Assembly (NCBI GenBank): GCA_964616615.1
Contig: CAZTRJ010000004.1
Location: 1 to 46,309, forward strand
Source: an uncultured Dehalococcoidales bacterium
GTDB taxonomy: Bacteria; Chloroflexota; Dehalococcoidia; Dehalococcoidales; DAOVUZ01
DNA length: 46,309 bases
Direction: 5' to 3'
The notes below the pieces were generated by a model. It was not told where the DNA came from and did not search any database. It saw nothing but the letters and a program-made list of their open reading frames with translations. Of this stretch, positions 1-46,309 are shown one piece after another (the stretch's first letter is position 1; each line of letters begins with the position of its first letter). Position numbers and translations under genes: made by a program.

Positions 1-397
1 CGTTATCCATTGGAGAAACAGTGGTGATGGTAACATCTATTTGCATGAAATCACGACACAGTCTTGGTATCTGGTGGAAGTAATTTGGGACGAAATAGCT
101 GAGTCCTACCTTGACCAGGGACCTGCTTGACCCGCTCACGAACCAAGAATAGGTCTGGATGCAATCAGAAAGGTCAGGAGAGAGAACTGTTTCAGCAGCA
201 TGCTGCGAGGGAAGGAGGGAAAAGATTTTGATGTCCTTCAGGTCACCGGCTCTGGCCCTGTCAGCGATAGCCGATAGAAGAGCCGGTGGTTCAGCTATAC
301 TCAGACCATGGACAATAGTGCTTCCGTTTTCTATACTCTCCACGGCTTTTTTAGGTGTTGTCAGCTTTTGTTGATATTTTGCATGATAATTATTCAT
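1..397 (-). CDS. Acetyl-CoA hydrolase/transferase family protein (4-hydroxybutyrate CoA-transferase-like). N-terminal part only; the gene runs off the left edge.
   Basis: Reverse translation from ATG (397-395) gives MNNYHAKYQQKLTTPKKAVESIENGSTIVHGLSIAEPPALLSAIADRARAGDLKDIKIF... An SD-like AAAGGGGGAAAC lies just upstream. It is absent from the ORF track because no stop falls inside the window. Confidence 0.6.
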   Translation of the reverse strand, partial: MNNYHAKYQQKLTTPKKAVESIENGSTIVHGLSIAEPPALLSAIADRARAGDLKDIKIFSLLPSQHAAETVLSPDLSDCIQTYSWFVSGSSRSLVKVGLSYFVPNYFHQIPRLCRDFMQIDVTITTVSPMDN

Positions 398-506
398 AAT
401 GTTTCCCCCTTTTCTCCGGTCTATAGTGTTGCTGCTATTGTGCTGATGACGCTTCTATACTGGTGAAAAGTAACAGGGTTGGGATAATATTGAAGCTTTT
501 ATTATC

Positions 507-1124
507 TCACTGACTATCCCCTGCTCGTCTTTCCTTGATTAGATTACTGAGTATCAAAGCAGAGATAGCCACGCCCACTGCATTGGCTAAAATCATGGGT
601 AGGCTGATTAGCTTGACTACTTGCAGAGCCTCACTATAGGGGCGAGCAATTAGAAGTATTAAGCCCATATGCAAAGATTCTATAAGAATAGCAAAAAGTG
701 TAGCCCGCCAAATGCCAATAAATTCTCCCTTCTGCCGTTTGTATATCATGCCTGCGGCTAAGCCAGCAATAACGGTAGCTAAGGAACAGGGGATTTGGGT
801 AAGTCCTCCTAGAAAATAGCGATGCACTCCACCGATTAAGCCTGCCCCCAGCCCCATCACTGGTCCTCCTATCAGCCCAGCAACTATTGGACCTAGGTCC
901 CTGATATTGGCGATGGCCCCCGAGGGGAGCTTTATTCCAGTATACGTGCTGTAGATGGCAAAAATACCGAAGATCAAGATTAGAACAATCTGGTTTTTGG
1001 CATTGAATTGCTTGTCTAATATTTCAGTGAAGTATCTGGTTCGGGTTACGAGATAGACAAAAACAATTATCACGCATACCTTTGCCACTAAATCAAGTAT
1101 TAAATCAGTGATTGATACTTCCAT
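507..1124 (-). CDS. Stand-alone 5TM LytS/YhcK-type receptor-domain membrane protein
   Basis: 205 aa, multi-pass hydrophobic, with the Gly-rich GLIGGPVMGLGAGLIGG motif typical of 5TMR-LYT domains. No kinase domain is attached. Confidence 0.5.
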   Translation of the reverse strand: MEVSITDLILDLVAKVCVIIVFVYLVTRTRYFTEILDKQFNAKNQIVLILIFGIFAIYSTYTGIKLPSGAIANIRDLGPIVAGLIGGPVMGLGAGLIGGVHRYFLGGLTQIPCSLATVIAGLAAGMIYKRQKGEFIGIWRATLFAILIESLHMGLILLIARPYSEALQVVKLISLPMILANAVGVAISALILSNLIKERRAGDSQ

Positions 1125-1193
1125 ACTCAGTGCCCCCGCTAGCTAACCAGTAGAAGACAGGGTAAATTATGCTCTGTATTCTTGTAGCGGAGG

Positions 1194-2915
1194 TTACAGG
1201 TAATCCAGCCTGGCATTGAGCTCGCCCACACCCCGCACCCACCTCTCTATGGGAGGAACTTCATCAGGGTCTATTATGACATCAATAACCGAGGGTTTAC
1301 CGCTCTCCAAAGCCCGGGGCAATACTTCGCATAGCTCTCCGGCGCGTTCAATGGTGAAGCCCTGAGCCCCAAGCCCATCAGCCACTTTAGCCCAGTTGAC
1401 CTTGTTAAACGTCGTGGATACTGTCTTCTCCCCTAGACTGAACTTCTGGAGTTCATGAACCAGACCCAATTTTGCATTGTTAAACACAATCCAAACCACG
1501 GGTACATTGTGACTTACTGCGGTTGCCACTTCCATCCCATTCATAAGGAAGTCGCCATCGCCAGCAATGACTATTACTGGCCTATCTGGTGCTGCCAGTT
1601 TACCCCCGACAGCAGCTGCGGTGGCATACCCCATTGTCAGCATGCCAAAGGCAGAAATAAAATTCGGCTTCTGAAATCTCAGGTAGTGGATAGCCCAGCA
1701 GGTAATATTACCAGTATCAACAAATACAACAGCGTCTTCGGGCAAGACCTCCTGTAGTTCCCTCATTAGTGCCTGTGGCTTTACGGGGACATCTGCTGAG
1801 TGCATAGCCTCTTCATTAATGAACATCCCTACCCTTTGTTTAAACCTGACAATGTCCTCGACGGGCCTTTCTGCTTTCGGGTCATACTCTTGTAGCTCCC
1901 TCAGGATCCTGAAGGAGATTTCAGTGAGCACAGCTCCACAATCTCCTACCAGCTCGATGTCTGCCGAATAGTTCTTACCTATTTGTGAGGGGTCAATATC
2001 AATATGGATGAGACAGTCACTAGGCATAATCTTGGGGTCCCAAGAAAATGTTGTCATCTGGTTCAAACTGGCACCAACAACCAACAGTACATCGACATCC
2101 CCCATAATGTATTCCTCTGCTGCCGGTGAGCCAGCGAGGCCGAGAACACCTAAGGATAATTCATGGTCTTCAGGGAATGCCCCCTTTCCCTTTGGAGTTG
2201 TTGCCACCGGAATATTGAGCATCTCAGCAAGCTCAAAAACCTCTGAGGTGGCGGCAGAGGCAATGGCACCTGAACCAACAAGCATGGCTGGTTTCTTAGC
2301 CCGCACCAGCTTCTCAGCGGCATCTATTACCAGCCTTCGGTCAAAGTATTCTGGTTTGACCCGGTATGTTTTTGGCGGGAGTAATATATCCTCAACTTCT
2401 GCCGCCATAATGTCTTTGGGATAGCTGATATGCACTGGTCCTCTCTTCCCACTAAGGGCTATTCTGAATGACTCTCTAATCGTCTCTGTCGCCTTGTATT
2501 TTGACATTATCATCGCGCTGTATTTTGTTATCGGATTGAACATGGCTACGGAATCAACGCCATCCTTGGTTGAATCTTGGAATGTTCCCTTACCATAGAT
2601 GCTTGTCGGCACTTGGCCAGTTATAACCAGAAGCGGGATATTGTCCATATACGCATTGGCAACGCCTGTTACTAGATTGGTAGCCCCAGGACCGGAAGTG
2701 GCATAACAAACTCCAATGCCACCACTTACCCGGGCATAGCCATCAGCCATAAAAGCTGCTCCCTCTTCATGTTTAGCCAATATCGGCTTAATGGCATCCT
2801 GCTTATTTATAGCATCATAAAGGGGCACTAATGAGGTGCCGGGGACGCCAAAAATATATTTCACTCCCTCCCCCTCTAAATACTTTAACAACAAGCTGAC
2901 TGTGGTAATCTTCAC
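1194..2915 (-). CDS. Thiamine-pyrophosphate enzyme, acetolactate synthase large-subunit family
   Basis: 573 aa with GVPGTSLVPLYDA, SGPGATNLVTG and the TPP-binding IAGDGDFLMNGMEVATA...N motifs. GTG start abuts the upstream stop. Confidence 0.8.
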   Translation of the reverse strand: MKITTVSLLLKYLEGEGVKYIFGVPGTSLVPLYDAINKQDAIKPILAKHEEGAAFMADGYARVSGGIGVCYATSGPGATNLVTGVANAYMDNIPLLVITGQVPTSIYGKGTFQDSTKDGVDSVAMFNPITKYSAMIMSKYKATETIRESFRIALSGKRGPVHISYPKDIMAAEVEDILLPPKTYRVKPEYFDRRLVIDAAEKLVRAKKPAMLVGSGAIASAATSEVFELAEMLNIPVATTPKGKGAFPEDHELSLGVLGLAGSPAAEEYIMGDVDVLLVVGASLNQMTTFSWDPKIMPSDCLIHIDIDPSQIGKNYSADIELVGDCGAVLTEISFRILRELQEYDPKAERPVEDIVRFKQRVGMFINEEAMHSADVPVKPQALMRELQEVLPEDAVVFVDTGNITCWAIHYLRFQKPNFISAFGMLTMGYATAAAVGGKLAAPDRPVIVIAGDGDFLMNGMEVATAVSHNVPVVWIVFNNAKLGLVHELQKFSLGEKTVSTTFNKVNWAKVADGLGAQGFTIERAGELCEVLPRALESGKPSVIDVIIDPDEVPPIERWVRGVGELNARLDYL

Positions 2916-3260
2916 TTACTTCTCCTTAAAGTTGTCTATAGCAGTTTCCTCGGTATCAAAGATGTTAAAAAGCTGGGTGAATCCCGCGATGTCAAACACT
3001 TCCTTTATATATGGTTTCAAGCAAGCTAACTTGATGTCACCCTGCTGCTTCCTTACCTTTTTAAGCGCTGCCAACAGAACTCTCAACCCTGAGCTGCTTA
3101 TATACTCCAGCTTCTCAAGACTAACCACCAGCTGAACCTGTGCTGCATCAATCAGAGAATCCAGTTTCCTTTCAACATCATTGGCAGAATAAGCATCTAG
3201 CCTGCCAGATATTGAGATTATGTTTGTATCGCCCACTTTTCTTTCCATAATCTCCGCCAT
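2916..3260 (-). CDS. STAS-domain anti-sigma-factor antagonist (SpoIIAA/RsbV-like)
   Basis: 114 aa with ISISGRLDAYSANDVERKL...LEYISSSGLRVLLAALKK. Its TAA stop is directly followed by the GTG of the TPP gene. Confidence 0.75.
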   Translation of the reverse strand: MAEIMERKVGDTNIISISGRLDAYSANDVERKLDSLIDAAQVQLVVSLEKLEYISSSGLRVLLAALKKVRKQQGDIKLACLKPYIKEVFDIAGFTQLFNIFDTEETAIDNFKEK

Positions 3261-3536
3261 TCTGTTACCTCCTTTTTAGCCCTAAACCTAAAAATACTCT
3301 CTTCTGGTGTTGATAGTTGGTTATAGTAGTCTCGTTTCGTTGCTATCCTGTCATTGTGAATAGTGAGTGAAACTTTAATCTTCTGAAGTTGGTAACCGTT
3401 CCTATTATGTGCTAAAATATGTCTATCGTCAACTCACTTGTGGGCATTGCTCTTTTCTGAGAGAGATGTTTACCACTAGAGTGCTGGTAACTTGGCTATC
3501 AGCTTGCCAAATAGAGTAAAGGAGGCATACAGGAGC

Positions 3537-3971
3537 ATGAAAGCAAATGCAAAGACGGAAGCTGAGGTCATGGCAGTTATGAACCGGTACAACGAGGCTT
3601 ATGCCAGACAGGATGTGGATAGTGTATTGGCGCTGTTCGCGCCAGACCCTGACGTAGTTACTATCGGCACAGGACAGGATGAGAAACGCGTGGGACTGGC
3701 AGAGATAAGGGCACAGTTGGAGCGTGACTTTGCTCAGTCCGAAGCGGTATCCATTGAATTTGGCTGGCATTCGGTTTCAGGAGCAGGTTCGGTGGCATGG
3801 GTAGCAGCCGACTGTGTTGCCCAGGCGAAGATGCCGGATGGACAGGAAATGAGCTTACAAATACGGACGACATTTGTGCTGGAGCAACGCGCCGGCAAGT
3901 GGCTCATCGTACAGTGGCATGGGTCCCTTCCGGCTACCAGGCAAGGCGAGGGACAATCATTTCCAACATAA
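3537..3971 (+). CDS. SnoaL-like / NTF2-fold protein
   Basis: AVMNRYNEAYARQDVDSVLALFAPDPDVV...KWLIVQWHGS is typical of the SnoaL/DUF4440 fold. ATG 3537 follows AAGGAGG (3519-3525). The ORF track starts earlier, at TTG 3492. Confidence 0.6.
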   Translation: MKANAKTEAEVMAVMNRYNEAYARQDVDSVLALFAPDPDVVTIGTGQDEKRVGLAEIRAQLERDFAQSEAVSIEFGWHSVSGAGSVAWVAADCVAQAKMPDGQEMSLQIRTTFVLEQRAGKWLIVQWHGSLPATRQGEGQSFPT

Positions 3972-4506
3972 TTTTGCCGGTACTATCCAGAGGAACAAAA
4001 TAAAGAGAGCCTGGATTATAGGTCTATTTCTTGTCCCAATTGGCGTTGCCAGTTGCGTGTTTGGCTGTCAACAGCCTTCGGAGGTAGAGCTTATGCACAA
4101 TGTGAAAAAGTTGCAAGAGAAGCTGATAAACGAGGAGGATAGCGCTCAACGTGAATTAATAAGGTCCCAGTATATTTCTCTTGTTGAGAAAAACACCGAC
4201 GGCGTTGTAATGACTAATATAGCAGGCGATATTCTTGAGGCAAATCAAGCATACCAAGATATGCTCGGATACACCTTGACAGAGCTCCGTGAACTCTCTT
4301 ACCAGCAAATTACGCCCCAAAAGTGGCATGAAATGGAAGCGGGGATGGTCTCGGACGCGATGAACAGGGACTACGTGCGCTTCCAAAAGGAGTATATGGG
4401 GAAAGACGGGGTGGTATTCCCCATCGAAATTACCGGCTGGATTATCAAAGATGCCAGTGGTAAGGCGATTGGCACAGGGTCCATTGTAAAACGTGTCGCC
4501 CAATAG
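3919..4506 (+). CDS. PAS-domain protein with an N-terminal hydrophobic, lipobox-like segment. Start uncertain.
   Basis: PAS core: VEKNTDGVVMTNIAGDILEANQAYQDMLGYTLTELRELSYQQI...GKDGVVFPIEITG. The hydrophobic AWIIGLFLVPIGVASC segment has no nearby ATG/GTG/TTG. Candidate starts are TTG 3874, ATG 3919 (both overlap the upstream gene) or ATG 4093 (which loses the anchor). Confidence 0.5.
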   Translation: MGPFRLPGKARDNHFQHNFAGTIQRNKIKRAWIIGLFLVPIGVASCVFGCQQPSEVELMHNVKKLQEKLINEEDSAQRELIRSQYISLVEKNTDGVVMTNIAGDILEANQAYQDMLGYTLTELRELSYQQITPQKWHEMEAGMVSDAMNRDYVRFQKEYMGKDGVVFPIEITGWIIKDASGKAIGTGSIVKRVAQ

Positions 4507-4647
4507 AACCCTCTTTTATCATGCATGTGGTCACAATTCCGCATCTAAGCCTGCATTCACATACTCGGTGACAGGATAAAAGGTCTTTAAACAAGAAGAG
4601 CAGTAAATATTAGGCCATATTATGAAGACTTTATCGAAAACAACGCA

Positions 4648-4764
4648 ATGGCAAAGGTAAAGATACCAAACGAGTTCATCTTCTGGGATGGTGATGCCCC
4701 TCCGCTTTATATGATTCAAATCATAGTCGTTGATGTTAATAAGTGGTATTATAAAGTTGTCTAG
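4648..4764 (+). pseudogene. Relic of a Crp/Fnr-family gene (38-codon ORF)
   Basis: 4666-4701 matches 5142-5177 of the intact regulator at 35/36 nt (PNEFIFWDGDAP). It is then joined directly to a copy of the palindrome region found downstream of the intact gene. Confidence 0.6.
4710..4725. promoter_or_regulatory. Crp/Fnr-type inverted repeat TATGAT-TCAA-ATCATA (relic copy)
   Basis: Read directly. Half-sites are TGAT/ATCA with a 4-nt spacer, as in the FNR consensus TTGAT-N4-ATCAA. Confidence 0.35.
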
Positions 4765-4780
4765 TAACCTATCCCCCTAA

Positions 4781-4874
4781 CCCCCTTCCCTTAATAAGGG
4801 AAGGGGGAGTGTAGGTAAGAGGGGGGCTTCGCCCCCCTCTCTGAAGTCTCCTCCCCCTCATGCAAAGAATGCAT
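4781..4874. repeat. Three consecutive hairpin-forming palindromes (GC-rich REP/MITE-like filler)
   Basis: 4781-4807 is CCCCCTTCCCTTA-A-TAAGGGAAGGGGG (13-bp arms). 4819-4839 is GAGGGGGGC-TTC-GCCCCCCTC (9-bp arms). 4860-4874 is ATGCA-AAGAA-TGCAT. Confidence 0.5.
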
Positions 4875-5030
4875 CTTCCTGTTATGGAGAGGGGATAAAG
4901 AGGGTGAGGAAGATAAATAATCCCGCTGTGGAGGCAGGTAATGACCACCACAAAAACTACAGGGACAACAAAATTCTCTACATACCATATAATCTAAGCC
5001 CCATCCCTGTTTTGAAGGAGAGTTCCCAGG

Positions 5031-5711
5031 TTGAAGCAAAGCGGTAACACTGAGATTCTAAAACACTCTTCCATTTTCTCCAGCTTGAATGATGACGAGC
5101 TCAGTGAGCTGGCTAACCTTGCCATTGAGAAAAGTTTCATGCCAAACGAGTTCATCTTCTGGGATGGAGATGCCCCTGAATGGTTTTACATCGTTACCGA
5201 AGGCAAAGTAAAAGTCATCAAACATTCCTCTCTGGGGAAGGAATTTATTATCGCCTTTTTTGGTTCCGGTAAAATGTTTGGCGAGGTGGCTGTTTTTGAG
5301 AATAAGCCCTATCCCGCTTCAGCTCAGACCGTAACTGAAACCAAAGTAATAGGGATTAAGAGAGAAGACTTCCTATCTTTTCTAGTTAATCGGCCTCAGG
5401 TAGCCCTGAAGATTATTAGTGTCCTGGCGGGACGGCTCAGGGATGCTCAGGGCCGCCTCAGAGACCTCGCCGGTGAGAGAGTTGAGCAGCGTTTAGCCAG
5501 CGTACTGCTTATGCTCTCAGCAAAGCTTGGCCTTACCCTCCCCTTCACCCGACAGGAAATCGCTGACATGGTAGGAACCACCACCGAGACGGCAATCAGG
5601 ATTATGAGCCACCTGAAGGACAGGGGAATTATTCGTTCTGTTCGTGGCACAGTGATTATCCTCGATGAGGAGAAACTCAGGCTGCTGGCTGAAGGGCCAC
5701 CGAGAGTATAG
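5031..5711 (+). CDS. Crp/Fnr-family transcriptional regulator (cNMP-binding-like domain plus C-terminal HTH)
   Basis: 226 aa with FIFWDGDAPEWFYIVTEGKVKV...FGEVAVF and TRQEIADMVGTTTETAIRIMSHLKDRGII. TTG start follows GAAGGAGAG. Confidence 0.85.
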   Translation: MKQSGNTEILKHSSIFSSLNDDELSELANLAIEKSFMPNEFIFWDGDAPEWFYIVTEGKVKVIKHSSLGKEFIIAFFGSGKMFGEVAVFENKPYPASAQTVTETKVIGIKREDFLSFLVNRPQVALKIISVLAGRLRDAQGRLRDLAGERVEQRLASVLLMLSAKLGLTLPFTRQEIADMVGTTTETAIRIMSHLKDRGIIRSVRGTVIILDEEKLRLLAEGPPRV

Positions 5712-5781
5712 AGCCACAAGACTATTCTACTACCCTGGTTTATCGCCTACTGGTCAACAATTACTGACGCCCCCCCACTTT

Positions 5782-5799
5782 ATATGATTTAAATCATAT
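5782..5799. promoter_or_regulatory. Perfect 18-bp palindrome ATATGATTTAAATCATAT, a Crp/Fnr-type operator candidate
   Basis: Read directly. It lies 71 nt after the regulator stop and 77 nt before the ATG at 5876. The core TGAT-N4-ATCA resembles the FNR box. Confidence 0.5.
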
Positions 5800-5875
5800 T
5801 CAGTAATGCCAATACATTGTACTATTGTGGTATAAGTTAAAAATCAAGCATCCAGTGCTGAAGGAGGTGGCAGGA

Positions 5876-6106
5876 ATGGCCAGCAAATGTCCCGGCCGGG
5901 ATTTCAGGAATCTACGAGTGTCACTACACAAATGCCCGAATTGCGGTGCCGAGGTGGAAATCTTTTCCGACGAAATTAAGGTGAAGTGCCAGAAGTGTGG
6001 TGAGATGGTCTACCGGGAGAAGATACCTTCCTGCATCGACTGGTGTGCTTCTGCCCGCCAATGCTTGGGAGAGGAGAGGTGGAAAGAGTTGAAGGGGGAA
6101 GACTAA
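5876..6106 (+). CDS. Small Cys-rich zinc-ribbon protein
   Basis: MASKCPGRDF...CPNCGAEVEIF...CQKCGEMV...CIDWCASARQC. ATG 5876 follows GAAGGAGGTGG. The ORF-track TTG 5825 is less likely. Confidence 0.6.
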   Translation: MASKCPGRDFRNLRVSLHKCPNCGAEVEIFSDEIKVKCQKCGEMVYREKIPSCIDWCASARQCLGEERWKELKGED

Positions 6107-6145
6107 CCAGACTTATCCTCTAAAGGATTATTAAGGAGGCAGGTA

Positions 6146-6880
6146 ATGACCACTACAAAAACTACAAGGAAAATCATAAGAATTGATGAAGAGAAGTGTA
6201 ATGGCTGCGGTCTCTGCGTTCCAGCCTGTGTCGAGGGAGCCCTTCAGATTATTGATGGCAAAGCAAAACTCATTAGCGAGACATATTGTGATGGCCTCGG
6301 TGCCTGTCTCGGGGAATGTCCCCAGGGAGCCATTACTATTGAGGAGAGAGCCGCCGAGGAATTTGATGAGGAGGCGACAAAGCTCCATCTGGAGGAAAAG
6401 AAGCCTGCTAGAGAAGAGCTTCCCTGCGGTTGCCCCTCGGCTACGGTTACCCAGTTTGAGAGGCACGAGGTAACAGCAGTCGCCTCAAAAGAGGCGACAA
6501 ACCAGCAGTCAATGCTTGGTCACTGGCCGGTTCAACTTACCCTGGTGCCCCCATCTGCACCTTTCCTGCAGGGAGCCGACCTAGTACTGTCTGCAGACTG
6601 CGTTCCCTTTGCCTATGCTGGCTTTCACCAGGATTTCTTGAAGAATCACAGCCTGTTGGTAGCTTGCCCCAAACTGGATGACTTCCATGCTCACCTGAAG
6701 AAGCTGACCGACATTCTAAGCCATTCCCAGGTAAAGAGCCTGACCGTGGTGCACATGGAGGTGCCCTGCTGCTCCGGGCTAGTGTATATGGCCAAGCAGG
6801 CAATACAACTAAGCAGCAAAAATATTCCCTTCAAGGAAGTAACTATTAGCATTAAGGGTGACCTAATATTAGCTTCTTAA
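6146..6880 (+). CDS. 4Fe-4S dicluster ferredoxin-domain protein with a Cys-rich C-terminal domain
   Basis: CNGCGLCVPAC and CDGLGACLGECP cluster motifs. C-terminal CPKLDD...HMEVPCCSG. AAGGAGG lies upstream of the ATG. Confidence 0.7.
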   Translation: MTTTKTTRKIIRIDEEKCNGCGLCVPACVEGALQIIDGKAKLISETYCDGLGACLGECPQGAITIEERAAEEFDEEATKLHLEEKKPAREELPCGCPSATVTQFERHEVTAVASKEATNQQSMLGHWPVQLTLVPPSAPFLQGADLVLSADCVPFAYAGFHQDFLKNHSLLVACPKLDDFHAHLKKLTDILSHSQVKSLTVVHMEVPCCSGLVYMAKQAIQLSSKNIPFKEVTISIKGDLILAS

Positions 6881-6895
6881 AAATACCTGAAAAAA

Positions 6896-6925
6896 TTGAC
6901 AAGGGGAAAAACTAAGGTTTACTAT
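6896..6925 (+). promoter_or_regulatory. Sigma70-type promoter candidate: TTGACA-18-TACTAT
   Basis: TTGACA at 6896-6901 and TACTAT at 6920-6925, upstream of the erythrin/suf genes. Confidence 0.35.
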
Positions 6926-7008
6926 AAAATTCTACTCCATAACGCCAGCTAAAGGTCTGGGAAGCGGGACCTTGCTTGAGACAATAAACTAAAGGAGGTG
7001 TTATAGAA

Positions 7009-7494
7009 GTGCCTATTTCATTTTCTGGTAGCGAGCTTCTCACCATAGCCATTGGTATTGAGAGGAGGGGGATTGCCTTCTACGATATTATGACTACGTC
7101 AACCAAGAACGCTATAGCTCGTGAGGTCTTTAAATATCTAGGTGATATGGAACAAGAGCACATTCGCACTTTCCAGGGTATGCTTGCTGAAGCTGATAAA
7201 TACCAATTTCTAGAGACCCCTGCTGGGGAATACACCACTTATCTTCAGGCACTCGTTGACAGCGCTGTTTTCACCAATGACTTGGTCACCAGCGAAATGG
7301 CGACTAAGGTGAGCAGTGACATCGAGGCAATGGAGCTAGCTATTGGGGCAGAAAAGGACTCTATACTATTTTACTATGAGATGAAAGACATAATGCCCCA
7401 ACGAGCGCAGCCGACGGTAAATAAGATAATAGCAGAGGAAAAATCGCACTTAAGGCAGCTCTCCGAGCTGAAAAAGAGGCTTGCTGCCATTTAG
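7009..7494 (+). CDS. Ferritin-like diiron protein, rubrerythrin family without a rubredoxin domain
   Basis: Two ExxH motifs (EQEH, EKSH). GTG start follows GGAGGTG. Confidence 0.65.
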   Translation: MPISFSGSELLTIAIGIERRGIAFYDIMTTSTKNAIAREVFKYLGDMEQEHIRTFQGMLAEADKYQFLETPAGEYTTYLQALVDSAVFTNDLVTSEMATKVSSDIEAMELAIGAEKDSILFYYEMKDIMPQRAQPTVNKIIAEEKSHLRQLSELKKRLAAI

Positions 7495-7520
7495 TACTGT
7501 AGTGATGATGGAGGATAAAT

Positions 7521-8051
7521 ATGAAAACCGAACAGGATAAAACTATGGAAGCACTTCAAATCGCTATTCAGATAGAAGTTGATGGCAAGGAATACTACCT
7601 GAAAGCCAGCCAAAAGAGTAGTAATGAGCTGGGTAAGAAGCTGCTGGCATCGCTAGCTGCCGAAGAAGATACTCACCGACAGAAGTTTGAAGAGATATAC
7701 GACGCTATTCGGAATAAAAGGATATGGCCCACGACCAATTTTCAGCCTGATGGAGGCAAAAGGCTGAGAACTATATTTGCCAGAGCGACTGAGGAGATGG
7801 ACTCCAATATAAAGACTCTTGCTACCGAGCTTGATACCATACAAACAGTCATGGATATGGAAAATAAGTCTTATGATTTCTATAAAAGCCAATGGGAAAA
7901 TGCTACCTATACTGCTGAGAGGGACTTTTACGAGACCTTGGCTACCGAAGAAAGGGAACACCATCTAATTCTGCTCGATTACTACGAATACCTCAAAGAC
8001 CCGGCAGGTTGGTTTGTCAGCAAGGAGCATCCGTCTCTTAATGGTGGCTAA
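7521..8051 (+). CDS. Ferritin-like diiron protein, rubrerythrin family without a rubredoxin domain
   Basis: Two ExxH motifs (EDTH, EREH) with the Y-rich C-terminus LILLDYYEYLKDPAGWF. Confidence 0.65.
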   Translation: MKTEQDKTMEALQIAIQIEVDGKEYYLKASQKSSNELGKKLLASLAAEEDTHRQKFEEIYDAIRNKRIWPTTNFQPDGGKRLRTIFARATEEMDSNIKTLATELDTIQTVMDMENKSYDFYKSQWENATYTAERDFYETLATEEREHHLILLDYYEYLKDPAGWFVSKEHPSLNGG

Positions 8052-8081
8052 ATAAGTAATAGAGAAGATGGAGGAGTAAGC

Positions 8082-8826
8082 ATGCTGGAGGTTAAGCAGT
8101 TGACAGTAGCCGTAGAGGGAAGAGAAATCCTGCATGATGTGAGTTTGACCATAGGAACTGGGGAGACACATGCTCTCCTCGGTCCTAATGGCAGCGGAAA
8201 GACCACCCTCCTCATGGCAATAATGGGTTTCCCCAGGTACCAGGTAACCAAGGGCAACATTATCTTCAAAGGCAAGGACATAACCAAGGCGACTCTGGAT
8301 GAGAGAGCCCGCTTAGGGATTGGTATATCCTTCCAGCGGCCCCCGGTGGTTCGGGGAGTAAAGACACGCGATATGGTTGGTGCCTCTCTGGGAGACAAAG
8401 AGGATAAAGCAACTATAGATTCACTGGCTGAGAGAGCTAATCTAACCGAGTTTCTAGATAGAGAGATAAACTACGGCTTCTCCGGCGGCGAGATAAAGCG
8501 CTCCGAGCTAATGCAGTTACTGGCTCAGAAACCAGAGTTAACCTTGTTGGATGAGCCTGAGTCCGGGGTTGACCTAGAAAATATCGCCCTGATAGGCAAA
8601 CTGATAAATCAGTTGCTGGAAAAGGATTGTCCAATACGGTTTCGAAAGTGTATGGGGCTTATTATCACCCATACCGGTCATATTCTCGACTTTGTCAATG
8701 CCCGCACCGGCTATATCATGCTTGACGGTAAGATAGGCTGTGAGGGAGACCCCCATGAGATTCTGGCGACAATCAAAGAGAAAGGCTATGAGGAGTGCAT
8801 TAAATGCATCTTGAGAGGTGCACCCA

Positions 8827-8834
<8 letters not shown>
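8082..8834 (+). CDS. sufC: Fe-S cluster assembly ATPase SufC
   Basis: Walker A GPNGSGKTT, signature FSGGE and Walker B LLDEPESGVD, with SufC-like length (250 aa). Confidence 0.85.
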
Positions 8835-10062
<1,228 letters not shown>

Positions 10063-10085
10063 ATAATATCTGACGGAGGTCAACA

Positions 10086-10592
10086 GTGAACCTTAAGGCT
10101 CTATATAAGTTAGGCTACGGTTTATATGTCGTATGCTCAACAAAGGGAGGCAGGCTCAATGGACAAATCGCCAACACCGTGTTTCAGATAACCTCTGAGC
10201 CACCAACTATTGCCGTGAGCATCAACAAAAATAATCTAACCCATGAGTTTATCACGGAAAGCAAGGTCTTTACCGCTTCAGTCCTCTCCCAGGATACACC
10301 CCTCTCTTTCATCGGTCACTTTGGCTTCAAGTCAGGCAGAGACATAGACAAACTAGAGAGCATTAACTATAAAATAGGTGAAACGCAAGCCCCAGTGGTT
10401 ACTGACAATACGCTGGCTTATCTGGAAGCCAGGGTAATTCAACAAGTAGATGTGGGAACCCATACTATTTTTACCGGTGAGGTTGTAGGGGCGGATATTA
10501 TTAAAGAAGGCGAGCCTATGACCTATGCCTATTACCATCAGGTCAAGCGGGGCACCACTCCCAAGACGGCTCCGGTTTATGTTGAGGAGTAA
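10086..10592 (+). CDS. Flavin reductase-like FMN-binding domain protein (N-terminal part of an Hrb-type protein)
   Basis: YGLYVVCSTKGGRLNGQIANTVFQITSEPPTIAVSINK...THTIFTGEVV. GTG start follows GGAGGT. Ends at TAA 10590-10592. Confidence 0.75.
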   Translation: MNLKALYKLGYGLYVVCSTKGGRLNGQIANTVFQITSEPPTIAVSINKNNLTHEFITESKVFTASVLSQDTPLSFIGHFGFKSGRDIDKLESINYKIGETQAPVVTDNTLAYLEARVIQQVDVGTHTIFTGEVVGADIIKEGEPMTYAYYHQVKRGTTPKTAPVYVEE

Positions 10593-10772
10593 AAGGTAGA
10601 AGCTCTCAAAGCACCAAAATACCAGTGTAGCGTTTGCGGCTATATCTATGACCCGGAACTGGGAGACCCCGATGGCGGTATTAAACCGGGGACACCCTTT
10701 GAAGAGATACCAGACGACTGGGTATGTCCCGTCTGCGGAGCCGCTAAGAGCCAGTTTGAAAGAATAGAATAA
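10593..10772 (+). pseudogene. Rubredoxin domain with no start codon, in frame with the upstream flavin reductase across a single TAA
   Basis: Translation is [59 protein letters not shown]. There is no ATG/GTG/TTG between the TAA and the first CxxC. Confidence 0.75.
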
Positions 10773-10871
10773 AGGAAAAGTATTCCTATTAAAGGTAGTG
10801 CTAGAATCAAGCACACCGAGGTTGAGCAGGAAGATTATAGAAGATTATAAGGAAATAGTGCAGGACCGGAC

Positions 10872-10901
10872 TTGACAAATCACAGCATAGCAGGTTATAA
10901 T
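10872..10901 (+). promoter_or_regulatory. Sigma70-type promoter candidate: TTGACA-18-TATAAT
   Basis: TTGACA at 10872-10877 and TATAAT at 10896-10901, about 85 nt upstream of the DUF134 gene. Confidence 0.45.
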
Positions 10902-10982
10902 AATTATGGGCGTAAGTGCATAATATAGTCTGCTATGTGGACAGATTTATGGACATAAGCCCGTAATACCTAATTAGGGAGA

Positions 10983-11468
10983 TTGGAAAATATCGTGGGC
11001 AGACCACCATTATGGCGACGAGTAAATTATATTCCACAGGTCTCCTATTTCAAACCCGCTGGCGTACGCCTGGCTCAATTGCAGGAAATATGCCTTGCTG
11101 TTGAGGAGGCAGAAGCAATTCGTCTTAAGGAACTGGAAGGTCTGGAGCAGGAGGAATGCGCTCAAAGGATGAATATTTCACGGACGACCTTTGCCCGCGT
11201 GTTGACTTCAGCCCGGCAGAAAGTGGCTGATGCTCTGCTTAATGGTAAGGCGATAAAGATTGAGGGCGGAAACTTTGAGATGGCGGCTCGCCGCTTCAGG
11301 TGTGTTAATGGTCACGAATGGGATGTGCCGTTTGAAGTAATGACAAATACGCCTGCTCAGTCTTGCCCTACCTGCGATACTCCAACTATCATGCCTGTCT
11401 GGCCCTGGGGACCGGGTTGGGGTAGAGGTGGTGGAAGACGACGCCACAGTGGAGGACACAATTGGTGA
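10983..11468 (+). CDS. DUF134-type putative DNA-binding protein with a Zn-ribbon and a Gly/Arg-rich tail
   Basis: GRPPLWRRVNYIPQVSYFKPAG...EEAEAIRLKELEGLEQEECAQRMNISRTTFARVLTSARQKVADAL, then CVNGHEW...CPTCDTP, then WGRGGGRRRHSGG. The start could instead be GTG 10995. Confidence 0.65.
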   Translation: MENIVGRPPLWRRVNYIPQVSYFKPAGVRLAQLQEICLAVEEAEAIRLKELEGLEQEECAQRMNISRTTFARVLTSARQKVADALLNGKAIKIEGGNFEMAARRFRCVNGHEWDVPFEVMTNTPAQSCPTCDTPTIMPVWPWGPGWGRGGGRRRHSGGHNW

Positions 11469-11520
11469 AGGAATTCAGCGACTCACCATGAGGAGGTGAG
11501 AAGCAGGAAGGAGGTAGAAT

Positions 11521-11913
11521 ATGCCTAACGGATTTGGTAGAGGGAGAGGTGGAGGATTCGGTTTTAGAGGGGGTATGGGCTTTGGATTTCGAGGTAGCTC
11601 TCCTCCCTGGCCCTATGTGGGTATAGGTAGAGGGGGATTGCCACGATGCGGTTACTTCCTCAGTGGAGCTGCGGGAATACCGGCACAATGGCCATACCAA
11701 CAGTTCCCTTATCCCGCTAGCCCAGGATTCGGTGTCGGGGAAGGCTCATATCCTCCCTATGCCACAGCGTCACCCGCTTTTGGTAACGCTCCCTCCGCTC
11801 CCCAGATGACTCGTGAGCAGGAGCTTGATTTCCTGAAGAACCAGGCTGAAGCAATAAAGGGGCAACTGGAGCAGATAGAGACCAGGATTCAGCAACTGGG
11901 AAGTGAGACTTAA
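11521..11913 (+). CDS. DUF5320-like protein (RGG/FG low-complexity N-terminus, C-terminal coiled-coil helix)
   Basis: MPNGFGRGRGGGFGFRGGMGFGFRG ... MTREQELDFLKNQAEAIKGQLEQIETRIQQL. Confidence 0.6.
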   Translation: MPNGFGRGRGGGFGFRGGMGFGFRGSSPPWPYVGIGRGGLPRCGYFLSGAAGIPAQWPYQQFPYPASPGFGVGEGSYPPYATASPAFGNAPSAPQMTREQELDFLKNQAEAIKGQLEQIETRIQQLGSET

Positions 11914-11952
11914 GCGCCGCTTAGAATGATTAACAGCTACAAGGAGTAAATT

Positions 11953-12504
11953 ATGAGAATTGCTATTTCGGCTACGGGTCCAACTCTGGATGCCGAGGTA
12001 GACCCTCGTTTCGGCCGATGTCAATACTTTATCATTGTCGACCCGGAGACAATGGAATTTGAAGCCCTGGAAAACTCCAATGCCATGGCTGGCGGTGGGG
12101 CTGGTATCTCCACCGGACAGATGATTGCCAGTAAGGGGGTAGAGGCAGTGCTCACTGGCAACTGTGGCCCTAACGCCTACCAGGTATTGTCTGCTGCCGG
12201 GCTTCAGGTGATAACCGGCGTCTCAGGAAGGATAAGGGACGCCATTAAGGAATACAAGTTGGGCACATTTTCTGCAACCCAGCAGCCTAATGTAGCTGAC
12301 CACTTCGGCATGAGCTACGGTGGGGGTATGGGAATGGGCCGTGGTATGGGCATGGGCCGAGGCATGGGTATGGGAGCCGGAATGATGCCACCAGTTAGCC
12401 CATTATCTCAGCCTCCAAGCCCGGAGCATGAACTTGAAGCGCTCAAAACACAGTCACAGGCGCTGGCGCAGCAACTGGCTGAAATTCAACGCCACATTGA
12501 ATAA
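11953..12504 (+). CDS. NifB/NifX-family cofactor-binding domain protein fused to a GMGR repeat and a DUF5320-type helix
   Basis: MRIAISATG...VDPRFGRCQYFIIVD...GVEAVLTGNCGPNAYQVLSAAGLQV, then GGGMGMGRGMGMGRGMGMGAGMM, then ELEALKTQSQALAQQLAEIQRHIE. Confidence 0.7.
   Translation: MRIAISATGPTLDAEVDPRFGRCQYFIIVDPETMEFEALENSNAMAGGGAGISTGQMIASKGVEAVLTGNCGPNAYQVLSAAGLQVITGVSGRIRDAIKEYKLGTFSATQQPNVADHFGMSYGGGMGMGRGMGMGRGMGMGAGMMPPVSPLSQPPSPEHELEALKTQSQALAQQLAEIQRHIE
12325..12378 (+). repeat. Three tandem 18-bp (six-codon GMGMGR) repeats inside the NifX-like gene
   Basis: ggtatgggaatgggccgt / ggtatgggcatgggccga / ggcatgggtatgggagcc, read directly. Confidence 0.8.
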
Positions 12505-12530
12505 CTTGAACAGAAGAGGAGGTGACAGTC

Positions 12531-12782
12531 ATGCCAATCTATGAATACCAGTGCACTCAATGTGAGGAGAGGTTTGAAGTCCGTCAGTCCATGGGAGAGG
12601 ATGGCTCCAAATTACATTGCCCTAAATGCACTGCCCCGAATCCGAAACGGGTGATTTCCTCATTCTCCAGCCCGGGCTCAAGCACATCTGAGTCTTCGAA
12701 GATAAGCCCCCCTACCACCGTCCGTAGGAGCAGATGTGGACCACAATACCGCCTTGACAAACTCAAAAAAAAGAGGAAGTGA
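12531..12782 (+). CDS. FmdB-family zinc-ribbon protein
   Basis: MPIYEYQCTQCEERFEV...LHCPKCTAPNPKRVISSF. ATG follows AGAGGAGGTGA. Confidence 0.7.
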   Translation: MPIYEYQCTQCEERFEVRQSMGEDGSKLHCPKCTAPNPKRVISSFSSPGSSTSESSKISPPTTVRRSRCGPQYRLDKLKKKRK

Positions 12783-12786
12783 AGCT

Positions 12787-12984
12787 ATGCCCAGAGGAGA
12801 TGGCACCGGACCACCCACTAGACGCGGTCAGAGAGGTGGTCGGATGAGAGGTAACCAACCTGGAGTTGGTCCAGGTGGAAACTGCGTCTGTCCCAGTTGC
12901 GGCACGAAGGTATCCCACAAGTTGGGAACACCCTGTTACACTCTGAGCTGCCCTAAGTGCGGGACGAAGATGACGAGAGCATGA
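12787..12984 (+). CDS. DUF5320-like mini-protein with an RGG tract and a Zn-ribbon
   Basis: MPRGDGTGPPTRRGQRGGRMRGNQPGVGPGGNCVCPSCGTKVSHKLGTPCYTLSCPKCGTKM. Confidence 0.55.
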   Translation: MPRGDGTGPPTRRGQRGGRMRGNQPGVGPGGNCVCPSCGTKVSHKLGTPCYTLSCPKCGTKMTRA

Positions 12985-13847
12985 TAATATCGGTCGCCAG
13001 TGGTAAAGGCGGGACCGGTAAGACCCTGGTAGCTACCAGTCTTGCCCTCGCCTTGAGGGAAAGAGACAATGTGCAGCTTCTTGACTGTGACGTGGAAGAA
13101 CCAAACGACCATGTTTTCCTGAAGCCAATTATTACCCCCAGTGAAACAGTTTCTATCCCCGTGCCCAAAGTGGATGAGGAAAAATGTAACTACTGCGGTA
13201 AATGTGCCGAGGTCTGCGCCTACAATGCTATCGCCGTGATAAACCAGAAGGTGCTCGTCTTTCCCGAACTCTGCCACGGCTGTGGCGCCTGTAGTTATCT
13301 CTGTCCGGAAAAGGCTATTTCCGAGGCGGCAAATGAAATCGGGGTAATAGAGATGGGATATGCGGATGGCGTGGACTTTATCCATGGGAAGCTTGCCATT
13401 GGCAAGGCTATGGCACCACCTATTATCAGACAGGTTAAAGAACATGCTAGCCATACAGGTGCCGTCATCATTGATGTTTCTCCGGGGACATCATGTCCGG
13501 TAGTAGAAGCAGTCAAGGATAGCGATTTCTGCCTCCTGGTAACCGAGCCCACACCCTTTGGACTTAATGACCTGGTTCTGGCAGTAGAGACAGTGAGACG
13601 GCTTAATATACCCTGCGGCATAGTCCTCAACCGTGTCGGGGTAGGAGATGGAAAGACAGAGGAATACTGCCAGAAGGAGAATATACCCATTCTACTTACT
13701 ATTCCTCTGAATACCGAGATTGCTCACTTATACTCAAAGGGCATTCCTCTGGCCGAGGGCTTACCACAATGGAAGAGTAGTTTCCTAGAGCTTTTCGATA
13801 AGATTACGGAGATAGTAAATGAAGGAAATAGTGATACTAAGCGGTAA
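12981..13847 (+). CDS. MinD/ParA-type P-loop ATPase with an inserted 2x[4Fe-4S] ferredoxin module
   Basis: ASGKGGTGKT Walker A. CNYCGKCAEVC and CHGCGACSYLCP cluster motifs. ATGA overlap with the upstream stop. Confidence 0.8.
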   Translation: MIISVASGKGGTGKTLVATSLALALRERDNVQLLDCDVEEPNDHVFLKPIITPSETVSIPVPKVDEEKCNYCGKCAEVCAYNAIAVINQKVLVFPELCHGCGACSYLCPEKAISEAANEIGVIEMGYADGVDFIHGKLAIGKAMAPPIIRQVKEHASHTGAVIIDVSPGTSCPVVEAVKDSDFCLLVTEPTPFGLNDLVLAVETVRRLNIPCGIVLNRVGVGDGKTEEYCQKENIPILLTIPLNTEIAHLYSKGIPLAEGLPQWKSSFLELFDKITEIVNEGNSDTKR

Positions 13848-14679
13848 GGGAGGCACAGGAAAGACCAGCATCGTAGCTTCCTTTGCTGCCCTGGCTCAAA
13901 GCAAGGTGCTGGCTGATTGTGATGTCGATGCCGCTGACCTTCACTTACTGCTCAGTCCCTCAATTAAAGAGGAAAATGAGTTTTGGAGTGGGCAGGTTGC
14001 CGTTATTGATGAGGAAAAGTGCACTCAGTGCGGCCTTTGCCAGGATGTATGCCACTTTGACGCCATTGATGATTTCAGGGTTGACCCTATCTCCTGCGAG
14101 GGCTGTGGCTTCTGCTCGCATATATGCCCCGTTGAAGCTATCACTATGACGGAGAACTTAGCTGGTCAGTGGTCTATCTCTGATACCAAATATGGCCCAC
14201 TCGTTCACGCCAGACTGGGGATTGCCCAGGAGAACTCGGGGAAACTGGTAGCGGTTGTTAGGCAGCAGGCTAAACAAATTGCGGAAAAGCATGGACTCGA
14301 TTACATCATTAGTGACGGGCCTCCGGGCATCGGCTGCCCGGTCATCTCCTCACTTTCTGGAGCTAAGATGGCTCTTCTGGTAACTGAGCCGACGCTGTCG
14401 GGAATACACGACCTGGAGAGAGTCCTCGGTGTTTGTCACCACTTTGGTATTCCCGCTCTAATCTGTATTAATAAGTATGACCTTAATCAGGACAATACCC
14501 GCCAGATTGAGAGGTATTGCCTTAATAATGGGATAGAGGTAGCTGGCAGAATCCCCTTTGATAGCATTGTAACCGAAGCAATAGCACATGGTCTGCCCGT
14601 GGTAGAATATGTCCGGAACGGCGTGTCGCACCAGATAGAAGCCCTTTGGGAGATAGTCTCAAAATCGCTTAATAACTAA
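13819..14679 (+). CDS. MinD/ParA-type P-loop ATPase with an inserted 2x[4Fe-4S] ferredoxin module (paralog)
   Basis: LSGKGGTGKT Walker A. CTQCGLCQDVC and CEGCGFCSHICP motifs. 29-nt overlap with the previous gene. Confidence 0.8.
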   Translation: MKEIVILSGKGGTGKTSIVASFAALAQSKVLADCDVDAADLHLLLSPSIKEENEFWSGQVAVIDEEKCTQCGLCQDVCHFDAIDDFRVDPISCEGCGFCSHICPVEAITMTENLAGQWSISDTKYGPLVHARLGIAQENSGKLVAVVRQQAKQIAEKHGLDYIISDGPPGIGCPVISSLSGAKMALLVTEPTLSGIHDLERVLGVCHHFGIPALICINKYDLNQDNTRQIERYCLNNGIEVAGRIPFDSIVTEAIAHGLPVVEYVRNGVSHQIEALWEIVSKSLNN

Positions 14680-14741
14680 GGAGCTAAGATGCCGTAGAGA
14701 TTAAAAGCCTATATTCAAATATCAGCTCAGGAGGTCTATAA

Positions 14742-15080
14742 ATGAGGTATGCAATACCGGTAACTAGCGGTGGGCTTTCAGCACACTTTGGTCACTGCGA
14801 GCATTTCGCTTTGATTGACGTTGATGAAAAAACAAAGAAGGTTTTGAGAAAGGAGCTTGTCCTCTCACCAGGGCACCAGCCCGGTCTTCTCCCCGAATGG
14901 CTGGCAGAACAGGGAGTCTCAATGGTGATTGCTGGGGGCATGGGTTCCCGTGCTCAGAGCCTTTTTAACCAACATCACATCGGCGTTGTCATCGGCGCCC
15001 TGGAGAGTGACCCGGAGAAAGCAGTCTTGAGTTACCTAAATGGTACACTGGCTACCGGCGATAATATATGTGACCACTAG
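14742..15080 (+). CDS. NifB/NifX-family (dinitrogenase FeMo-cofactor-binding fold) small protein
   Basis: MRYAIPVTSGGLSAHFGHCEHFALIDVD...GVSMVIAGGMGSRAQSLF. Confidence 0.7.
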   Translation: MRYAIPVTSGGLSAHFGHCEHFALIDVDEKTKKVLRKELVLSPGHQPGLLPEWLAEQGVSMVIAGGMGSRAQSLFNQHHIGVVIGALESDPEKAVLSYLNGTLATGDNICDH

Positions 15081-15107
15081 GATGAAAACTAAATTGGAGG
15101 ACAATTT

Positions 15108-16124
15108 ATGGCAACTGAGGAACAAATAAGAGAGAGCCTGAACGGGGTGTTAGTTCCCGATATCAAGCGGAGCCTGGAAGGTTTAAATCTGGTGCATGAG
15201 GTCACTGTGTCTGACCGGGAGGTTAAGATTACTCTGGCTTCAACAGCACTAGGTAGTGCCGCTCAGGATTGGGTTAAAACCAAGTCTAAGGAAGTCATAG
15301 AGAGACTACCTAAGGTAAACAAAGTAGAGGTAGAATTTATCGAGGCTAAGCCAGCAGAGCTAAATGAGATTGGTCACACCTTTGCTGTAATGAGTGGCAA
15401 GGGGGGTGTAGGCAAGTCGCTGGTAGCTAGTTTAATGGCGGTAACACTAAAGCGTCAGGGCTATGAAGTAGGTATCCTTGATGCTGACATTACCGGCCCC
15501 AGCATTCCCAAGATGTTTGGCATTACTGGCCGACCCACTGGCAGTGACACCGGAATCTTGCCCGTCTTATCAAGGTCAGGGATTCCAGTCATGTCCATCA
15601 ATCTTCTTCTACCCAACGAGGATGACGCTGTTATCTGGCGTGGGCCCCTGATTGGGAAAACGATTACCCAGTTTGGGGAACAGGTGCTCTGGGGCAAACT
15701 TGATTATCTGATTATAGACTTGCCCCCGGGCACAGCTGACGCCCCACTTACCGTAATGCAATCATTCCCAATATCAGGAGTGGTCATCGTTTTCACCCCT
15801 CAGGACCTGGTGGAGATGATAGTTAGAAAAGCAGTAAACATGGCTCATAAAATGGGAAAAACTGTCCTGGGTGTGGTGGAGAATATGAGCTATTTCTATG
15901 TCCCTGAGATAGATAAAAAAATTGAACTCTTTGGTAAAAGTCGCCGAGAGGAAATGGCACAAGCCGCCCATGCCCCGCTTTTGGGACAACTACCAATAGA
16001 CCCAGAACTGGCTAAGCTCTGTGATGAGGGAAATATTGAACGCTACAGTGGCGATGTTATGAATAGCTTCAGCGAGTCTCTTTCTAAAGCTATATCAGCT
16101 AAGATAAAACAAGACAGGGAGTAG
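15108..16124 (+). CDS. mrp: Mrp/NBP35 (ApbC) family Fe-S cluster carrier ATPase with an N-terminal DUF59 domain
   Basis: DUF59-like N-terminus, deviant Walker A SGKGGVGKS, and DLPPGTAD. Confidence 0.85.
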   Translation: MATEEQIRESLNGVLVPDIKRSLEGLNLVHEVTVSDREVKITLASTALGSAAQDWVKTKSKEVIERLPKVNKVEVEFIEAKPAELNEIGHTFAVMSGKGGVGKSLVASLMAVTLKRQGYEVGILDADITGPSIPKMFGITGRPTGSDTGILPVLSRSGIPVMSINLLLPNEDDAVIWRGPLIGKTITQFGEQVLWGKLDYLIIDLPPGTADAPLTVMQSFPISGVVIVFTPQDLVEMIVRKAVNMAHKMGKTVLGVVENMSYFYVPEIDKKIELFGKSRREEMAQAAHAPLLGQLPIDPELAKLCDEGNIERYSGDVMNSFSESLSKAISAKIKQDRE

Positions 16125-16127
16125 GCA

Positions 16128-16589
16128 ATGGCTTCGGAATTCGACGAACTTCAGGAACTTATCAAAGCCGAGATGAGAAAAATCTACTCCGAGACGGCTA
16201 TTGACCATTCCATGAACCCCAGAAATGTAGGCAATATAGACAATGCCGACGGCTTGGCTAAGGTAACTGGTTCCTGTGGCGATACCATGGAGATATGGCT
16301 CAAGGTAAACAACAATACCATTGCCAATGCTACTTTCATGACTGATGGCTGTGGCACCAGTATTGCTGCCGGAAGTATGGTTACTGAGTTAGCCAAGGGA
16401 AAGAGTGTTGGCGAAGTTTGGAAGATTAGACCGCAGGATGTTCTGAACGCTCTAGGCGGGCTACCGAAAGAAAGCGAACATTGTGCTCTCCTGGCAGCAA
16501 ATACACTGAAGGAAGCGCTGAAAGACTACCTGGCGATGAAGAAGGAGCCATGGAAAAAGGCTTACCGTAAACATCAAGGAGAGGAATAG
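16128..16589 (+). CDS. IscU/NifU N-terminal-type Fe-S scaffold protein
   Basis: NPRNVG...GSCGDTMEIWLKV...FMTDGCGTSIAAGS...SEHCALLAANTL (three conserved Cys). Confidence 0.8.
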   Translation: MASEFDELQELIKAEMRKIYSETAIDHSMNPRNVGNIDNADGLAKVTGSCGDTMEIWLKVNNNTIANATFMTDGCGTSIAAGSMVTELAKGKSVGEVWKIRPQDVLNALGGLPKESEHCALLAANTLKEALKDYLAMKKEPWKKAYRKHQGEE

Positions 16590-16592
16590 ACG

Positions 16593-17231
16593 ATGCCACC
16601 TATAGTTTCAGTGATAGGCAATTCAAAATCAGGCAAGACAACCCTTATTACCAAGCTTGTTCAGGAATTGAAGTTGCGAGGTTATCGGGTGGCTACCATC
16701 AAGCATATCCCTCAGGGAATTGATTTTGATGAGGCGGGTAAGGATAGCTGGCGCCACATCCAAGCCGGCAGCGAGGCTACAGCTGTTAGCTCGCCAGACA
16801 AGATTGTGCTGATAAAGCCTGTTGCTCAAGATGCCACCCTTGATGAGACAGCTCATCTCCTGGGTGAGGACTACGATATTATTCTTACCGAGGGTTTCAA
16901 GCATGGGGATGCCCCTAAAATAGAAGCCCACCGTAAGGATGCTGGCCCACTGCTCAAAGATATTAAGAAGCTTATCGGCATAGTCACCGATGAGCCTCTG
17001 GAAACCAAGGCAAGGCAGTTCTCCTTTGATGATATTAATGGTCTAGTTGACCTGTTAGAGAAAGGCTTCATAAAGCCACAAGCAGAGCGAATTTCTCTTT
17101 ATGTCAATAATACACCTATAACTCTGACTGCTTTCCCCAAGCAGATTATTACTAGCGTCCTCCTGGCTATGGCCTCTTGCCTTAAAGGGGTAAGGGAAAT
17201 CAGGAATATTCAGATTTTCTTGAGGAAGTAA
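16593..17231 (+). CDS. mobB: Molybdopterin-guanine dinucleotide biosynthesis adaptor MobB with a C-terminal extension
   Basis: VSVIGNSKSGKTTLITKLVQELKLRGYRVATIKH...GKDSWRHIQAGS. Confidence 0.75.
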   Translation: MPPIVSVIGNSKSGKTTLITKLVQELKLRGYRVATIKHIPQGIDFDEAGKDSWRHIQAGSEATAVSSPDKIVLIKPVAQDATLDETAHLLGEDYDIILTEGFKHGDAPKIEAHRKDAGPLLKDIKKLIGIVTDEPLETKARQFSFDDINGLVDLLEKGFIKPQAERISLYVNNTPITLTAFPKQIITSVLLAMASCLKGVREIRNIQIFLRK

Positions 17232-17319
17232 CGAGGGTGAGCCAGAGAGAGAAAGTAGCTATTATCATTGACATGGTAGAGACAATGGTGGCCAGGCTAG
17301 GGCATGTGGAGGCAGAATA

Positions 17320-18294
17320 GTGGTGAATCCTATTATCTATGGGCCAGTCCCATCCAGGCGACTAGGACACAGCCTAGGAATAAACAATATCCCCCCTAAG
17401 ATATGCAGTTATTCCTGCGTTTATTGCCAGCTGGGAAACACGGTGAACATGCAGGTTGAGCGTGAGACTTTCTATGAGCCAAGCGAGATAGTCCAGAGAG
17501 TGAAGGAGAAGGTTAAACAAGTCAGGAAAAAGGGTGAACCAATTGACTATCTAACCTTTGTCCCCGATGGTGAGCCTACTCTGGATATTAATCTTGGTAA
17601 AGAGATTGAGCTTCTGAATTCTTTAGATATTAAAATTGCAGTTATTACTAATGCTTCTCTCATCTGGTGCCAAGATGTTAGACAAGATTTACAAAAAGCC
17701 GATTGGGTGTCACTAAAGGTAGATATGGCAAGCCAAGGAATATGGCGTAGAATCAATAGACCACAAAAATTGTTGAACCTTGAAGAAATTTTAGACGGAA
17801 TGCTGAAGTTCGCTGATACTTTTGAGGGTGAACTAACCACCGAGAGCATGCTTATCCAGGGTATAAACGATGGTAGCCAGGAAATCACGAGAATAGCCCG
17901 CATCCTGGCAGAGTTGAAACCAAAAAAAGCCTACCTGGCAATTCCGACAAGACCACCAGCAAAAAGGACAATAAGTGCTGCCAGTGAACAAGCCATCAAT
18001 ATGGCATTCCAAATTCTTAAACAGAGATTAAGTAACGTAGAATATTTAATCGGCTACGAAGGAAACACCTTTGCCTTTACCGGTAATGTTGAAGATGACT
18101 TACTCAGCATTACCTCGGTGCATCCTATGAGAGAAGAAGCTGTTATAGAACTACTGAACAAGGCTGATACCGATTGGAAAGTTGTCGACAAGCTAATAGA
18201 AGACGGCAGCCTCATGGAGGTGGAATATCAGGGAAGGAAATTTTATATGAGGAAATTGCCCCCAAGTAGGAGGAAACCAGCGGAGGGCGGTTAA
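17320..18294 (+). CDS. Radical SAM protein (COG0731-like) of unknown specific function
   Basis: YGPVPSRRLGHSLGINNIPPKICSYSCVYCQLG carries CX3CX2C. GTG start follows GTGGAGG. Confidence 0.75.
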   Translation: MVNPIIYGPVPSRRLGHSLGINNIPPKICSYSCVYCQLGNTVNMQVERETFYEPSEIVQRVKEKVKQVRKKGEPIDYLTFVPDGEPTLDINLGKEIELLNSLDIKIAVITNASLIWCQDVRQDLQKADWVSLKVDMASQGIWRRINRPQKLLNLEEILDGMLKFADTFEGELTTESMLIQGINDGSQEITRIARILAELKPKKAYLAIPTRPPAKRTISAASEQAINMAFQILKQRLSNVEYLIGYEGNTFAFTGNVEDDLLSITSVHPMREEAVIELLNKADTDWKVVDKLIEDGSLMEVEYQGRKFYMRKLPPSRRKPAEGG

Positions 18295-18336
18295 TTAGAT
18301 ACTTGGCGCTCAATAAGGAGTTTAAAAGGTGAAACA

Positions 18337-18651
18337 ATGCTACAAATAAGGAAAGACCTATGTGTTGGCTGTGGGCTCTGTGCTGAGAATTGCCCACAAC
18401 AAGCCATCTCACTTGTTACCGGTCAGGCTGAAATAGACCAAAGGCGGTGCAACCAGTGCCGCTTTTGCCTCGAGGTTTGCCCCCAGAGGGCAATTGTAGA
18501 AATGGTCCCGGTATCAAAGCCAGAGCTACAAGCTACGGTTGTTTCACTGAAGCAAAGGACAGAGAACCTTATCGTGCAGATTGAAAAGCTGAAGCACCAG
18601 AAGGCTATCAGGGCTGAAACTACTGGTCAAAACTGGAGGGAACAGAGTTGA
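18337..18651 (+). CDS. 2x[4Fe-4S] ferredoxin with a C-terminal coiled-coil helix
   Basis: CVGCGLCAENCP and CNQCRFCLEVCP, with the tail ELQATVVSLKQRTENLIVQIEKLKHQ. Confidence 0.75.
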   Translation: MLQIRKDLCVGCGLCAENCPQQAISLVTGQAEIDQRRCNQCRFCLEVCPQRAIVEMVPVSKPELQATVVSLKQRTENLIVQIEKLKHQKAIRAETTGQNWREQS

Positions 18652-19559
18652 GAACCTACCTTGATTGCCTGCCCTGCCTGTTGAGCCAGGCTCTAAAGGC
18701 GGCGAGAGCAGCAACCGATGACGAGGGGGTCCACCGCCAGGTCATAGACGCAGTAGCCGCTATGATTCCACAGCTTTCGTTGGGCTTGAGACCACCGGAG
18801 ATAGCGCAGCAGGGCTACCGGCTAATTTACCAAATAACCAGAAATGATGACCCCTTCTACCAGGCAAAGGCTGAAGCTAACCAGGCGGCTTTAGCTCTTT
18901 ACCCACACCTCAAGCAGGTGGTGGCAGATTCAGAAGAGCCACTGCTCACGGCATGTAAGCTGGCTATAGGGGGCAACTCAATTGACCTTGGTCCCAATTT
19001 TGAGCAGGTTGATATGGATAGTATCGTGGCAACAGCCATAGCATCTCCGCCAGCTATCAATGACTATCAACAGTTCCGAAGCAGTATTAATAACTCACGG
19101 CACATCTTATACCTGGGAGACAATGCTGGTGAGATTGTGTTTGACCGTGTGCTCATTGAGGAGCTTCACCAGTTAAAGGAGCTGGAGATTGACTTTGTGG
19201 TAAGGGAAAGACCAATTATAAATGATGTCACATTAGATGATGCTATAACTGTGGGCATGGACCGGGCGGCCAGAATTATCTCCAGTGGCTCGGATGCTCC
19301 CGCCACCATTCTCTCTCAGTGCTCCTCTGAGATGCTAAAGCTCTATTATTCCGCCGACATAATAATCGCCAAAGGGCAGGGAAACTACGAGTCCTTGAAC
19401 GAGGAGCAGGGTAATATCTTCTTTCTGCTCAGGGCTAAGTGTCCCTTGGCAGCAGACTTGCTGGGGGTAAGCGTTGGCGATGCCATTCTGAGGCAAAATC
19501 CTGCCCGGGCTAAAGCTAAGGGTAACAAGGATTATCGAACAGAACCCCGAAAATTATGA
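18648..19559 (+). CDS. DUF89 / ARMT1-like metal-dependent phosphatase family protein
   Basis: MRTYLDCLPCLLSQALKAARAAT... and ...YLGDNAGEIVFD...IIAKGQGNYESL. TTG start overlaps the ferredoxin stop by 4 nt. Confidence 0.65.
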   Translation: MRTYLDCLPCLLSQALKAARAATDDEGVHRQVIDAVAAMIPQLSLGLRPPEIAQQGYRLIYQITRNDDPFYQAKAEANQAALALYPHLKQVVADSEEPLLTACKLAIGGNSIDLGPNFEQVDMDSIVATAIASPPAINDYQQFRSSINNSRHILYLGDNAGEIVFDRVLIEELHQLKELEIDFVVRERPIINDVTLDDAITVGMDRAARIISSGSDAPATILSQCSSEMLKLYYSADIIIAKGQGNYESLNEEQGNIFFLLRAKCPLAADLLGVSVGDAILRQNPARAKAKGNKDYRTEPRKL

Positions 19560-19695
19560 TACCCTCTACTTCTTTAGAAGTTCTCCTTGCTACGAATCAA
19601 CTCTAGAGTTATCATAACCGGAGAAATACTATAAAAAGCCAGGTCATTAACCAAGTGTATTACAACTATATAAGCTGAGGCAAAAAAGATAAGTC

Positions 19696-20415
19696 ATGTC
19701 CAATCAAGAATGGCCATCCCCAAAGTCAACAAGCACCACAGGGATTCCTTATCCCGGAGCAGCATTATTCGACCCCCTGGCATTGGCCTACGATAGCTGG
19801 TTTGATAGAGAGGGAAAAGTTATCTTCGATATCGAGGTGCGCGCCTTCCAGGAAATCCTAGCTTCTTTACCCCAACCCTGGCTTGAGGTTGGGGTGGGTA
19901 GTGGTCGCTTTGCTCAAGCCTTGGGCATAGACACCGGAATTGACCCTTCTATTAAACTATTGGAGATGGCTGGGAGGCGGGGAATTACTGTGCTCCTGGG
20001 AAGAGGAGAACAGCAAATTTTTAATGTGGCGACTTTCGGGACGGTGTTTCTGATAGTTACCCTTTGTTTTGTCGACTCGGCAACTGATGCTTTGAAAGAG
20101 TCCCGCCGCATTTTAGCACCTGGGGGGAAGATAGTATTAGGCTTGGTCTTAAAGGATAGTCCCTGGGGCAAATTCTATGAACAGAAGAAGAGGGAGGGGC
20201 ATCGTTTCTATAAATATGCCACCTTCTACCGGTATGATGAAGTGGTAACATTACTGGAAGAAGCTGGTTTTTTGATTGAGGAGGTTGTTTCAACACTTTT
20301 TCAAGAACCAGACAGGGTAGAACAGGTAGAATTACCACGGAGGGGCTTTGCTCCCGATGCCGGGTTTGTGATAATCATGGCTGGAGAGGGCGACGAAAGA
20401 CATGGCCAACTTTAA
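19696..20415 (+). CDS. Class I SAM-dependent methyltransferase
   Basis: Motif I LEVGVGSGRFA, and later LAPGGKIVLG. Confidence 0.7.
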   Translation: MSNQEWPSPKSTSTTGIPYPGAALFDPLALAYDSWFDREGKVIFDIEVRAFQEILASLPQPWLEVGVGSGRFAQALGIDTGIDPSIKLLEMAGRRGITVLLGRGEQQIFNVATFGTVFLIVTLCFVDSATDALKESRRILAPGGKIVLGLVLKDSPWGKFYEQKKREGHRFYKYATFYRYDEVVTLLEEAGFLIEEVVSTLFQEPDRVEQVELPRRGFAPDAGFVIIMAGEGDERHGQL

Positions 20416-20704
20416 TGAGATAGATGAGGCACGAAGGCTATTGGGATTGGGTGCAGCGGCGACACTGAAGGAAATTAAGTCCGCTTATAGGCGGATGGCT
20501 TTCCGCCATCATCCCGATATGCACACCGATAGCGATTCCACCGGGGACGAGGAGTTTATGAAAAGATTGAATTGGGCGTATAAACTCCTCATCGAGTACT
20601 GCCATGACTATAAGTATACCTTTCGTGAAGAGGATGTAGCCAGAACATACACTCATGACGAGTATCTAAGAAGATATTATCACGGATGGTTTGATGGTAT
20701 CTAA
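20402..20704 (+). CDS. Stand-alone J-domain (DnaJ-like) protein
   Basis: LKEIKSAYRRMAFRHHPDMH (HPD motif). 100 aa, with a 14-nt overlap with the methyltransferase gene. Confidence 0.7.
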   Translation: MANFNEIDEARRLLGLGAAATLKEIKSAYRRMAFRHHPDMHTDSDSTGDEEFMKRLNWAYKLLIEYCHDYKYTFREEDVARTYTHDEYLRRYYHGWFDGI

Positions 20705-20834
20705 TGCGGAAGAAAGGGGGTAATACGCTTGAGGTAATCGGCAAGAATCTAATCCGCATGGTTCTTAGGAAAGGAAATATACCCCCGATTTGAGTTAAGG
20801 AAATGAAAGGTTTCCACTAGCAACTCTACAGATA

Positions 20835-21233
20835 CTACTCCAGCAGAATTTGTTTAAGCTTTTCGAGAGCATTACGTTGTAACCGAGAGACGTGCATTTG
20901 GGAAATGCCTAGACGCTCCGCGATCTTGGTTTGAGATAGACCTTTGTAAAATTTCAAATGTATAATGGTCTTTTCCCGCTTAGCAAGTCTACGAACGGCA
21001 TCTGAGAGAGTTCCCCTATCTGCCAGCTTTTCAAATTCTGTATCCTCACTTGCCAGGTAATCCATAAGGCTTGAGGATTCTCCGTTACCGCCACTATCGT
21101 ATTCAGCATCTAAGGATAGTGGCTTACCCCGCTTATCCACTTCAAAGGTGTCATATACTTCCTCTTGTAACAACCCTGTTGCCTGAGCAATTTCTGTAAT
21201 AGTAGGCGACCGGCCCAATTTGTGGCTAAGCAC
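20835..21233 (-). CDS. C-terminal part (regions 3-4) of a SigB/SigF/SigG-group sigma-70 factor
   Basis: LGRSPTITEIAQATGLLQEEV... and IIHLKFYKGLSQTKIAERLGISQMHVSRLQRNALEKL. In frame with the ORF at 21261-21605. Confidence 0.8.
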   Translation of the reverse strand: MLSHKLGRSPTITEIAQATGLLQEEVYDTFEVDKRGKPLSLDAEYDSGGNGESSSLMDYLASEDTEFEKLADRGTLSDAVRRLAKREKTIIHLKFYKGLSQTKIAERLGISQMHVSRLQRNALEKLKQILLE

Positions 21234-21260
21234 TTCGACCGTTCTCTCTACTACGACCTT

Positions 21261-21590
21261 TTATCTCTGTAGCTTTCTAGGTATCTTAACTGCCCAGCCA
21301 TGATCACGGAAGTAATTCTTGACCTCCCCAACTATCACCGGGACAGCAAAGGCTACAAAACTGTCTCCTCGAGTCGGGTTATATTTCTCAATGGCTTTAA
21401 GTAATCCTATGCTTCCTACTTGAATGAGGTCTTCCGGGGGTTCACCTGAGCGGCTGAATCTTCTGCATAGCCGGCGCACCAGAGGTAAATGGCCTTCTAC
21501 CAAACGTTCCCGGGCTGTCATGTCCCTCGACTGCTGATACTGTTGGAGCAGTTGCTTGGTGTCTGATAGCGTGGAGTCCTTGATTCCCAT
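21261..21590 (-). CDS. N-terminal part (region 2) of the same sigma-70 factor, ending at in-frame TAA 21263-21261
   Basis: LVEGHLPLVRRLCRRF...DLIQVGSIGLLKAIEKYNP...FVAFAVPVIVGEVKNYFRDHGWAVKIPRKLQR*. ATG 21590 follows GGAGGT. ATG 21605 is an alternative start. Confidence 0.8.
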   Translation of the reverse strand: MGIKDSTLSDTKQLLQQYQQSRDMTARERLVEGHLPLVRRLCRRFSRSGEPPEDLIQVGSIGLLKAIEKYNPTRGDSFVAFAVPVIVGEVKNYFRDHGWAVKIPRKLQR

Positions 21591-21621
21591 TGCACCTACC
21601 TCCATATATACTCAATAAATA

Positions 21622-21721
21622 TAGACCCCAGCTTCCTTTACCCTCACTTATAGAGGGGCACTTCTCCAAAGTGCTGAAGCTGGGGTCTACCTGCTCAATA
21701 ACATAGGGGTAACCCTATGTT
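21622..21721. other. Structured intergenic element: a three-way junction (14-bp closing stem) plus a 9-bp hairpin
   Basis: P1 is 21622-21635 paired with 21676-21689 (perfect). P2 is 21641-21645/21653-21657. P3 is 21658-21663/21669-21674. A separate hairpin is 21700-21708/21713-21721 with a GTAA loop on the + strand. Confidence 0.4.
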
Positions 21722-21779
21722 CGCATGGCTAGAGCAGCCTACAGTGTCACAATTTCGCTCTCAAAACCGAGAGCTAGTC

Positions 21780-22109
21780 TCATGGCGACTTGCCATTTCT
21801 CTCTTTCAGGTAACTTTCATAGGCCTTCTCCATAGCAGCTACTACCGCTCTCTTAACGGGTCCACGGAAACGTCTTTGTATCTCATCTTTCGGACCGCTT
21901 AACGTTTGTTTAAGGTCATAACCAATAAGCAAATCGAGGATAAACTTCTGTCCTAGTCTCGGGATAGGGGAACAAGAAGCATTGACTATGAGGTCTGTGG
22001 TTAAGTCAACCTCTAGTTCTAAACTGAGAACGTCGGTCCCAGACCCTGAAACTATGTTTTCTGGCAACCTCGCGTAACCCACAAAAAGAAATGTTTCTCC
22101 CTTTTGCAT
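21780..22109 (-). CDS. Conserved small protein, possibly DUF3870-like (name uncertain)
   Basis: 109 aa, MQKGETFLFVGYARLPENIV...LELEVDLTTDLIVNASCSPIPRLGQKFI. It sits between the anti-sigma-like and sigma genes. Confidence 0.4.
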   Translation of the reverse strand: MQKGETFLFVGYARLPENIVSGSGTDVLSLELEVDLTTDLIVNASCSPIPRLGQKFILDLLIGYDLKQTLSGPKDEIQRRFRGPVKRAVVAAMEKAYESYLKERNGKSP

Positions 22110-22154
22110 GCTCGTATTTACCGTCTCCGGTCCCTGGCTCTAGCCAGGTTACTG

Positions 22155-22586
22155 TTATGTTCCTGTTATTAATCGGTACTTAACCATGCGGATTACAGTC
22201 TTACCGTCCACCTCGCTACCGAATTCCACTTCATCAACCAAACTCCTGAGTAACGCCAGGCTTTCCTCTCCTTCGTCAGTACTAAGAGAGCTTGTGTAGT
22301 CTTTTGGGCCCGCGATTAGAATCTCTATTTCATGAGGGTACACTGACAAGATGACAGCTAGCTCATTCACTTCTGAGACCCCGATTCCCGGCGTGACATG
22401 TTTGAGAGCCAAGTCAAATACTTCCGATACCGCCACGCGGAGCTGCATTATCTCGTCATAATTGAAAGATACGGCCCCAGCAACTACTCCTGTAGCTGCC
22501 CGAAGGATAGGTAAGTACTGGGGTTTTAATGGAAGTCGTAGCTCTATAGTGTCATTGGTCCAGCTTCCTCCAATTAATTTCTTCAT
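22155..22586 (-). CDS. RsbW/SpoIIAB-like anti-sigma factor with degenerate ATP-binding motifs
   Basis: IELRLPLKPQYLPILRAATGVVAG...MQLRVAVSEVFDLALKH...LLRSLVDEVEF...GKTVIRMVK. The overall pattern resembles HATPase_c_2, but the N-box Asn and the G-boxes are not recognisable. Confidence 0.5.
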   Translation of the reverse strand: MKKLIGGSWTNDTIELRLPLKPQYLPILRAATGVVAGAVSFNYDEIMQLRVAVSEVFDLALKHVTPGIGVSEVNELAVILSVYPHEIEILIAGPKDYTSSLSTDEGEESLALLRSLVDEVEFGSEVDGKTVIRMVKYRLITGT

Positions 22587-22625
22587 GTGTTGCTTCTTCG
22601 AGTCATCTATCTCTAGTTTCTATTT

Positions 22626-22649
22626 AAACCCTTCTGCAACTTTCTAAAC
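22626..22649 (-). promoter_or_regulatory. SigB-type promoter candidate: GTTTAG-N12-GGGTTT
   Basis: Reverse strand, -35 at 22649-22644 and -10 at 22631-22626, about 40 nt upstream of ATG 22586. The spacer is at the short end of the reported range. Confidence 0.25.
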
Positions 22650-22750
22650 CGTATTTTGCTAAACTCTGCTTGCGAATTTTTTGCCCGCCTAACATTAAGA
22701 TACATCGATTAAAAGGAACTTAACCTATTACTTCGATGCCAGCAGGCAAC

Positions 22751-22830
22751 TTTTAGCACATTTATCCACACTTGTCAACATTTATCCACAATTATCCACA
22801 CTTGTCAACATTTGTCAATACTTGATGTTT
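22751..22830 (+). promoter_or_regulatory. Array of eight 10-bp units that includes three perfect DnaA boxes (TTATCCACA)
   Basis: Perfect boxes at 22762-22770, 22782-22790 and 22792-22800. Degenerate TTGTCAACA/TTGTCAATA units lie at 22772, 22802 and 22812. A 20-bp super-unit is repeated at 22761 and 22791. Confidence 0.6.
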
Positions 22831-23361
22831 AGGTCATCGCAGAGAGGTTTAATTCAATTTCGGGGGAAAGAGTGTGGGCTTAGTTAGGCCTTCCAGGTAA
22901 AGAAAGACCCTAGGCCATCTGTGCGGAGAGACGGCTAAAGGTCGAAAGGATTCTTTCTCTGATAAAGACTCTTTCCCCCAAGATGTTATATGAAGATATG
23001 GGGAATAATTAGAAGGCTCCGTAGCCTGCTGATGCTCGAGGCTGTGGGGCTGTTGGTAGCTGCTTTAAACGGTTGCCAGCCTAGCCAAGCCTCAGCCGAG
23101 ACGATTGTTCTATATGGAAACTGGTTGAAGAGTTCAGTGATTAACATGTTTAAGCATCAGTAAAGCAAAGGAGGGTTGAGAACAAAACGGCAAGTAATTA
23201 AGAATTGGGACCGGCAGTAGCTGCACCGCGGCCAACGGCAAAGGCAAGTCCCCTCAACACATGTTTTGGGTAGCTCTCGGCTATCTGTCAGTCCCGTTTA
23301 TATTCTATCACTGCGGCGTTACTCTAGCAAACTGGAACAAGCAAGGAGGGAAGTCTCGAAG

Positions 23362-24645
23362 GTGAAGCTGGCGAAAGGAAGATCGGGAAACATTGTGCCT
23401 GAGATAGAAAGGGCTGATATTGCGGTACTGCTAAAAGACGAGTTGTTGATACAAGACCTGGGCAAAGCCTTGGTAGCGGATTGGGAAGCCCTTGAGCGTG
23501 AATTGCTTGGAATTCCGGAGCTGGAAAAGCACTATACAGGCTTGACCTGGCGTAGGTTATTCAAAAGCCCAGTGCTGGAAACCGGCACCATGGCTGTTGT
23601 GCTCATTGTGTCGTACGTAGCCATGGGGCTAATCGCCACCGGGATTGAGACACCCGCTGAGGGCATGTCTGCAGAGGTTATACTCGGCATACTCTTGGGG
23701 TGCTTCTTGTTGAGCTTCGCTATTGCCTTAGTCGCTGTGATTGCCGGCATTGGAGGAGGACTTATATTCACTCCCATTATGCTGGCTTTCACACCCATCA
23801 ACAGCGTAATAATCCGGGGGACGGGCCTCATAGTGGCCATGTTTAGTGGGCTAATATCGACGGGACCCTTTATGAGAAGCGGGCTGGCCAACCTCAAACT
23901 TGTCATCCTCTGTGCCTGTGCCTACGGACTAGCTGCATTTGCCGGCGCTCAGGGTGCGCTAGTGCTTTTTGAACGCATGGGGTCATCTGGCGACGCAATG
24001 GTCACAATTAGCCTCGGGGTCATCGTTCTATTCGTTAGTTTCTACTTCATCCGAGGGGGCACAAAAGTAGAATGGCCGGAAGTAAAGCAGGTAGACCGCT
24101 TCACACGATGGCTCAAACTTGCTCAGCCTTACTACGAAGAGTCTTTGGGTAAAGTTGTAGACTACAAGTTGACCAGGGCTTGGGGTGTGCTCCTCGCCAT
24201 TGCCGGGGTTGGGCTGATTTCCGGCTTCTTTGGTATAGGGGAAGGCTTTGCGGGAGTTCCTGCACTGAACCTCATCATGGGGGTTCCAGTCAAGGTAGCA
24301 TCTGCTTGCAGCGGGGTCCTACTCGGCCTGGGAGACTGTGTTGCGGTATGGCCATATCTGCAGGCTGGGGCCATACTACCAATATTCGTTGCTCCATGGT
24401 TGGTGGGACAGGTTCTGGGAGGAAGGGTGGGAGCACTTCTACTCATACGGATAAAAGCGGGGTTTGTAAGGTTCGTATTGATTGGGGTTCTGTTCTTTTC
24501 TGCCTTCTCGTTAATAACCAAAGGATTGTATGGTTTGGGTTACATCGGGGAGGTGCCCGGAGAAGTCTCCATAGGAGCGTTTATCGTTATCATGACCATC
24601 GTTGTCTTGGGCATCACGGGGAGACTCCCCAAGTTTAGGAGATAG
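23362..24645 (+). CDS. TSUP (TauE/SafE) family permease with an acidic soluble N-terminal extension
   Basis: VIAGIGGGLIFTPIML and GFFGIGEGFAGVPALNL repeats. GTG 23362 follows AAGGAGGG. The ORF-track start 23266 lacks an SD. Confidence 0.7.
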   Translation: MKLAKGRSGNIVPEIERADIAVLLKDELLIQDLGKALVADWEALERELLGIPELEKHYTGLTWRRLFKSPVLETGTMAVVLIVSYVAMGLIATGIETPAEGMSAEVILGILLGCFLLSFAIALVAVIAGIGGGLIFTPIMLAFTPINSVIIRGTGLIVAMFSGLISTGPFMRSGLANLKLVILCACAYGLAAFAGAQGALVLFERMGSSGDAMVTISLGVIVLFVSFYFIRGGTKVEWPEVKQVDRFTRWLKLAQPYYEESLGKVVDYKLTRAWGVLLAIAGVGLISGFFGIGEGFAGVPALNLIMGVPVKVASACSGVLLGLGDCVAVWPYLQAGAILPIFVAPWLVGQVLGGRVGALLLIRIKAGFVRFVLIGVLFFSAFSLITKGLYGLGYIGEVPGEVSIGAFIVIMTIVVLGITGRLPKFRR

Positions 24646-24647
24646 GA

Positions 24648-25070
24648 GTGATGGAAAACCCTAAAATCCAACGTTCACAAATTGTTTTCGGAGACATTGT
24701 TTACTGGCTTACTGTCGCAGCAGCGATAATCTGCATGGTAGGACCAGTGCTGGCATTCGCATCTATGGACGGTAATGCCCTAAACCCACATCACCTTTTC
24801 GCCGACGTGTGGGCTGGTACGGAGCCTGAGACTATCTGGGAAACAGCAGGTGAGGTAGAGACAGGGGCACATTACTTGGTGCGCAATGTTGCCGTCGGCG
24901 ATGGACTTACACAGCTTGGGCTAGTCCTCGGCTGCTCCGCTCCTATACCGGCAATGCTAGCTACAGCCATGGTATATGCATTCAAAGAAAGATCGCTTGG
25001 CTGGGCACTAGCGGCACTCTATATCGCCGGGCTGGTTTCTGTATCCGTTCTGGGCATAGCCATTGTTTAG
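24648..25070 (+). CDS. Small integral membrane protein, a TSUP-associated partner (DUF1634-like?)
   Basis: 140 aa with 3-4 hydrophobic helices. It starts 3 nt after the permease stop. Confidence 0.4.
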   Translation: MMENPKIQRSQIVFGDIVYWLTVAAAIICMVGPVLAFASMDGNALNPHHLFADVWAGTEPETIWETAGEVETGAHYLVRNVAVGDGLTQLGLVLGCSAPIPAMLATAMVYAFKERSLGWALAALYIAGLVSVSVLGIAIV

Positions 25071-25284
25071 TAAGTCAAGCGTGGGCGATATGGTGCTGTT
25101 CTCTGACTTTAAAGTCATAGCCAAAATATTGGAAGAGGAAGAACAAAAAATACCAAGCTTTCCCTTTAGTACAGCATGTTTAGGATAGACAGAGAAGGTT
25201 TAAACATATAAATAGCAGGAGCTTTTCCTTACAAAAGGTCCTAAAGATACAGGAAACCAACGAAGTCAGTGGGAGGTCAATAGA

Positions 25285-25698
25285 TTGAACAAGGCATTAC
25301 AAGGTGTAGTTCAAGAGATAACTCATAGCCTGGCACTGGAGATGGGTAGCCGTCAGTGTGTGGTAAGGCCTGACTCAGTAAGTATTGTCGATCTTTTGCT
25401 TCAGCAGATAGTCAAAGCGGTGGTGAGACAACTTAAGGAGACGAACGCCGGCGACGGCCCGTCCGACGAGGATGTTGAGGCAAAATTACAGAAGGTCGAG
25501 AGAAAGCTGGAGAAACTAGGCATCACCAGTCAAGATAAGGATGAGGATGAGGATGAGGCAGCTGGCACCGGAAGCAGCTTTCCCAATCTTAAATATGCCA
25601 GGCCTAAGTACAAGAACGTAGAGTCGATATTGAAGTATATAGAAACGGACGAAGACAAAGGGGGGGTCAAGCTGGTCATTATGAACTTTAACGACTAA
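25285..25698 (+). CDS. Hypothetical acidic protein
   Basis: TTG start follows GGGAGGT. It has a central D/E-rich stretch (DKDEDEDEAAG). No family recognised. Confidence 0.5.
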   Translation: MNKALQGVVQEITHSLALEMGSRQCVVRPDSVSIVDLLLQQIVKAVVRQLKETNAGDGPSDEDVEAKLQKVERKLEKLGITSQDKDEDEDEAAGTGSSFPNLKYARPKYKNVESILKYIETDEDKGGVKLVIMNFND

Positions 25699-25746
25699 GC
25701 AGACCATCAAGTTGAGCAGAACAAAATAAAAGTGAGGCTCCGGGTA

Positions 25747-26049
25747 ATGAACATAGTAAACCCGTTAGTAAGGTTACTAAAAGGTAGCAGAGGGACAAAT
25801 GAAGGCGAAGAGGGTCAATTTCTCATTCGGCTCAAAGAAGCAGATGACACGAATACCGTCTTGGAGCGAAACATCATAGAGTGCGCTGATGGTAGCTCAG
25901 TAGCAGAGATCTCACGCAGAATCTCAACGGGCGACCCGGTGTGGACTGCTTGGATTCAGAAATGGACGGGTGAAGCTTTGCAAAGTCTTGAGCAAAGAGG
26001 CTTTATCCGGATAGAAAAGCGACCAAAAAGCCCAAGGTCATGCAATTAA
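25747..26049 (+). CDS. Hypothetical small protein with a possible winged-helix C-terminus
   Basis: SVAEISRRIS...ALQSLEQRGFIRIEKR. Start is ATG 25747 or GTG 25732. Confidence 0.4.
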   Translation: MNIVNPLVRLLKGSRGTNEGEEGQFLIRLKEADDTNTVLERNIIECADGSSVAEISRRISTGDPVWTAWIQKWTGEALQSLEQRGFIRIEKRPKSPRSCN

Positions 26050-26139
26050 CAAGCACTGATAAGGATGTAGTCAAGACGATTGGCGAGCTAGCAGGCCCAG
26101 GGTGTATATGTCTAAAACCTAGTATCAAGGAGGGGTGAA

Positions 26140-26532
26140 ATGTCTGAGAGAGCAAAGAGGGAAAAGGCAAAAAGGGCAAAAACGAAAGAGGAGAGGGTGG
26201 CCAAAGAAGAAGCGGCTGAGGTGACAAGACCCAGCGCAGAGGAAAAGGGAGTGGAAGAAGAACCAAGGGAAGAGGCGGAGGAGGCAAGGGAACCAGCAAC
26301 AGAAATGCCTTCGGAAGAAGCGCGAGAGGAGCGGGAAGAGACGAGAGAACCGGTGGCAGAAGAACCACGCAAGGAGGTGGAAGAGGTAAAAGAATCGGTA
26401 GCAGAAATTCCCCCGGAAGAAGCTGCACCAGAAGAGAGGCCTACCCTCAAACATACAATCCTCATGCAATGCATGCAGATTCCCTCTTTCCGCACACGGG
26501 TAATATACTACATTGCCAAGAAATTACGATAG
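26140..26532 (+). CDS. Hypothetical E/K/R-rich low-complexity protein with a short hydrophobic C-terminal region
   Basis: ATG follows AAGGAGGGGTG. About 100 aa of EEPREEAEEAREP / EEAREEREETREP / EEPRKEVEEVKES-type imperfect repeats. Confidence 0.55.
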   Translation: MSERAKREKAKRAKTKEERVAKEEAAEVTRPSAEEKGVEEEPREEAEEAREPATEMPSEEAREEREETREPVAEEPRKEVEEVKESVAEIPPEEAAPEERPTLKHTILMQCMQIPSFRTRVIYYIAKKLR

Positions 26533-26655
26533 AAAGGATACAGAGCATGAGTAACCTGCGCAAGCAAGACTACTCATGCCGGGAGGCGATGCCTATGTAT
26601 TAAGAAAATGCCTTTGATATGTCAACTAAAATAAAGAGGAAAGGAGGTGATATCA

Positions 26656-26904
26656 ATGGGACTCATAGAGGAAGCTGATGTCCGAAAACTACTGCAGGAT
26701 CCGGAGTTAATGGCAGATGTAGCTAAGGCTGTGGTGGAAGACCCAGAGGCTATGGATGGGATGGCTGAAGACATCGCGGACGAGCTCTCAGAGCAGATGG
26801 AAGATGACCCAGAGTTGAGGAGAAGGATAGTCGATGCAGCAGTAGCCAGCCCGGAGTTCAAGAAGAGAATCGTAAAGAAACTAGTTGAAGAGCTCAGTGA
26901 TTAA
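26656..26904 (+). CDS. Small highly acidic helical protein (paralog family, copy C)
   Basis: ATG follows AAGGAGG with an 8-nt spacer. VRKLLQDPELMADVAKAVVEDPEAMDGMAEDIADELSEQMEDDPE. Confidence 0.55.
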   Translation: MGLIEEADVRKLLQDPELMADVAKAVVEDPEAMDGMAEDIADELSEQMEDDPELRRRIVDAAVASPEFKKRIVKKLVEELSD

Positions 26905-26992
26905 AGCGCTCAGCTAGCCCGGGCCGACCCACGGAAAACTAAGGGGAAACTCTTACACCCCAAGACTGCACGAAGGAAAGGTCTGAAATGCT

Positions 26993-27151
26993 ATGGATGA
27001 CACACAAAAAACTGATGTTGCGGCGTTGCTAAAAGATGAGTCGCTGATACAAGACCTAGTCGAGGCCTTGCTGGAGGATACGGAATTCGCAGAGGAGCTG
27101 GCAGAGGACATCGCAGACAAGCAAGAGGACGCGATAGAGGATGGACCTTAA
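26993..27151 (+). CDS. 52-aa highly acidic peptide (paralog family, copy B); below the ORF-track cutoff
   Basis: MDDTQKTDVAALLKDESLIQDLVEALLEDTEFAEELAEDIADKQEDAIEDGP*. Matches 23416-23481 at 52/66 nt. Confidence 0.45.
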   Translation: MDDTQKTDVAALLKDESLIQDLVEALLEDTEFAEELAEDIADKQEDAIEDGP

Positions 27152-27230
27152 GCCAAAAGTATGCTGATTGCAAGAGCCTCGGCCGAGCGAGAATCAGCAG
27201 ACGTCATCTACTTCAGTAAGACCAATCTGT

Positions 27231-27261
27231 GGGGGGGGGCCAATAGCGTGACTGGCCCCCC
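27231..27261. repeat. G9 homopolymer embedded in a 9-bp-stem hairpin
   Basis: G run at 27231-27239. Stem is GGGGGGCCA (27234-27242) paired with TGGCCCCCC (27253-27261), with a 10-nt loop. It lies 34 nt upstream of ATG 27295. Confidence 0.6.
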
Positions 27262-27294
27262 TTGGTCAATAGCTAGCACGCTAGGTATAGTTTG

Positions 27295-28695
27295 ATGAAT
27301 TTTGGCAAAAAAGTAGGAGAGCGCACCTATACTCTGGATAAAGCAGGACATTTTCCCGGTACAGTCCTGTCCACAGTACATCTTTATTTTGCAAGGCTAA
27401 TGAATTGGCTTGAAAAATACCTGCTACTCCTTATAATAGGTGGACTCTTATCCGGCATTGGGGTCGCAAGTATATCCCAGCCTGTGATCGATCAGGTGGA
27501 CTCTGTTATCAACGTGTTCATGAACCTGTACGAACTAGTGGCGCCGATAGCCATCTTCCTGATCCTGACCCCTAGTTTAACCAGAATCTTCTCCACCCGA
27601 AGGATGGGGAGGTTTGGTCTCTTTGTCATAGGGTGGTACGCCGTCCGTAAGGTGCTGGCTTGTCTATGGGCAATAATGTTTATTCTCGCCGTGTTTCGGA
27701 TACCCATCCTCCCTCAGGGCTCACTTTCATTGGCTAGTGGAATCAGCGAGGCGGCGAAGTCGCTAGGCGTGATGGCCATGACCAGCACCTACTTCTGGGC
27801 CATGTACGCCGCCATTGTAGTTTCGCTAATTTCAACGAGGGTCCGAATGCTAAGCCACGCCCTTGAAAGCGTTATGAACACCATTGAGGGGACAGGAAGA
27901 TATTTTATGCCGGTCATGCCTGTCTTCATGTTTGCTATCGGAGCTTATATTTATGGACTACCTGACAATGTGCAAGCACAGGTGGGACTTGAGACGGGGG
28001 CCAGTAGCGCCCTGCTCAACCTGGACATCTGGGGCTGGGCCATCAGCCCCCAGACTCCAGCTGGAATGATAACAATCTATGTGATCGGAGCTCTCTTGAC
28101 TGCCGTTGCCTGTCTCATGTGGCAACTCGTGTTTCTTTTCGTCACCAGGATTCAGGAACCCAGGTTTTCCATCTTGAGCTACTTCAAGAATTACTGGGTG
28201 AAGGTATATCCCCTGCTATGGGCTACCAGTTCCGAGGCTTTGGCTACTCCCCTGAACATCTACCTGACCAAGAAACACGCCCCCTGGGTCCGTGACGAGG
28301 TAAGGCGCTTCATCATCGGTGTTGGCAGCTATATGAACATTAACGGCACCGTCATCAATGTGTTCATTTTGGGAGCCATTGTTCTGCTCATACTGGGGCT
28401 TAATATCTCTGTCGTTGAACTACTGCTGATAGTGCCAGTGGTGATTTTAATAAGCTACGGAGTGCCAGGTATACCAGGAGAGCTAGTGCTTTTTGCTGGG
28501 CCCATGGCCACCATGCTATGCATACCGGAAGCAACGTTGCCGGTCTTCCTGGCCCTGTATCTGGGGATACAGCTAGGCCTTCCCGATTCCTTCCGGACAG
28601 GCAACAATAGTACTGACGATTTCATCGGGGCGATCCTGATGAACGCGGTTTATGAGAAGAGATTCCTAGCAGAAGAGCCAAAAGGTGAAGAGTGA
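27295..28695 (+). CDS. Multi-pass permease, distantly sodium:dicarboxylate symporter (SDF/DAACS)-like
   Basis: About 10 or more hydrophobic helices. SSEALATPL, YMNINGTVINVFILGAI and GVPGIPGELVLFAG resemble the re-entrant-loop motifs of the SDF family. Confidence 0.5.
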   Translation: MNFGKKVGERTYTLDKAGHFPGTVLSTVHLYFARLMNWLEKYLLLLIIGGLLSGIGVASISQPVIDQVDSVINVFMNLYELVAPIAIFLILTPSLTRIFSTRRMGRFGLFVIGWYAVRKVLACLWAIMFILAVFRIPILPQGSLSLASGISEAAKSLGVMAMTSTYFWAMYAAIVVSLISTRVRMLSHALESVMNTIEGTGRYFMPVMPVFMFAIGAYIYGLPDNVQAQVGLETGASSALLNLDIWGWAISPQTPAGMITIYVIGALLTAVACLMWQLVFLFVTRIQEPRFSILSYFKNYWVKVYPLLWATSSEALATPLNIYLTKKHAPWVRDEVRRFIIGVGSYMNINGTVINVFILGAIVLLILGLNISVVELLLIVPVVILISYGVPGIPGELVLFAGPMATMLCIPEATLPVFLALYLGIQLGLPDSFRTGNNSTDDFIGAILMNAVYEKRFLAEEPKGEE

Positions 28696-28718
28696 GTAAA
28701 ATACGAGGAGGCCACACT

Positions 28719-29387
28719 ATGGCGGATGCCAACACAGCGAATGAGTTGGTCGGAAACATAATCAAGGAGATATTTAAGAAGGCTGAAGAGATAGCCGAAC
28801 TACATGCGTGCCTCACCTCACCCCGAGGTAACAATTTCAGATTGTGCCTTCTCCACGCACTTGAAATTCCCTTGGACGACACGGCTATAGAAAAACTCAG
28901 GGCCGACGCGGGAATCAAAGAATACCGCCGACATCTCAACAAACTTTTGAGTTTTGGGTTAATAGGGGCGGAAGAGATTGGTGGCAGGAAACACTATATA
29001 CGTACCCCACTGGGGGAGCAAGCCGTGAATGCCCTGCGCGAATTTGAAAGAAGAATAGGCAAAGAAGCAGCTGAAGCTTTATATTCAGCGTCATTGGGTC
29101 CTAACTCAATACGTCTCTTTCTACGGGTCTACGGAGATAAAAAAGAGGCGAAGTGGGGACATTTGCAGGTCAAGTATACACCGGCTGAGATAGGTAAATT
29201 GAGTTTATTCTTACCCCGGACTATAGATGGTCTCTCAGCAGTTGACAAACTAAATGAAGCTGACCTGCTTGTCTATAAAGATGATAATTGTATCTACATG
29301 CAACCAACAAAGGCACGCAGTTTTTATCAGTACCTTCAGCAGCTGCACAGAATAGTGATGAGCTTGAGGGAGATAATCCGTCCATGA
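28719..29387 (+). CDS. Hypothetical protein with a winged-helix-like segment
   Basis: ATG follows GAGGAGG with a 7-nt spacer. YRRHLNKLLSFGLIGAEEIGGRKHYIRTPLGEQAV. Confidence 0.4.
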   Translation: MADANTANELVGNIIKEIFKKAEEIAELHACLTSPRGNNFRLCLLHALEIPLDDTAIEKLRADAGIKEYRRHLNKLLSFGLIGAEEIGGRKHYIRTPLGEQAVNALREFERRIGKEAAEALYSASLGPNSIRLFLRVYGDKKEAKWGHLQVKYTPAEIGKLSLFLPRTIDGLSAVDKLNEADLLVYKDDNCIYMQPTKARSFYQYLQQLHRIVMSLREIIRP

Positions 29388-29402
29388 AAGGGGTAGCGAG
29401 CC

Positions 29403-30842
29403 ATGATACCAGGTGAAGAACCAGTCTCAGAGTATGCCCATATTTTGAAGGACTACCTACAAAAGAGGGATAAAGCTGACCTGATACATCTTTTACAGTT
29501 TGGCAGCAAGTTTGTAGAGGAAGACATTGGTCCAGAGAGAATACTAGCTATTCACTTAGAAGTGGTGCGTGACATGATGAAAGAGCTACCAACTATCTGG
29601 AGACCTCCCCTTGTTGCCACTACTTTCGAGTGCCTTTCCAAGTCACTAACCAGCTATAGCGTTGCCAGTAAGCAGGCCCACCAGGCGGTGCAGGCGGCAG
29701 AGGAAAAGCTACAGCGGATATTTGAGTCTGTCACCGAGGGGATAACGGTTACGGATTTGAATGGGGTTATCATCGCAGCCAGCGGAAGAATACTGGAGAT
29801 ACATGGGGTCGGCTCTAAGGATGAGATCTTGGGGAAAAGCGCCTTGGAGTTCATCGCCCAGCATGACCACCAAAGGGCAATGCTAAACATACAGAAAGCT
29901 CTTGAAGAGGGGTCAGTTAGGAATATCGAATACAGTCTGCTTAAGACAGACGGCTCTCAGTTCCCCGGCGAATTAAGCACCAGTGTGCTAAAGGATCCTT
30001 CTGGCAATCCAGTTGGCTTTATCGCAATCACCAGGGACATTACCGAGCGCAAGCAGGCGGAGGAAGTGAAGAAATACATCGAGCAGCTGGAACAGGAGAA
30101 AGTCCGTCTTCAAGAAGTGGACCGCCTCAAATCCGTATTCCTGGCCAGCGTGGGCCATGAACTGAGGACACCGCTAAACTCCATTATTGGCTTCACTAGC
30201 AGAGTCCTGCAGGGCATGGCCGGGGAAGTCAACGAGGAGCAGAGAAAGCAGCTTTCCATAGTGAAGAATAGTACCAGCAATCTTCTGAGCTTAATCAATG
30301 ACATTCTGGACATATCCAAGATAGAGGCGGGAAAGACGGAGCTCTCGCTGGAAGAATTCAGCCTCAATGATGTGGTGGGAGAGGTGGTTGAGACCTTATC
30401 GCCCACGGTAAGTGAAAAGGGCCTGGAGCTTTTAACAGAAGTACCTGAAGGCATTATACTCTTCAGCGATAGGAGACGGGTAAAGCAGGTCTTGATGAAT
30501 CTGGCAAGCAATGCCGTTGAGTTTACTGACCAGGGAAGCGTAAAGATTGCAGCCAGAGTTCCAGGAGATGGTAATCTGGAGATTCGTGTCATCGATACCG
30601 GGATAGGGATAAGAAAGGAGGACATGGATAAGCTCTTCCAGCCCTTCCAGCAGATATATGTATCCCCGACGAAGAAGTACGAGGGAACCGGACTGGGTCT
30701 ATATCTCTGCAAGAAGCTGACCGACCTTCTGGGGGGCGATATCTCAGTGAGGAGCGAATATGGCAGGAGGAGCGAGTTCACCATTACCATGCCGCTGCAA
30801 TACAAGGGGAAACAAGGAAACAAAGAGAGTGCTGGTGGTTGA
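29403..30842 (+). CDS. Sensor histidine kinase (RsbU-N-like helical domain, PAS, HisKA, HATPase_c)
   Basis: H-box SVGHELRTPLNSIIGF, N-box NLASNAVEFT, G-boxes DTGIGI and GTGLGLYLC. Confidence 0.85.
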   Translation: MIPGEEPVSEYAHILKDYLQKRDKADLIHLLQFGSKFVEEDIGPERILAIHLEVVRDMMKELPTIWRPPLVATTFECLSKSLTSYSVASKQAHQAVQAAEEKLQRIFESVTEGITVTDLNGVIIAASGRILEIHGVGSKDEILGKSALEFIAQHDHQRAMLNIQKALEEGSVRNIEYSLLKTDGSQFPGELSTSVLKDPSGNPVGFIAITRDITERKQAEEVKKYIEQLEQEKVRLQEVDRLKSVFLASVGHELRTPLNSIIGFTSRVLQGMAGEVNEEQRKQLSIVKNSTSNLLSLINDILDISKIEAGKTELSLEEFSLNDVVGEVVETLSPTVSEKGLELLTEVPEGIILFSDRRRVKQVLMNLASNAVEFTDQGSVKIAARVPGDGNLEIRVIDTGIGIRKEDMDKLFQPFQQIYVSPTKKYEGTGLGLYLCKKLTDLLGGDISVRSEYGRRSEFTITMPLQYKGKQGNKESAGG

Positions 30843-30967
30843 GGACAACGACACCAACCTCTATTTAATCAAGTTCTTGAGAAAAACGAATACGAGGTCA
30901 TTGAGGCGAGGGAGGGTGCATGGGCTACATTGAAAAACCCATCAACCCGGAAACTTTAATTACCTAG
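30826..30967 (+). pseudogene. Collapsed receiver-domain relic
   Basis: Frame 1 reads RVLVVEDNDTNLYLIKFL, another frame EKNEYEVIEAREG, and a third GYIEKPINPETLIT*. The middle of the REC domain is missing. Confidence 0.55.
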
Positions 30968-31018
30968 ATACAGAAATACTCGTGAATATGCATGACTCAT
31001 CAATTGGAGGCGGAGAAA

Positions 31019-32647
31019 ATGAGGATTATTGTCGTCGATGATAGGGAAGAGGAACAGTACCTAGCGGAGACTCTGCTGAAGGGAAGTGGTTACGAGGTCG
31101 ATAAGGCTACCAATGGCGCCGAAGCCCTGGAAAAACTTTGTGCCGATGGCTTTGACATGATTATCTCCGACATTCTAATGCCGGTCATGGATGGTTACCA
31201 GCTTTGCCGCGAGTGCAAAGAGGACAAGAAACTGAGGAATATTCCCTTTGTTTTCTACACGGCCACCTACAAAGATGAAAGAGATGAGGAACTCGCCTCA
31301 AAGGTGGGAGCCGATAGGTTCATTCGGAAGCCCATTGACCCGGGGGAGTTCATAAATATTATCCAAGGCGTAATTAGAGATATGGAGGAAGGCAAGGCAG
31401 TCCCGAATAAGCAGGTTGTAGAAGCGAAGGAAGAGGTTCTTAAGCTCTACAACGAGCGTCTGGTGAAGAAGCTGGAGGAGAAGAGGCTGGGCTTGGAAGC
31501 AGAAATCATCGAGCGCCAGCGGGCGGAAGAACAGACCAAACAACTCCAAGAATATCTCCAGCTTCAAATTGACCGAATGCCTATCGGATTGATTGTTTGG
31601 GATACAGAGTTTCGCATGCAATCTTGGAATCCCGCTGCCGAGAAAATTTTTGGCTTCACCGCGGAAGAAGTGTTGGGAAAAGATCCTTACGACCTCATTG
31701 TACCAAAAGAGGTTCAACCGCAGGTGGGTGATATTTGGCGTCGACTGCTGGAAGGGGACATGACAGCGTATAGCATAAATGAGAACATAACCAAAGATGG
31801 TCGTACTATAATCTGTGATTGGTCTAACACACCACTTAAAGCTGCCGATGGCACAGTGGCAAGTGTTCTTTCCATGGTTCAAGACATTACCGGGCGCAAG
31901 GAGGCGGAGAAGAAAGCCCGTGAGGTGGAAACCTTGAAGGAGGTTGACCGGTTGCGGAGCAGACTACTGGCTAATGTCTCCCATGAATTACGCACGCCGC
32001 TGACTTCCATTAAGGGCTTTGCTACCACACTTCTTCGGTCAGATGTTAAGTGGAGTGAGGAAGACCAGCGGGATTTTCTTCAGTCCATTGACCATGAGAC
32101 CGAGCGTCTCATTCGCCTAGTCAGCGACCTGTTAGATATGTCACGCATTGAGGCTGGAGGATTGAAGTTAGACAAGTATAACTACCAGATTGCTGAGATA
32201 CTGGACTCAGCCAGCAGCAGGCTGGCTACCTTCGCCCAGCACCACCAACTGGAGGTAATAGTCCCTTCGGAGCTTCCGTCAGTGTTTGTTGACCAAATGC
32301 GCATCGGACAGGTCTTGACCAATCTGGTAGAAAACGCAGCAAAATATTCCGTGGAAGGTACGCCGATCACAATCGAGGCACAGCTTGCCGGGGATAATAT
32401 TAATATCAGTGTTACTGACAGAGGTCAGGGCATCCCGGCTGAGCTTTTGGACAAGGTGTTTGACCGCTTCTACCAGGCTGAGAGTATTGTTAGTGGTCGG
32501 AAGAGTGGGACCGGCCTGGGACTATCCATCTGTAAGGGCATTATAGAGTACCACGGCGGGAGAATCTGGGTGGAGAGCAAGCTGGGGGAGGGCTCTAAAT
32601 TCAGCTTCAGCCTGCCGGTGGGTAAAGGGGAGGAAGAGACTGCCTAA
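31019..32647 (+). CDS. Hybrid response regulator / histidine kinase (REC, coiled coil, PAS, HisKA, HATPase_c)
   Basis: MRIIVVDDREEEQ...DMIISDILMPVMDG. H-box NVSHELRTPLTSIKGF. G-boxes DRGQGI and GTGLGLSIC. ATG follows GGAGGCGGAG. Confidence 0.85.
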   Translation: MRIIVVDDREEEQYLAETLLKGSGYEVDKATNGAEALEKLCADGFDMIISDILMPVMDGYQLCRECKEDKKLRNIPFVFYTATYKDERDEELASKVGADRFIRKPIDPGEFINIIQGVIRDMEEGKAVPNKQVVEAKEEVLKLYNERLVKKLEEKRLGLEAEIIERQRAEEQTKQLQEYLQLQIDRMPIGLIVWDTEFRMQSWNPAAEKIFGFTAEEVLGKDPYDLIVPKEVQPQVGDIWRRLLEGDMTAYSINENITKDGRTIICDWSNTPLKAADGTVASVLSMVQDITGRKEAEKKAREVETLKEVDRLRSRLLANVSHELRTPLTSIKGFATTLLRSDVKWSEEDQRDFLQSIDHETERLIRLVSDLLDMSRIEAGGLKLDKYNYQIAEILDSASSRLATFAQHHQLEVIVPSELPSVFVDQMRIGQVLTNLVENAAKYSVEGTPITIEAQLAGDNINISVTDRGQGIPAELLDKVFDRFYQAESIVSGRKSGTGLGLSICKGIIEYHGGRIWVESKLGEGSKFSFSLPVGKGEEETA

Positions 32648-32648
32648 G

Positions 32649-33005
32649 ATTCTGGTTATTGAAGATGAGCTAAGCATCCAAAAACTGGTAAAAGCTAACC
32701 TGACTGCCAGCGGATATCAAGTGCTTGTGGCTGGTAATGGTGAGGAAGGCCTGGAACTGGCAGAGCTTGAACGCCCTAACCTAATCCTGCTTGATCTAAG
32801 GATGCCAGGGATGTCAGGCTGGGATGTCCTTATGGTGCTCCAGACTAACCAGAGGCTTTGGAGAATACCGGTGATTATCATGACGGCCACGGTTCCGGAG
32901 TCTGAAGAGCACAAAATCCGGGGGATGAGAGCTGCTAGCTTCCTGACCAAGCCATTCAGTGCTGATGAACTACTTCGCCAGGTGAAACAAGCATTGGGGG
33001 AGTGA
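32649..33005 (+). CDS. Single-domain receiver protein. The full domain has no canonical start codon.
   Basis: The frame reads (LPK)ILVIEDELSIQKLVKANLTASGYQVLVAGNGEEGLELAE...NLILLDLRMPGMSG...FLTKPF. The only in-frame candidates before GTG 32721 are CTG 32640, ATT 32649 and CTG 32652. Confidence 0.5.
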   Translation: MLVIEDELSIQKLVKANLTASGYQVLVAGNGEEGLELAELERPNLILLDLRMPGMSGWDVLMVLQTNQRLWRIPVIIMTATVPESEEHKIRGMRAASFLTKPFSADELLRQVKQALGE

Positions 33006-33012
33006 TGGCAAA

Positions 33013-33702
33013 ATGCATCACCTTCGTGTTCTTATTGTTGATGACGACCTAGCCATAATAAAATTCCTCCGTGCCAATCTGAAAGCTGAAGATTACGAGA
33101 CATTTACGGCAATGGATGGTGCTGAGGCCCTCCGGACCATTGAAAAGGAACTGCCCGACCTTGTAATTCTGGATATAATGATACCTAAGATAGACGGTTT
33201 TGAGGTCTGCCGCCAGCTCCGTGAGTGGTCACCGATTCCGGTTATTATGCTCAGTGCCCGGGATGATATAGAGGATAAGGTAAAGTGCCTGAACCTTGGT
33301 GCCGATGACTATATCACCAAGCCATTTGGGGTAGAGGAACTGATGGCGCGGGTTAGGGCAGTGTTCCGTCGCACCGAGGCGGTACCCACCACACCCACCC
33401 TGCCTTCCTTTGCCACCGGTAATCTCCTGATTAACTTCGTCGGAAGATGGGTTACTATCGCTGACCGCAAGGTCAAATTGACACCTACTGAATATAATCT
33501 CCTGCAAGAGCTAGTGCTCAATGCGGGAAAAGTGCTTACCCATACACACCTGTTGAATAAAGTTTGGGGCTTTGAATACAGAGATGAAAGAGAGTATCTA
33601 CACGTCTTCATCCGTCGTCTGCGGGCAAAGCTCGAGCCTGACCCAACAGACCCTAAGTATATTATCAGTGTGCCTGGTGTCGGCTATCAGTTTAAAGGTT
33701 AA
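33013..33702 (+). CDS. OmpR/PhoB-family response regulator
   Basis: REC domain (VLIVDDD...LVILDIMIPKIDG...YITKPF) plus winged helix (LTPTEYNLLQELVLNAGKVLTHTHLLNKVWG...PGVGYQF). Confidence 0.9.
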   Translation: MHHLRVLIVDDDLAIIKFLRANLKAEDYETFTAMDGAEALRTIEKELPDLVILDIMIPKIDGFEVCRQLREWSPIPVIMLSARDDIEDKVKCLNLGADDYITKPFGVEELMARVRAVFRRTEAVPTTPTLPSFATGNLLINFVGRWVTIADRKVKLTPTEYNLLQELVLNAGKVLTHTHLLNKVWGFEYRDEREYLHVFIRRLRAKLEPDPTDPKYIISVPGVGYQFKG

Positions 33703-33748
33703 GACATAGCACAAAGCCAATAGCAAATAGAGCTAAGAGTAAAGGACA
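33682..33748 (+). repeat. 67-bp direct repeat, copy 1 (the 3' end of the response-regulator gene plus downstream sequence)
   Basis: Identical at 67/67 nt to 34308-34374. Confidence 0.9.
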
Positions 33749-33769
33749 CCCCAAAAGGGTGCCTTTTTT
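33744..33769 (+). terminator. Rho-independent terminator candidate
   Basis: GGACACCC-CAAAA-GGGTGCC stem with one bulge, followed by TTTTTT (33764-33769). Confidence 0.6.
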
Positions 33770-33884
33770 ATTGCTCGAAGAGACGTTTAGAAAATGTTGA
33801 GGAGTCCCCCATAGATATTTAGCCGTTGTTTCGTATCCTAGCTATATCCTGTGACTAGGAATCGACAAAAGGAGGGTCTTAGAA

Positions 33885-34295
33885 ATGGAAAAACGTCCAC
33901 TTATTTTGGCAGTAGATGATGAGGAGAATTTGCTAAAGCTACTTCGTGTTAATCTTAAATTGGATGGGTATGATGTCATCACAGCCTCTGATGGCAGTTC
34001 AGCACTGACCATGCTGGAAGAGCAGGAGCCGGACTTGGTTATCTTGGACATGATGATGCCAGGCATTGATGGTTTTGAGGTTCTTGACCTGATACGCAAG
34101 CGCTCCAACGTTCCTGTAATCACGCTTACCGCAATATGTGAAAAAGAGATTCTGTGCGACATCCTGGACCTCGGTGCCGATGACTACATCACCAAACCTT
34201 TTAGTATGCAAGCACTTGCCGCTCGCATCAAGGTAAACTTGAGACGCACTGAGGAGGCATACCCCACAATCGCCCAGCCCTTCCTATATTATTAG
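33885..34295 (+). CDS. Receiver-only protein: an OmpR-type regulator that has lost its DNA-binding domain
   Basis: REC is intact (LAVDDEE...LVILDMMMPGIDG...YITKPF) and ends ...RRTEEAYPTIAQPFLYY*. It is followed by a remnant of a wHTH C-terminus (..GYQFKG*) lying inside the 67-bp repeat. Confidence 0.7.
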   Translation: MEKRPLILAVDDEENLLKLLRVNLKLDGYDVITASDGSSALTMLEEQEPDLVILDMMMPGIDGFEVLDLIRKRSNVPVITLTAICEKEILCDILDLGADDYITKPFSMQALAARIKVNLRRTEEAYPTIAQPFLYY

Positions 34296-34307
34296 CCTGC
34301 CTCGTTT

Positions 34308-34374
34308 GGCTATCAGTTTAAAGGTTAAGACATAGCACAAAGCCAATAGCAAATAGAGCTAAGAGTAAAGGACA
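34308..34374 (+). repeat. 67-bp direct repeat, copy 2
   Basis: Identical to 33682-33748. Ends 9 nt from the tRNA-Arg 3' end. Confidence 0.9.
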
Positions 34375-34383
34375 ATTCAAAAG

Positions 34384-34456
34384 CGCGCCTAGAGGGATTC
34401 GAACCCACGACCCTCGGTTCCGAAGACCGATGCTCTGTCCGCTGAGCTATAGGCGC
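34384..34456 (-). tRNA. tRNA-Arg (anticodon UCG)
   Basis: Hand-folded cloverleaf. Acceptor GCGCCTA/TAGGCGC, D stem GCTC/GAGC, anticodon stem TCGGT/ACCGA, loop CTTCGGA, T loop TTCGAAT. One U-U mismatch in the T stem. CCA is not encoded. Confidence 0.8.
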
Positions 34457-34465
34457 CTATAGGGG

Positions 34466-34543
34466 TGGGGTGAGTGGAGGGATTCGAACCCTCGTTCTCC
34501 AGGGCCACAACCTGGCGCCTTAAACCACTAGGCGACACCCACC
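34466..34543 (-). tRNA. tRNA-His (anticodon GUG) with encoded G-1 and CCA
   Basis: Acceptor GTGGGTG/CACTCAC, D stem GCCT/AGGC, anticodon stem CCAGG/CCTGG, loop TTGTGGC, T arm GAGGG-TTCGAAT-CCCTC. Extra 5' G opposite C73. Confidence 0.85.
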
Positions 34544-34600
34544 ATAAGTACAGATATTATAGCTAAAAACCATTACCCTTTCAATGTGTTGAGCCAACCA

Positions 34601-34885
34601 CTACTTCTGGGCTAGCTCTACTATAGTAACCCCGGCACCTCCCTCCCCGTAGCCAGCCAGTCGGTATGATTCTACCAGCGGGTGGTCAGCGAGCTGTTCC
34701 GTGACTACTCGGCGCAGGGTTCCTGTCCCCTTACCGTGAACTACCCTAACCTGGTATAACCCAGCCATAAAGGCATCATTCAGGTATTGGTTAAGCTTTA
34801 GTAGTGCTTCATCTACGGTAAGCCGGCGGAGGTGTACCTCATCTACTGCTGATTTGGCACTGGCATGATATTTATTCTTATCCAT
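34601..34885 (-). CDS. Smr-domain protein
   Basis: VDEVHLRRLTVDEALLKLNQYLNDAFMAGLYQVRVVHGKGTGTLRRVV. Confidence 0.8.
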   Translation of the reverse strand: MDKNKYHASAKSAVDEVHLRRLTVDEALLKLNQYLNDAFMAGLYQVRVVHGKGTGTLRRVVTEQLADHPLVESYRLAGYGEGGAGVTIVELAQK

Positions 34886-35047
34886 AATAGCTTATACTCC
34901 CTTATGATTTTAGCACTATAAATCAAGATAAGACAAACGCCCATCAGCAGGTCGTTTATTAAGGACAGTTTGAAGTGGTGAATCTTCTTCAAAAACCATT
35001 TCATGATTTTTGCCCCTGACTACTGGAAGCGATAACGGTCTCATATA

Positions 35048-35076
35048 TTGACATTGGCCATTTGGCGAACTATGCT
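35048..35076 (+). promoter_or_regulatory. Sigma70-type promoter candidate: TTGACA-17-TATGCT
   Basis: TTGACA at 35048-35053 and TATGCT at 35071-35076. Confidence 0.3.
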
Positions 35077-35255
35077 ATAATTATGTTTAATAATGTGAAA
35101 GGGGTAAGGTCTTTATGACCACTCGCTATTCTAATAATGGCATTAATATTTTTACTAAATTTTCACACCTTTTTAATGCCACTTTCACATCTCTATGCTA
35201 ACTTGATAGTAGAAGGGATGATTTGAGTCTTTTTAATCCTCCCTGGGAGGGAATT

Positions 35256-35642
35256 ATGAAATACAACATCCTGGTTATCGAAGAAAGCAACCATGCTTTG
35301 AGAGGCAGGATTGCTTCCGCTTTGACCAGAGAAGGCTTCAGTGTAGCCACAGCGTCAAGCTCTCAGGAGATAGTATCGGCGCCGGATAAATTCAAATCCC
35401 AGCTAATTATCCTGGGGGAAGGGCTGCCCATAGATAGCTTTGAAGCCTGTTCTCAGCTTCGCCAAGCGGTTGATGCTCCCATCTTAATGGTAGGTGCCGT
35501 CCCCAGTGATAAGGCTTGGAACAGGATAGTAGAGGCCGGAGCCGATTTCTATCTGGAAAAGCCCTTCGGCTATCTGGAACTGGCAGCCAGAGTTAGAGCT
35601 CTACTCCGCCGCTACGAATGGAGCGCTAGCCAGAAAGCATAA
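35256..35642 (+). CDS. Atypical stand-alone receiver-like protein lacking the phospho-acceptor Asp
   Basis: MKYNILVIEES...QLIILGEGLP (Gly where the phosphorylated Asp aligns)...FYLEKPF. ATG follows GGGAGGG. Confidence 0.65.
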   Translation: MKYNILVIEESNHALRGRIASALTREGFSVATASSSQEIVSAPDKFKSQLIILGEGLPIDSFEACSQLRQAVDAPILMVGAVPSDKAWNRIVEAGADFYLEKPFGYLELAARVRALLRRYEWSASQKA

Positions 35643-35658
35643 GGGAAAAGTCGGCTAG

Positions 35659-35850
35659 TTTGGATATGGGCAATACATTTACTGCCTCGCCCTGAGTTTA
35701 GGATATATTCTAATGACCAGGATAGGACTCACCGGTGTAGGGGTAGGCTGGATAGTGGCTCAGACCATGGTGGCTATTACAGTTGTCCTGCTCTTATCCC
35801 ACAGGCACCATCGCTCAGCCTTAACAATAATGGAGCAGCATCCAGGATAG
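35659..35850 (+). pseudogene. C-terminal relic of a Wzx/MATE-like polysaccharide flippase
   Basis: Open frame FGYGQYIYCLALSLGYILMTRIGLTGVGVGWIVAQTMVAITVVLLLS...* with no upstream body. Confidence 0.4.
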
Positions 35851-35893
35851 CTATACTACTCATGCACGCCTCACCTAAAGCTCTTTCGTCTGC

Positions 35894-36589
35894 TTACTTA
35901 GTATTTACGAAATAATAGCCCACACCGGGTTTGGTGAGGATATATTTTGGCTTTTTCGGGTCAGGTTCAAGCTTCTTCCTCAGGCGGGCTATGAAGACAT
36001 GTACATAATGCGCCTCACGGTTATACTCAGGACCCCATACCTCTTGGAGGAGCATAGTGTTGGTGAGTACCTTACCAGCATTGAGCACCAGTTGCTCCAG
36101 CAGGGAAAACTCAATTGGGGTGAGTCTTATCTCGTTACTACCCATGGTAACACGCCAGCGGGCAAAGTTAACCTCCAGGTCTCCGCTGGTAAAAGTAGGT
36201 GATGACACGACAACTTCCGGTTTGGCACGGCGAAGAAGCACTCTCACCCGCGCTAACAGCTCATCGATACTGAAGGGCTTGGTGATATAATCATCGGCAC
36301 CCAGGTCAAGGCATTTAACCTTGTCAATCCCATCACCCTTGGTACTCAGCATTATAATTGGAACCCGAGACCAGTCTCGGATACGGCGACATACCTCCAC
36401 GCTATCAACCTTGGGTAGCATGGTATCTAGAATTACTAAATCAGGAAGCTCTCCCTCTGTTTTCCCCAGAGCTTCCTCGCCATCTATCGCTAATACGACT
36501 TGATAACCACTCGCTTTGAGGTTGGCACGGAGGAACCTCAGAACGGACAGGTCGCTATCAGCGACAAGTATGCGAAGACCACGTTTCAT
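35894..36589 (-). CDS. OmpR/PhoB-family response regulator (paralog of 33013-33702)
   Basis: REC plus winged helix: LTPIEFSLLEQLVLNAGKVLTNTMLLQEVWG...PGVGYYF. Confidence 0.9.
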   Translation of the reverse strand: MKRGLRILVADSDLSVLRFLRANLKASGYQVVLAIDGEEALGKTEGELPDLVILDTMLPKVDSVEVCRRIRDWSRVPIIMLSTKGDGIDKVKCLDLGADDYITKPFSIDELLARVRVLLRRAKPEVVVSSPTFTSGDLEVNFARWRVTMGSNEIRLTPIEFSLLEQLVLNAGKVLTNTMLLQEVWGPEYNREAHYVHVFIARLRKKLEPDPKKPKYILTKPGVGYYFVNTK

Positions 36590-36942
36590 ACTGTCACCCT
36601 CTCAGACTGCTCTTTACCCATATCTCATTGGTCACATTAAAAGTGGTGTAGAAAGCATCCCCGGTTAAATGCCACTCGTCTATATTATCGCAACAATTAT
36701 GCCAATTGTCAATTAGTTATGGAACACTTTTACCCCCTATTGCCAACTTTTTATGGAATATTTATATCTCTACATCCAATTTTTATGCCCTGTTTATGTC
36801 TCTCAAGCTAAACTAGAACGGCTAGTCTTATCGGCAGCACCAGTGAGGGCACACTCCAGGGAAATTGCCACCCTACTTGGTTACGACTACGGCTCTGAGG
36901 TCGTGCACCAACATAATTTAGTTATCGTTCAGGAGGAAGAAA

Positions 36943-37212
36943 ATGGGTACAGGAAAGCTCTATAGACTCGGTGATAACTAATTTGTAGCCAATGTTGACT
37001 ACCAGTTGTTCCACGACGAGGCAGCAGCAAATTGGTGGGGAGAACTCAGCCTCATAGATTATGTCCCCCTCGGTGATGATGACCGGTATATGATTGAATT
37101 GGAGGATAAGCGTAAAAGCAGATGCTATCTAAAAAAGAGGATTAACCGGGCAGTGAGTGGAGTTCCACCCTGCTACAAATATCACGTTACCGGCTTCAGC
37201 CCCTTTGCATAG
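36943..37212 (+). pseudogene. Small conserved-looking ORF interrupted by in-frame TAA (36979-36981)
   Basis: AGGAGGAAG, a 3-nt spacer and ATG 36943 give MGTGKLYRLGDN*FVANVDYQLFHDEAAANWWGELSLIDYVPLGDDDRYMIELEDKRKSRCYLKKRINRAVSGVPPCYKYHVTGFSPFA*. The ORF track only reports the TTG 37006 part. Confidence 0.5.
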
Positions 37213-37318
37213 TGACCAAAGTATGGTTTGGTGGTATTATAAAGTCAGGGGGATGAAGTAATGCTAATATTTGGCACGTGTCTTTATATCACCCAAAAAC
37301 GCCAGGATTTAAAGCTCT

Positions 37319-37840
37319 ATGATTCGCCAATGCCAGCCGGGTGATACCAGAAGGATGCATGCTATCATCAATGAGGCAGCCAGAGCCTATCAAGGTGTTA
37401 TACCGGCTGACTGCTATCATCAGCCCTACATGCCTATGGAAGAACTTAAGCGGGAAATGAAGCGGATGACCTTCTTCGGCTGGGAAGAAAACGGGGAGCT
37501 GGTGGGGGTAATGGGGTTTGAGCCGATTAAGGATGTTACCCTCATCCGTCACGCCTATGTATTACCCCGGTGGCAGAGACAAGAAATAGGCAGTAAACTC
37601 CTGGGTTACCTCAGGGGTCTGGTTATTACCTCTCGCCTGCTGGTGGGAACCTGGGCTGATGCTCGCTGGGCGATTGATTTTTACCAGAAGCACGGCTTCA
37701 GCCTCCTGCCCGATAAGGATGAGCTACTGAAAACCTACTGGGACATCCCCCGCCGCCAGATAGAAACCTCGGTGGTGCTGGGGATTAAAATAATGCTCAT
37801 TAACACCAATCTAATCACATCTGCCGAAGATACTCATTAA
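37319..37840 (+). CDS. GNAT-family N-acetyltransferase
   Basis: ELVGVMGFEPIKDVTLIRHAYVLPRWQRQEIGSKLL...FYQKHGF. Confidence 0.8.
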   Translation: MIRQCQPGDTRRMHAIINEAARAYQGVIPADCYHQPYMPMEELKREMKRMTFFGWEENGELVGVMGFEPIKDVTLIRHAYVLPRWQRQEIGSKLLGYLRGLVITSRLLVGTWADARWAIDFYQKHGFSLLPDKDELLKTYWDIPRRQIETSVVLGIKIMLINTNLITSAEDTH

Positions 37841-38492
37841 CAGCGTTACCTATCTCGGATATTAGTTCAAATATGCGACTCTTGTATGGACCAATGATAT
37901 CGGTAGCCCAAGTAAAGTCATAGCAATCATTCTTATATTCAAATTGCTTAAAGCATACCGCTTTCTCATTGCGCTTATTCTCTCCATATTCTAAGTGGTA
38001 GGTTGTTTCTAATAGTCTGCGGTGTTTGATTGTGTTCACAAATGCATTTATATAGCTAAATTCTGCTGAATTCAGAAGGTTATTAATAGCACATATGATT
38101 TTGTTAGCACCGTCCGTTTCCTTAAGTTGATTTATAACAGAAGATAAACATACATCACCTTCCTCAAAGTGGCCACATAAAACTACTTTATTAATAATTT
38201 GTGCCAGAATATCTGCCATCGAATGTAATGCTTGTGCTGCTGCCTCAACATGTGCCTCAGATGCCTTTTCTGTTCGAACCCATTTGTTTTTATGCGCTTG
38301 AGTCTGGGGAAGGAAAAGCTTGTCCAGCTTCTTTTGAAATTTGCGATATTCGACTGCATGGTATGTGATTCTCCATTGCTTCCAAACGAGAGCGTCCTGA
38401 TATATCTTAGAATCAGGTAACCCGTTAGCCACACACAAATTTCTTAATTCCTTAAAACTCCATATTTTTCGTGAGCTACCCATCTTTCTCAC
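37815..38492 (-). CDS. Orphan AT-rich ORF of unknown function
   Basis: 225 aa. GTG start follows AGGAG with a 6-nt spacer. Visibly lower GC than both neighbours. Overlaps the GNAT 3' end by 26 nt and the mtaB 3' end by 17 nt. Confidence 0.55.
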   Translation of the reverse strand: MRKMGSSRKIWSFKELRNLCVANGLPDSKIYQDALVWKQWRITYHAVEYRKFQKKLDKLFLPQTQAHKNKWVRTEKASEAHVEAAAQALHSMADILAQIINKVVLCGHFEEGDVCLSSVINQLKETDGANKIICAINNLLNSAEFSYINAFVNTIKHRRLLETTYHLEYGENKRNEKAVCFKQFEYKNDCYDFTWATDIIGPYKSRIFELISEIGNAVNEYLRQM

Positions 38493-39777
38493 CCATTTCT
38501 CCTACCATCTCCCCCCACACCCCATCACCATAAACCTCCACCAGCTTTAATGGCAGGAGCTGGTTGGTTAAATCCTCATCGCTTCTGGTATAGACCTTGA
38601 TATAGTTATCGGTGTGACCCGACCAGATGTCAGCAGACCGCTTCTCCCACAATACCGGCATAACTTTACCCAAAAATCGCTGGCTGAAGTTCCGGACGCT
38701 TTCTCGGGCTAAAGCCAGCATCATCTGACTTCGCTGCTTTTTCACCTGAGCCCTTATCTGCCGGGGAAGCCGAGCGGCTTCGGTTCCGTTTCGGGATGAA
38801 TAGGAGAAGACATGAATCCGGGCAAACTCCATCTGCCGACAAAATTTATAGCTTTCCTCAAACTCGGCTTCAGTCTCACCGGGAAAGCCGACAATAACAT
38901 CGGTGGTAATGGCTACCTCAGGCACTAGAGACCGAATTAAGGACACTGCCTCCTGATAGTCACTGATAGAATAGCACCGATTCATCCTGCCGAGCACCGC
39001 ATCATTGCCACTCTGCAAAGAAAGGTGAAAATGACGGCACAGTCGGCGGTCATGCCACAGCCGGATAAGCTCAGGGGAGATTTCCTGGGGTTGAAGAGAC
39101 GACAGCCTTAACCTGGTTACATCAGTCTCAGCCAGGATATACTCCAGCAACCCCTTTAGCTTAAGACCATTATCATTATACGAGCCAATCTTGACCCCGG
39201 TTAATACTACCTCTTTATAGCCATTATCAATGCGGTGCCTGACCTCAGCCACAACCTGCTCAGCAGGCAGGCTTCTCTCTCTGCGCCGCACCAGGGGCAC
39301 AATGCAGTAGGCACAAAAGCTGTTACAACCATCCTGAACCTTGATGAAAGCACGGGTTCTGAAACCATCATAATGGCTGCTCGTGGAATCACCCTGACTA
39401 CAGACTGGATTAGTTATGCCACCAGACTCCTCCAGCATCCGCAGTAGATATGGTTTGTTATCATTGCCCACAACAAGACCAACCCCCTCAATCTGAGCCA
39501 GCTCCCGGGGTGCTCGCTCAGCATAGCAACCGGTGGCAATAAGCAGGGCATCAGGATTCCGCATGTGTGCCAGCCTGAGTCGGTGACGAGACTTGCTATC
39601 GGCGATATGGGTAACGGTGCAGGTATTCAGGATATAGACATCAGCCTCATCAGTCGGAGATACCAGATGATACCCGGCTTCAGCCAGCTGTTTAGCTAGA
39701 AGCTCAGTCTCAGCTTGATTGAGTTTACAGCCTATAGTGTCCAAGGCAACCCTGGTGCTTCCCGACCCTTTATTCAC
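38476..39777 (-). CDS. mtaB: tRNA t6A37 methylthiotransferase MtaB (radical SAM MiaB family)
   Basis: VALDTIGCKLNQAETE (UPF0004 domain), radical SAM CNSFCAYC, C-terminal TRAM-like region. Confidence 0.8.
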   Translation of the reverse strand: MNKGSGSTRVALDTIGCKLNQAETELLAKQLAEAGYHLVSPTDEADVYILNTCTVTHIADSKSRHRLRLAHMRNPDALLIATGCYAERAPRELAQIEGVGLVVGNDNKPYLLRMLEESGGITNPVCSQGDSTSSHYDGFRTRAFIKVQDGCNSFCAYCIVPLVRRRERSLPAEQVVAEVRHRIDNGYKEVVLTGVKIGSYNDNGLKLKGLLEYILAETDVTRLRLSSLQPQEISPELIRLWHDRRLCRHFHLSLQSGNDAVLGRMNRCYSISDYQEAVSLIRSLVPEVAITTDVIVGFPGETEAEFEESYKFCRQMEFARIHVFSYSSRNGTEAARLPRQIRAQVKKQRSQMMLALARESVRNFSQRFLGKVMPVLWEKRSADIWSGHTDNYIKVYTRSDEDLTNQLLPLKLVEVYGDGVWGEMVGEMGEKDG

Positions 39778-39884
39778 CCCGCCAACCTTAATCTAAAATT
39801 GACTATCCAACCACACAGGCATTATAATATCCATATTCTCAGACGGTCAAACGGAAGCCATCTTCAAGCATGGGGTAAAGGGGA

Positions 39885-41147
39885 ATGAGTTTGATAAGCA
39901 GTCCCAATAACAGAGTCGTGGTTACCGGGACAGGTATCCTGTGCCCACTCGGTCTGAATACCTCCGACACCTGGGAGAGTCTTGTCGCCGGTAAGTCTGG
40001 TATTGACCACATCACCCTGTTTGACCCTGAGCCCTATGAGACCAAAATTGCTGGTGAAATAAAAGGATTTCAGCCCACCGACTATATCAGCCGCAAGGAT
40101 GTTCGTCACATGGACCGTTTTACTCAAATGGCAATAGCTGCCAGCTGGCAGGCAGTGGAGCAATCAGGAATCGAAATTAACTCCATGAATGAGGATAATA
40201 TCGGCGTCATAGTGGGCAGTGGGATTGGCGGTCTAAGCACACTATTTGAACAAACCAAGCTACTATTAGAAAAGGGACCAAACCGAGTGAGCCCATTCCT
40301 GGTCCCAATGATGATAACCGATATGGCGGCGGCTCAGGTATCCATCACCCTGGGAGTAAAAGGACCGAATCTATGCACTACCTCAGCCTGCTCCAGCGGT
40401 TCAGATGCTATTGGAGTTGCTTATGAACTCATCAGGCGAGGTGATACCCAGGCGGTGCTAGCCGGTGGCAGTGAGGCAATAATTAACCCCCTAGGTATTA
40501 CCGCTTTCAATGCCCTCAAAGCTATCTCAACCCGAAACGATGAGCCGCAGCTAGCCTCCCGCCCCTTTGATACCGAACGTGACGGATTTGTCATTGGTGA
40601 AGGAGCTGGGATTCTTATCCTGGAAAATCTGGCTCACGCCCAACGGCGTGGGGCTCAAATCCTGGCTGAGATTATGGCTTATGGAGCCACTGCTGACGCC
40701 TACCATATTACCCAGCCGGATGGAGCCGGGGCTGGTGCCGCCAGGGCAATACAGACAGCACTTAATAACGCCGGATTGGCTACCACCGAGATTGATTATA
40801 TCAACGCTCATGGTACATCCACACAATTAAATGACAAAATGGAGACCATGGCGATAAAGAGTGCATTCGGTGACTACGCTTACCACATTCCAATAAGCTC
40901 GACCAAGTCAATGATGGGGCACCTCATTGGTGCTGCCGGTGCCGTTGAGGCAGCAATATGTGTTTTGGTTATCCAGCACGGGCTTATACCACCGACAATA
41001 AACCTTACCCACCCAGACCCTGAATGTGATTTAGACTATGTGCCTAATGTAGCCCGTCAAGCCAAGGTTACTACCGCTCTGTCCACTTCCTTTGGCTTTG
41101 GTGGTCATAATTCAGCTCTGGTCTTCCGACAATATACTGAGGCATAA
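39885..41147 (+). CDS. fabF: Beta-ketoacyl-ACP synthase II
   Basis: RVVVTGTGILCPLG, active-site TACSSGSDAIG, INAHGTST and SSTKSMMGHLIGAAGAVEA. Confidence 0.9.
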   Translation: MSLISSPNNRVVVTGTGILCPLGLNTSDTWESLVAGKSGIDHITLFDPEPYETKIAGEIKGFQPTDYISRKDVRHMDRFTQMAIAASWQAVEQSGIEINSMNEDNIGVIVGSGIGGLSTLFEQTKLLLEKGPNRVSPFLVPMMITDMAAAQVSITLGVKGPNLCTTSACSSGSDAIGVAYELIRRGDTQAVLAGGSEAIINPLGITAFNALKAISTRNDEPQLASRPFDTERDGFVIGEGAGILILENLAHAQRRGAQILAEIMAYGATADAYHITQPDGAGAGAARAIQTALNNAGLATTEIDYINAHGTSTQLNDKMETMAIKSAFGDYAYHIPISSTKSMMGHLIGAAGAVEAAICVLVIQHGLIPPTINLTHPDPECDLDYVPNVARQAKVTTALSTSFGFGGHNSALVFRQYTEA

Positions 41148-41149
41148 GC

Positions 41150-42832
41150 TTGAACCATAGTCGCTGGAACCTTCTGCCCTCCGCTCCAGATAAGTATCTG
41201 GCTAACACCTCGGGTTTCCCCCCTCTAATAGCTCAACTCCTGTATAATCGTGGTCTGGCTGAGCCATCTCAATTAGAACTATTCGTTACTGCTGATAAAC
41301 GACTGTCAGGTAACCCACTCCTGTTGCCTGATATACACCAGGCAGTAGCCAGAATTTACCGTGCCTTACTTACCGGGGAAAACATTGCTATTTATGGCGA
41401 CTTTGATGTTGATGGTATCACTGCTACCGCCATCCTCGTCCGGGGGCTATCAGCGCTGGGGGGTAAAGCCATTCCCTACATACCACATCGTCTGACCGAA
41501 GGCTATGGAGTCAAAACAGCCGCTTTAGAGAACCTCTATCAACAAGGCATCAGCCTGGTTATTACTGTTGATTGCGGAATTACCGCTCTATCCCAGGTTA
41601 AGAAGGCAAAAAGGATGGGGCTTGATATAATCATTACCGACCACCATACCCCTCCCGCAGAAATTCCGCCAGCCATTGCCATTGTTAATCCCAAGCTGCC
41701 CGACTCAAACTACCCATTCCCAGAGCTGGCTGGCGTCGGGGTAGCCCTCAAGCTGCTTCAGGCTCTGTTCCAAGGTATCGGCAAAGAGGAGCAACTGGAC
41801 GAACTAACAGACCTGGTAGCCCTGGGGACTGTAGCCGATATGGTGCCCCTGCTGGGAGAAAATAGATACCTGGTTAAGCAAGGACTGAAGCTAATTAATG
41901 CCAATCCCCGCCTTGGAGTCAGCGAAATACTAACCCAGGCGGGACTGTCCATCGGCAGCCTTGACACCGAAGGCATCTCTTGGGTTATAGCCCCGCGGTT
42001 AAATGCTGCTGGCAGATTGGAACATGCCATGACCAGCTATGAATTGCTGATGACAGAATCGCCACAGGAAGCACATACCCTGACTATGTGGCTAGAAGAG
42101 AAAAATGCTGAACGGCAAAGACTAACTGATAGAGTGCTAGCTAAAGCCAGAGAGCAGGTATTAGCCCAGGGGATTTCACCACTGCTAATAGCCAGCGATA
42201 GCGACTATCCCGCTGGCATCACCGGGCTGGTAGCCGGTAAGTTATCAGGCGAATTTTACCGCCCGGCTATTGTTATCAGAACCGGTGAACTGGTAAGTAG
42301 TGGTAGCTGCCGTAGCATCCCTGAGTTTGATATTATCCTCGCCCTGAATCAGTGTCGCCACCTGCTATCCCACTTTGGTGGTCACCCCCGGGCAGCCGGT
42401 TTTACCCTGCCAACCAGGAACCTGGCTCGCTTACGACAAGAGCTGTTACCGCTTGCCGCCACCCAACTAGCCGGGGTTGACCTTCGCCCTCACCTTGATA
42501 TTGATGCTGAGGTTACCCTGACTGACCTCACCGGGGACACCTTTCCCACAATCCAACAGCTAGCTCCCTTTGGTCAAGGTAATCCACCGCCCACCTTCCT
42601 CAGCCGCCGGGTAGAGGTTATTGACTGCCGCACCACAGGCGGTAATGGAATGCACTTGAAAATTAAACTGAAGCAGGGCGGGGCGGTATGGGACGGGGTT
42701 GGTTTCGGAATGGGTAACTACCTGTCTGAGGCATCATCGCCCCTGGACATTGTCTATAACCTGGGAATAGACCGCTGGGGTGGGGAGGAGAGACTGCGGC
42801 TCAATATCCTTGACCTTACCCCCAGTAAATAG
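41150..42832 (+). CDS. recJ: Single-stranded-DNA-specific exonuclease RecJ
   Basis: DHH motifs IYGDFDVDGITA, VDCGI and IIITDHH, plus the DHHA1 region. Confidence 0.9.
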   Translation: MNHSRWNLLPSAPDKYLANTSGFPPLIAQLLYNRGLAEPSQLELFVTADKRLSGNPLLLPDIHQAVARIYRALLTGENIAIYGDFDVDGITATAILVRGLSALGGKAIPYIPHRLTEGYGVKTAALENLYQQGISLVITVDCGITALSQVKKAKRMGLDIIITDHHTPPAEIPPAIAIVNPKLPDSNYPFPELAGVGVALKLLQALFQGIGKEEQLDELTDLVALGTVADMVPLLGENRYLVKQGLKLINANPRLGVSEILTQAGLSIGSLDTEGISWVIAPRLNAAGRLEHAMTSYELLMTESPQEAHTLTMWLEEKNAERQRLTDRVLAKAREQVLAQGISPLLIASDSDYPAGITGLVAGKLSGEFYRPAIVIRTGELVSSGSCRSIPEFDIILALNQCRHLLSHFGGHPRAAGFTLPTRNLARLRQELLPLAATQLAGVDLRPHLDIDAEVTLTDLTGDTFPTIQQLAPFGQGNPPPTFLSRRVEVIDCRTTGGNGMHLKIKLKQGGAVWDGVGFGMGNYLSEASSPLDIVYNLGIDRWGGEERLRLNILDLTPSK

Positions 42833-42930
42833 GAGGGCCATCCTGGCAATAGCACAGTATTACAATTAACTGCTCACTTTTATTCAGAGTGGTGCTATAC
42901 TGAGTAGAGCTATTGCGAGGAGGCCCTTCT

Positions 42931-43440
42931 ATGACAACAGGCAAGCTTACCAACTACGGGACACCAATTATTATTCTCCTGATAGTAATTATTACTGTCG
43001 GCGGCACAGTAGCCTGGGCAAGATATAGCCCAGACCAACCTATAGAGATTTCCATACCGTCCACGCCGGAGCTACCAGGCGAGATTTATATCGGGGGCGC
43101 TATCACTAATCCCGGCTTCTATCCATTAAAAACCGGGGACAGCCTAGAAGCTCTTATTCAAGCTGGTGGCGGAATTACCAGCAGTGCCGACCCCAGTCGG
43201 CTGGAACTCTATATTCCCCAAGCAGGAGAGGAAGAGCAACCACAACAAATCAACCTTAATCGGGCAGAAGCCTGGCTACTTGAGGCTCTGCCTGGAATTG
43301 GGGAAACTAGGGCTCAAGCTATCATAGACTACCGTGAGCAAAATGGGCTATTTAGCAACATTAATGAGCTAACCAAGGTAACAGGTATAGGAACTACCAC
43401 CTACGAGGAGATTAAGCACCTGATTACTGTCGCCGACTAA
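42931..43440 (+). CDS. comEA: ComEA-type DNA receptor (N-terminal anchor, SLBB-like region, helix-hairpin-helix)
   Basis: INLNRAEAWLLEALPGIGETRAQAIIDYREQNGLFSNINELTKVTGIG. ATG follows GAGGAGG. Confidence 0.8.
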   Translation: MTTGKLTNYGTPIIILLIVIITVGGTVAWARYSPDQPIEISIPSTPELPGEIYIGGAITNPGFYPLKTGDSLEALIQAGGGITSSADPSRLELYIPQAGEEEQPQQINLNRAEAWLLEALPGIGETRAQAIIDYREQNGLFSNINELTKVTGIGTTTYEEIKHLITVAD

Positions 43441-43458
43441 TATTCAGGACGGAGGCTC

Positions 43459-45849
43459 GTGCCACTTATTTATCTTAGTTGCGCCTGGGTGGCTGGTATC
43501 ATTTTGGGGTCAGAGTTTAATCTCCCCTTAGCCCTCATTCTTGTCGGACTTGCTCCCCTCCCCCTGCTTTTCCTCCTCGGTCAACATAAGAAACTGATAA
43601 TCCTGACCAGTTTGTGTCTCATTGCCCTCTTTGGTGGCGCCTTCTGCTTTCAGTCAAGCCTTCCCCCTGATGACGAGAGTTCACTCCAGTTTTACAACGA
43701 CGAAACCGTCGAAATCAAAGGGATAGTCAATACCGACCCTGAGGTTAGAGAGAATACTACCCACCTCCGCTTGTCAGCTACCGAAATAAAACTGGACAAT
43801 GGGTGGCAAGAGGTATCAGGAACGGCTCTGCTGTTCGTCCCCCGCTACCCTAGCTATGACTATGGTGATGTGCTTCTGGTAACCGGAAAACTGGAGACAC
43901 CGCCCCAGCTCAATGACTTTGATTATAAAGATTATTTGGCACACCAGGGAATCTACTCCACTATGCTCTACCCTGAAATAGAAATTTTAGAGACGGGGAA
44001 GGGCTTTAAGCCCCTGGAGTGGGTTTACTCACTAAGAAACCAACTGTCCCAAACCCTGGCTGAAGTCTTGCCTGAGCCACAGGCATCACTGGCTCAGGGT
44101 ATTATTTTAGGCATTCGGGGCAATATCCCGTCATCACTCCAAACCGACTTTTCTAACACCGGTACCGCTCACCTACTGGCTATCTCCGGTCTCCACCTCG
44201 CTATCGTGGCTGGCATGATACTCAGCATCGGTATCTGGCTCTGGGGCAAGAGACATTATATTTATATCTGGCTGGCATTAGGCATAATCTGGCTCTACGC
44301 CCTACTCACCGGTATGAACCCGCCAGTGGTCAGGGGCGCCATTATGGCTAGCCTGTTCCTCACTGCCGAACTTTTAGGCAGACAGCGTAGTGCGTTCACT
44401 GCCCTCGCCTTTGCCGCCGCCATTATGGTAGGCATCAGCCCTCAAATACTATGGACTGCCTCCTTCCAGATGAGTTTCACCGCTATGGCGGGCTTAATCT
44501 TCCTTACCCCTACTTTCCGAGCCATAGGCAGGAAAGCGGTTAATGCCACTCTGGGTGAAGACGGGGCAGCCGTATCCATAGCCAATATTGTTACTGACAG
44601 CTTCAGTGTAACCCTGGGGGCAATCATAGCTGTCTGGCCACTTGTTGCCCATTACTTCGGCATTGTTTCGTTTGTTGCTCCTCTGGCTACACTCCTTGCC
44701 CTGCCCGCACTGCCTGGCATCATTATCACCGGGGTGCTAGCTGGCGGCTTGGGACTTATTGTCCTACCCCTAGCTCAGGTAGTAGCCTGGTCAGCCTGGC
44801 TCTTCCTGTCATATATGCTACTGGTGGTTAATGTTTTTGCCACTCTGCCCCTCTCATCTATTGAGCTAAGCTCAGTTGATACTACCCTGATATGGGTTTA
44901 CTATTTAGCCCTTGCCACAGCTATCTGGCTCAATAGCAAGCGGAGGAAACTGGCTAACCCCATGCCCAAAGTCGTTGATTTTGTTTCCAGGATACCTAAG
45001 AAATGGGTTATCCCACCGCTACTGGTGGTAGCTATTCTGGTAGTGGTGGCGGCGGCCACTATGCCCGATGATAAGCTCCATATAAGCTTCCTCGATGTCG
45101 GGCAGGGAGATGCCATCCTGCTCCAGAAAGGAAATCAGCAGGTTCTGGTTGATGGTGGACCCAGTCCGCAAGCGATAAGCCTGGGTCTAGGCAACAAAAT
45201 GCCCTTCTGGGATAGAACCATAGACCTAGTGATATTGACTCACCCCAGCGCCGACCATGTCACCGGCCTGGTAGAGGTTCTACAGAGATATAAGGTCAAG
45301 CAAGTGCTTTACCCTGATTTAGATTTTGAGTCCGATATATACGACGAGTGGCTCAGGGTTATTGAGGAGAAGGATATTGAATGCACCATAGCTCAAGCTG
45401 GACAGCAGATTGAATTAGGTGAAGAGGTAGTGATAAAGGTGCTCAACCCTCAGATACCCCTGTTAACCGGCACCGAGTCCGATATAGACAATAATGGTGT
45501 GGTATTACATATAAGTATGGGCGAGGTGAGCTTCCTGCTTACTGCTGATACCATGTGGGAAGCAGAATTTGAGCTTATTGCCCGCAGAGCCAATTTAACC
45601 AGCACCGTGCTCAAGGTTGGCCACCAGGGCTCTGATACTTCTACCAGCCAAGAATTCCTGTCAGTGGTCAACCCCCAACTCGCCGTTATCTCGGTAGGCG
45701 AAGGTAACCCCTACGGTCACCCCACGGATGAGGTTATAGAGAGACTCGAGGAAAAACTAGGCTCGGAAAATATATACCGCACCGATAGGCACGGGACAAT
45801 AGAGCTCATCACCGACGGGGAGAGGCTGTGGGTGAAGGCAGAGGAATAA
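43459..45849 (+). CDS. comEC: ComEC/Rec2 DNA internalisation channel with a C-terminal metallo-beta-lactamase domain
   Basis: 796 aa. Competence domain (TGTAHLLAISGLHLAIV) and MBL domain (FLDVGQGDAILL...LTHPSADHVTG). Confidence 0.9.
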   Translation: MPLIYLSCAWVAGIILGSEFNLPLALILVGLAPLPLLFLLGQHKKLIILTSLCLIALFGGAFCFQSSLPPDDESSLQFYNDETVEIKGIVNTDPEVRENTTHLRLSATEIKLDNGWQEVSGTALLFVPRYPSYDYGDVLLVTGKLETPPQLNDFDYKDYLAHQGIYSTMLYPEIEILETGKGFKPLEWVYSLRNQLSQTLAEVLPEPQASLAQGIILGIRGNIPSSLQTDFSNTGTAHLLAISGLHLAIVAGMILSIGIWLWGKRHYIYIWLALGIIWLYALLTGMNPPVVRGAIMASLFLTAELLGRQRSAFTALAFAAAIMVGISPQILWTASFQMSFTAMAGLIFLTPTFRAIGRKAVNATLGEDGAAVSIANIVTDSFSVTLGAIIAVWPLVAHYFGIVSFVAPLATLLALPALPGIIITGVLAGGLGLIVLPLAQVVAWSAWLFLSYMLLVVNVFATLPLSSIELSSVDTTLIWVYYLALATAIWLNSKRRKLANPMPKVVDFVSRIPKKWVIPPLLVVAILVVVAAATMPDDKLHISFLDVGQGDAILLQKGNQQVLVDGGPSPQAISLGLGNKMPFWDRTIDLVILTHPSADHVTGLVEVLQRYKVKQVLYPDLDFESDIYDEWLRVIEEKDIECTIAQAGQQIELGEEVVIKVLNPQIPLLTGTESDIDNNGVVLHISMGEVSFLLTADTMWEAEFELIARRANLTSTVLKVGHQGSDTSTSQEFLSVVNPQLAVISVGEGNPYGHPTDEVIERLEEKLGSENIYRTDRHGTIELITDGERLWVKAEE

Positions 45850-45919
45850 GATTTTACATTGATAATCCAAGCAGTCCGGTAGTATACTTCCTAAATAGAG
45901 TAGTAACAGAGGTGGTTAT

Positions 45920-46153
45920 ATGAAGACCTTTCAAGTTATCCGAAGTGGCATTCTCTTCGAGCTTCAATCTGAATCCGAAGGAGGATACACAATAACTGTT
46001 CCCTCTCTCCCCGGGTGCATATCCTACGGCGAAAGCTTTGAGAAAGCTATGGAGCTAATAAAAGATGCCATGGAGGGTTGGTTGGCTGTAGACAGAGAAG
46101 AAGGGGTGCCTATACCAGAGCAGTTTGAATCTATTGAAGTTGCTGCTATTTAG
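45920..46153 (+). CDS. hicB: HicB-family antitoxin
   Basis: EGGYTITVPSLPGCISYGESFEKAMELIKDAMEGWL. Confidence 0.75.
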   Translation: MKTFQVIRSGILFELQSESEGGYTITVPSLPGCISYGESFEKAMELIKDAMEGWLAVDREEGVPIPEQFESIEVAAI

Positions 46154-46165
46154 AGATTACGCCTC

Positions 46166-46309
46166 ATGAAACAAGAACTACCAGTATTGAAACCCAGGCA
46201 GGTGGTGGCAGCTTTGGAAAAAGCAGGCTTTGAACTAAGAAGGCAAACAGGTAGTCATATGATTATGTATAAAACTAGTATTCGCTACCCTATTTCTATA
46301 CCCCTGCAT
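46166..46309 (+). CDS. hicA: HicA-family mRNA-interferase toxin, truncated by the window edge
   Basis: MKQELPVLKPRQVVAALEKAGFELRRQTGSHMIMYKTSIRYPISIPLH... is open to the last base. Confidence 0.7.
   Translation, partial: MKQELPVLKPRQVVAALEKAGFELRRQTGSHMIMYKTSIRYPISIPLH

Follow-up and report, generated by a model that had tools for sequence, protein, structure and literature searches.

Three genes in the window, the 46,309-nt stretch of DNA from an uncultured marine Dehalococcoidales bacterium that we analyzed as a whole, each contain one in-frame TAA. They encode an Hrb-type fusion protein, a sigma factor, and a conserved 89-aa protein. The question is whether these codons are errors, are decoded as sense, or simply cut the genes that contain them.

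Three genes are cut by TAA

The genes are truly cut by TAA. A preliminary description made from the sequence alone had listed the three codons, and we reproduced all of its coordinates and contexts. It had also stated that TAA alone is used, and a six-frame scan of the window found no TAG or TGA interruption and no further same-frame gene pair resembling one split gene. The 8-mer TAAAAGGT was indeed common to two of the three stops (Hrb and sigma), and the second codon past the stop was GTN in all three. The genes had been called otherwise undegraded, and this also held. The downstream parts have no further disabling changes, and the conserved residues of the rubredoxin domain, of sigma regions 3 and 4, and of the small protein are all kept, an observation of little power with mutations as young as these. 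Uninterrupted homologs number in the hundreds and have Lys (Hrb), Gln (sigma), or Gln/Lys (89-aa protein) at the TAA sites. Programmed readthrough predicts a TAA conserved at the same position in orthologs, and there was none at the Hrb, sigma, or 89-aa sites.

Hrb of Moorella thermoacetica is a high-molecular-weight rubredoxin, a flavin reductase-rubredoxin fusion that passes electrons to diiron proteins detoxifying oxygen and peroxide. The gene described here has the identical two-domain order and the same genomic company (rubrerythrins and SufCB), and the intact fusion is found in the same island of related Dehalococcoidales genomes. It differs from Moorella Hrb in that a TAA in the linker is predicted to remove the rubredoxin domain in this strain. 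The flavin-reductase half (10086..10592, plus strand; Pfam Flavin_Reduct, E 4.7e-37) ends at TAA 10590-10592, and the rubredoxin half (10593..10772, plus strand; Pfam Rubredoxin, E 3.5e-26) continues in frame. The two domains that make up one polypeptide in an Hrb-type fusion are here in frame with a TAA between them. There is no ATG, GTG, or TTG between the Flavin_Reduct and Rubredoxin domains, leaving the rubredoxin half without its own start, but alignment showed all of its conserved residues to be intact. Homologs are single fusions of 227 to 228 aa (as much as 92% identical), and all 120 among the matches listed are uninterrupted. The residue at the stop position is K in 11 aligned homologs, except for one Q. 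The closest relative (L004, roughly 95% identical) reads GAG GAG AAA AAG GTA, with AAA (Lys) in place of TAA. A truncated 168-aa flavin-reductase product was called in three Logan assemblies (SRR8146443, SRR24302412, and SRR24302413).

The sigma factor is of the SigB/F/G type (group 3) and is encoded on the minus strand. Its N-terminal part (21261..21605; Sigma70_r2, E 1e-21) ends at TAA 21263-21261, and regions 3 and 4 (20835..21260; Sigma70_r3, E 3.4e-11; Sigma70_r4, E 8.1e-15) follow in frame past the TAA. In SigB, SigF, and SigG, a single open frame spans regions 2, 3, and 4, with an anti-sigma kinase gene adjoining. A HATPase_c_2 protein is encoded upstream (22155-22586), but here the TAA interrupts the frame as it passes from region 2 to region 3. 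The public record lists regions 3 and 4 as a 132-aa protein of their own. All 14 aligned homologs have Gln at the stop position.

The third gene (36943..37212, plus strand) encodes a conserved 89-aa Dehalococcoidales protein. An AGGAGG is followed by ATG 36943, 12 codons, TAA 36979-36981, and a further 76 codons. We found 357 homologs, nearly all 89 aa long, and 14 that were aligned have Q, K, or E where the window has TAA. In the relative L005, this site is AAC AAG TTT.

The stops are genuine and derived, and they differ in mutational type

Consensus error had been offered as one explanation. It would attribute the TAAs to the base calling or consensus of a low-coverage metagenome assembly, and depth is indeed only 2 to 7x per run. 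Our evidence that the codons are real consists of contigs and k-mers. Logan contigs of runs X1, X3, X4, and X5 have zero differences across the TAA sites, and 31-mers spanning the TAAs also occur in X2, X7, and X24. For the 89-aa gene, the contigs in X1 and X3 are identical to the window. Thus, at least four to five public runs have yielded contigs, assembled independently, that contain the TAAs, although the independence of the runs is uncertain, because they may stem from one site or one sampling campaign and X1 and X2 are probably one data set. The same bases were recovered in separate assemblies from at least four runs in two or three studies, and the rest of the window has no error-like changes between these runs. 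Therefore, we reject this explanation as extremely improbable. The runs describe a near-clonal population, four of them showing no more than 5 differences over 11 kb. No RNA runs containing this stretch were found.

Comparison with other strains showed the stops to be derived. This lineage is about 3% diverged (2 to 3%) from its nearest strains, which keep sense codons. At the sigma site, runs X8 and X9, from strains that are 97 to 98% identical, have G at 21263, giving CAA. The sigma CAA>TAA change is private to the seawater population. The comparison also revealed a fourth derived TAA (12502..12504, plus strand), which is the present stop of a NifX-DUF5320 gene. Related strains in three lake-water runs (X9, X25, and X15) have T>G at 12502, which makes the codon GAA. 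Without this TAA the frame runs seven codons on (ELEQKRR) to TGA 12523, so the computed effect is to trim seven C-terminal residues from the product. Lake-water run X25 also has one of the two sampled 31-mers across the Hrb TAA, so the Hrb stop may date back further or be spread more widely.

The changes we infer are AAA>TAA (Hrb), CAA>TAA (sigma), CAA or AAA>TAA (89-aa gene), and GAA>TAA (12502). The base changes are of three kinds (A>T, C>T, and G>T) and are on both strands. Therefore, no single mutational process explains the TAAs, and the suggestion of one strain-specific bias, such as GAA to TAA, is not supported.

Number and context of the stops

Three nonsense codons had been thought to exceed chance. 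With about 53 genes in all, three broken ones make a high count, though not an extreme one at about 3% divergence with nonsynonymous and synonymous changes (N:S) at about 18:21. That ratio comes from the neighboring genes, and a rough calculation from the counts led us to expect a few surviving nonsense changes in 46 kb. In the sigma gene itself, the differences from X8 and X9 give an N:S of 13:10, which mixes both lineages and has no power on selection since the stop arose. Together, these ratios indicate that between-strain selection is weak. No second TAA-bearing haplotype was found for a test of purifying selection downstream.

The choice of stop codon and its surroundings are more unusual. 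With all probabilities calculated post hoc, TAA in three of three stops has a probability of about 0.04, and TAA in all four derived stops has a probability of about 0.014, though TAG is mutationally likelier. In simulations, some pair sharing a stop plus 5 nt arose with a probability of 0.0017 (about 0.002), and GTN at the second codon in three of three had a probability of 0.0003. Only three in-frame NAA-AAG-GT sites exist in the genes of the window, and two of them are the TAAs. The context coincidence of TAAAAGGT is therefore statistically odd and hard to dismiss comfortably.

These observations raise the possibility of a sequence-targeted process that writes T before AAAAGGT, and perhaps other motifs, as either a mutational hotspot or a shared library or sequencing artifact. 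Consistent with this, TAAAAGGT occurs six times in the window, against 1.7 expected, and none of 100 shuffles reached six. T is found at 6 of 11 NAAAAGGT sites, and two-thirds of the in-frame NAA-AAG-GT sites are affected. However, the two changes differ in chemistry (A>T and C>T) and are on opposite strands, the motif is absent at the third and fourth TAAs, and A, C, or G is kept at the other 5 of the 11 NAAAAGGT sites. The six TAAAAGGT sites have nothing in common beyond the 8-mer, and a systematic Illumina error would not prevail in both read directions and in several separately assembled runs. We consider such a process very improbable. The AAG GT context of the Hrb and sigma stops was inherited from ancestral Lys-Val codons. 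It follows the stop in two of the four derived TAAs, the other two being followed by TTT GTA and CTT GAA. We regard both the use of TAA throughout and the 8-mer common to two stops as coincidental. The linkers are rich in Lys, Glu, and Gln, whose codons are one step from TAA or TAG, which helps such a coincidence to arise.

Decoding, gene fission, or gene loss

Context-dependent readthrough or a suppressor tRNA had also been proposed. The TAAs might be usefully decoded by an ochre suppressor tRNA encoded elsewhere (anticodon UUA, derived from tRNA-Gln or tRNA-Lys), or by near-cognate readthrough at weak UAA-A, so that some full-length protein is made and the nonsense changes are nearly neutral. 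The derived stops are all TAA, they replace Gln or Lys, and the parts downstream of them are intact. Classical ochre suppressors and near-cognate readthrough insert Gln or Lys. In addition, the +4 base is A in the two stops with TAA-AAG-GT, and UAA is a weaker signal in that context in E. coli. However, no context is common to all of the stops, as position +4 is T at the third TAA and C at the fourth. The nearest strains lack the stops, so a recoding signal has had no time to arise. Nor would tolerance by itself account for the mutation of two of the three NAA-AAG-GT sites. Moreover, TAA is the commonest terminator in the window, the normal stop of 26 of 53 genes (about 50%). Reassignment would have it depleted or backed up by further stops, but back-up stops were not enriched after TAA relative to TGA in the genes of the window (the next in-frame stop is a median of 11.5 codons away after either). 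Four TAA stops are in frame with the gene that follows, over 258 to 803 codons, and efficient suppression would give fusion proteins. Both the frequency of TAA as a normal terminator and its repeated occurrence in frame with a following gene speak against reassignment and against an efficient ochre suppressor. The only tRNAs in the window are tRNA-Arg(TCG) and tRNA-His(GTG). For these reasons we disfavor readthrough or a suppressor tRNA as the explanation, and useful decoding of these codons is unlikely.

A weaker version is that this Dehalococcoidales lineage either has a natural ochre suppressor that acts weakly or terminates with unusual leakiness at UAA in A-rich contexts, and that TAAs at Gln/Lys sites are partly read through and drift into nonessential genes. 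We judge this decidedly improbable. If true, it would bear on how stop-codon reassignment begins, with a wild bacterium at the first step of loosening a stop codon. Ochre suppression in E. coli is achieved by mutant tRNA-Gln or tRNA-Lys (supB and supG/supL). Phages recode stop codons with suppressor tRNAs (10.1101/2021.08.26.457843). As in those systems, the in-frame stops here are at Gln or Lys positions of relatives. Unlike in those systems, TAA is still the main terminator, relatives lack the stops, and no suppressor tRNA is among the tRNAs of the window.

Alternatively, the Hrb and sigma genes might have undergone adaptive fission at their linkers, yielding a stand-alone flavin reductase and separate region 2 and region 3/4 fragments, the latter restarted at GTG 21233. 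Both TAAs are exactly between Pfam domains, and this GTG is in frame 9 codons past the sigma TAA. Other organisms in the same samples have flavin reductases and rubredoxins as stand-alone proteins, and two-subunit sigma factors are known in Bacillus (SigO-RsoA). However, the rubredoxin part lacks any start codon or Shine-Dalgarno sequence, no convincing Shine-Dalgarno sequence precedes GTG 21233, and none of the relatives has the split arrangement. The 89-aa frame, cut after 12 codons, cannot be a fission product. This makes adaptive fission quite unlikely.

We conclude that the three in-frame TAAs, together with the one at 12502, are probably ordinary, recent single-base nonsense substitutions that arose independently in one lineage and became fixed in a near-clonal population. 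Those in Hrb and sigma and at 12502 are one base from the sense codon of relatives, the stops are real in DNA by contigs and k-mers, and privacy to the lineage was shown for the sigma CAA>TAA change. Each substitution would have turned a Lys, Gln, or Glu codon in a charged interdomain or terminal segment into TAA. The youth of the mutations would explain why the genes look undegraded, only 2 to 3% divergence separating this lineage from strains with sense codons. We infer that the parts downstream of the TAAs are lost. The Hrb-type enzyme is expected to be produced as a flavin reductase minus its rubredoxin domain, the SigB-type sigma factor to be truncated past region 2 and inactive, and the 89-aa protein to be lost. 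Fixation might reflect drift, hitchhiking during a clonal sweep, or selection that favored the loss of stress-response functions, which is known for rpoS in E. coli.

Loss of rpoS, the general stress sigma factor of E. coli, by point mutation is well documented (PMC2700278, PMC3484664). As in rpoS and other pseudogenes with internal stops, a single base change made a Gln or Lys codon a stop in a gene that is otherwise intact, and the change is lineage-private. One target here is likewise a stress-response sigma factor, dispensable under steady conditions. In contrast to rpoS loss alleles, there are three or four changes in 46 kb, all are TAA, and two have a common 8-mer. The host is also uncultured, and selection for loss is only a possibility. 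If the inferred losses are correct, a near-clonal marine Dehalococcoidales population has given up a general-stress sigma factor and the rubredoxin arm of an oxygen-defense enzyme, which would fit a stable anoxic niche or a recent bottleneck. The locus is also a cautionary case, showing that when a metagenome-assembled genome contains several clean in-frame stops, these can be genuine and still not amount to recoding. Comparing strains that differ by a few percent decides the question faster than context analysis does.

One further TAA, the stop of a hybrid kinase gene (32645-32647), had been described as followed in the +1 frame by a start-less receiver domain. We looked for relatives of this region and found none. 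The domain is complete (32640..33005, plus strand; Response_reg, E 7.6e-24), stands alone, and overlaps the kinase stop. It has no canonical start before 32721, as described, but it is not without a candidate start, a CTG at 32640 being present 6 nt past a GGAGG (32629-32633).

In-frame TAA codons in three genes

The preliminary description reported three gene interruptions by TAA, and inspection of the sequence and of Pfam matches in the window confirmed their positions and quoted contexts exactly. The Hrb gene, encoding a flavin reductase-rubredoxin fusion, is interrupted at 10590-10592 on the forward strand. Its Flavin_Reduct domain runs to ...PVYVEE and is followed by the stop and then by a complete rubredoxin in the same frame, which ends at the natural stop (TAA 10770-10772). 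A sequence check found no ATG, GTG, or TTG between the interrupting TAA and the rubredoxin. The gene starts with GTG at 10086 in the window and with ATG in a related lake-water strain (G>A at 10086). In the gene for a SigB/F/G-type sigma factor, on the reverse strand, region 2 ends with ...PRKLQR, the TAA occupies 21263-21261, and regions 3 and 4 continue in frame. The third interruption, at 36979-36981 on the forward strand, is in a small ORF for a conserved 89-amino-acid protein: an AGGAGG and an ATG at 36943 are followed by 12 codons, the stop, and a further 76 codons.

We also ran a six-frame scan of the window for same-frame ORF pairs split by one stop. As had been stated, no interruption by TAG or TGA was found, and there were no further convincing split genes. 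Pfam coverage is complete for the remaining genes. Several candidates were rejected. Position 2918 is the stop of a STAS gene adjoining the GTG of a full-length TPP enzyme, 25696 lies between two unknown proteins, neither with a family match, and the extension after the stop at 35640 is junk-like. At 6104, 8049, 16122, 16587, 18292, and 43438, the adjoining genes have their own starts. The window is one complete contig (46,309 bases) from a public metagenome-assembled genome, and the names of homologs assign it to the Chloroflexota (class Dehalococcoidia or order Dehalococcoidales). Its content is ordinary for a chromosome. It includes an island for oxygen defence and Fe-S functions (two rubrerythrins, SufC, SufBD, the Hrb-type gene, and an orange-protein-like cluster), two-component systems, a sigma/anti-sigma module, FabF, RecJ, ComEA, and ComEC.

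The stops in public sequencing runs and in relatives

Consensus errors had been offered as one explanation. We compared the window with contigs and sampled 31-mers from public sequencing runs (coded X1 to X9, X15, X24, and X25), each assembled separately by Logan, at depths of 2-7x. Contigs of X1 and X3 showed zero differences from the window across all three TAA sites. A contig of X4 spanned the Hrb TAA and one of X5 spanned the sigma factor TAA, again with no difference. Sampled 31-mers containing the T of the sigma factor TAA were present in X1 to X5, and those containing the T of the Hrb TAA were present in X1 to X5, X7, and X24, although X1 and X2 may be one data set. Three assemblies (SRR8146443, SRR24302412, and SRR24302413) include a protein call for a truncated flavin reductase of 168 amino acids. 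Because the same TAAs recur in contigs assembled separately from several runs, assembly or consensus error is excluded for practical purposes. In X25, from lake water, one of two sampled 31-mers spanning the Hrb TAA was present; either the same strain is in that lake water or the lake strain has the Hrb TAA too.

Four of these runs (X4 to X7) differ from the window at no more than 5 positions across 11 kb, so the population is near-clonal, strikingly so for an uncultured bacterium. Three studies (2018-2025) contributed seven seawater or marine runs with an almost identical genotype, at no more than 5 differences in 11 kb (10400-21500); the strains in lake-water and sediment runs are about 3% diverged from the window. 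Among RNA runs, none containing the stretch was found.

By sequence comparison, the three TAAs are not conserved among relatives. The closest sigma factor homologs (83% identical and below) are uninterrupted proteins of 250-256 amino acids, and the stop position is Gln in 14 of 14 aligned homologs. In X8 (sediment) and X9 (lake water), which have 97-98% DNA identity to the window, a G at 21263 makes the codon CAA; this A>G change rules out X9 as a diverged haplotype that keeps the sigma factor TAA. The 120 listed Hrb matches, up to 92% identical, are single fusions of 227-235 amino acids, with Lys at the stop position in 10 aligned homologs and Gln in 1. The closest DNA relative reads GAG GAG AAA AAG GTA there. 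We rejected separate flavin reductase and rubredoxin genes at the Hrb locus because these 120 homologs are fused; the candidates were loose contig ends from other organisms or in-frame fusions. For the small ORF, there are 357 homologs, nearly all of 89 amino acids, with Gln, Lys, or Glu at the stop position, and one relative reads AAC AAG TTT. No other truncated variants were found among the cluster members.

A fourth TAA also differs between strains. The stop of a NifX-DUF5320 gene (TAA 12502-12504) is GAA in X9, X25, and X15, all from lake water, where the protein has 7 additional residues (ELEQKRR) before a TGA. This TGA (region 12502-12525) overlaps the ribosome-binding site of a Zn-ribbon gene (ATG 12532). 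TAA 12502-12504 is probably the derived state, because the corresponding position in the adjoining DUF5320 paralog is a sense codon. Nearby, contigs in three lake-water runs link 11888 back to 11508 across 39 other bases (11508-11888), and there is also a 159-base skip (11703-11863). This suggests that the repetitive DUF5320 genes vary in copy number or arrangement.

Recoding, mutational bias, and chance

Ordinary young nonsense mutations explain the evidence better than recoding does. Readthrough of TAA or a suppressor tRNA had been proposed, and the use of TAA elsewhere in the window bears on both. Gene ends in the window (n = 53) comprise 26 TAA, 14 TAG, and 12 TGA; the 53rd gene is Hrb, whose natural TAA is outside this count. 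After TAA, the next in-frame stop lies at a median of 11.5 codons, and the value after TGA is equal. Behind four TAA-ended genes, the next gene is in frame for 258-803 codons (e.g., STAS to TPP enzyme and ComEA to ComEC). Thus, TAA is a normal gene end with no extra back-up stops and with in-frame genes behind it, and reassignment is excluded. Efficient ochre suppression would come at a cost, and weak natural UAA suppression keeps a small residual chance. A single mutational bias, such as GAA to TAA, does not fit either, because the inferred changes differ between sites: A>T in Hrb, C>T in the sigma factor gene (on the strand opposite to Hrb), C>T or A>T in the small ORF, and G>T in the DUF5320 gene (12502). 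Judged from these inferred changes, deamination, oxidative damage, or any other process with one signature cannot explain all four.

The exclusive use of TAA and the shared context of two stops were also set against chance. With the codon usage of the window, a random nonsense mutation yields TAA with a probability of about 0.33-0.35, and the chance of all TAA is 0.04 for three of three and 0.014 for four of four. At least one pair among three random nonsense sites would have the same stop and next five bases with P = 0.0017, and all three would have GTN as the second codon after the stop with P = 0.0003; all these probabilities are post hoc, since the pattern was picked after looking. The Hrb and sigma factor stops share TAAAAGGT, which has 6 copies in the window versus 1.7 expected from shuffling. 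The six sites have no further shared sequence and lie in unrelated settings. The four copies outside broken genes are at 4577, 18323, 25778, and 34203 (minus strand), one of them 14 nt upstream of ATG 18337, and no common flank was seen among the copies. In-frame NAA-AAG-GT occurs at only three sites in the genes of the window, and two of these are the TAAs. Both are inside Lys/Glu/Gln-rich interdomain linkers, where truncation is least harmful and codons are a single change away from TAA or TAG. Even if TAA were tolerated in an AAG-GT context, the mutation of two out of only three such sites would still need accounting for, either by chance or by a process that targets the motif. Because one change is A>T and the other C>T, on opposite strands, we treat the shared stop context as an unexplained coincidence.

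The number of stops had been thought to exceed random decay, but no special mechanism is needed to reach it. The window differs from the lake and sediment strains by about 3%, and the ratio of nonsynonymous to synonymous differences is high, at 18:21 in neighbouring genes and 13:10 in the sigma factor gene (20835-21605; close strains, intact alleles included). The latter suggests that the sigma factor is weakly constrained across the group. The synonymous count implies that roughly 1,500 mutations arose in the 46 kb on this scale of divergence, of which some 4-5% would be nonsense. Three or four survive, and their positions are in a stress sigma factor, a domain linker, a small accessory gene, and a C terminus.

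Expected consequences and the kinase-receiver junction

Most probably, the nonsense substitutions are independent and recent and became fixed in a clonal lineage. The Hrb product is expected to be a flavin reductase without its rubredoxin domain, and the sigma factor, cut after region 2, is expected to be inactive. The 89-amino-acid protein is expected to be lost, because invariant N-terminal residues lie upstream of any possible restart at TTG 37006. Fixation may have been by drift, hitch-hiking, or selection. A well-known parallel is rpoS, in which point mutations abolish a general-stress sigma factor (PMC2700278, PMC3484664).

A hybrid kinase gene whose TAA is followed by a receiver domain had been listed beside these cases. 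The kinase is complete, with its HATPase_c domain extending up to residue 543 of 551, and ends at its TAA in the ordinary way; we see no link between this junction and the TAA pattern. No syntenic locus was found in genome contigs with a 479-amino-acid kinase, which gave distant paralogs only, and the 551-amino-acid kinase matched at best 42-54% identical proteins of differing architectures in metagenome contigs. A receiver-domain search of protein representatives was swamped by multireceiver proteins and did not recover relatives of the junction. The receiver, which begins at 32646 in the +1 frame, had been described as lacking a start. There is indeed no canonical start before GTG 32721, which would remove the beginning of the domain, but CTG 32640 is a candidate. 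This codon, 6 nt downstream of GGAGG 32629-32633, overlaps the end of the kinase gene (CTGCCTAA; region 32627-32650), an arrangement with translational-coupling geometry. Either the receiver starts at this CTG or its start was lost by a point change.

Follow-up and report, generated by a model that had tools for sequence, protein, structure and literature searches.

What do fourteen co-directional metallocluster genes serve when no client enzyme is encoded beside them? The question is raised by positions 10983–19559 of contig CAZTRJ010000004.1 from an uncultured Dehalococcoidales bacterium, analysed here as a stretch of 46,309 nucleotides (the window), in which an initial annotation had described a gene set (g1–g14 hereafter) extended beyond the known 'orange protein' (ORP) complex. 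Profile searches of the ORFs against Pfam and NCBIfam uphold its family calls, with g2 and g5 sub-threshold in Pfam, and our search of the window likewise finds no nitrogenase, Mo/W enzyme or moa/moe gene. The cluster is most likely the Dehalococcoidales version of the anaerobe-specific ORP system, joined to an Fe–S scaffold and accessory genes.

Gene layout and promoter

The listed ORFs between 10983 and 19559 all lie on the forward strand. The three overlaps reported earlier are present: an ATGA shared by g5 and g6 (12981–12984), 29 nt between g6 and g7 (13819–13847) and a TTGA between g13 and g14 (18648–18651); the remaining intergenic gaps measure 3–88 nt. The most likely starts of g4 and g5 are corrected to the ATGs at 12531, preceded by a GAGGAGG ribosome-binding site, and 12787. 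The promoter proposed previously, a forward-strand sigma-70-type element at 10872–10901 with TTGACA at 10872–10877, TATAAT at 10896–10901 and an 18-nt spacer, is readable in the sequence as the sole 12/12 match in a scan of 7400–21400. A search across the cluster finds no convincing intergenic terminator.

All 14 genes are real, but the co-directional run goes on, through a class I SAM methyltransferase (19696–20415, forward; Methyltransf_11) and a 100-aa J-domain protein with an HPD motif (20402–20704, forward; DnaJ domain E = 2e-11), whose genes overlap by 14 nt. The unit therefore probably comprises 16 genes (10983–20704) rather than 14, and 10872–20704 is most likely one sigma-70-driven operon. 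Genes for SufC and a SufB/SmsB-like protein precede it; this adjacency, seen here, is not conserved, with sufB at 0 of 35 fully flanked loci.

The core is orthologous to the ORP system

The likeness to the Desulfovibrio vulgaris ORP genes, proposed in the initial annotation, withstands a test of orthology. The paralogous ATPases g6 (Orp3-type; 12981–13847, forward) and g7 (Orp4-type; 13819–14679, forward) each combine a MinD/ParA-type fold with a 2×[4Fe–4S] insert (CbiA/ParA and two Fer4 in Pfam); their Walker A motif is the deviant MinD/ParA form. They are reciprocal best hits of the first and second ATPase ORFs of an Oleidesulfovibrio ORP locus, L119 (234 versus 115 bits and 286 versus 140 bits, respectively), whose fused MrpORP scores 171 bits against g9 and 123 bits against g8. 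The g7 family, with 786 representatives at E ≤ 1e-30, includes many members of about 600 aa with two matched stretches, which we read as putative tandem g6–g7-type fusions.

The g8 product (14742–15080, forward; Nitro_FeMo-Co) is a Di-Nase (NifX-like) domain that stands alone and corresponds to the C-terminal domain of MrpORP: it matches positions 265–365 of the NCBIfam MrpORP model (122 bits) and carries both the HFGHCE motif and the terminal CDH motif described in PMC6345978. The g9 product (15108–16124, forward), a DUF59 plus Mrp/NBP35 P-loop ATPase (ParA (NUBPL/Mrp), 294 bits; FeS_assembly_P), matches positions 1–251 (316 bits, under the 450 cut-off). Judged by their sequences, the two together are a split MrpORP. 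For g9 the family assignment stands, but the cluster-bridging CxxC that makes such proteins Fe–S carriers is missing, as it is in every Dehalococcoidia-type orthologue; with no cysteine in its DUF59 domain and a single one overall, g9 cannot be a canonical Fe–S carrier.

The second NifX-fold protein, g3 (11953–12504, forward; Nitro_FeMo-Co and DUF5320), is Orp8/IssA-like, with an ORP-type domain, a GMGR-repeat tail and a coiled coil. Among solved structures it is closest to D. gigas ORP (PDB 2WFB, E = 2.2e-20), with MTH1175 at E = 2.1e-19. Around it stand g2 (11521–11913, forward), a protein rich in Gly, Arg and aromatic residues that has a C-terminal coiled coil of DUF5320 type (25.8 bits, marginally under the 27-bit Pfam cut-off), whose family occurs in 43 of 80 loci and has a Gly/Arg-rich window in 54 of 57 members; g4 (12531–12782, forward), an FmdB-family zinc-ribbon protein with a basic C-terminus (Zn_ribbon_8 E = 3e-15; TIGR02605); and g5 (12787–12984, forward), a mini-protein with an MPRGDGTGP-RGG N-terminus and a 6-Cys ribbon, which has sub-threshold Pfam matches only. 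A C-terminal coiled coil is common to g2, g3 and g13, and cationic Gly/Arg-rich segments occur in g1, g2, g3 and g5. These tails (pI 8.8–12, Gly/Arg-rich with Trp/Phe or Met) resemble the description of the thioferrate-storage protein IssA (PMC5524996). The g3 tail is Met/Gly-rich, with few aromatics and 2 Arg only, and so is no close copy of the IssA tail.

A DUF134 regulator and its candidate operator

At the front of the operon, g1 (10983–11468, forward; Pfam DUF134, E = 1.7e-23) encodes an HTH regulator, also matched by a sigma-70 region-4-like HTH in Pfam. C-terminally it carries a Cys/His ribbon (C-x3-H … C-x2-C) as well as a cationic Gly/Arg/Trp tail of pI 12. Ribbon and tail are kept across the DUF134 family, and DUF134 is fused to ORP domains in other lineages. 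Just 3′ of the −10 box, upstream of this gene, lies a 20-bp palindrome of consensus TTATGrnCATATGnyCATAA. Copy 1 (TTATGGGCGTAAGTGCATAA, 10904–10923) begins 2 nt past the −10 box and has 3 mismatches relative to TTATGGNCATATGNCCATAA; copy 2 (TTATGGACATAAGCCCGTAA, 10947–10966), 37 nt upstream of the g1 start, occupies an equivalent position upstream of the DUF134 gene in related loci, where a TTGACA also lies about 30 nt upstream of the palindrome. These are the only two matches in the window, against 0.02 expected, and family-wide there are 33 sites against about 0.6 expected (1.67 Mb searched). L075 and L076 have the box without a DUF134 gene within reach, and the one in L075 lies ahead of a Fur-family gene. 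The position of the palindrome suggests that the DUF134 protein binds it. This pair of regulator and candidate operator at the front of an ORP gene set is new and previously unremarked.

Accessory genes recur without a client

Downstream of the core lie an IscU/NifU_N-type scaffold, g10 (16128–16589, forward; NifU_N, 115 bits; NifU_clost, 134.9 bits, under the 187.9 cut-off); a MobB-type P-loop protein with a C-terminal extension, g11 (16593–17231, forward); a single-cluster radical SAM enzyme, g12 (17320–18294, forward; Radical_SAM), which is not TYW1 and whose homologues are labelled COG0731 by JGI; a 2×[4Fe–4S] ferredoxin, g13 (18337–18651, forward; Pfam), whose C-terminal helix is amphipathic, as in g2 and g3; and a DUF89/ARMT1-like metal-dependent phosphatase of the PH1575/AF1104 subfamily, g14 (18648–19559, forward; Pfam, 221 bits; PDB 2G8L, E = 1e-42, and 2FFJ, E = 2e-40).

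Co-conservation was counted over 35 fully flanked loci, 24 Chloroflexota-like and 11 from other phyla. The genes g6 (35/35) and g3 (34/35) are nearly always present, followed by g5 (30/35; 23/24 and 7/11 in the two groups), g8 (26/35), g9 (25/35), g10 (21/35; 17/24 and 4/11) and g12 (19/35). The extension by scaffold, radical SAM enzyme, ferredoxin and DUF89 protein, described at first as unusual, is real but not confined to this genome; its recurrence in many phyla and one archaeon strengthens rather than weakens the idea of a supercluster. Radical SAM, DUF89, methyltransferase and J-domain genes adjoin ORP cores in shuffled order in Omnitrophota, Elusimicrobia (the methyltransferase homologue among them in both), Ignavibacteria, Planctomycetia and a Methanocellaceae archaeon, and the archaeal locus L055 holds DUF134, RGG, Mrp, ORP, DUF89, both ATPases and the radical SAM gene. 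MobB, counted as part of the same extension, is confirmed as a gene but is limited to close relatives (4/24 Chloroflexota-like and 0/11 other-phylum loci).

Among recurrent neighbours in 150 loci we find no metalloenzyme client. Those that do recur, Fur-family regulators (20 loci), a CoA-disulfide reductase-like reductase (17 loci), a TauE-family membrane protein (a Pfam family of sulfite exporters) and DUF364/DUF4213 proteins (12 related loci; 'putative heavy-metal chelation' in Pfam), speak to iron and sulfur.

Proposed buffering and delivery of iron–sulfur species

Our preferred reading, to which we give a probability of about 45%, is that the system buffers and delivers Fe–S or metal-sulfide species. 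The NifX-fold proteins g3 and g8 would hold anionic iron-sulfide, as IssA holds thioferrate, helped by the cationic Gly/Arg-rich segments of g1, g2, g3 and g5. The g6/g7 pair, with two [4Fe–4S] clusters each, would bind the ORP protein, and would use ATP, perhaps with low-potential electrons from the ferredoxin g13, to load or mobilise the iron-sulfide. The g10 scaffold, the J-domain co-chaperone and the g8/g9 Mrp module would then hand clusters to many apo-proteins, which would account for the lack of a linked, dedicated client gene. Through the two palindromic sites starting right after the −10 box, g1 would control the operon, sensing cluster load with its Cys/His ribbon and cationic tail, where other lineages have an ORP-like domain.

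Homologous systems offer precedents. In D. vulgaris, Orp3, Orp4 and Orp8 co-purify, MrpORP binds Fe–S clusters and transfers them to Orp3/Orp4 and aconitase, and the orp genes are expressed at very low redox potential only (PMC6345978; PMC8359166). Methanococcus voltae cells grown on pyrite accumulate thioferrate-like iron, and in them proteomics records a 2.3–5× rise of the IssA-like Mvol_0689 and Mvol_0693, of Mvol_0691 and Mvol_0692 between these two (Fe–S-binding 'cobyrinic acid a,c-diamide synthase') and of the radical SAM protein Mvol_0698 close by (PMC8516115 and its supplement). Annotation and locus order suggest that Mvol_0691/0692 are Orp3/4 orthologues.

Alternative explanations

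In sulfidic habitats, molybdate and tungstate are converted to thiomolybdate and thiotungstate, and ORP-type proteins could bind such Mo/W–Cu–S clusters, detoxifying them or feeding Mo/W cofactor synthesis, with MobB as the link to molybdopterin chemistry. D. gigas ORP, the closest solved structure to g3, was isolated with a Mo–Cu–S rather than an Fe–S cluster, which counts against our reading; g11 is a bona fide MobB within the operon (TIGR00176, 129.5 bits versus a 76.2 cut-off), the DUF364/DUF4213 neighbours may chelate heavy metals, and a methanogen can use thiomolybdate as a Mo source (PMC11484787). MobB is, however, rare among relatives, no moa/moe/mod gene or Mo/W enzyme lies in the window or among recurrent neighbours, the leader contains no Moco riboswitch or other Rfam element, the recurrent regulators are of the Fur family, and IscU and Mrp indicate Fe–S. 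We consider thiometallate handling improbable.

It is likewise unlikely that this promoter merely happens to serve two or more unrelated modules, an ORP core (g1–g10) and a small-molecule- or RNA-modifying set (MobB, radical SAM enzyme, ferredoxin, DUF89, methyltransferase and J-protein). About 40% of adequately flanked g12 orthologue loci have no ORP genes nearby (none within 8–10 kb in L131, L132, L145 and L146), a point against our preferred reading too, MobB is rare, DUF89 occurs in only 3/24 Chloroflexota-like loci, and internal promoters could fit into the 88-nt gap ahead of g12 and the 136-nt gap ahead of the methyltransferase, the latter with a 9/12 promoter match at 19587–19615. Yet the shuffled recurrence of accessories beside ORP cores across phyla would be difficult to account for were the genes not functionally linked, relatives place the methyltransferase (L123–L125, L127 and L129) and J-domain genes between g11 and g12, the J-domain gene recurring in or beside the cluster, and no terminator divides the parts.

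Quite unlikely, in our view, is a dedicated maturation line for one complex cofactor, in which g12 would act like NifB on an Fe–S precursor, with NifX-fold proteins as carriers of the product and the ATPases as the machinery for inserting that product into a client encoded elsewhere in the genome. NifH-like ATPases with NifX-like carriers do echo nitrogenase cofactor assembly, the radical SAM gene adjoins NifX-like genes in many contexts (L116, L117 and L140–L144), and NifB structures rank 2, 7 and 17 among Foldseek matches of g12. Those matches are generic (TM 0.38–0.51), with PFL-AE, viperin and TYW1 as good, NCBIfam gives g12 no NifB match, and its one CxxxCxxC motif and one further cysteine provide no ligands for auxiliary clusters of the kind NifB requires; moreover, about 45% of fully flanked ORP loci lack g12, and no candidate client recurs in the 150 loci. 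A spatial or cell-division role, with MinD-like ATPases positioning something at poles or septum, an idea put forward for D. vulgaris, is very unlikely: the deviant Walker A of g6 and g7 and the morphological defects of the D. vulgaris orpR mutant with polar MrpORP localisation (PMC6345978; PMC8359166) would fit it, but a storage body could equally give polar localisation, the D. vulgaris authors themselves term the role unclear (PMC8359166), the conserved neighbourhood holds no division gene, and ferredoxin inserts, NifX-fold partners, IscU and Fur indicate metal chemistry.

Implications for the ORP family

Buffering and delivery also draw support from fusions that link the parts: putative g6–g7-type proteins, g9 with g8 as MrpORP, DUF134 with ORP, and a ferredoxin–RGG–coil protein (L007). 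Four conserved or semi-conserved accessories (the radical SAM enzyme, the DUF89 phosphatase, the methyltransferase and MobB) have, to our knowledge, no role in any known Fe–S pathway, which counts against this reading. Taken across phyla, the comparison of gene content points to a system that may store Fe–S species and hand them over, rather than serve one enzyme.

Gene content and extent of the unit

The cluster is a run of 14 plus-strand ORFs (g1–g14, 10983–19559) that overlap or are separated by gaps of 3–88 nt, as the initial annotation had it, and its three overlaps can be read directly in the sequence: an ATGA at 12981–12984, 29 nt at 13819–13847 and a TTGA at 18648–18651. The promoter TTGACA-18-TATAAT (10872–10901) is the sole perfect match in 7400–21400, and a scan of the same interval gave no credible intrinsic terminator within or just after the cluster. 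The most likely starts of g4 and g5 are corrected here to ATG 12531 and ATG 12787. The 14 genes are real, but the run goes on through two further plus-strand genes, a methyltransferase gene (19696–20415) and a J-domain gene (20402–20704) that overlaps it, after which comes the first opposite-strand gene. Both are counted in the unit because they lie between g11 and g12 in the related loci L123–L125, L127 and L129.

Profile searches (Pfam, NCBIfam) supported all the family calls made from the sequence. The first gene, g1, matches DUF134, followed by g2 (DUF5320, slightly sub-threshold), g3 (Nitro_FeMo-Co plus DUF5320), g4 (FmdB-type zinc ribbon) and g5, a Cys-rich mini-protein. Then come two CbiA/ParA ATPases with two Fer4 motifs in each by Pfam (g6 and g7), a second Nitro_FeMo-Co protein (g8), an Mrp-type ParA with a DUF59 domain (g9), NifU_N (g10), MobB (g11), Radical_SAM (g12), a 2x[4Fe-4S] ferredoxin (g13) and DUF89 (g14). 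The absence of a client also holds: nitrogenase, Mo/W enzymes and moa/moe genes are all missing from the 46 kb.

The first opposite-strand genes (20835–22586, minus strand) mark the downstream end of the cluster. Two short ORFs there, 20835–21233 and 21261–21605, have translations that resemble sigma-70 regions 4 and 2 and are possibly one split sigma-factor gene; an HATPase_c_2 anti-sigma-type kinase follows them. Upstream of the cluster lie two rubrerythrins, SufC, a SufB/SmsB-like protein and a flavin reductase. The plus-strand stretch 5031–10062 is a redox-stress and Fe-S block in which the rubrerythrins and the SufC/SufB (SmsB-like) pair are joined by a Crp/Fnr-type regulator and a Fer4-domain protein, and it holds no cysteine desulfurase; relatives do not keep its adjacency to the ORP cluster. 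At 10086–10772 (plus strand), the flavin reductase ORF stops at a TAA (10590–10592) and a rubredoxin comes next in the same frame, complete (NF045768, E 1e-29) and with no ATG, GTG or TTG of its own ahead of the first Cys pair. The arrangement looks like an Hrb-like flavin-reductase–rubredoxin fusion broken by one stop codon, which could reflect a pseudogene, a sequencing error or read-through.

The core is an ORP gene set with a split MrpORP

The initial annotation had likened the core to the 'orange protein' (ORP) system of anaerobes, a likeness that depends on orthology. Orthology tests, which used Oleidesulfovibrio, Desulfovibrio desulfuricans and other Desulfovibrionaceae loci, located with the D. 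gigas ORP sequence as query, in place of D. vulgaris sequences, bear it out. In the Oleidesulfovibrio locus (L119, from the genus of D. alaskensis, in which MrpORP was studied), the two adjoining ATPases are the reciprocal best hits of g6 and g7, respectively, and the fused MrpORP matches both g9 and g8. Residues 2–112 of g3 have D. gigas ORP (2WFB) as best solved relative (E 2.2e-20), with MTH1175 a close second (E 2.1e-19), and g3 carries an extra 70-aa tail. The genes being orthologous, the core in the window is the ORP gene set.

The NCBIfam MrpORP model (NF041136; DVU2109 / Dde3202) is covered by two successive proteins, the P-loop domain of g9 at positions 1–251 (316 bits) and g8 at 265–365 (122 bits), neither of which reaches the 450-bit cut-off, the two domains being separate proteins. 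Because they match successive segments of the model, MrpORP is encoded in the window by two separate genes, of which the Di-Nase one comes first. To the MrpORP plan, g9 adds an N-terminal DUF59 domain. Of the Di-Nase motifs CxHFGHCE and terminal CDH described by Pardoux et al. (PMC6345978), g8 keeps HFGHCE and CDH: it reads SAHFGHCE, with Ser for the first Cys, and ends in ...NICDH.

MrpORP is a single polypeptide in which a CxxC (C215/C218) after ENMS is needed for the bridging [4Fe-4S] cluster, whereas the window has two polypeptides and no CxxC. In this region, g9 reads ENMSYFYVPEIDKK, and the same holds in all 30+ Dehalococcoidia-type orthologues, every one of which shares ENMSY(L/F)YVPEIDKK with g9; Mrp proteins in the ORP clusters of other phyla, MrpORP included, read ENMSGFxCPxCG. 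There is one Cys in the whole of g9. The first identification of g9 as an Mrp/NBP35 ATPase thus stands for its Mrp-type domain but not for the Fe-S-bridging CxxC of such carriers, and g9 may be an ATPase partner of g8 and not a carrier.

No solved structure of an Orp3/4-type ATPase exists, and in the PDB the matches are limited to MinD and ferredoxin pieces. Clustered at 50% identity, the g7 family counts 786 representatives (E≤1e-30). Many of them (for example P0121–P0143) are about 600 aa long with two matched stretches in each, and we read them as tandem fusions of both ATPase paralogues, which would predict a g6–g7 heterodimer.

The ORP system and MrpORP are published, and the window locus is a distinct variant of them. 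The D. vulgaris Hildenborough orp operons encode Orp3, Orp4, Orp5, Orp8 and Orp9 (PMC6345978; PMC8359166). Common to the D. vulgaris-type ORP set and the window are adjoining paralogous MinD-type ATPases with 2x[4Fe-4S] inserts, the NifX-fold ORP, and Mrp and Di-Nase modules. D. vulgaris has two divergent operons and the window a single one; in the window, MrpORP is split, inverted in order and CxxC-less, and ORP has a Gly/Met/Arg tail and a coiled coil. The window also adds Gly/Arg (RGG) and Zn-ribbon mini-proteins, which may be adaptors, together with IscU, MobB, radical SAM, ferredoxin, DUF89, methyltransferase and J-domain proteins, among them conserved accessory enzymes.

A candidate palindromic operator and DUF134 as putative regulator

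Control differs as well: D. vulgaris uses the PAS sigma-54 activator OrpR at sigma-54 promoters, and the window has a sigma-70 promoter, DUF134 as first gene and a defined palindromic box, with no sigma-54 activator gene in or beside the cluster. OrpR-like genes among the related loci are confined to Desulfobacterota, Holophaga and Nitrospirota-type loci. In Desulfovibrionaceae, Desulfobacterales, Holophaga and Nitrospirota loci, the gene order is DUF134–ORP–g6-type–g7-type–small NifX-like, often with an OrpR-type PAS sigma-54 activator nearby. DUF134 directly precedes the ORP gene in the Desulfovibrionaceae loci L092 and L093 too, which makes orp7 the presumed DUF134 gene of D. vulgaris.

A 20–22-nt repeat occurs twice in the g1 leader (10904–10923 and 10947–10966), and in the corresponding position related loci carry perfect 20-bp palindromes, TTATGGACATATGTCCATAA or TTATGGGCATATGCCCATAA. 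Allowing ≤3 mismatches, TTATGGNCATATGNCCATAA has 33 sites in the 1.67 Mb of loci plus window against ~0.6 expected; the window has 2 against 0.02 expected from shuffles, both in the leader. The palindrome lies directly 5′ of the DUF134 gene in 24 of 31 loci, ~30 nt after TTGACA and hence right after the −10 box. The remaining sites precede an ORP gene (L076, L095, L099, L100), a DUF364 gene (L021) or a Fur-family gene (L075), or, in L050, lie ~400 nt 5′ of the DUF134 gene, from which a further ORF separates them. The palindrome as a whole spans Chloroflexota, Clostridia, Ignavibacteria, Zixibacteria and Desulfobacterales, and two new loci of an independent set around g12 (L123 and L137) replicate it. 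Its position fits a repressor site, and co-occurrence points to DUF134 as the candidate binder. Two further repeats lie nearby: a perfect tandem repeat (GAAGATTATA x2, 10830–10849) sits just 5′ of the −35 box, and both the −10 box and palindrome copy 1 fall within a 17-nt inverted repeat (10886–10937) with 82% complementarity. A riboswitch or leader RNA was rejected: at Rfam gathering thresholds, the only matches in the whole window are two adjoining tRNA genes (34384–34542, minus strand), and a permissive scan of 10500–12000 gave nothing.

The HTH of Dehalococcoidia-type DUF134 proteins leads into a C-x3-H ... CP-x-C ribbon, which is conserved, and a Gly/Arg/Trp tail. An ORP/NifX-like domain takes their place behind the HTH in Dehalococcoidia L066, in Desulfobacterales L086 and L090 and in Desulfovibrio-type loci. 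Since its C-terminus is swapped for the cargo-binding fold, the DUF134 regulator would most simply be a sensor of the cargo of the system. We found no functional account of DUF134, DUF5320 or UPF0251 in the literature searched.

Conservation across relatives

Identical copies of g7 are confined to short metagenome contigs, and the nearest genomes are Dehalococcoidales MAGs at 72–76% identity. The window proteins were mapped with tblastn onto three sets of loci, 80 around g7 relatives, 36 around D. gigas ORP relatives and 33 around g12 relatives, and conservation was counted over the 35 loci with at least 4 kb upstream and at least 6 kb downstream of g7 (24 Chloroflexota-like, 11 from other phyla). 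In that order, g6 is present in 24/24 and 11/11, ORP (g3) in 24/24 and 10/11, g5 in 23/24 and 7/11, DUF134 (g1) in 21/24 and 3/11, g8 in 19/24 and 7/11, and Mrp (g9) in 19/24 and 6/11. The counts are 17/24 and 4/11 for IscU (g10), 13/24 and 6/11 for the radical SAM gene (g12), 9/24 and 4/11 for the ferredoxin (g13), 5/24 and 3/11 for the methyltransferase, 3/24 and 5/11 for DUF89 (g14), 1/24 and 4/11 for the J-domain gene, and 4/24 and 0/11 for MobB (g11); sufB is in 0/24 and 0/11. The order g9–g10–g11–g12–g13–g14 is identical in the closest relative, L120 (85–89% identity), and a Methanocellaceae locus (L055) has DUF134, an RGG protein, Mrp, ORP, DUF89, both ATPases and a radical SAM gene. 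Seen from g12, ~60% of the orthologue loci with adequate flank have ORP/NifX-like genes close by, and the others have none.

The extension that had been singled out as unusual thus recurs across phyla as an accessory set that is separable from the core, but MobB and the SufCB neighbourhood are local features. The SufCB pair does lie just before the cluster in the window; its adjacency, absent from all 35 flanked loci, was rejected as a meaningful link.

All ORFs of 119 loci and the window were clustered and the recurrent neighbour families profile-searched. These include an MBL-fold protein (21 loci), Fur-family regulators (20 loci, 20/80), a flavoprotein like CoA-disulfide reductase (17 loci, often between g7 and g8), DUF364/DUF4213 (12 loci; Pfam label "putative heavy-metal chelation"), a CoA-binding protein (8 loci), DUF169 (7 loci) and a TauE-family membrane protein, from a Pfam family of sulfite exporters. 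The NSR-like flavoprotein and the small CoA-binding protein often lie between the ATPase pair and Di-Nase/Mrp (L024:10879–12225, L011:10895–11278). DUF89 relatives act on phosphopantetheine derivatives, and these three families together hint at a CoA/sulfane-sulfur thread in ORP clusters. A 98-aa protein (comp 13, for example L015:11046–11342) is found in or beside the cluster in 15 loci, is absent from the window and has no Pfam or NCBIfam match.

Cationic tails and a shared coiled coil

The g1 tail, the N-terminal 60 residues of g2, the g3 linker and the g5 N-terminus are cationic (pI 8.8–12), being made up mostly of Gly and Arg together with Trp/Phe or Met. Such segments are traits of whole families: they are present in 54/57 g2-family and 31/34 g5-family members and in 25 tail-bearing members of the combined g3/g8 NifX family (131 ORFs). 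The C-termini of g2, g3 and g13 are similar amphipathic helices, and in one relative a ferredoxin, an RGG segment and the coil are fused in a single protein. An N-terminal MPxxDGTGP occurs only in the g2 family, the g5 family and two Fur-family proteins; the latter, neighbours at L058:682–1152 and L073:133–603, open with MP(W/R)RDGTGP.

These segments in part recall IssA of Pyrococcus furiosus, a thioferrate storage protein in which a globular NifX-type (IPR003731) domain, a type present in g3 too, precedes a Gly-rich, cationic, disordered tail (PMC5524996). The IssA tail (pI 10.7) is Gly/aromatic/Arg-rich and is proposed to wrap anionic thioferrate; an uncharacterised mesophilic "IssX" clade also has Gly-rich tails (Vaccaro et al., PMC5524996). 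In sequence similarity, g3 is about equally close to ORP and to MTH1175, which the same authors place in the IssA clade. The segments of g1, g2 and g5 (pI 11.4–12) are closer to IssA, those of g1 and g2 being Trp/Phe/Gly/Arg-rich like the described tail, whereas the Gly/Met/Arg-rich g3 tail (pI 8.8) has GMGR repeats, few aromatics and a terminal coiled coil. Unlike in IssA, the cationic segments are spread across four proteins, the regulator included, and g3 shares an operon with ATPases.

Accessory enzymes

None of the searches pointed to a chemistry for g11, g12, g14 or the methyltransferase. MobB (g11) reaches TIGR00176 at 129.5 bits against a 76.2 cut-off and has the Walker A motif GNSKSGKTT. 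The IscU/NifU_N protein (g10; Pfam 115 bits) has Cys in GSCGD, TDGCGT and EHCALLA and lies below the NCBIfam equivalog cut-offs. The DUF89/ARMT1-like protein (g14; PF01937, 220.9 bits; 2G8L, E 1e-42) groups with PH1575/AF1104 and scores 179.7 against an equivalog cut-off of 440; the DUF89 literature is mostly on eukaryotes.

For g12, COG0731 is a JGI label only. A TYW1 wyosine synthase was rejected (TIGR03972, 20.1 bits against a 318 cut-off), g12 having only CxxxCxxC and one other Cys and no auxiliary-cluster cysteines. NifB, which has ligands for the K1/K2 auxiliary clusters, was rejected too, with no NCBIfam NifB match, one cluster motif in g12 and a generic Foldseek TM of about 0.47. The AF2 model is mediocre (pLDDT 71), and in the PDB Foldseek matched it to generic radical SAM cores only (TM 0.38–0.51), among them PFL-AE, NifB, viperin and TYW1; a PDB sequence search gave nothing and NCBIfam no equivalog. 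A profile search of a shorter radical SAM paralogue in related loci gave no assignment either.

Other Fe-S systems offer partial likenesses. As in ISC, with IscU and the J-protein HscB, the unit has an IscU/NifU_N protein with three Cys ligands and a small HPD J-domain protein, and a SufC/SufB-like pair resembling minimal SmsCB lies just upstream; in contrast to ISC, cysteine desulfurase, HscA and ferredoxin reductase are missing and the J-protein has no HscB C-domain match. The radical SAM protein, the NifX-fold carriers and the dimeric deviant-Walker-A Fe-S-binding ATPases recall NifB, NifX/NafY and NifH. Unlike nitrogenase cofactor systems, however, the window has no nif genes and g12 no NifB signature, and its ATPases have ferredoxin inserts where NifH-type proteins have a subunit-bridging cluster. 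A literature search for a paper joining Dehalococcoid with dinitrogenase iron-molybdenum cofactor found none.

A proposed general Fe-S buffering and delivery system

Work on D. vulgaris shows that Orp3, Orp4 and Orp8 purify together and receive Fe-S clusters from MrpORP; its orp operons are active only near −425 mV, and the function is termed unclear there (PMC6345978; PMC8359166). We read the ORP unit as a DUF134-regulated, general Fe-S (metal-sulfide) buffering and delivery system of strict anaerobes, with a probability of roughly 0.45. On this reading, the lack of a client is the expected state and not a gap. What the sequences show is the orthology, the co-conservation, the fusions, the operator statistics, the composition of the tails and the loss of the CxxC. 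The ligand, the direction of transfer, the role of ATP and electrons and the protein that binds the operator are what we infer here, together with any part that g11, g12, g14 or the methyltransferase may play. For a D. vulgaris-type set one would expect the proteins to join in a single physical complex and ORP to hold a Mo-Cu-S cluster; the gene fusions give only indirect support for such a complex here.

A response to Fe/S supply may be seen in a methanogen. Methanococcus voltae growing on pyrite builds up thioferrate-like iron in its cells (PMC8516115), with two IssA-like proteins (Mvol_0693, 4.3x; Mvol_0689, 2.3x), two proteins annotated as Fe-S-binding "cobyrinic acid a,c-diamide synthase" (Mvol_0691, 5.0x; Mvol_0692, 2.6x) and a radical SAM protein (Mvol_0698, 4.0x) all up (PMC8516115 supplement). 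Judged from their annotation and the order of their loci, these proteins would belong to an ORP-type cluster that responds to Fe/S supply, a connection that is drawn here and is absent from that paper.

A more specific and rather doubtful reading is that the operon builds and manages, in bacteria, a store of protein-templated inorganic iron-sulfide polymer of the thioferrate type. The carrier g3, the ferredoxin g13, the adaptors g2 and g5 and the regulator g1 would be tethered to the anionic mineral by their cationic Gly/Arg/aromatic tails, and the common C-terminal coiled coil would link g2, g3 and g13 together. The Orp3/Orp4-type ATPase pair would act as an ATP-driven reductase that frees Fe-S units from the store, and DUF134, acting at the TTATGrnCATATGnyCATAA box, would be a repressor of a new class that senses metal sulfide.

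The handling of thiometallates is less likely still, and a modular operon seems just as unlikely. A maturation line for a hidden client is improbable, and no plausible client (hydrogenase, CODH, nitrogenase-like enzyme, molybdoenzyme or other metalloenzyme) recurs among the clustered ORFs of the 119 loci and the window. A positioning role is highly improbable.

Restricted to anaerobes and very widespread, the ORP system has its expression confined to very low redox potentials and has gained no accepted function since it was first described. General buffering and delivery remains our preferred reading, and the locus and its relatives give several testable handles on the system: DUF134, a family of "unknown function", as candidate regulator whose putative operator is sharply delimited; fusions from which binding partners can be predicted; the surprising loss of the cluster-binding CxxC from the Mrp component; and a tie to iron-sulfide storage of the IssA type, for which published proteomics of a methanogen, not before linked to ORP, gives support. 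In the literature searched, we found no prior account of the operator, the DUF134–ORP fusions or the storage link. An iron-sulfide store, if true, would give a function to the 25-year-old "orange protein" and extend IssA-type storage beyond Thermococcales into many anaerobic phyla. Organohalide-respiring Chloroflexota have enzymes packed with Fe-S clusters, and Fe-S storage and delivery by the ORP unit, if true, would be a major route of the iron-sulfur economy in sulfidic, anoxic habitats, these bacteria included.
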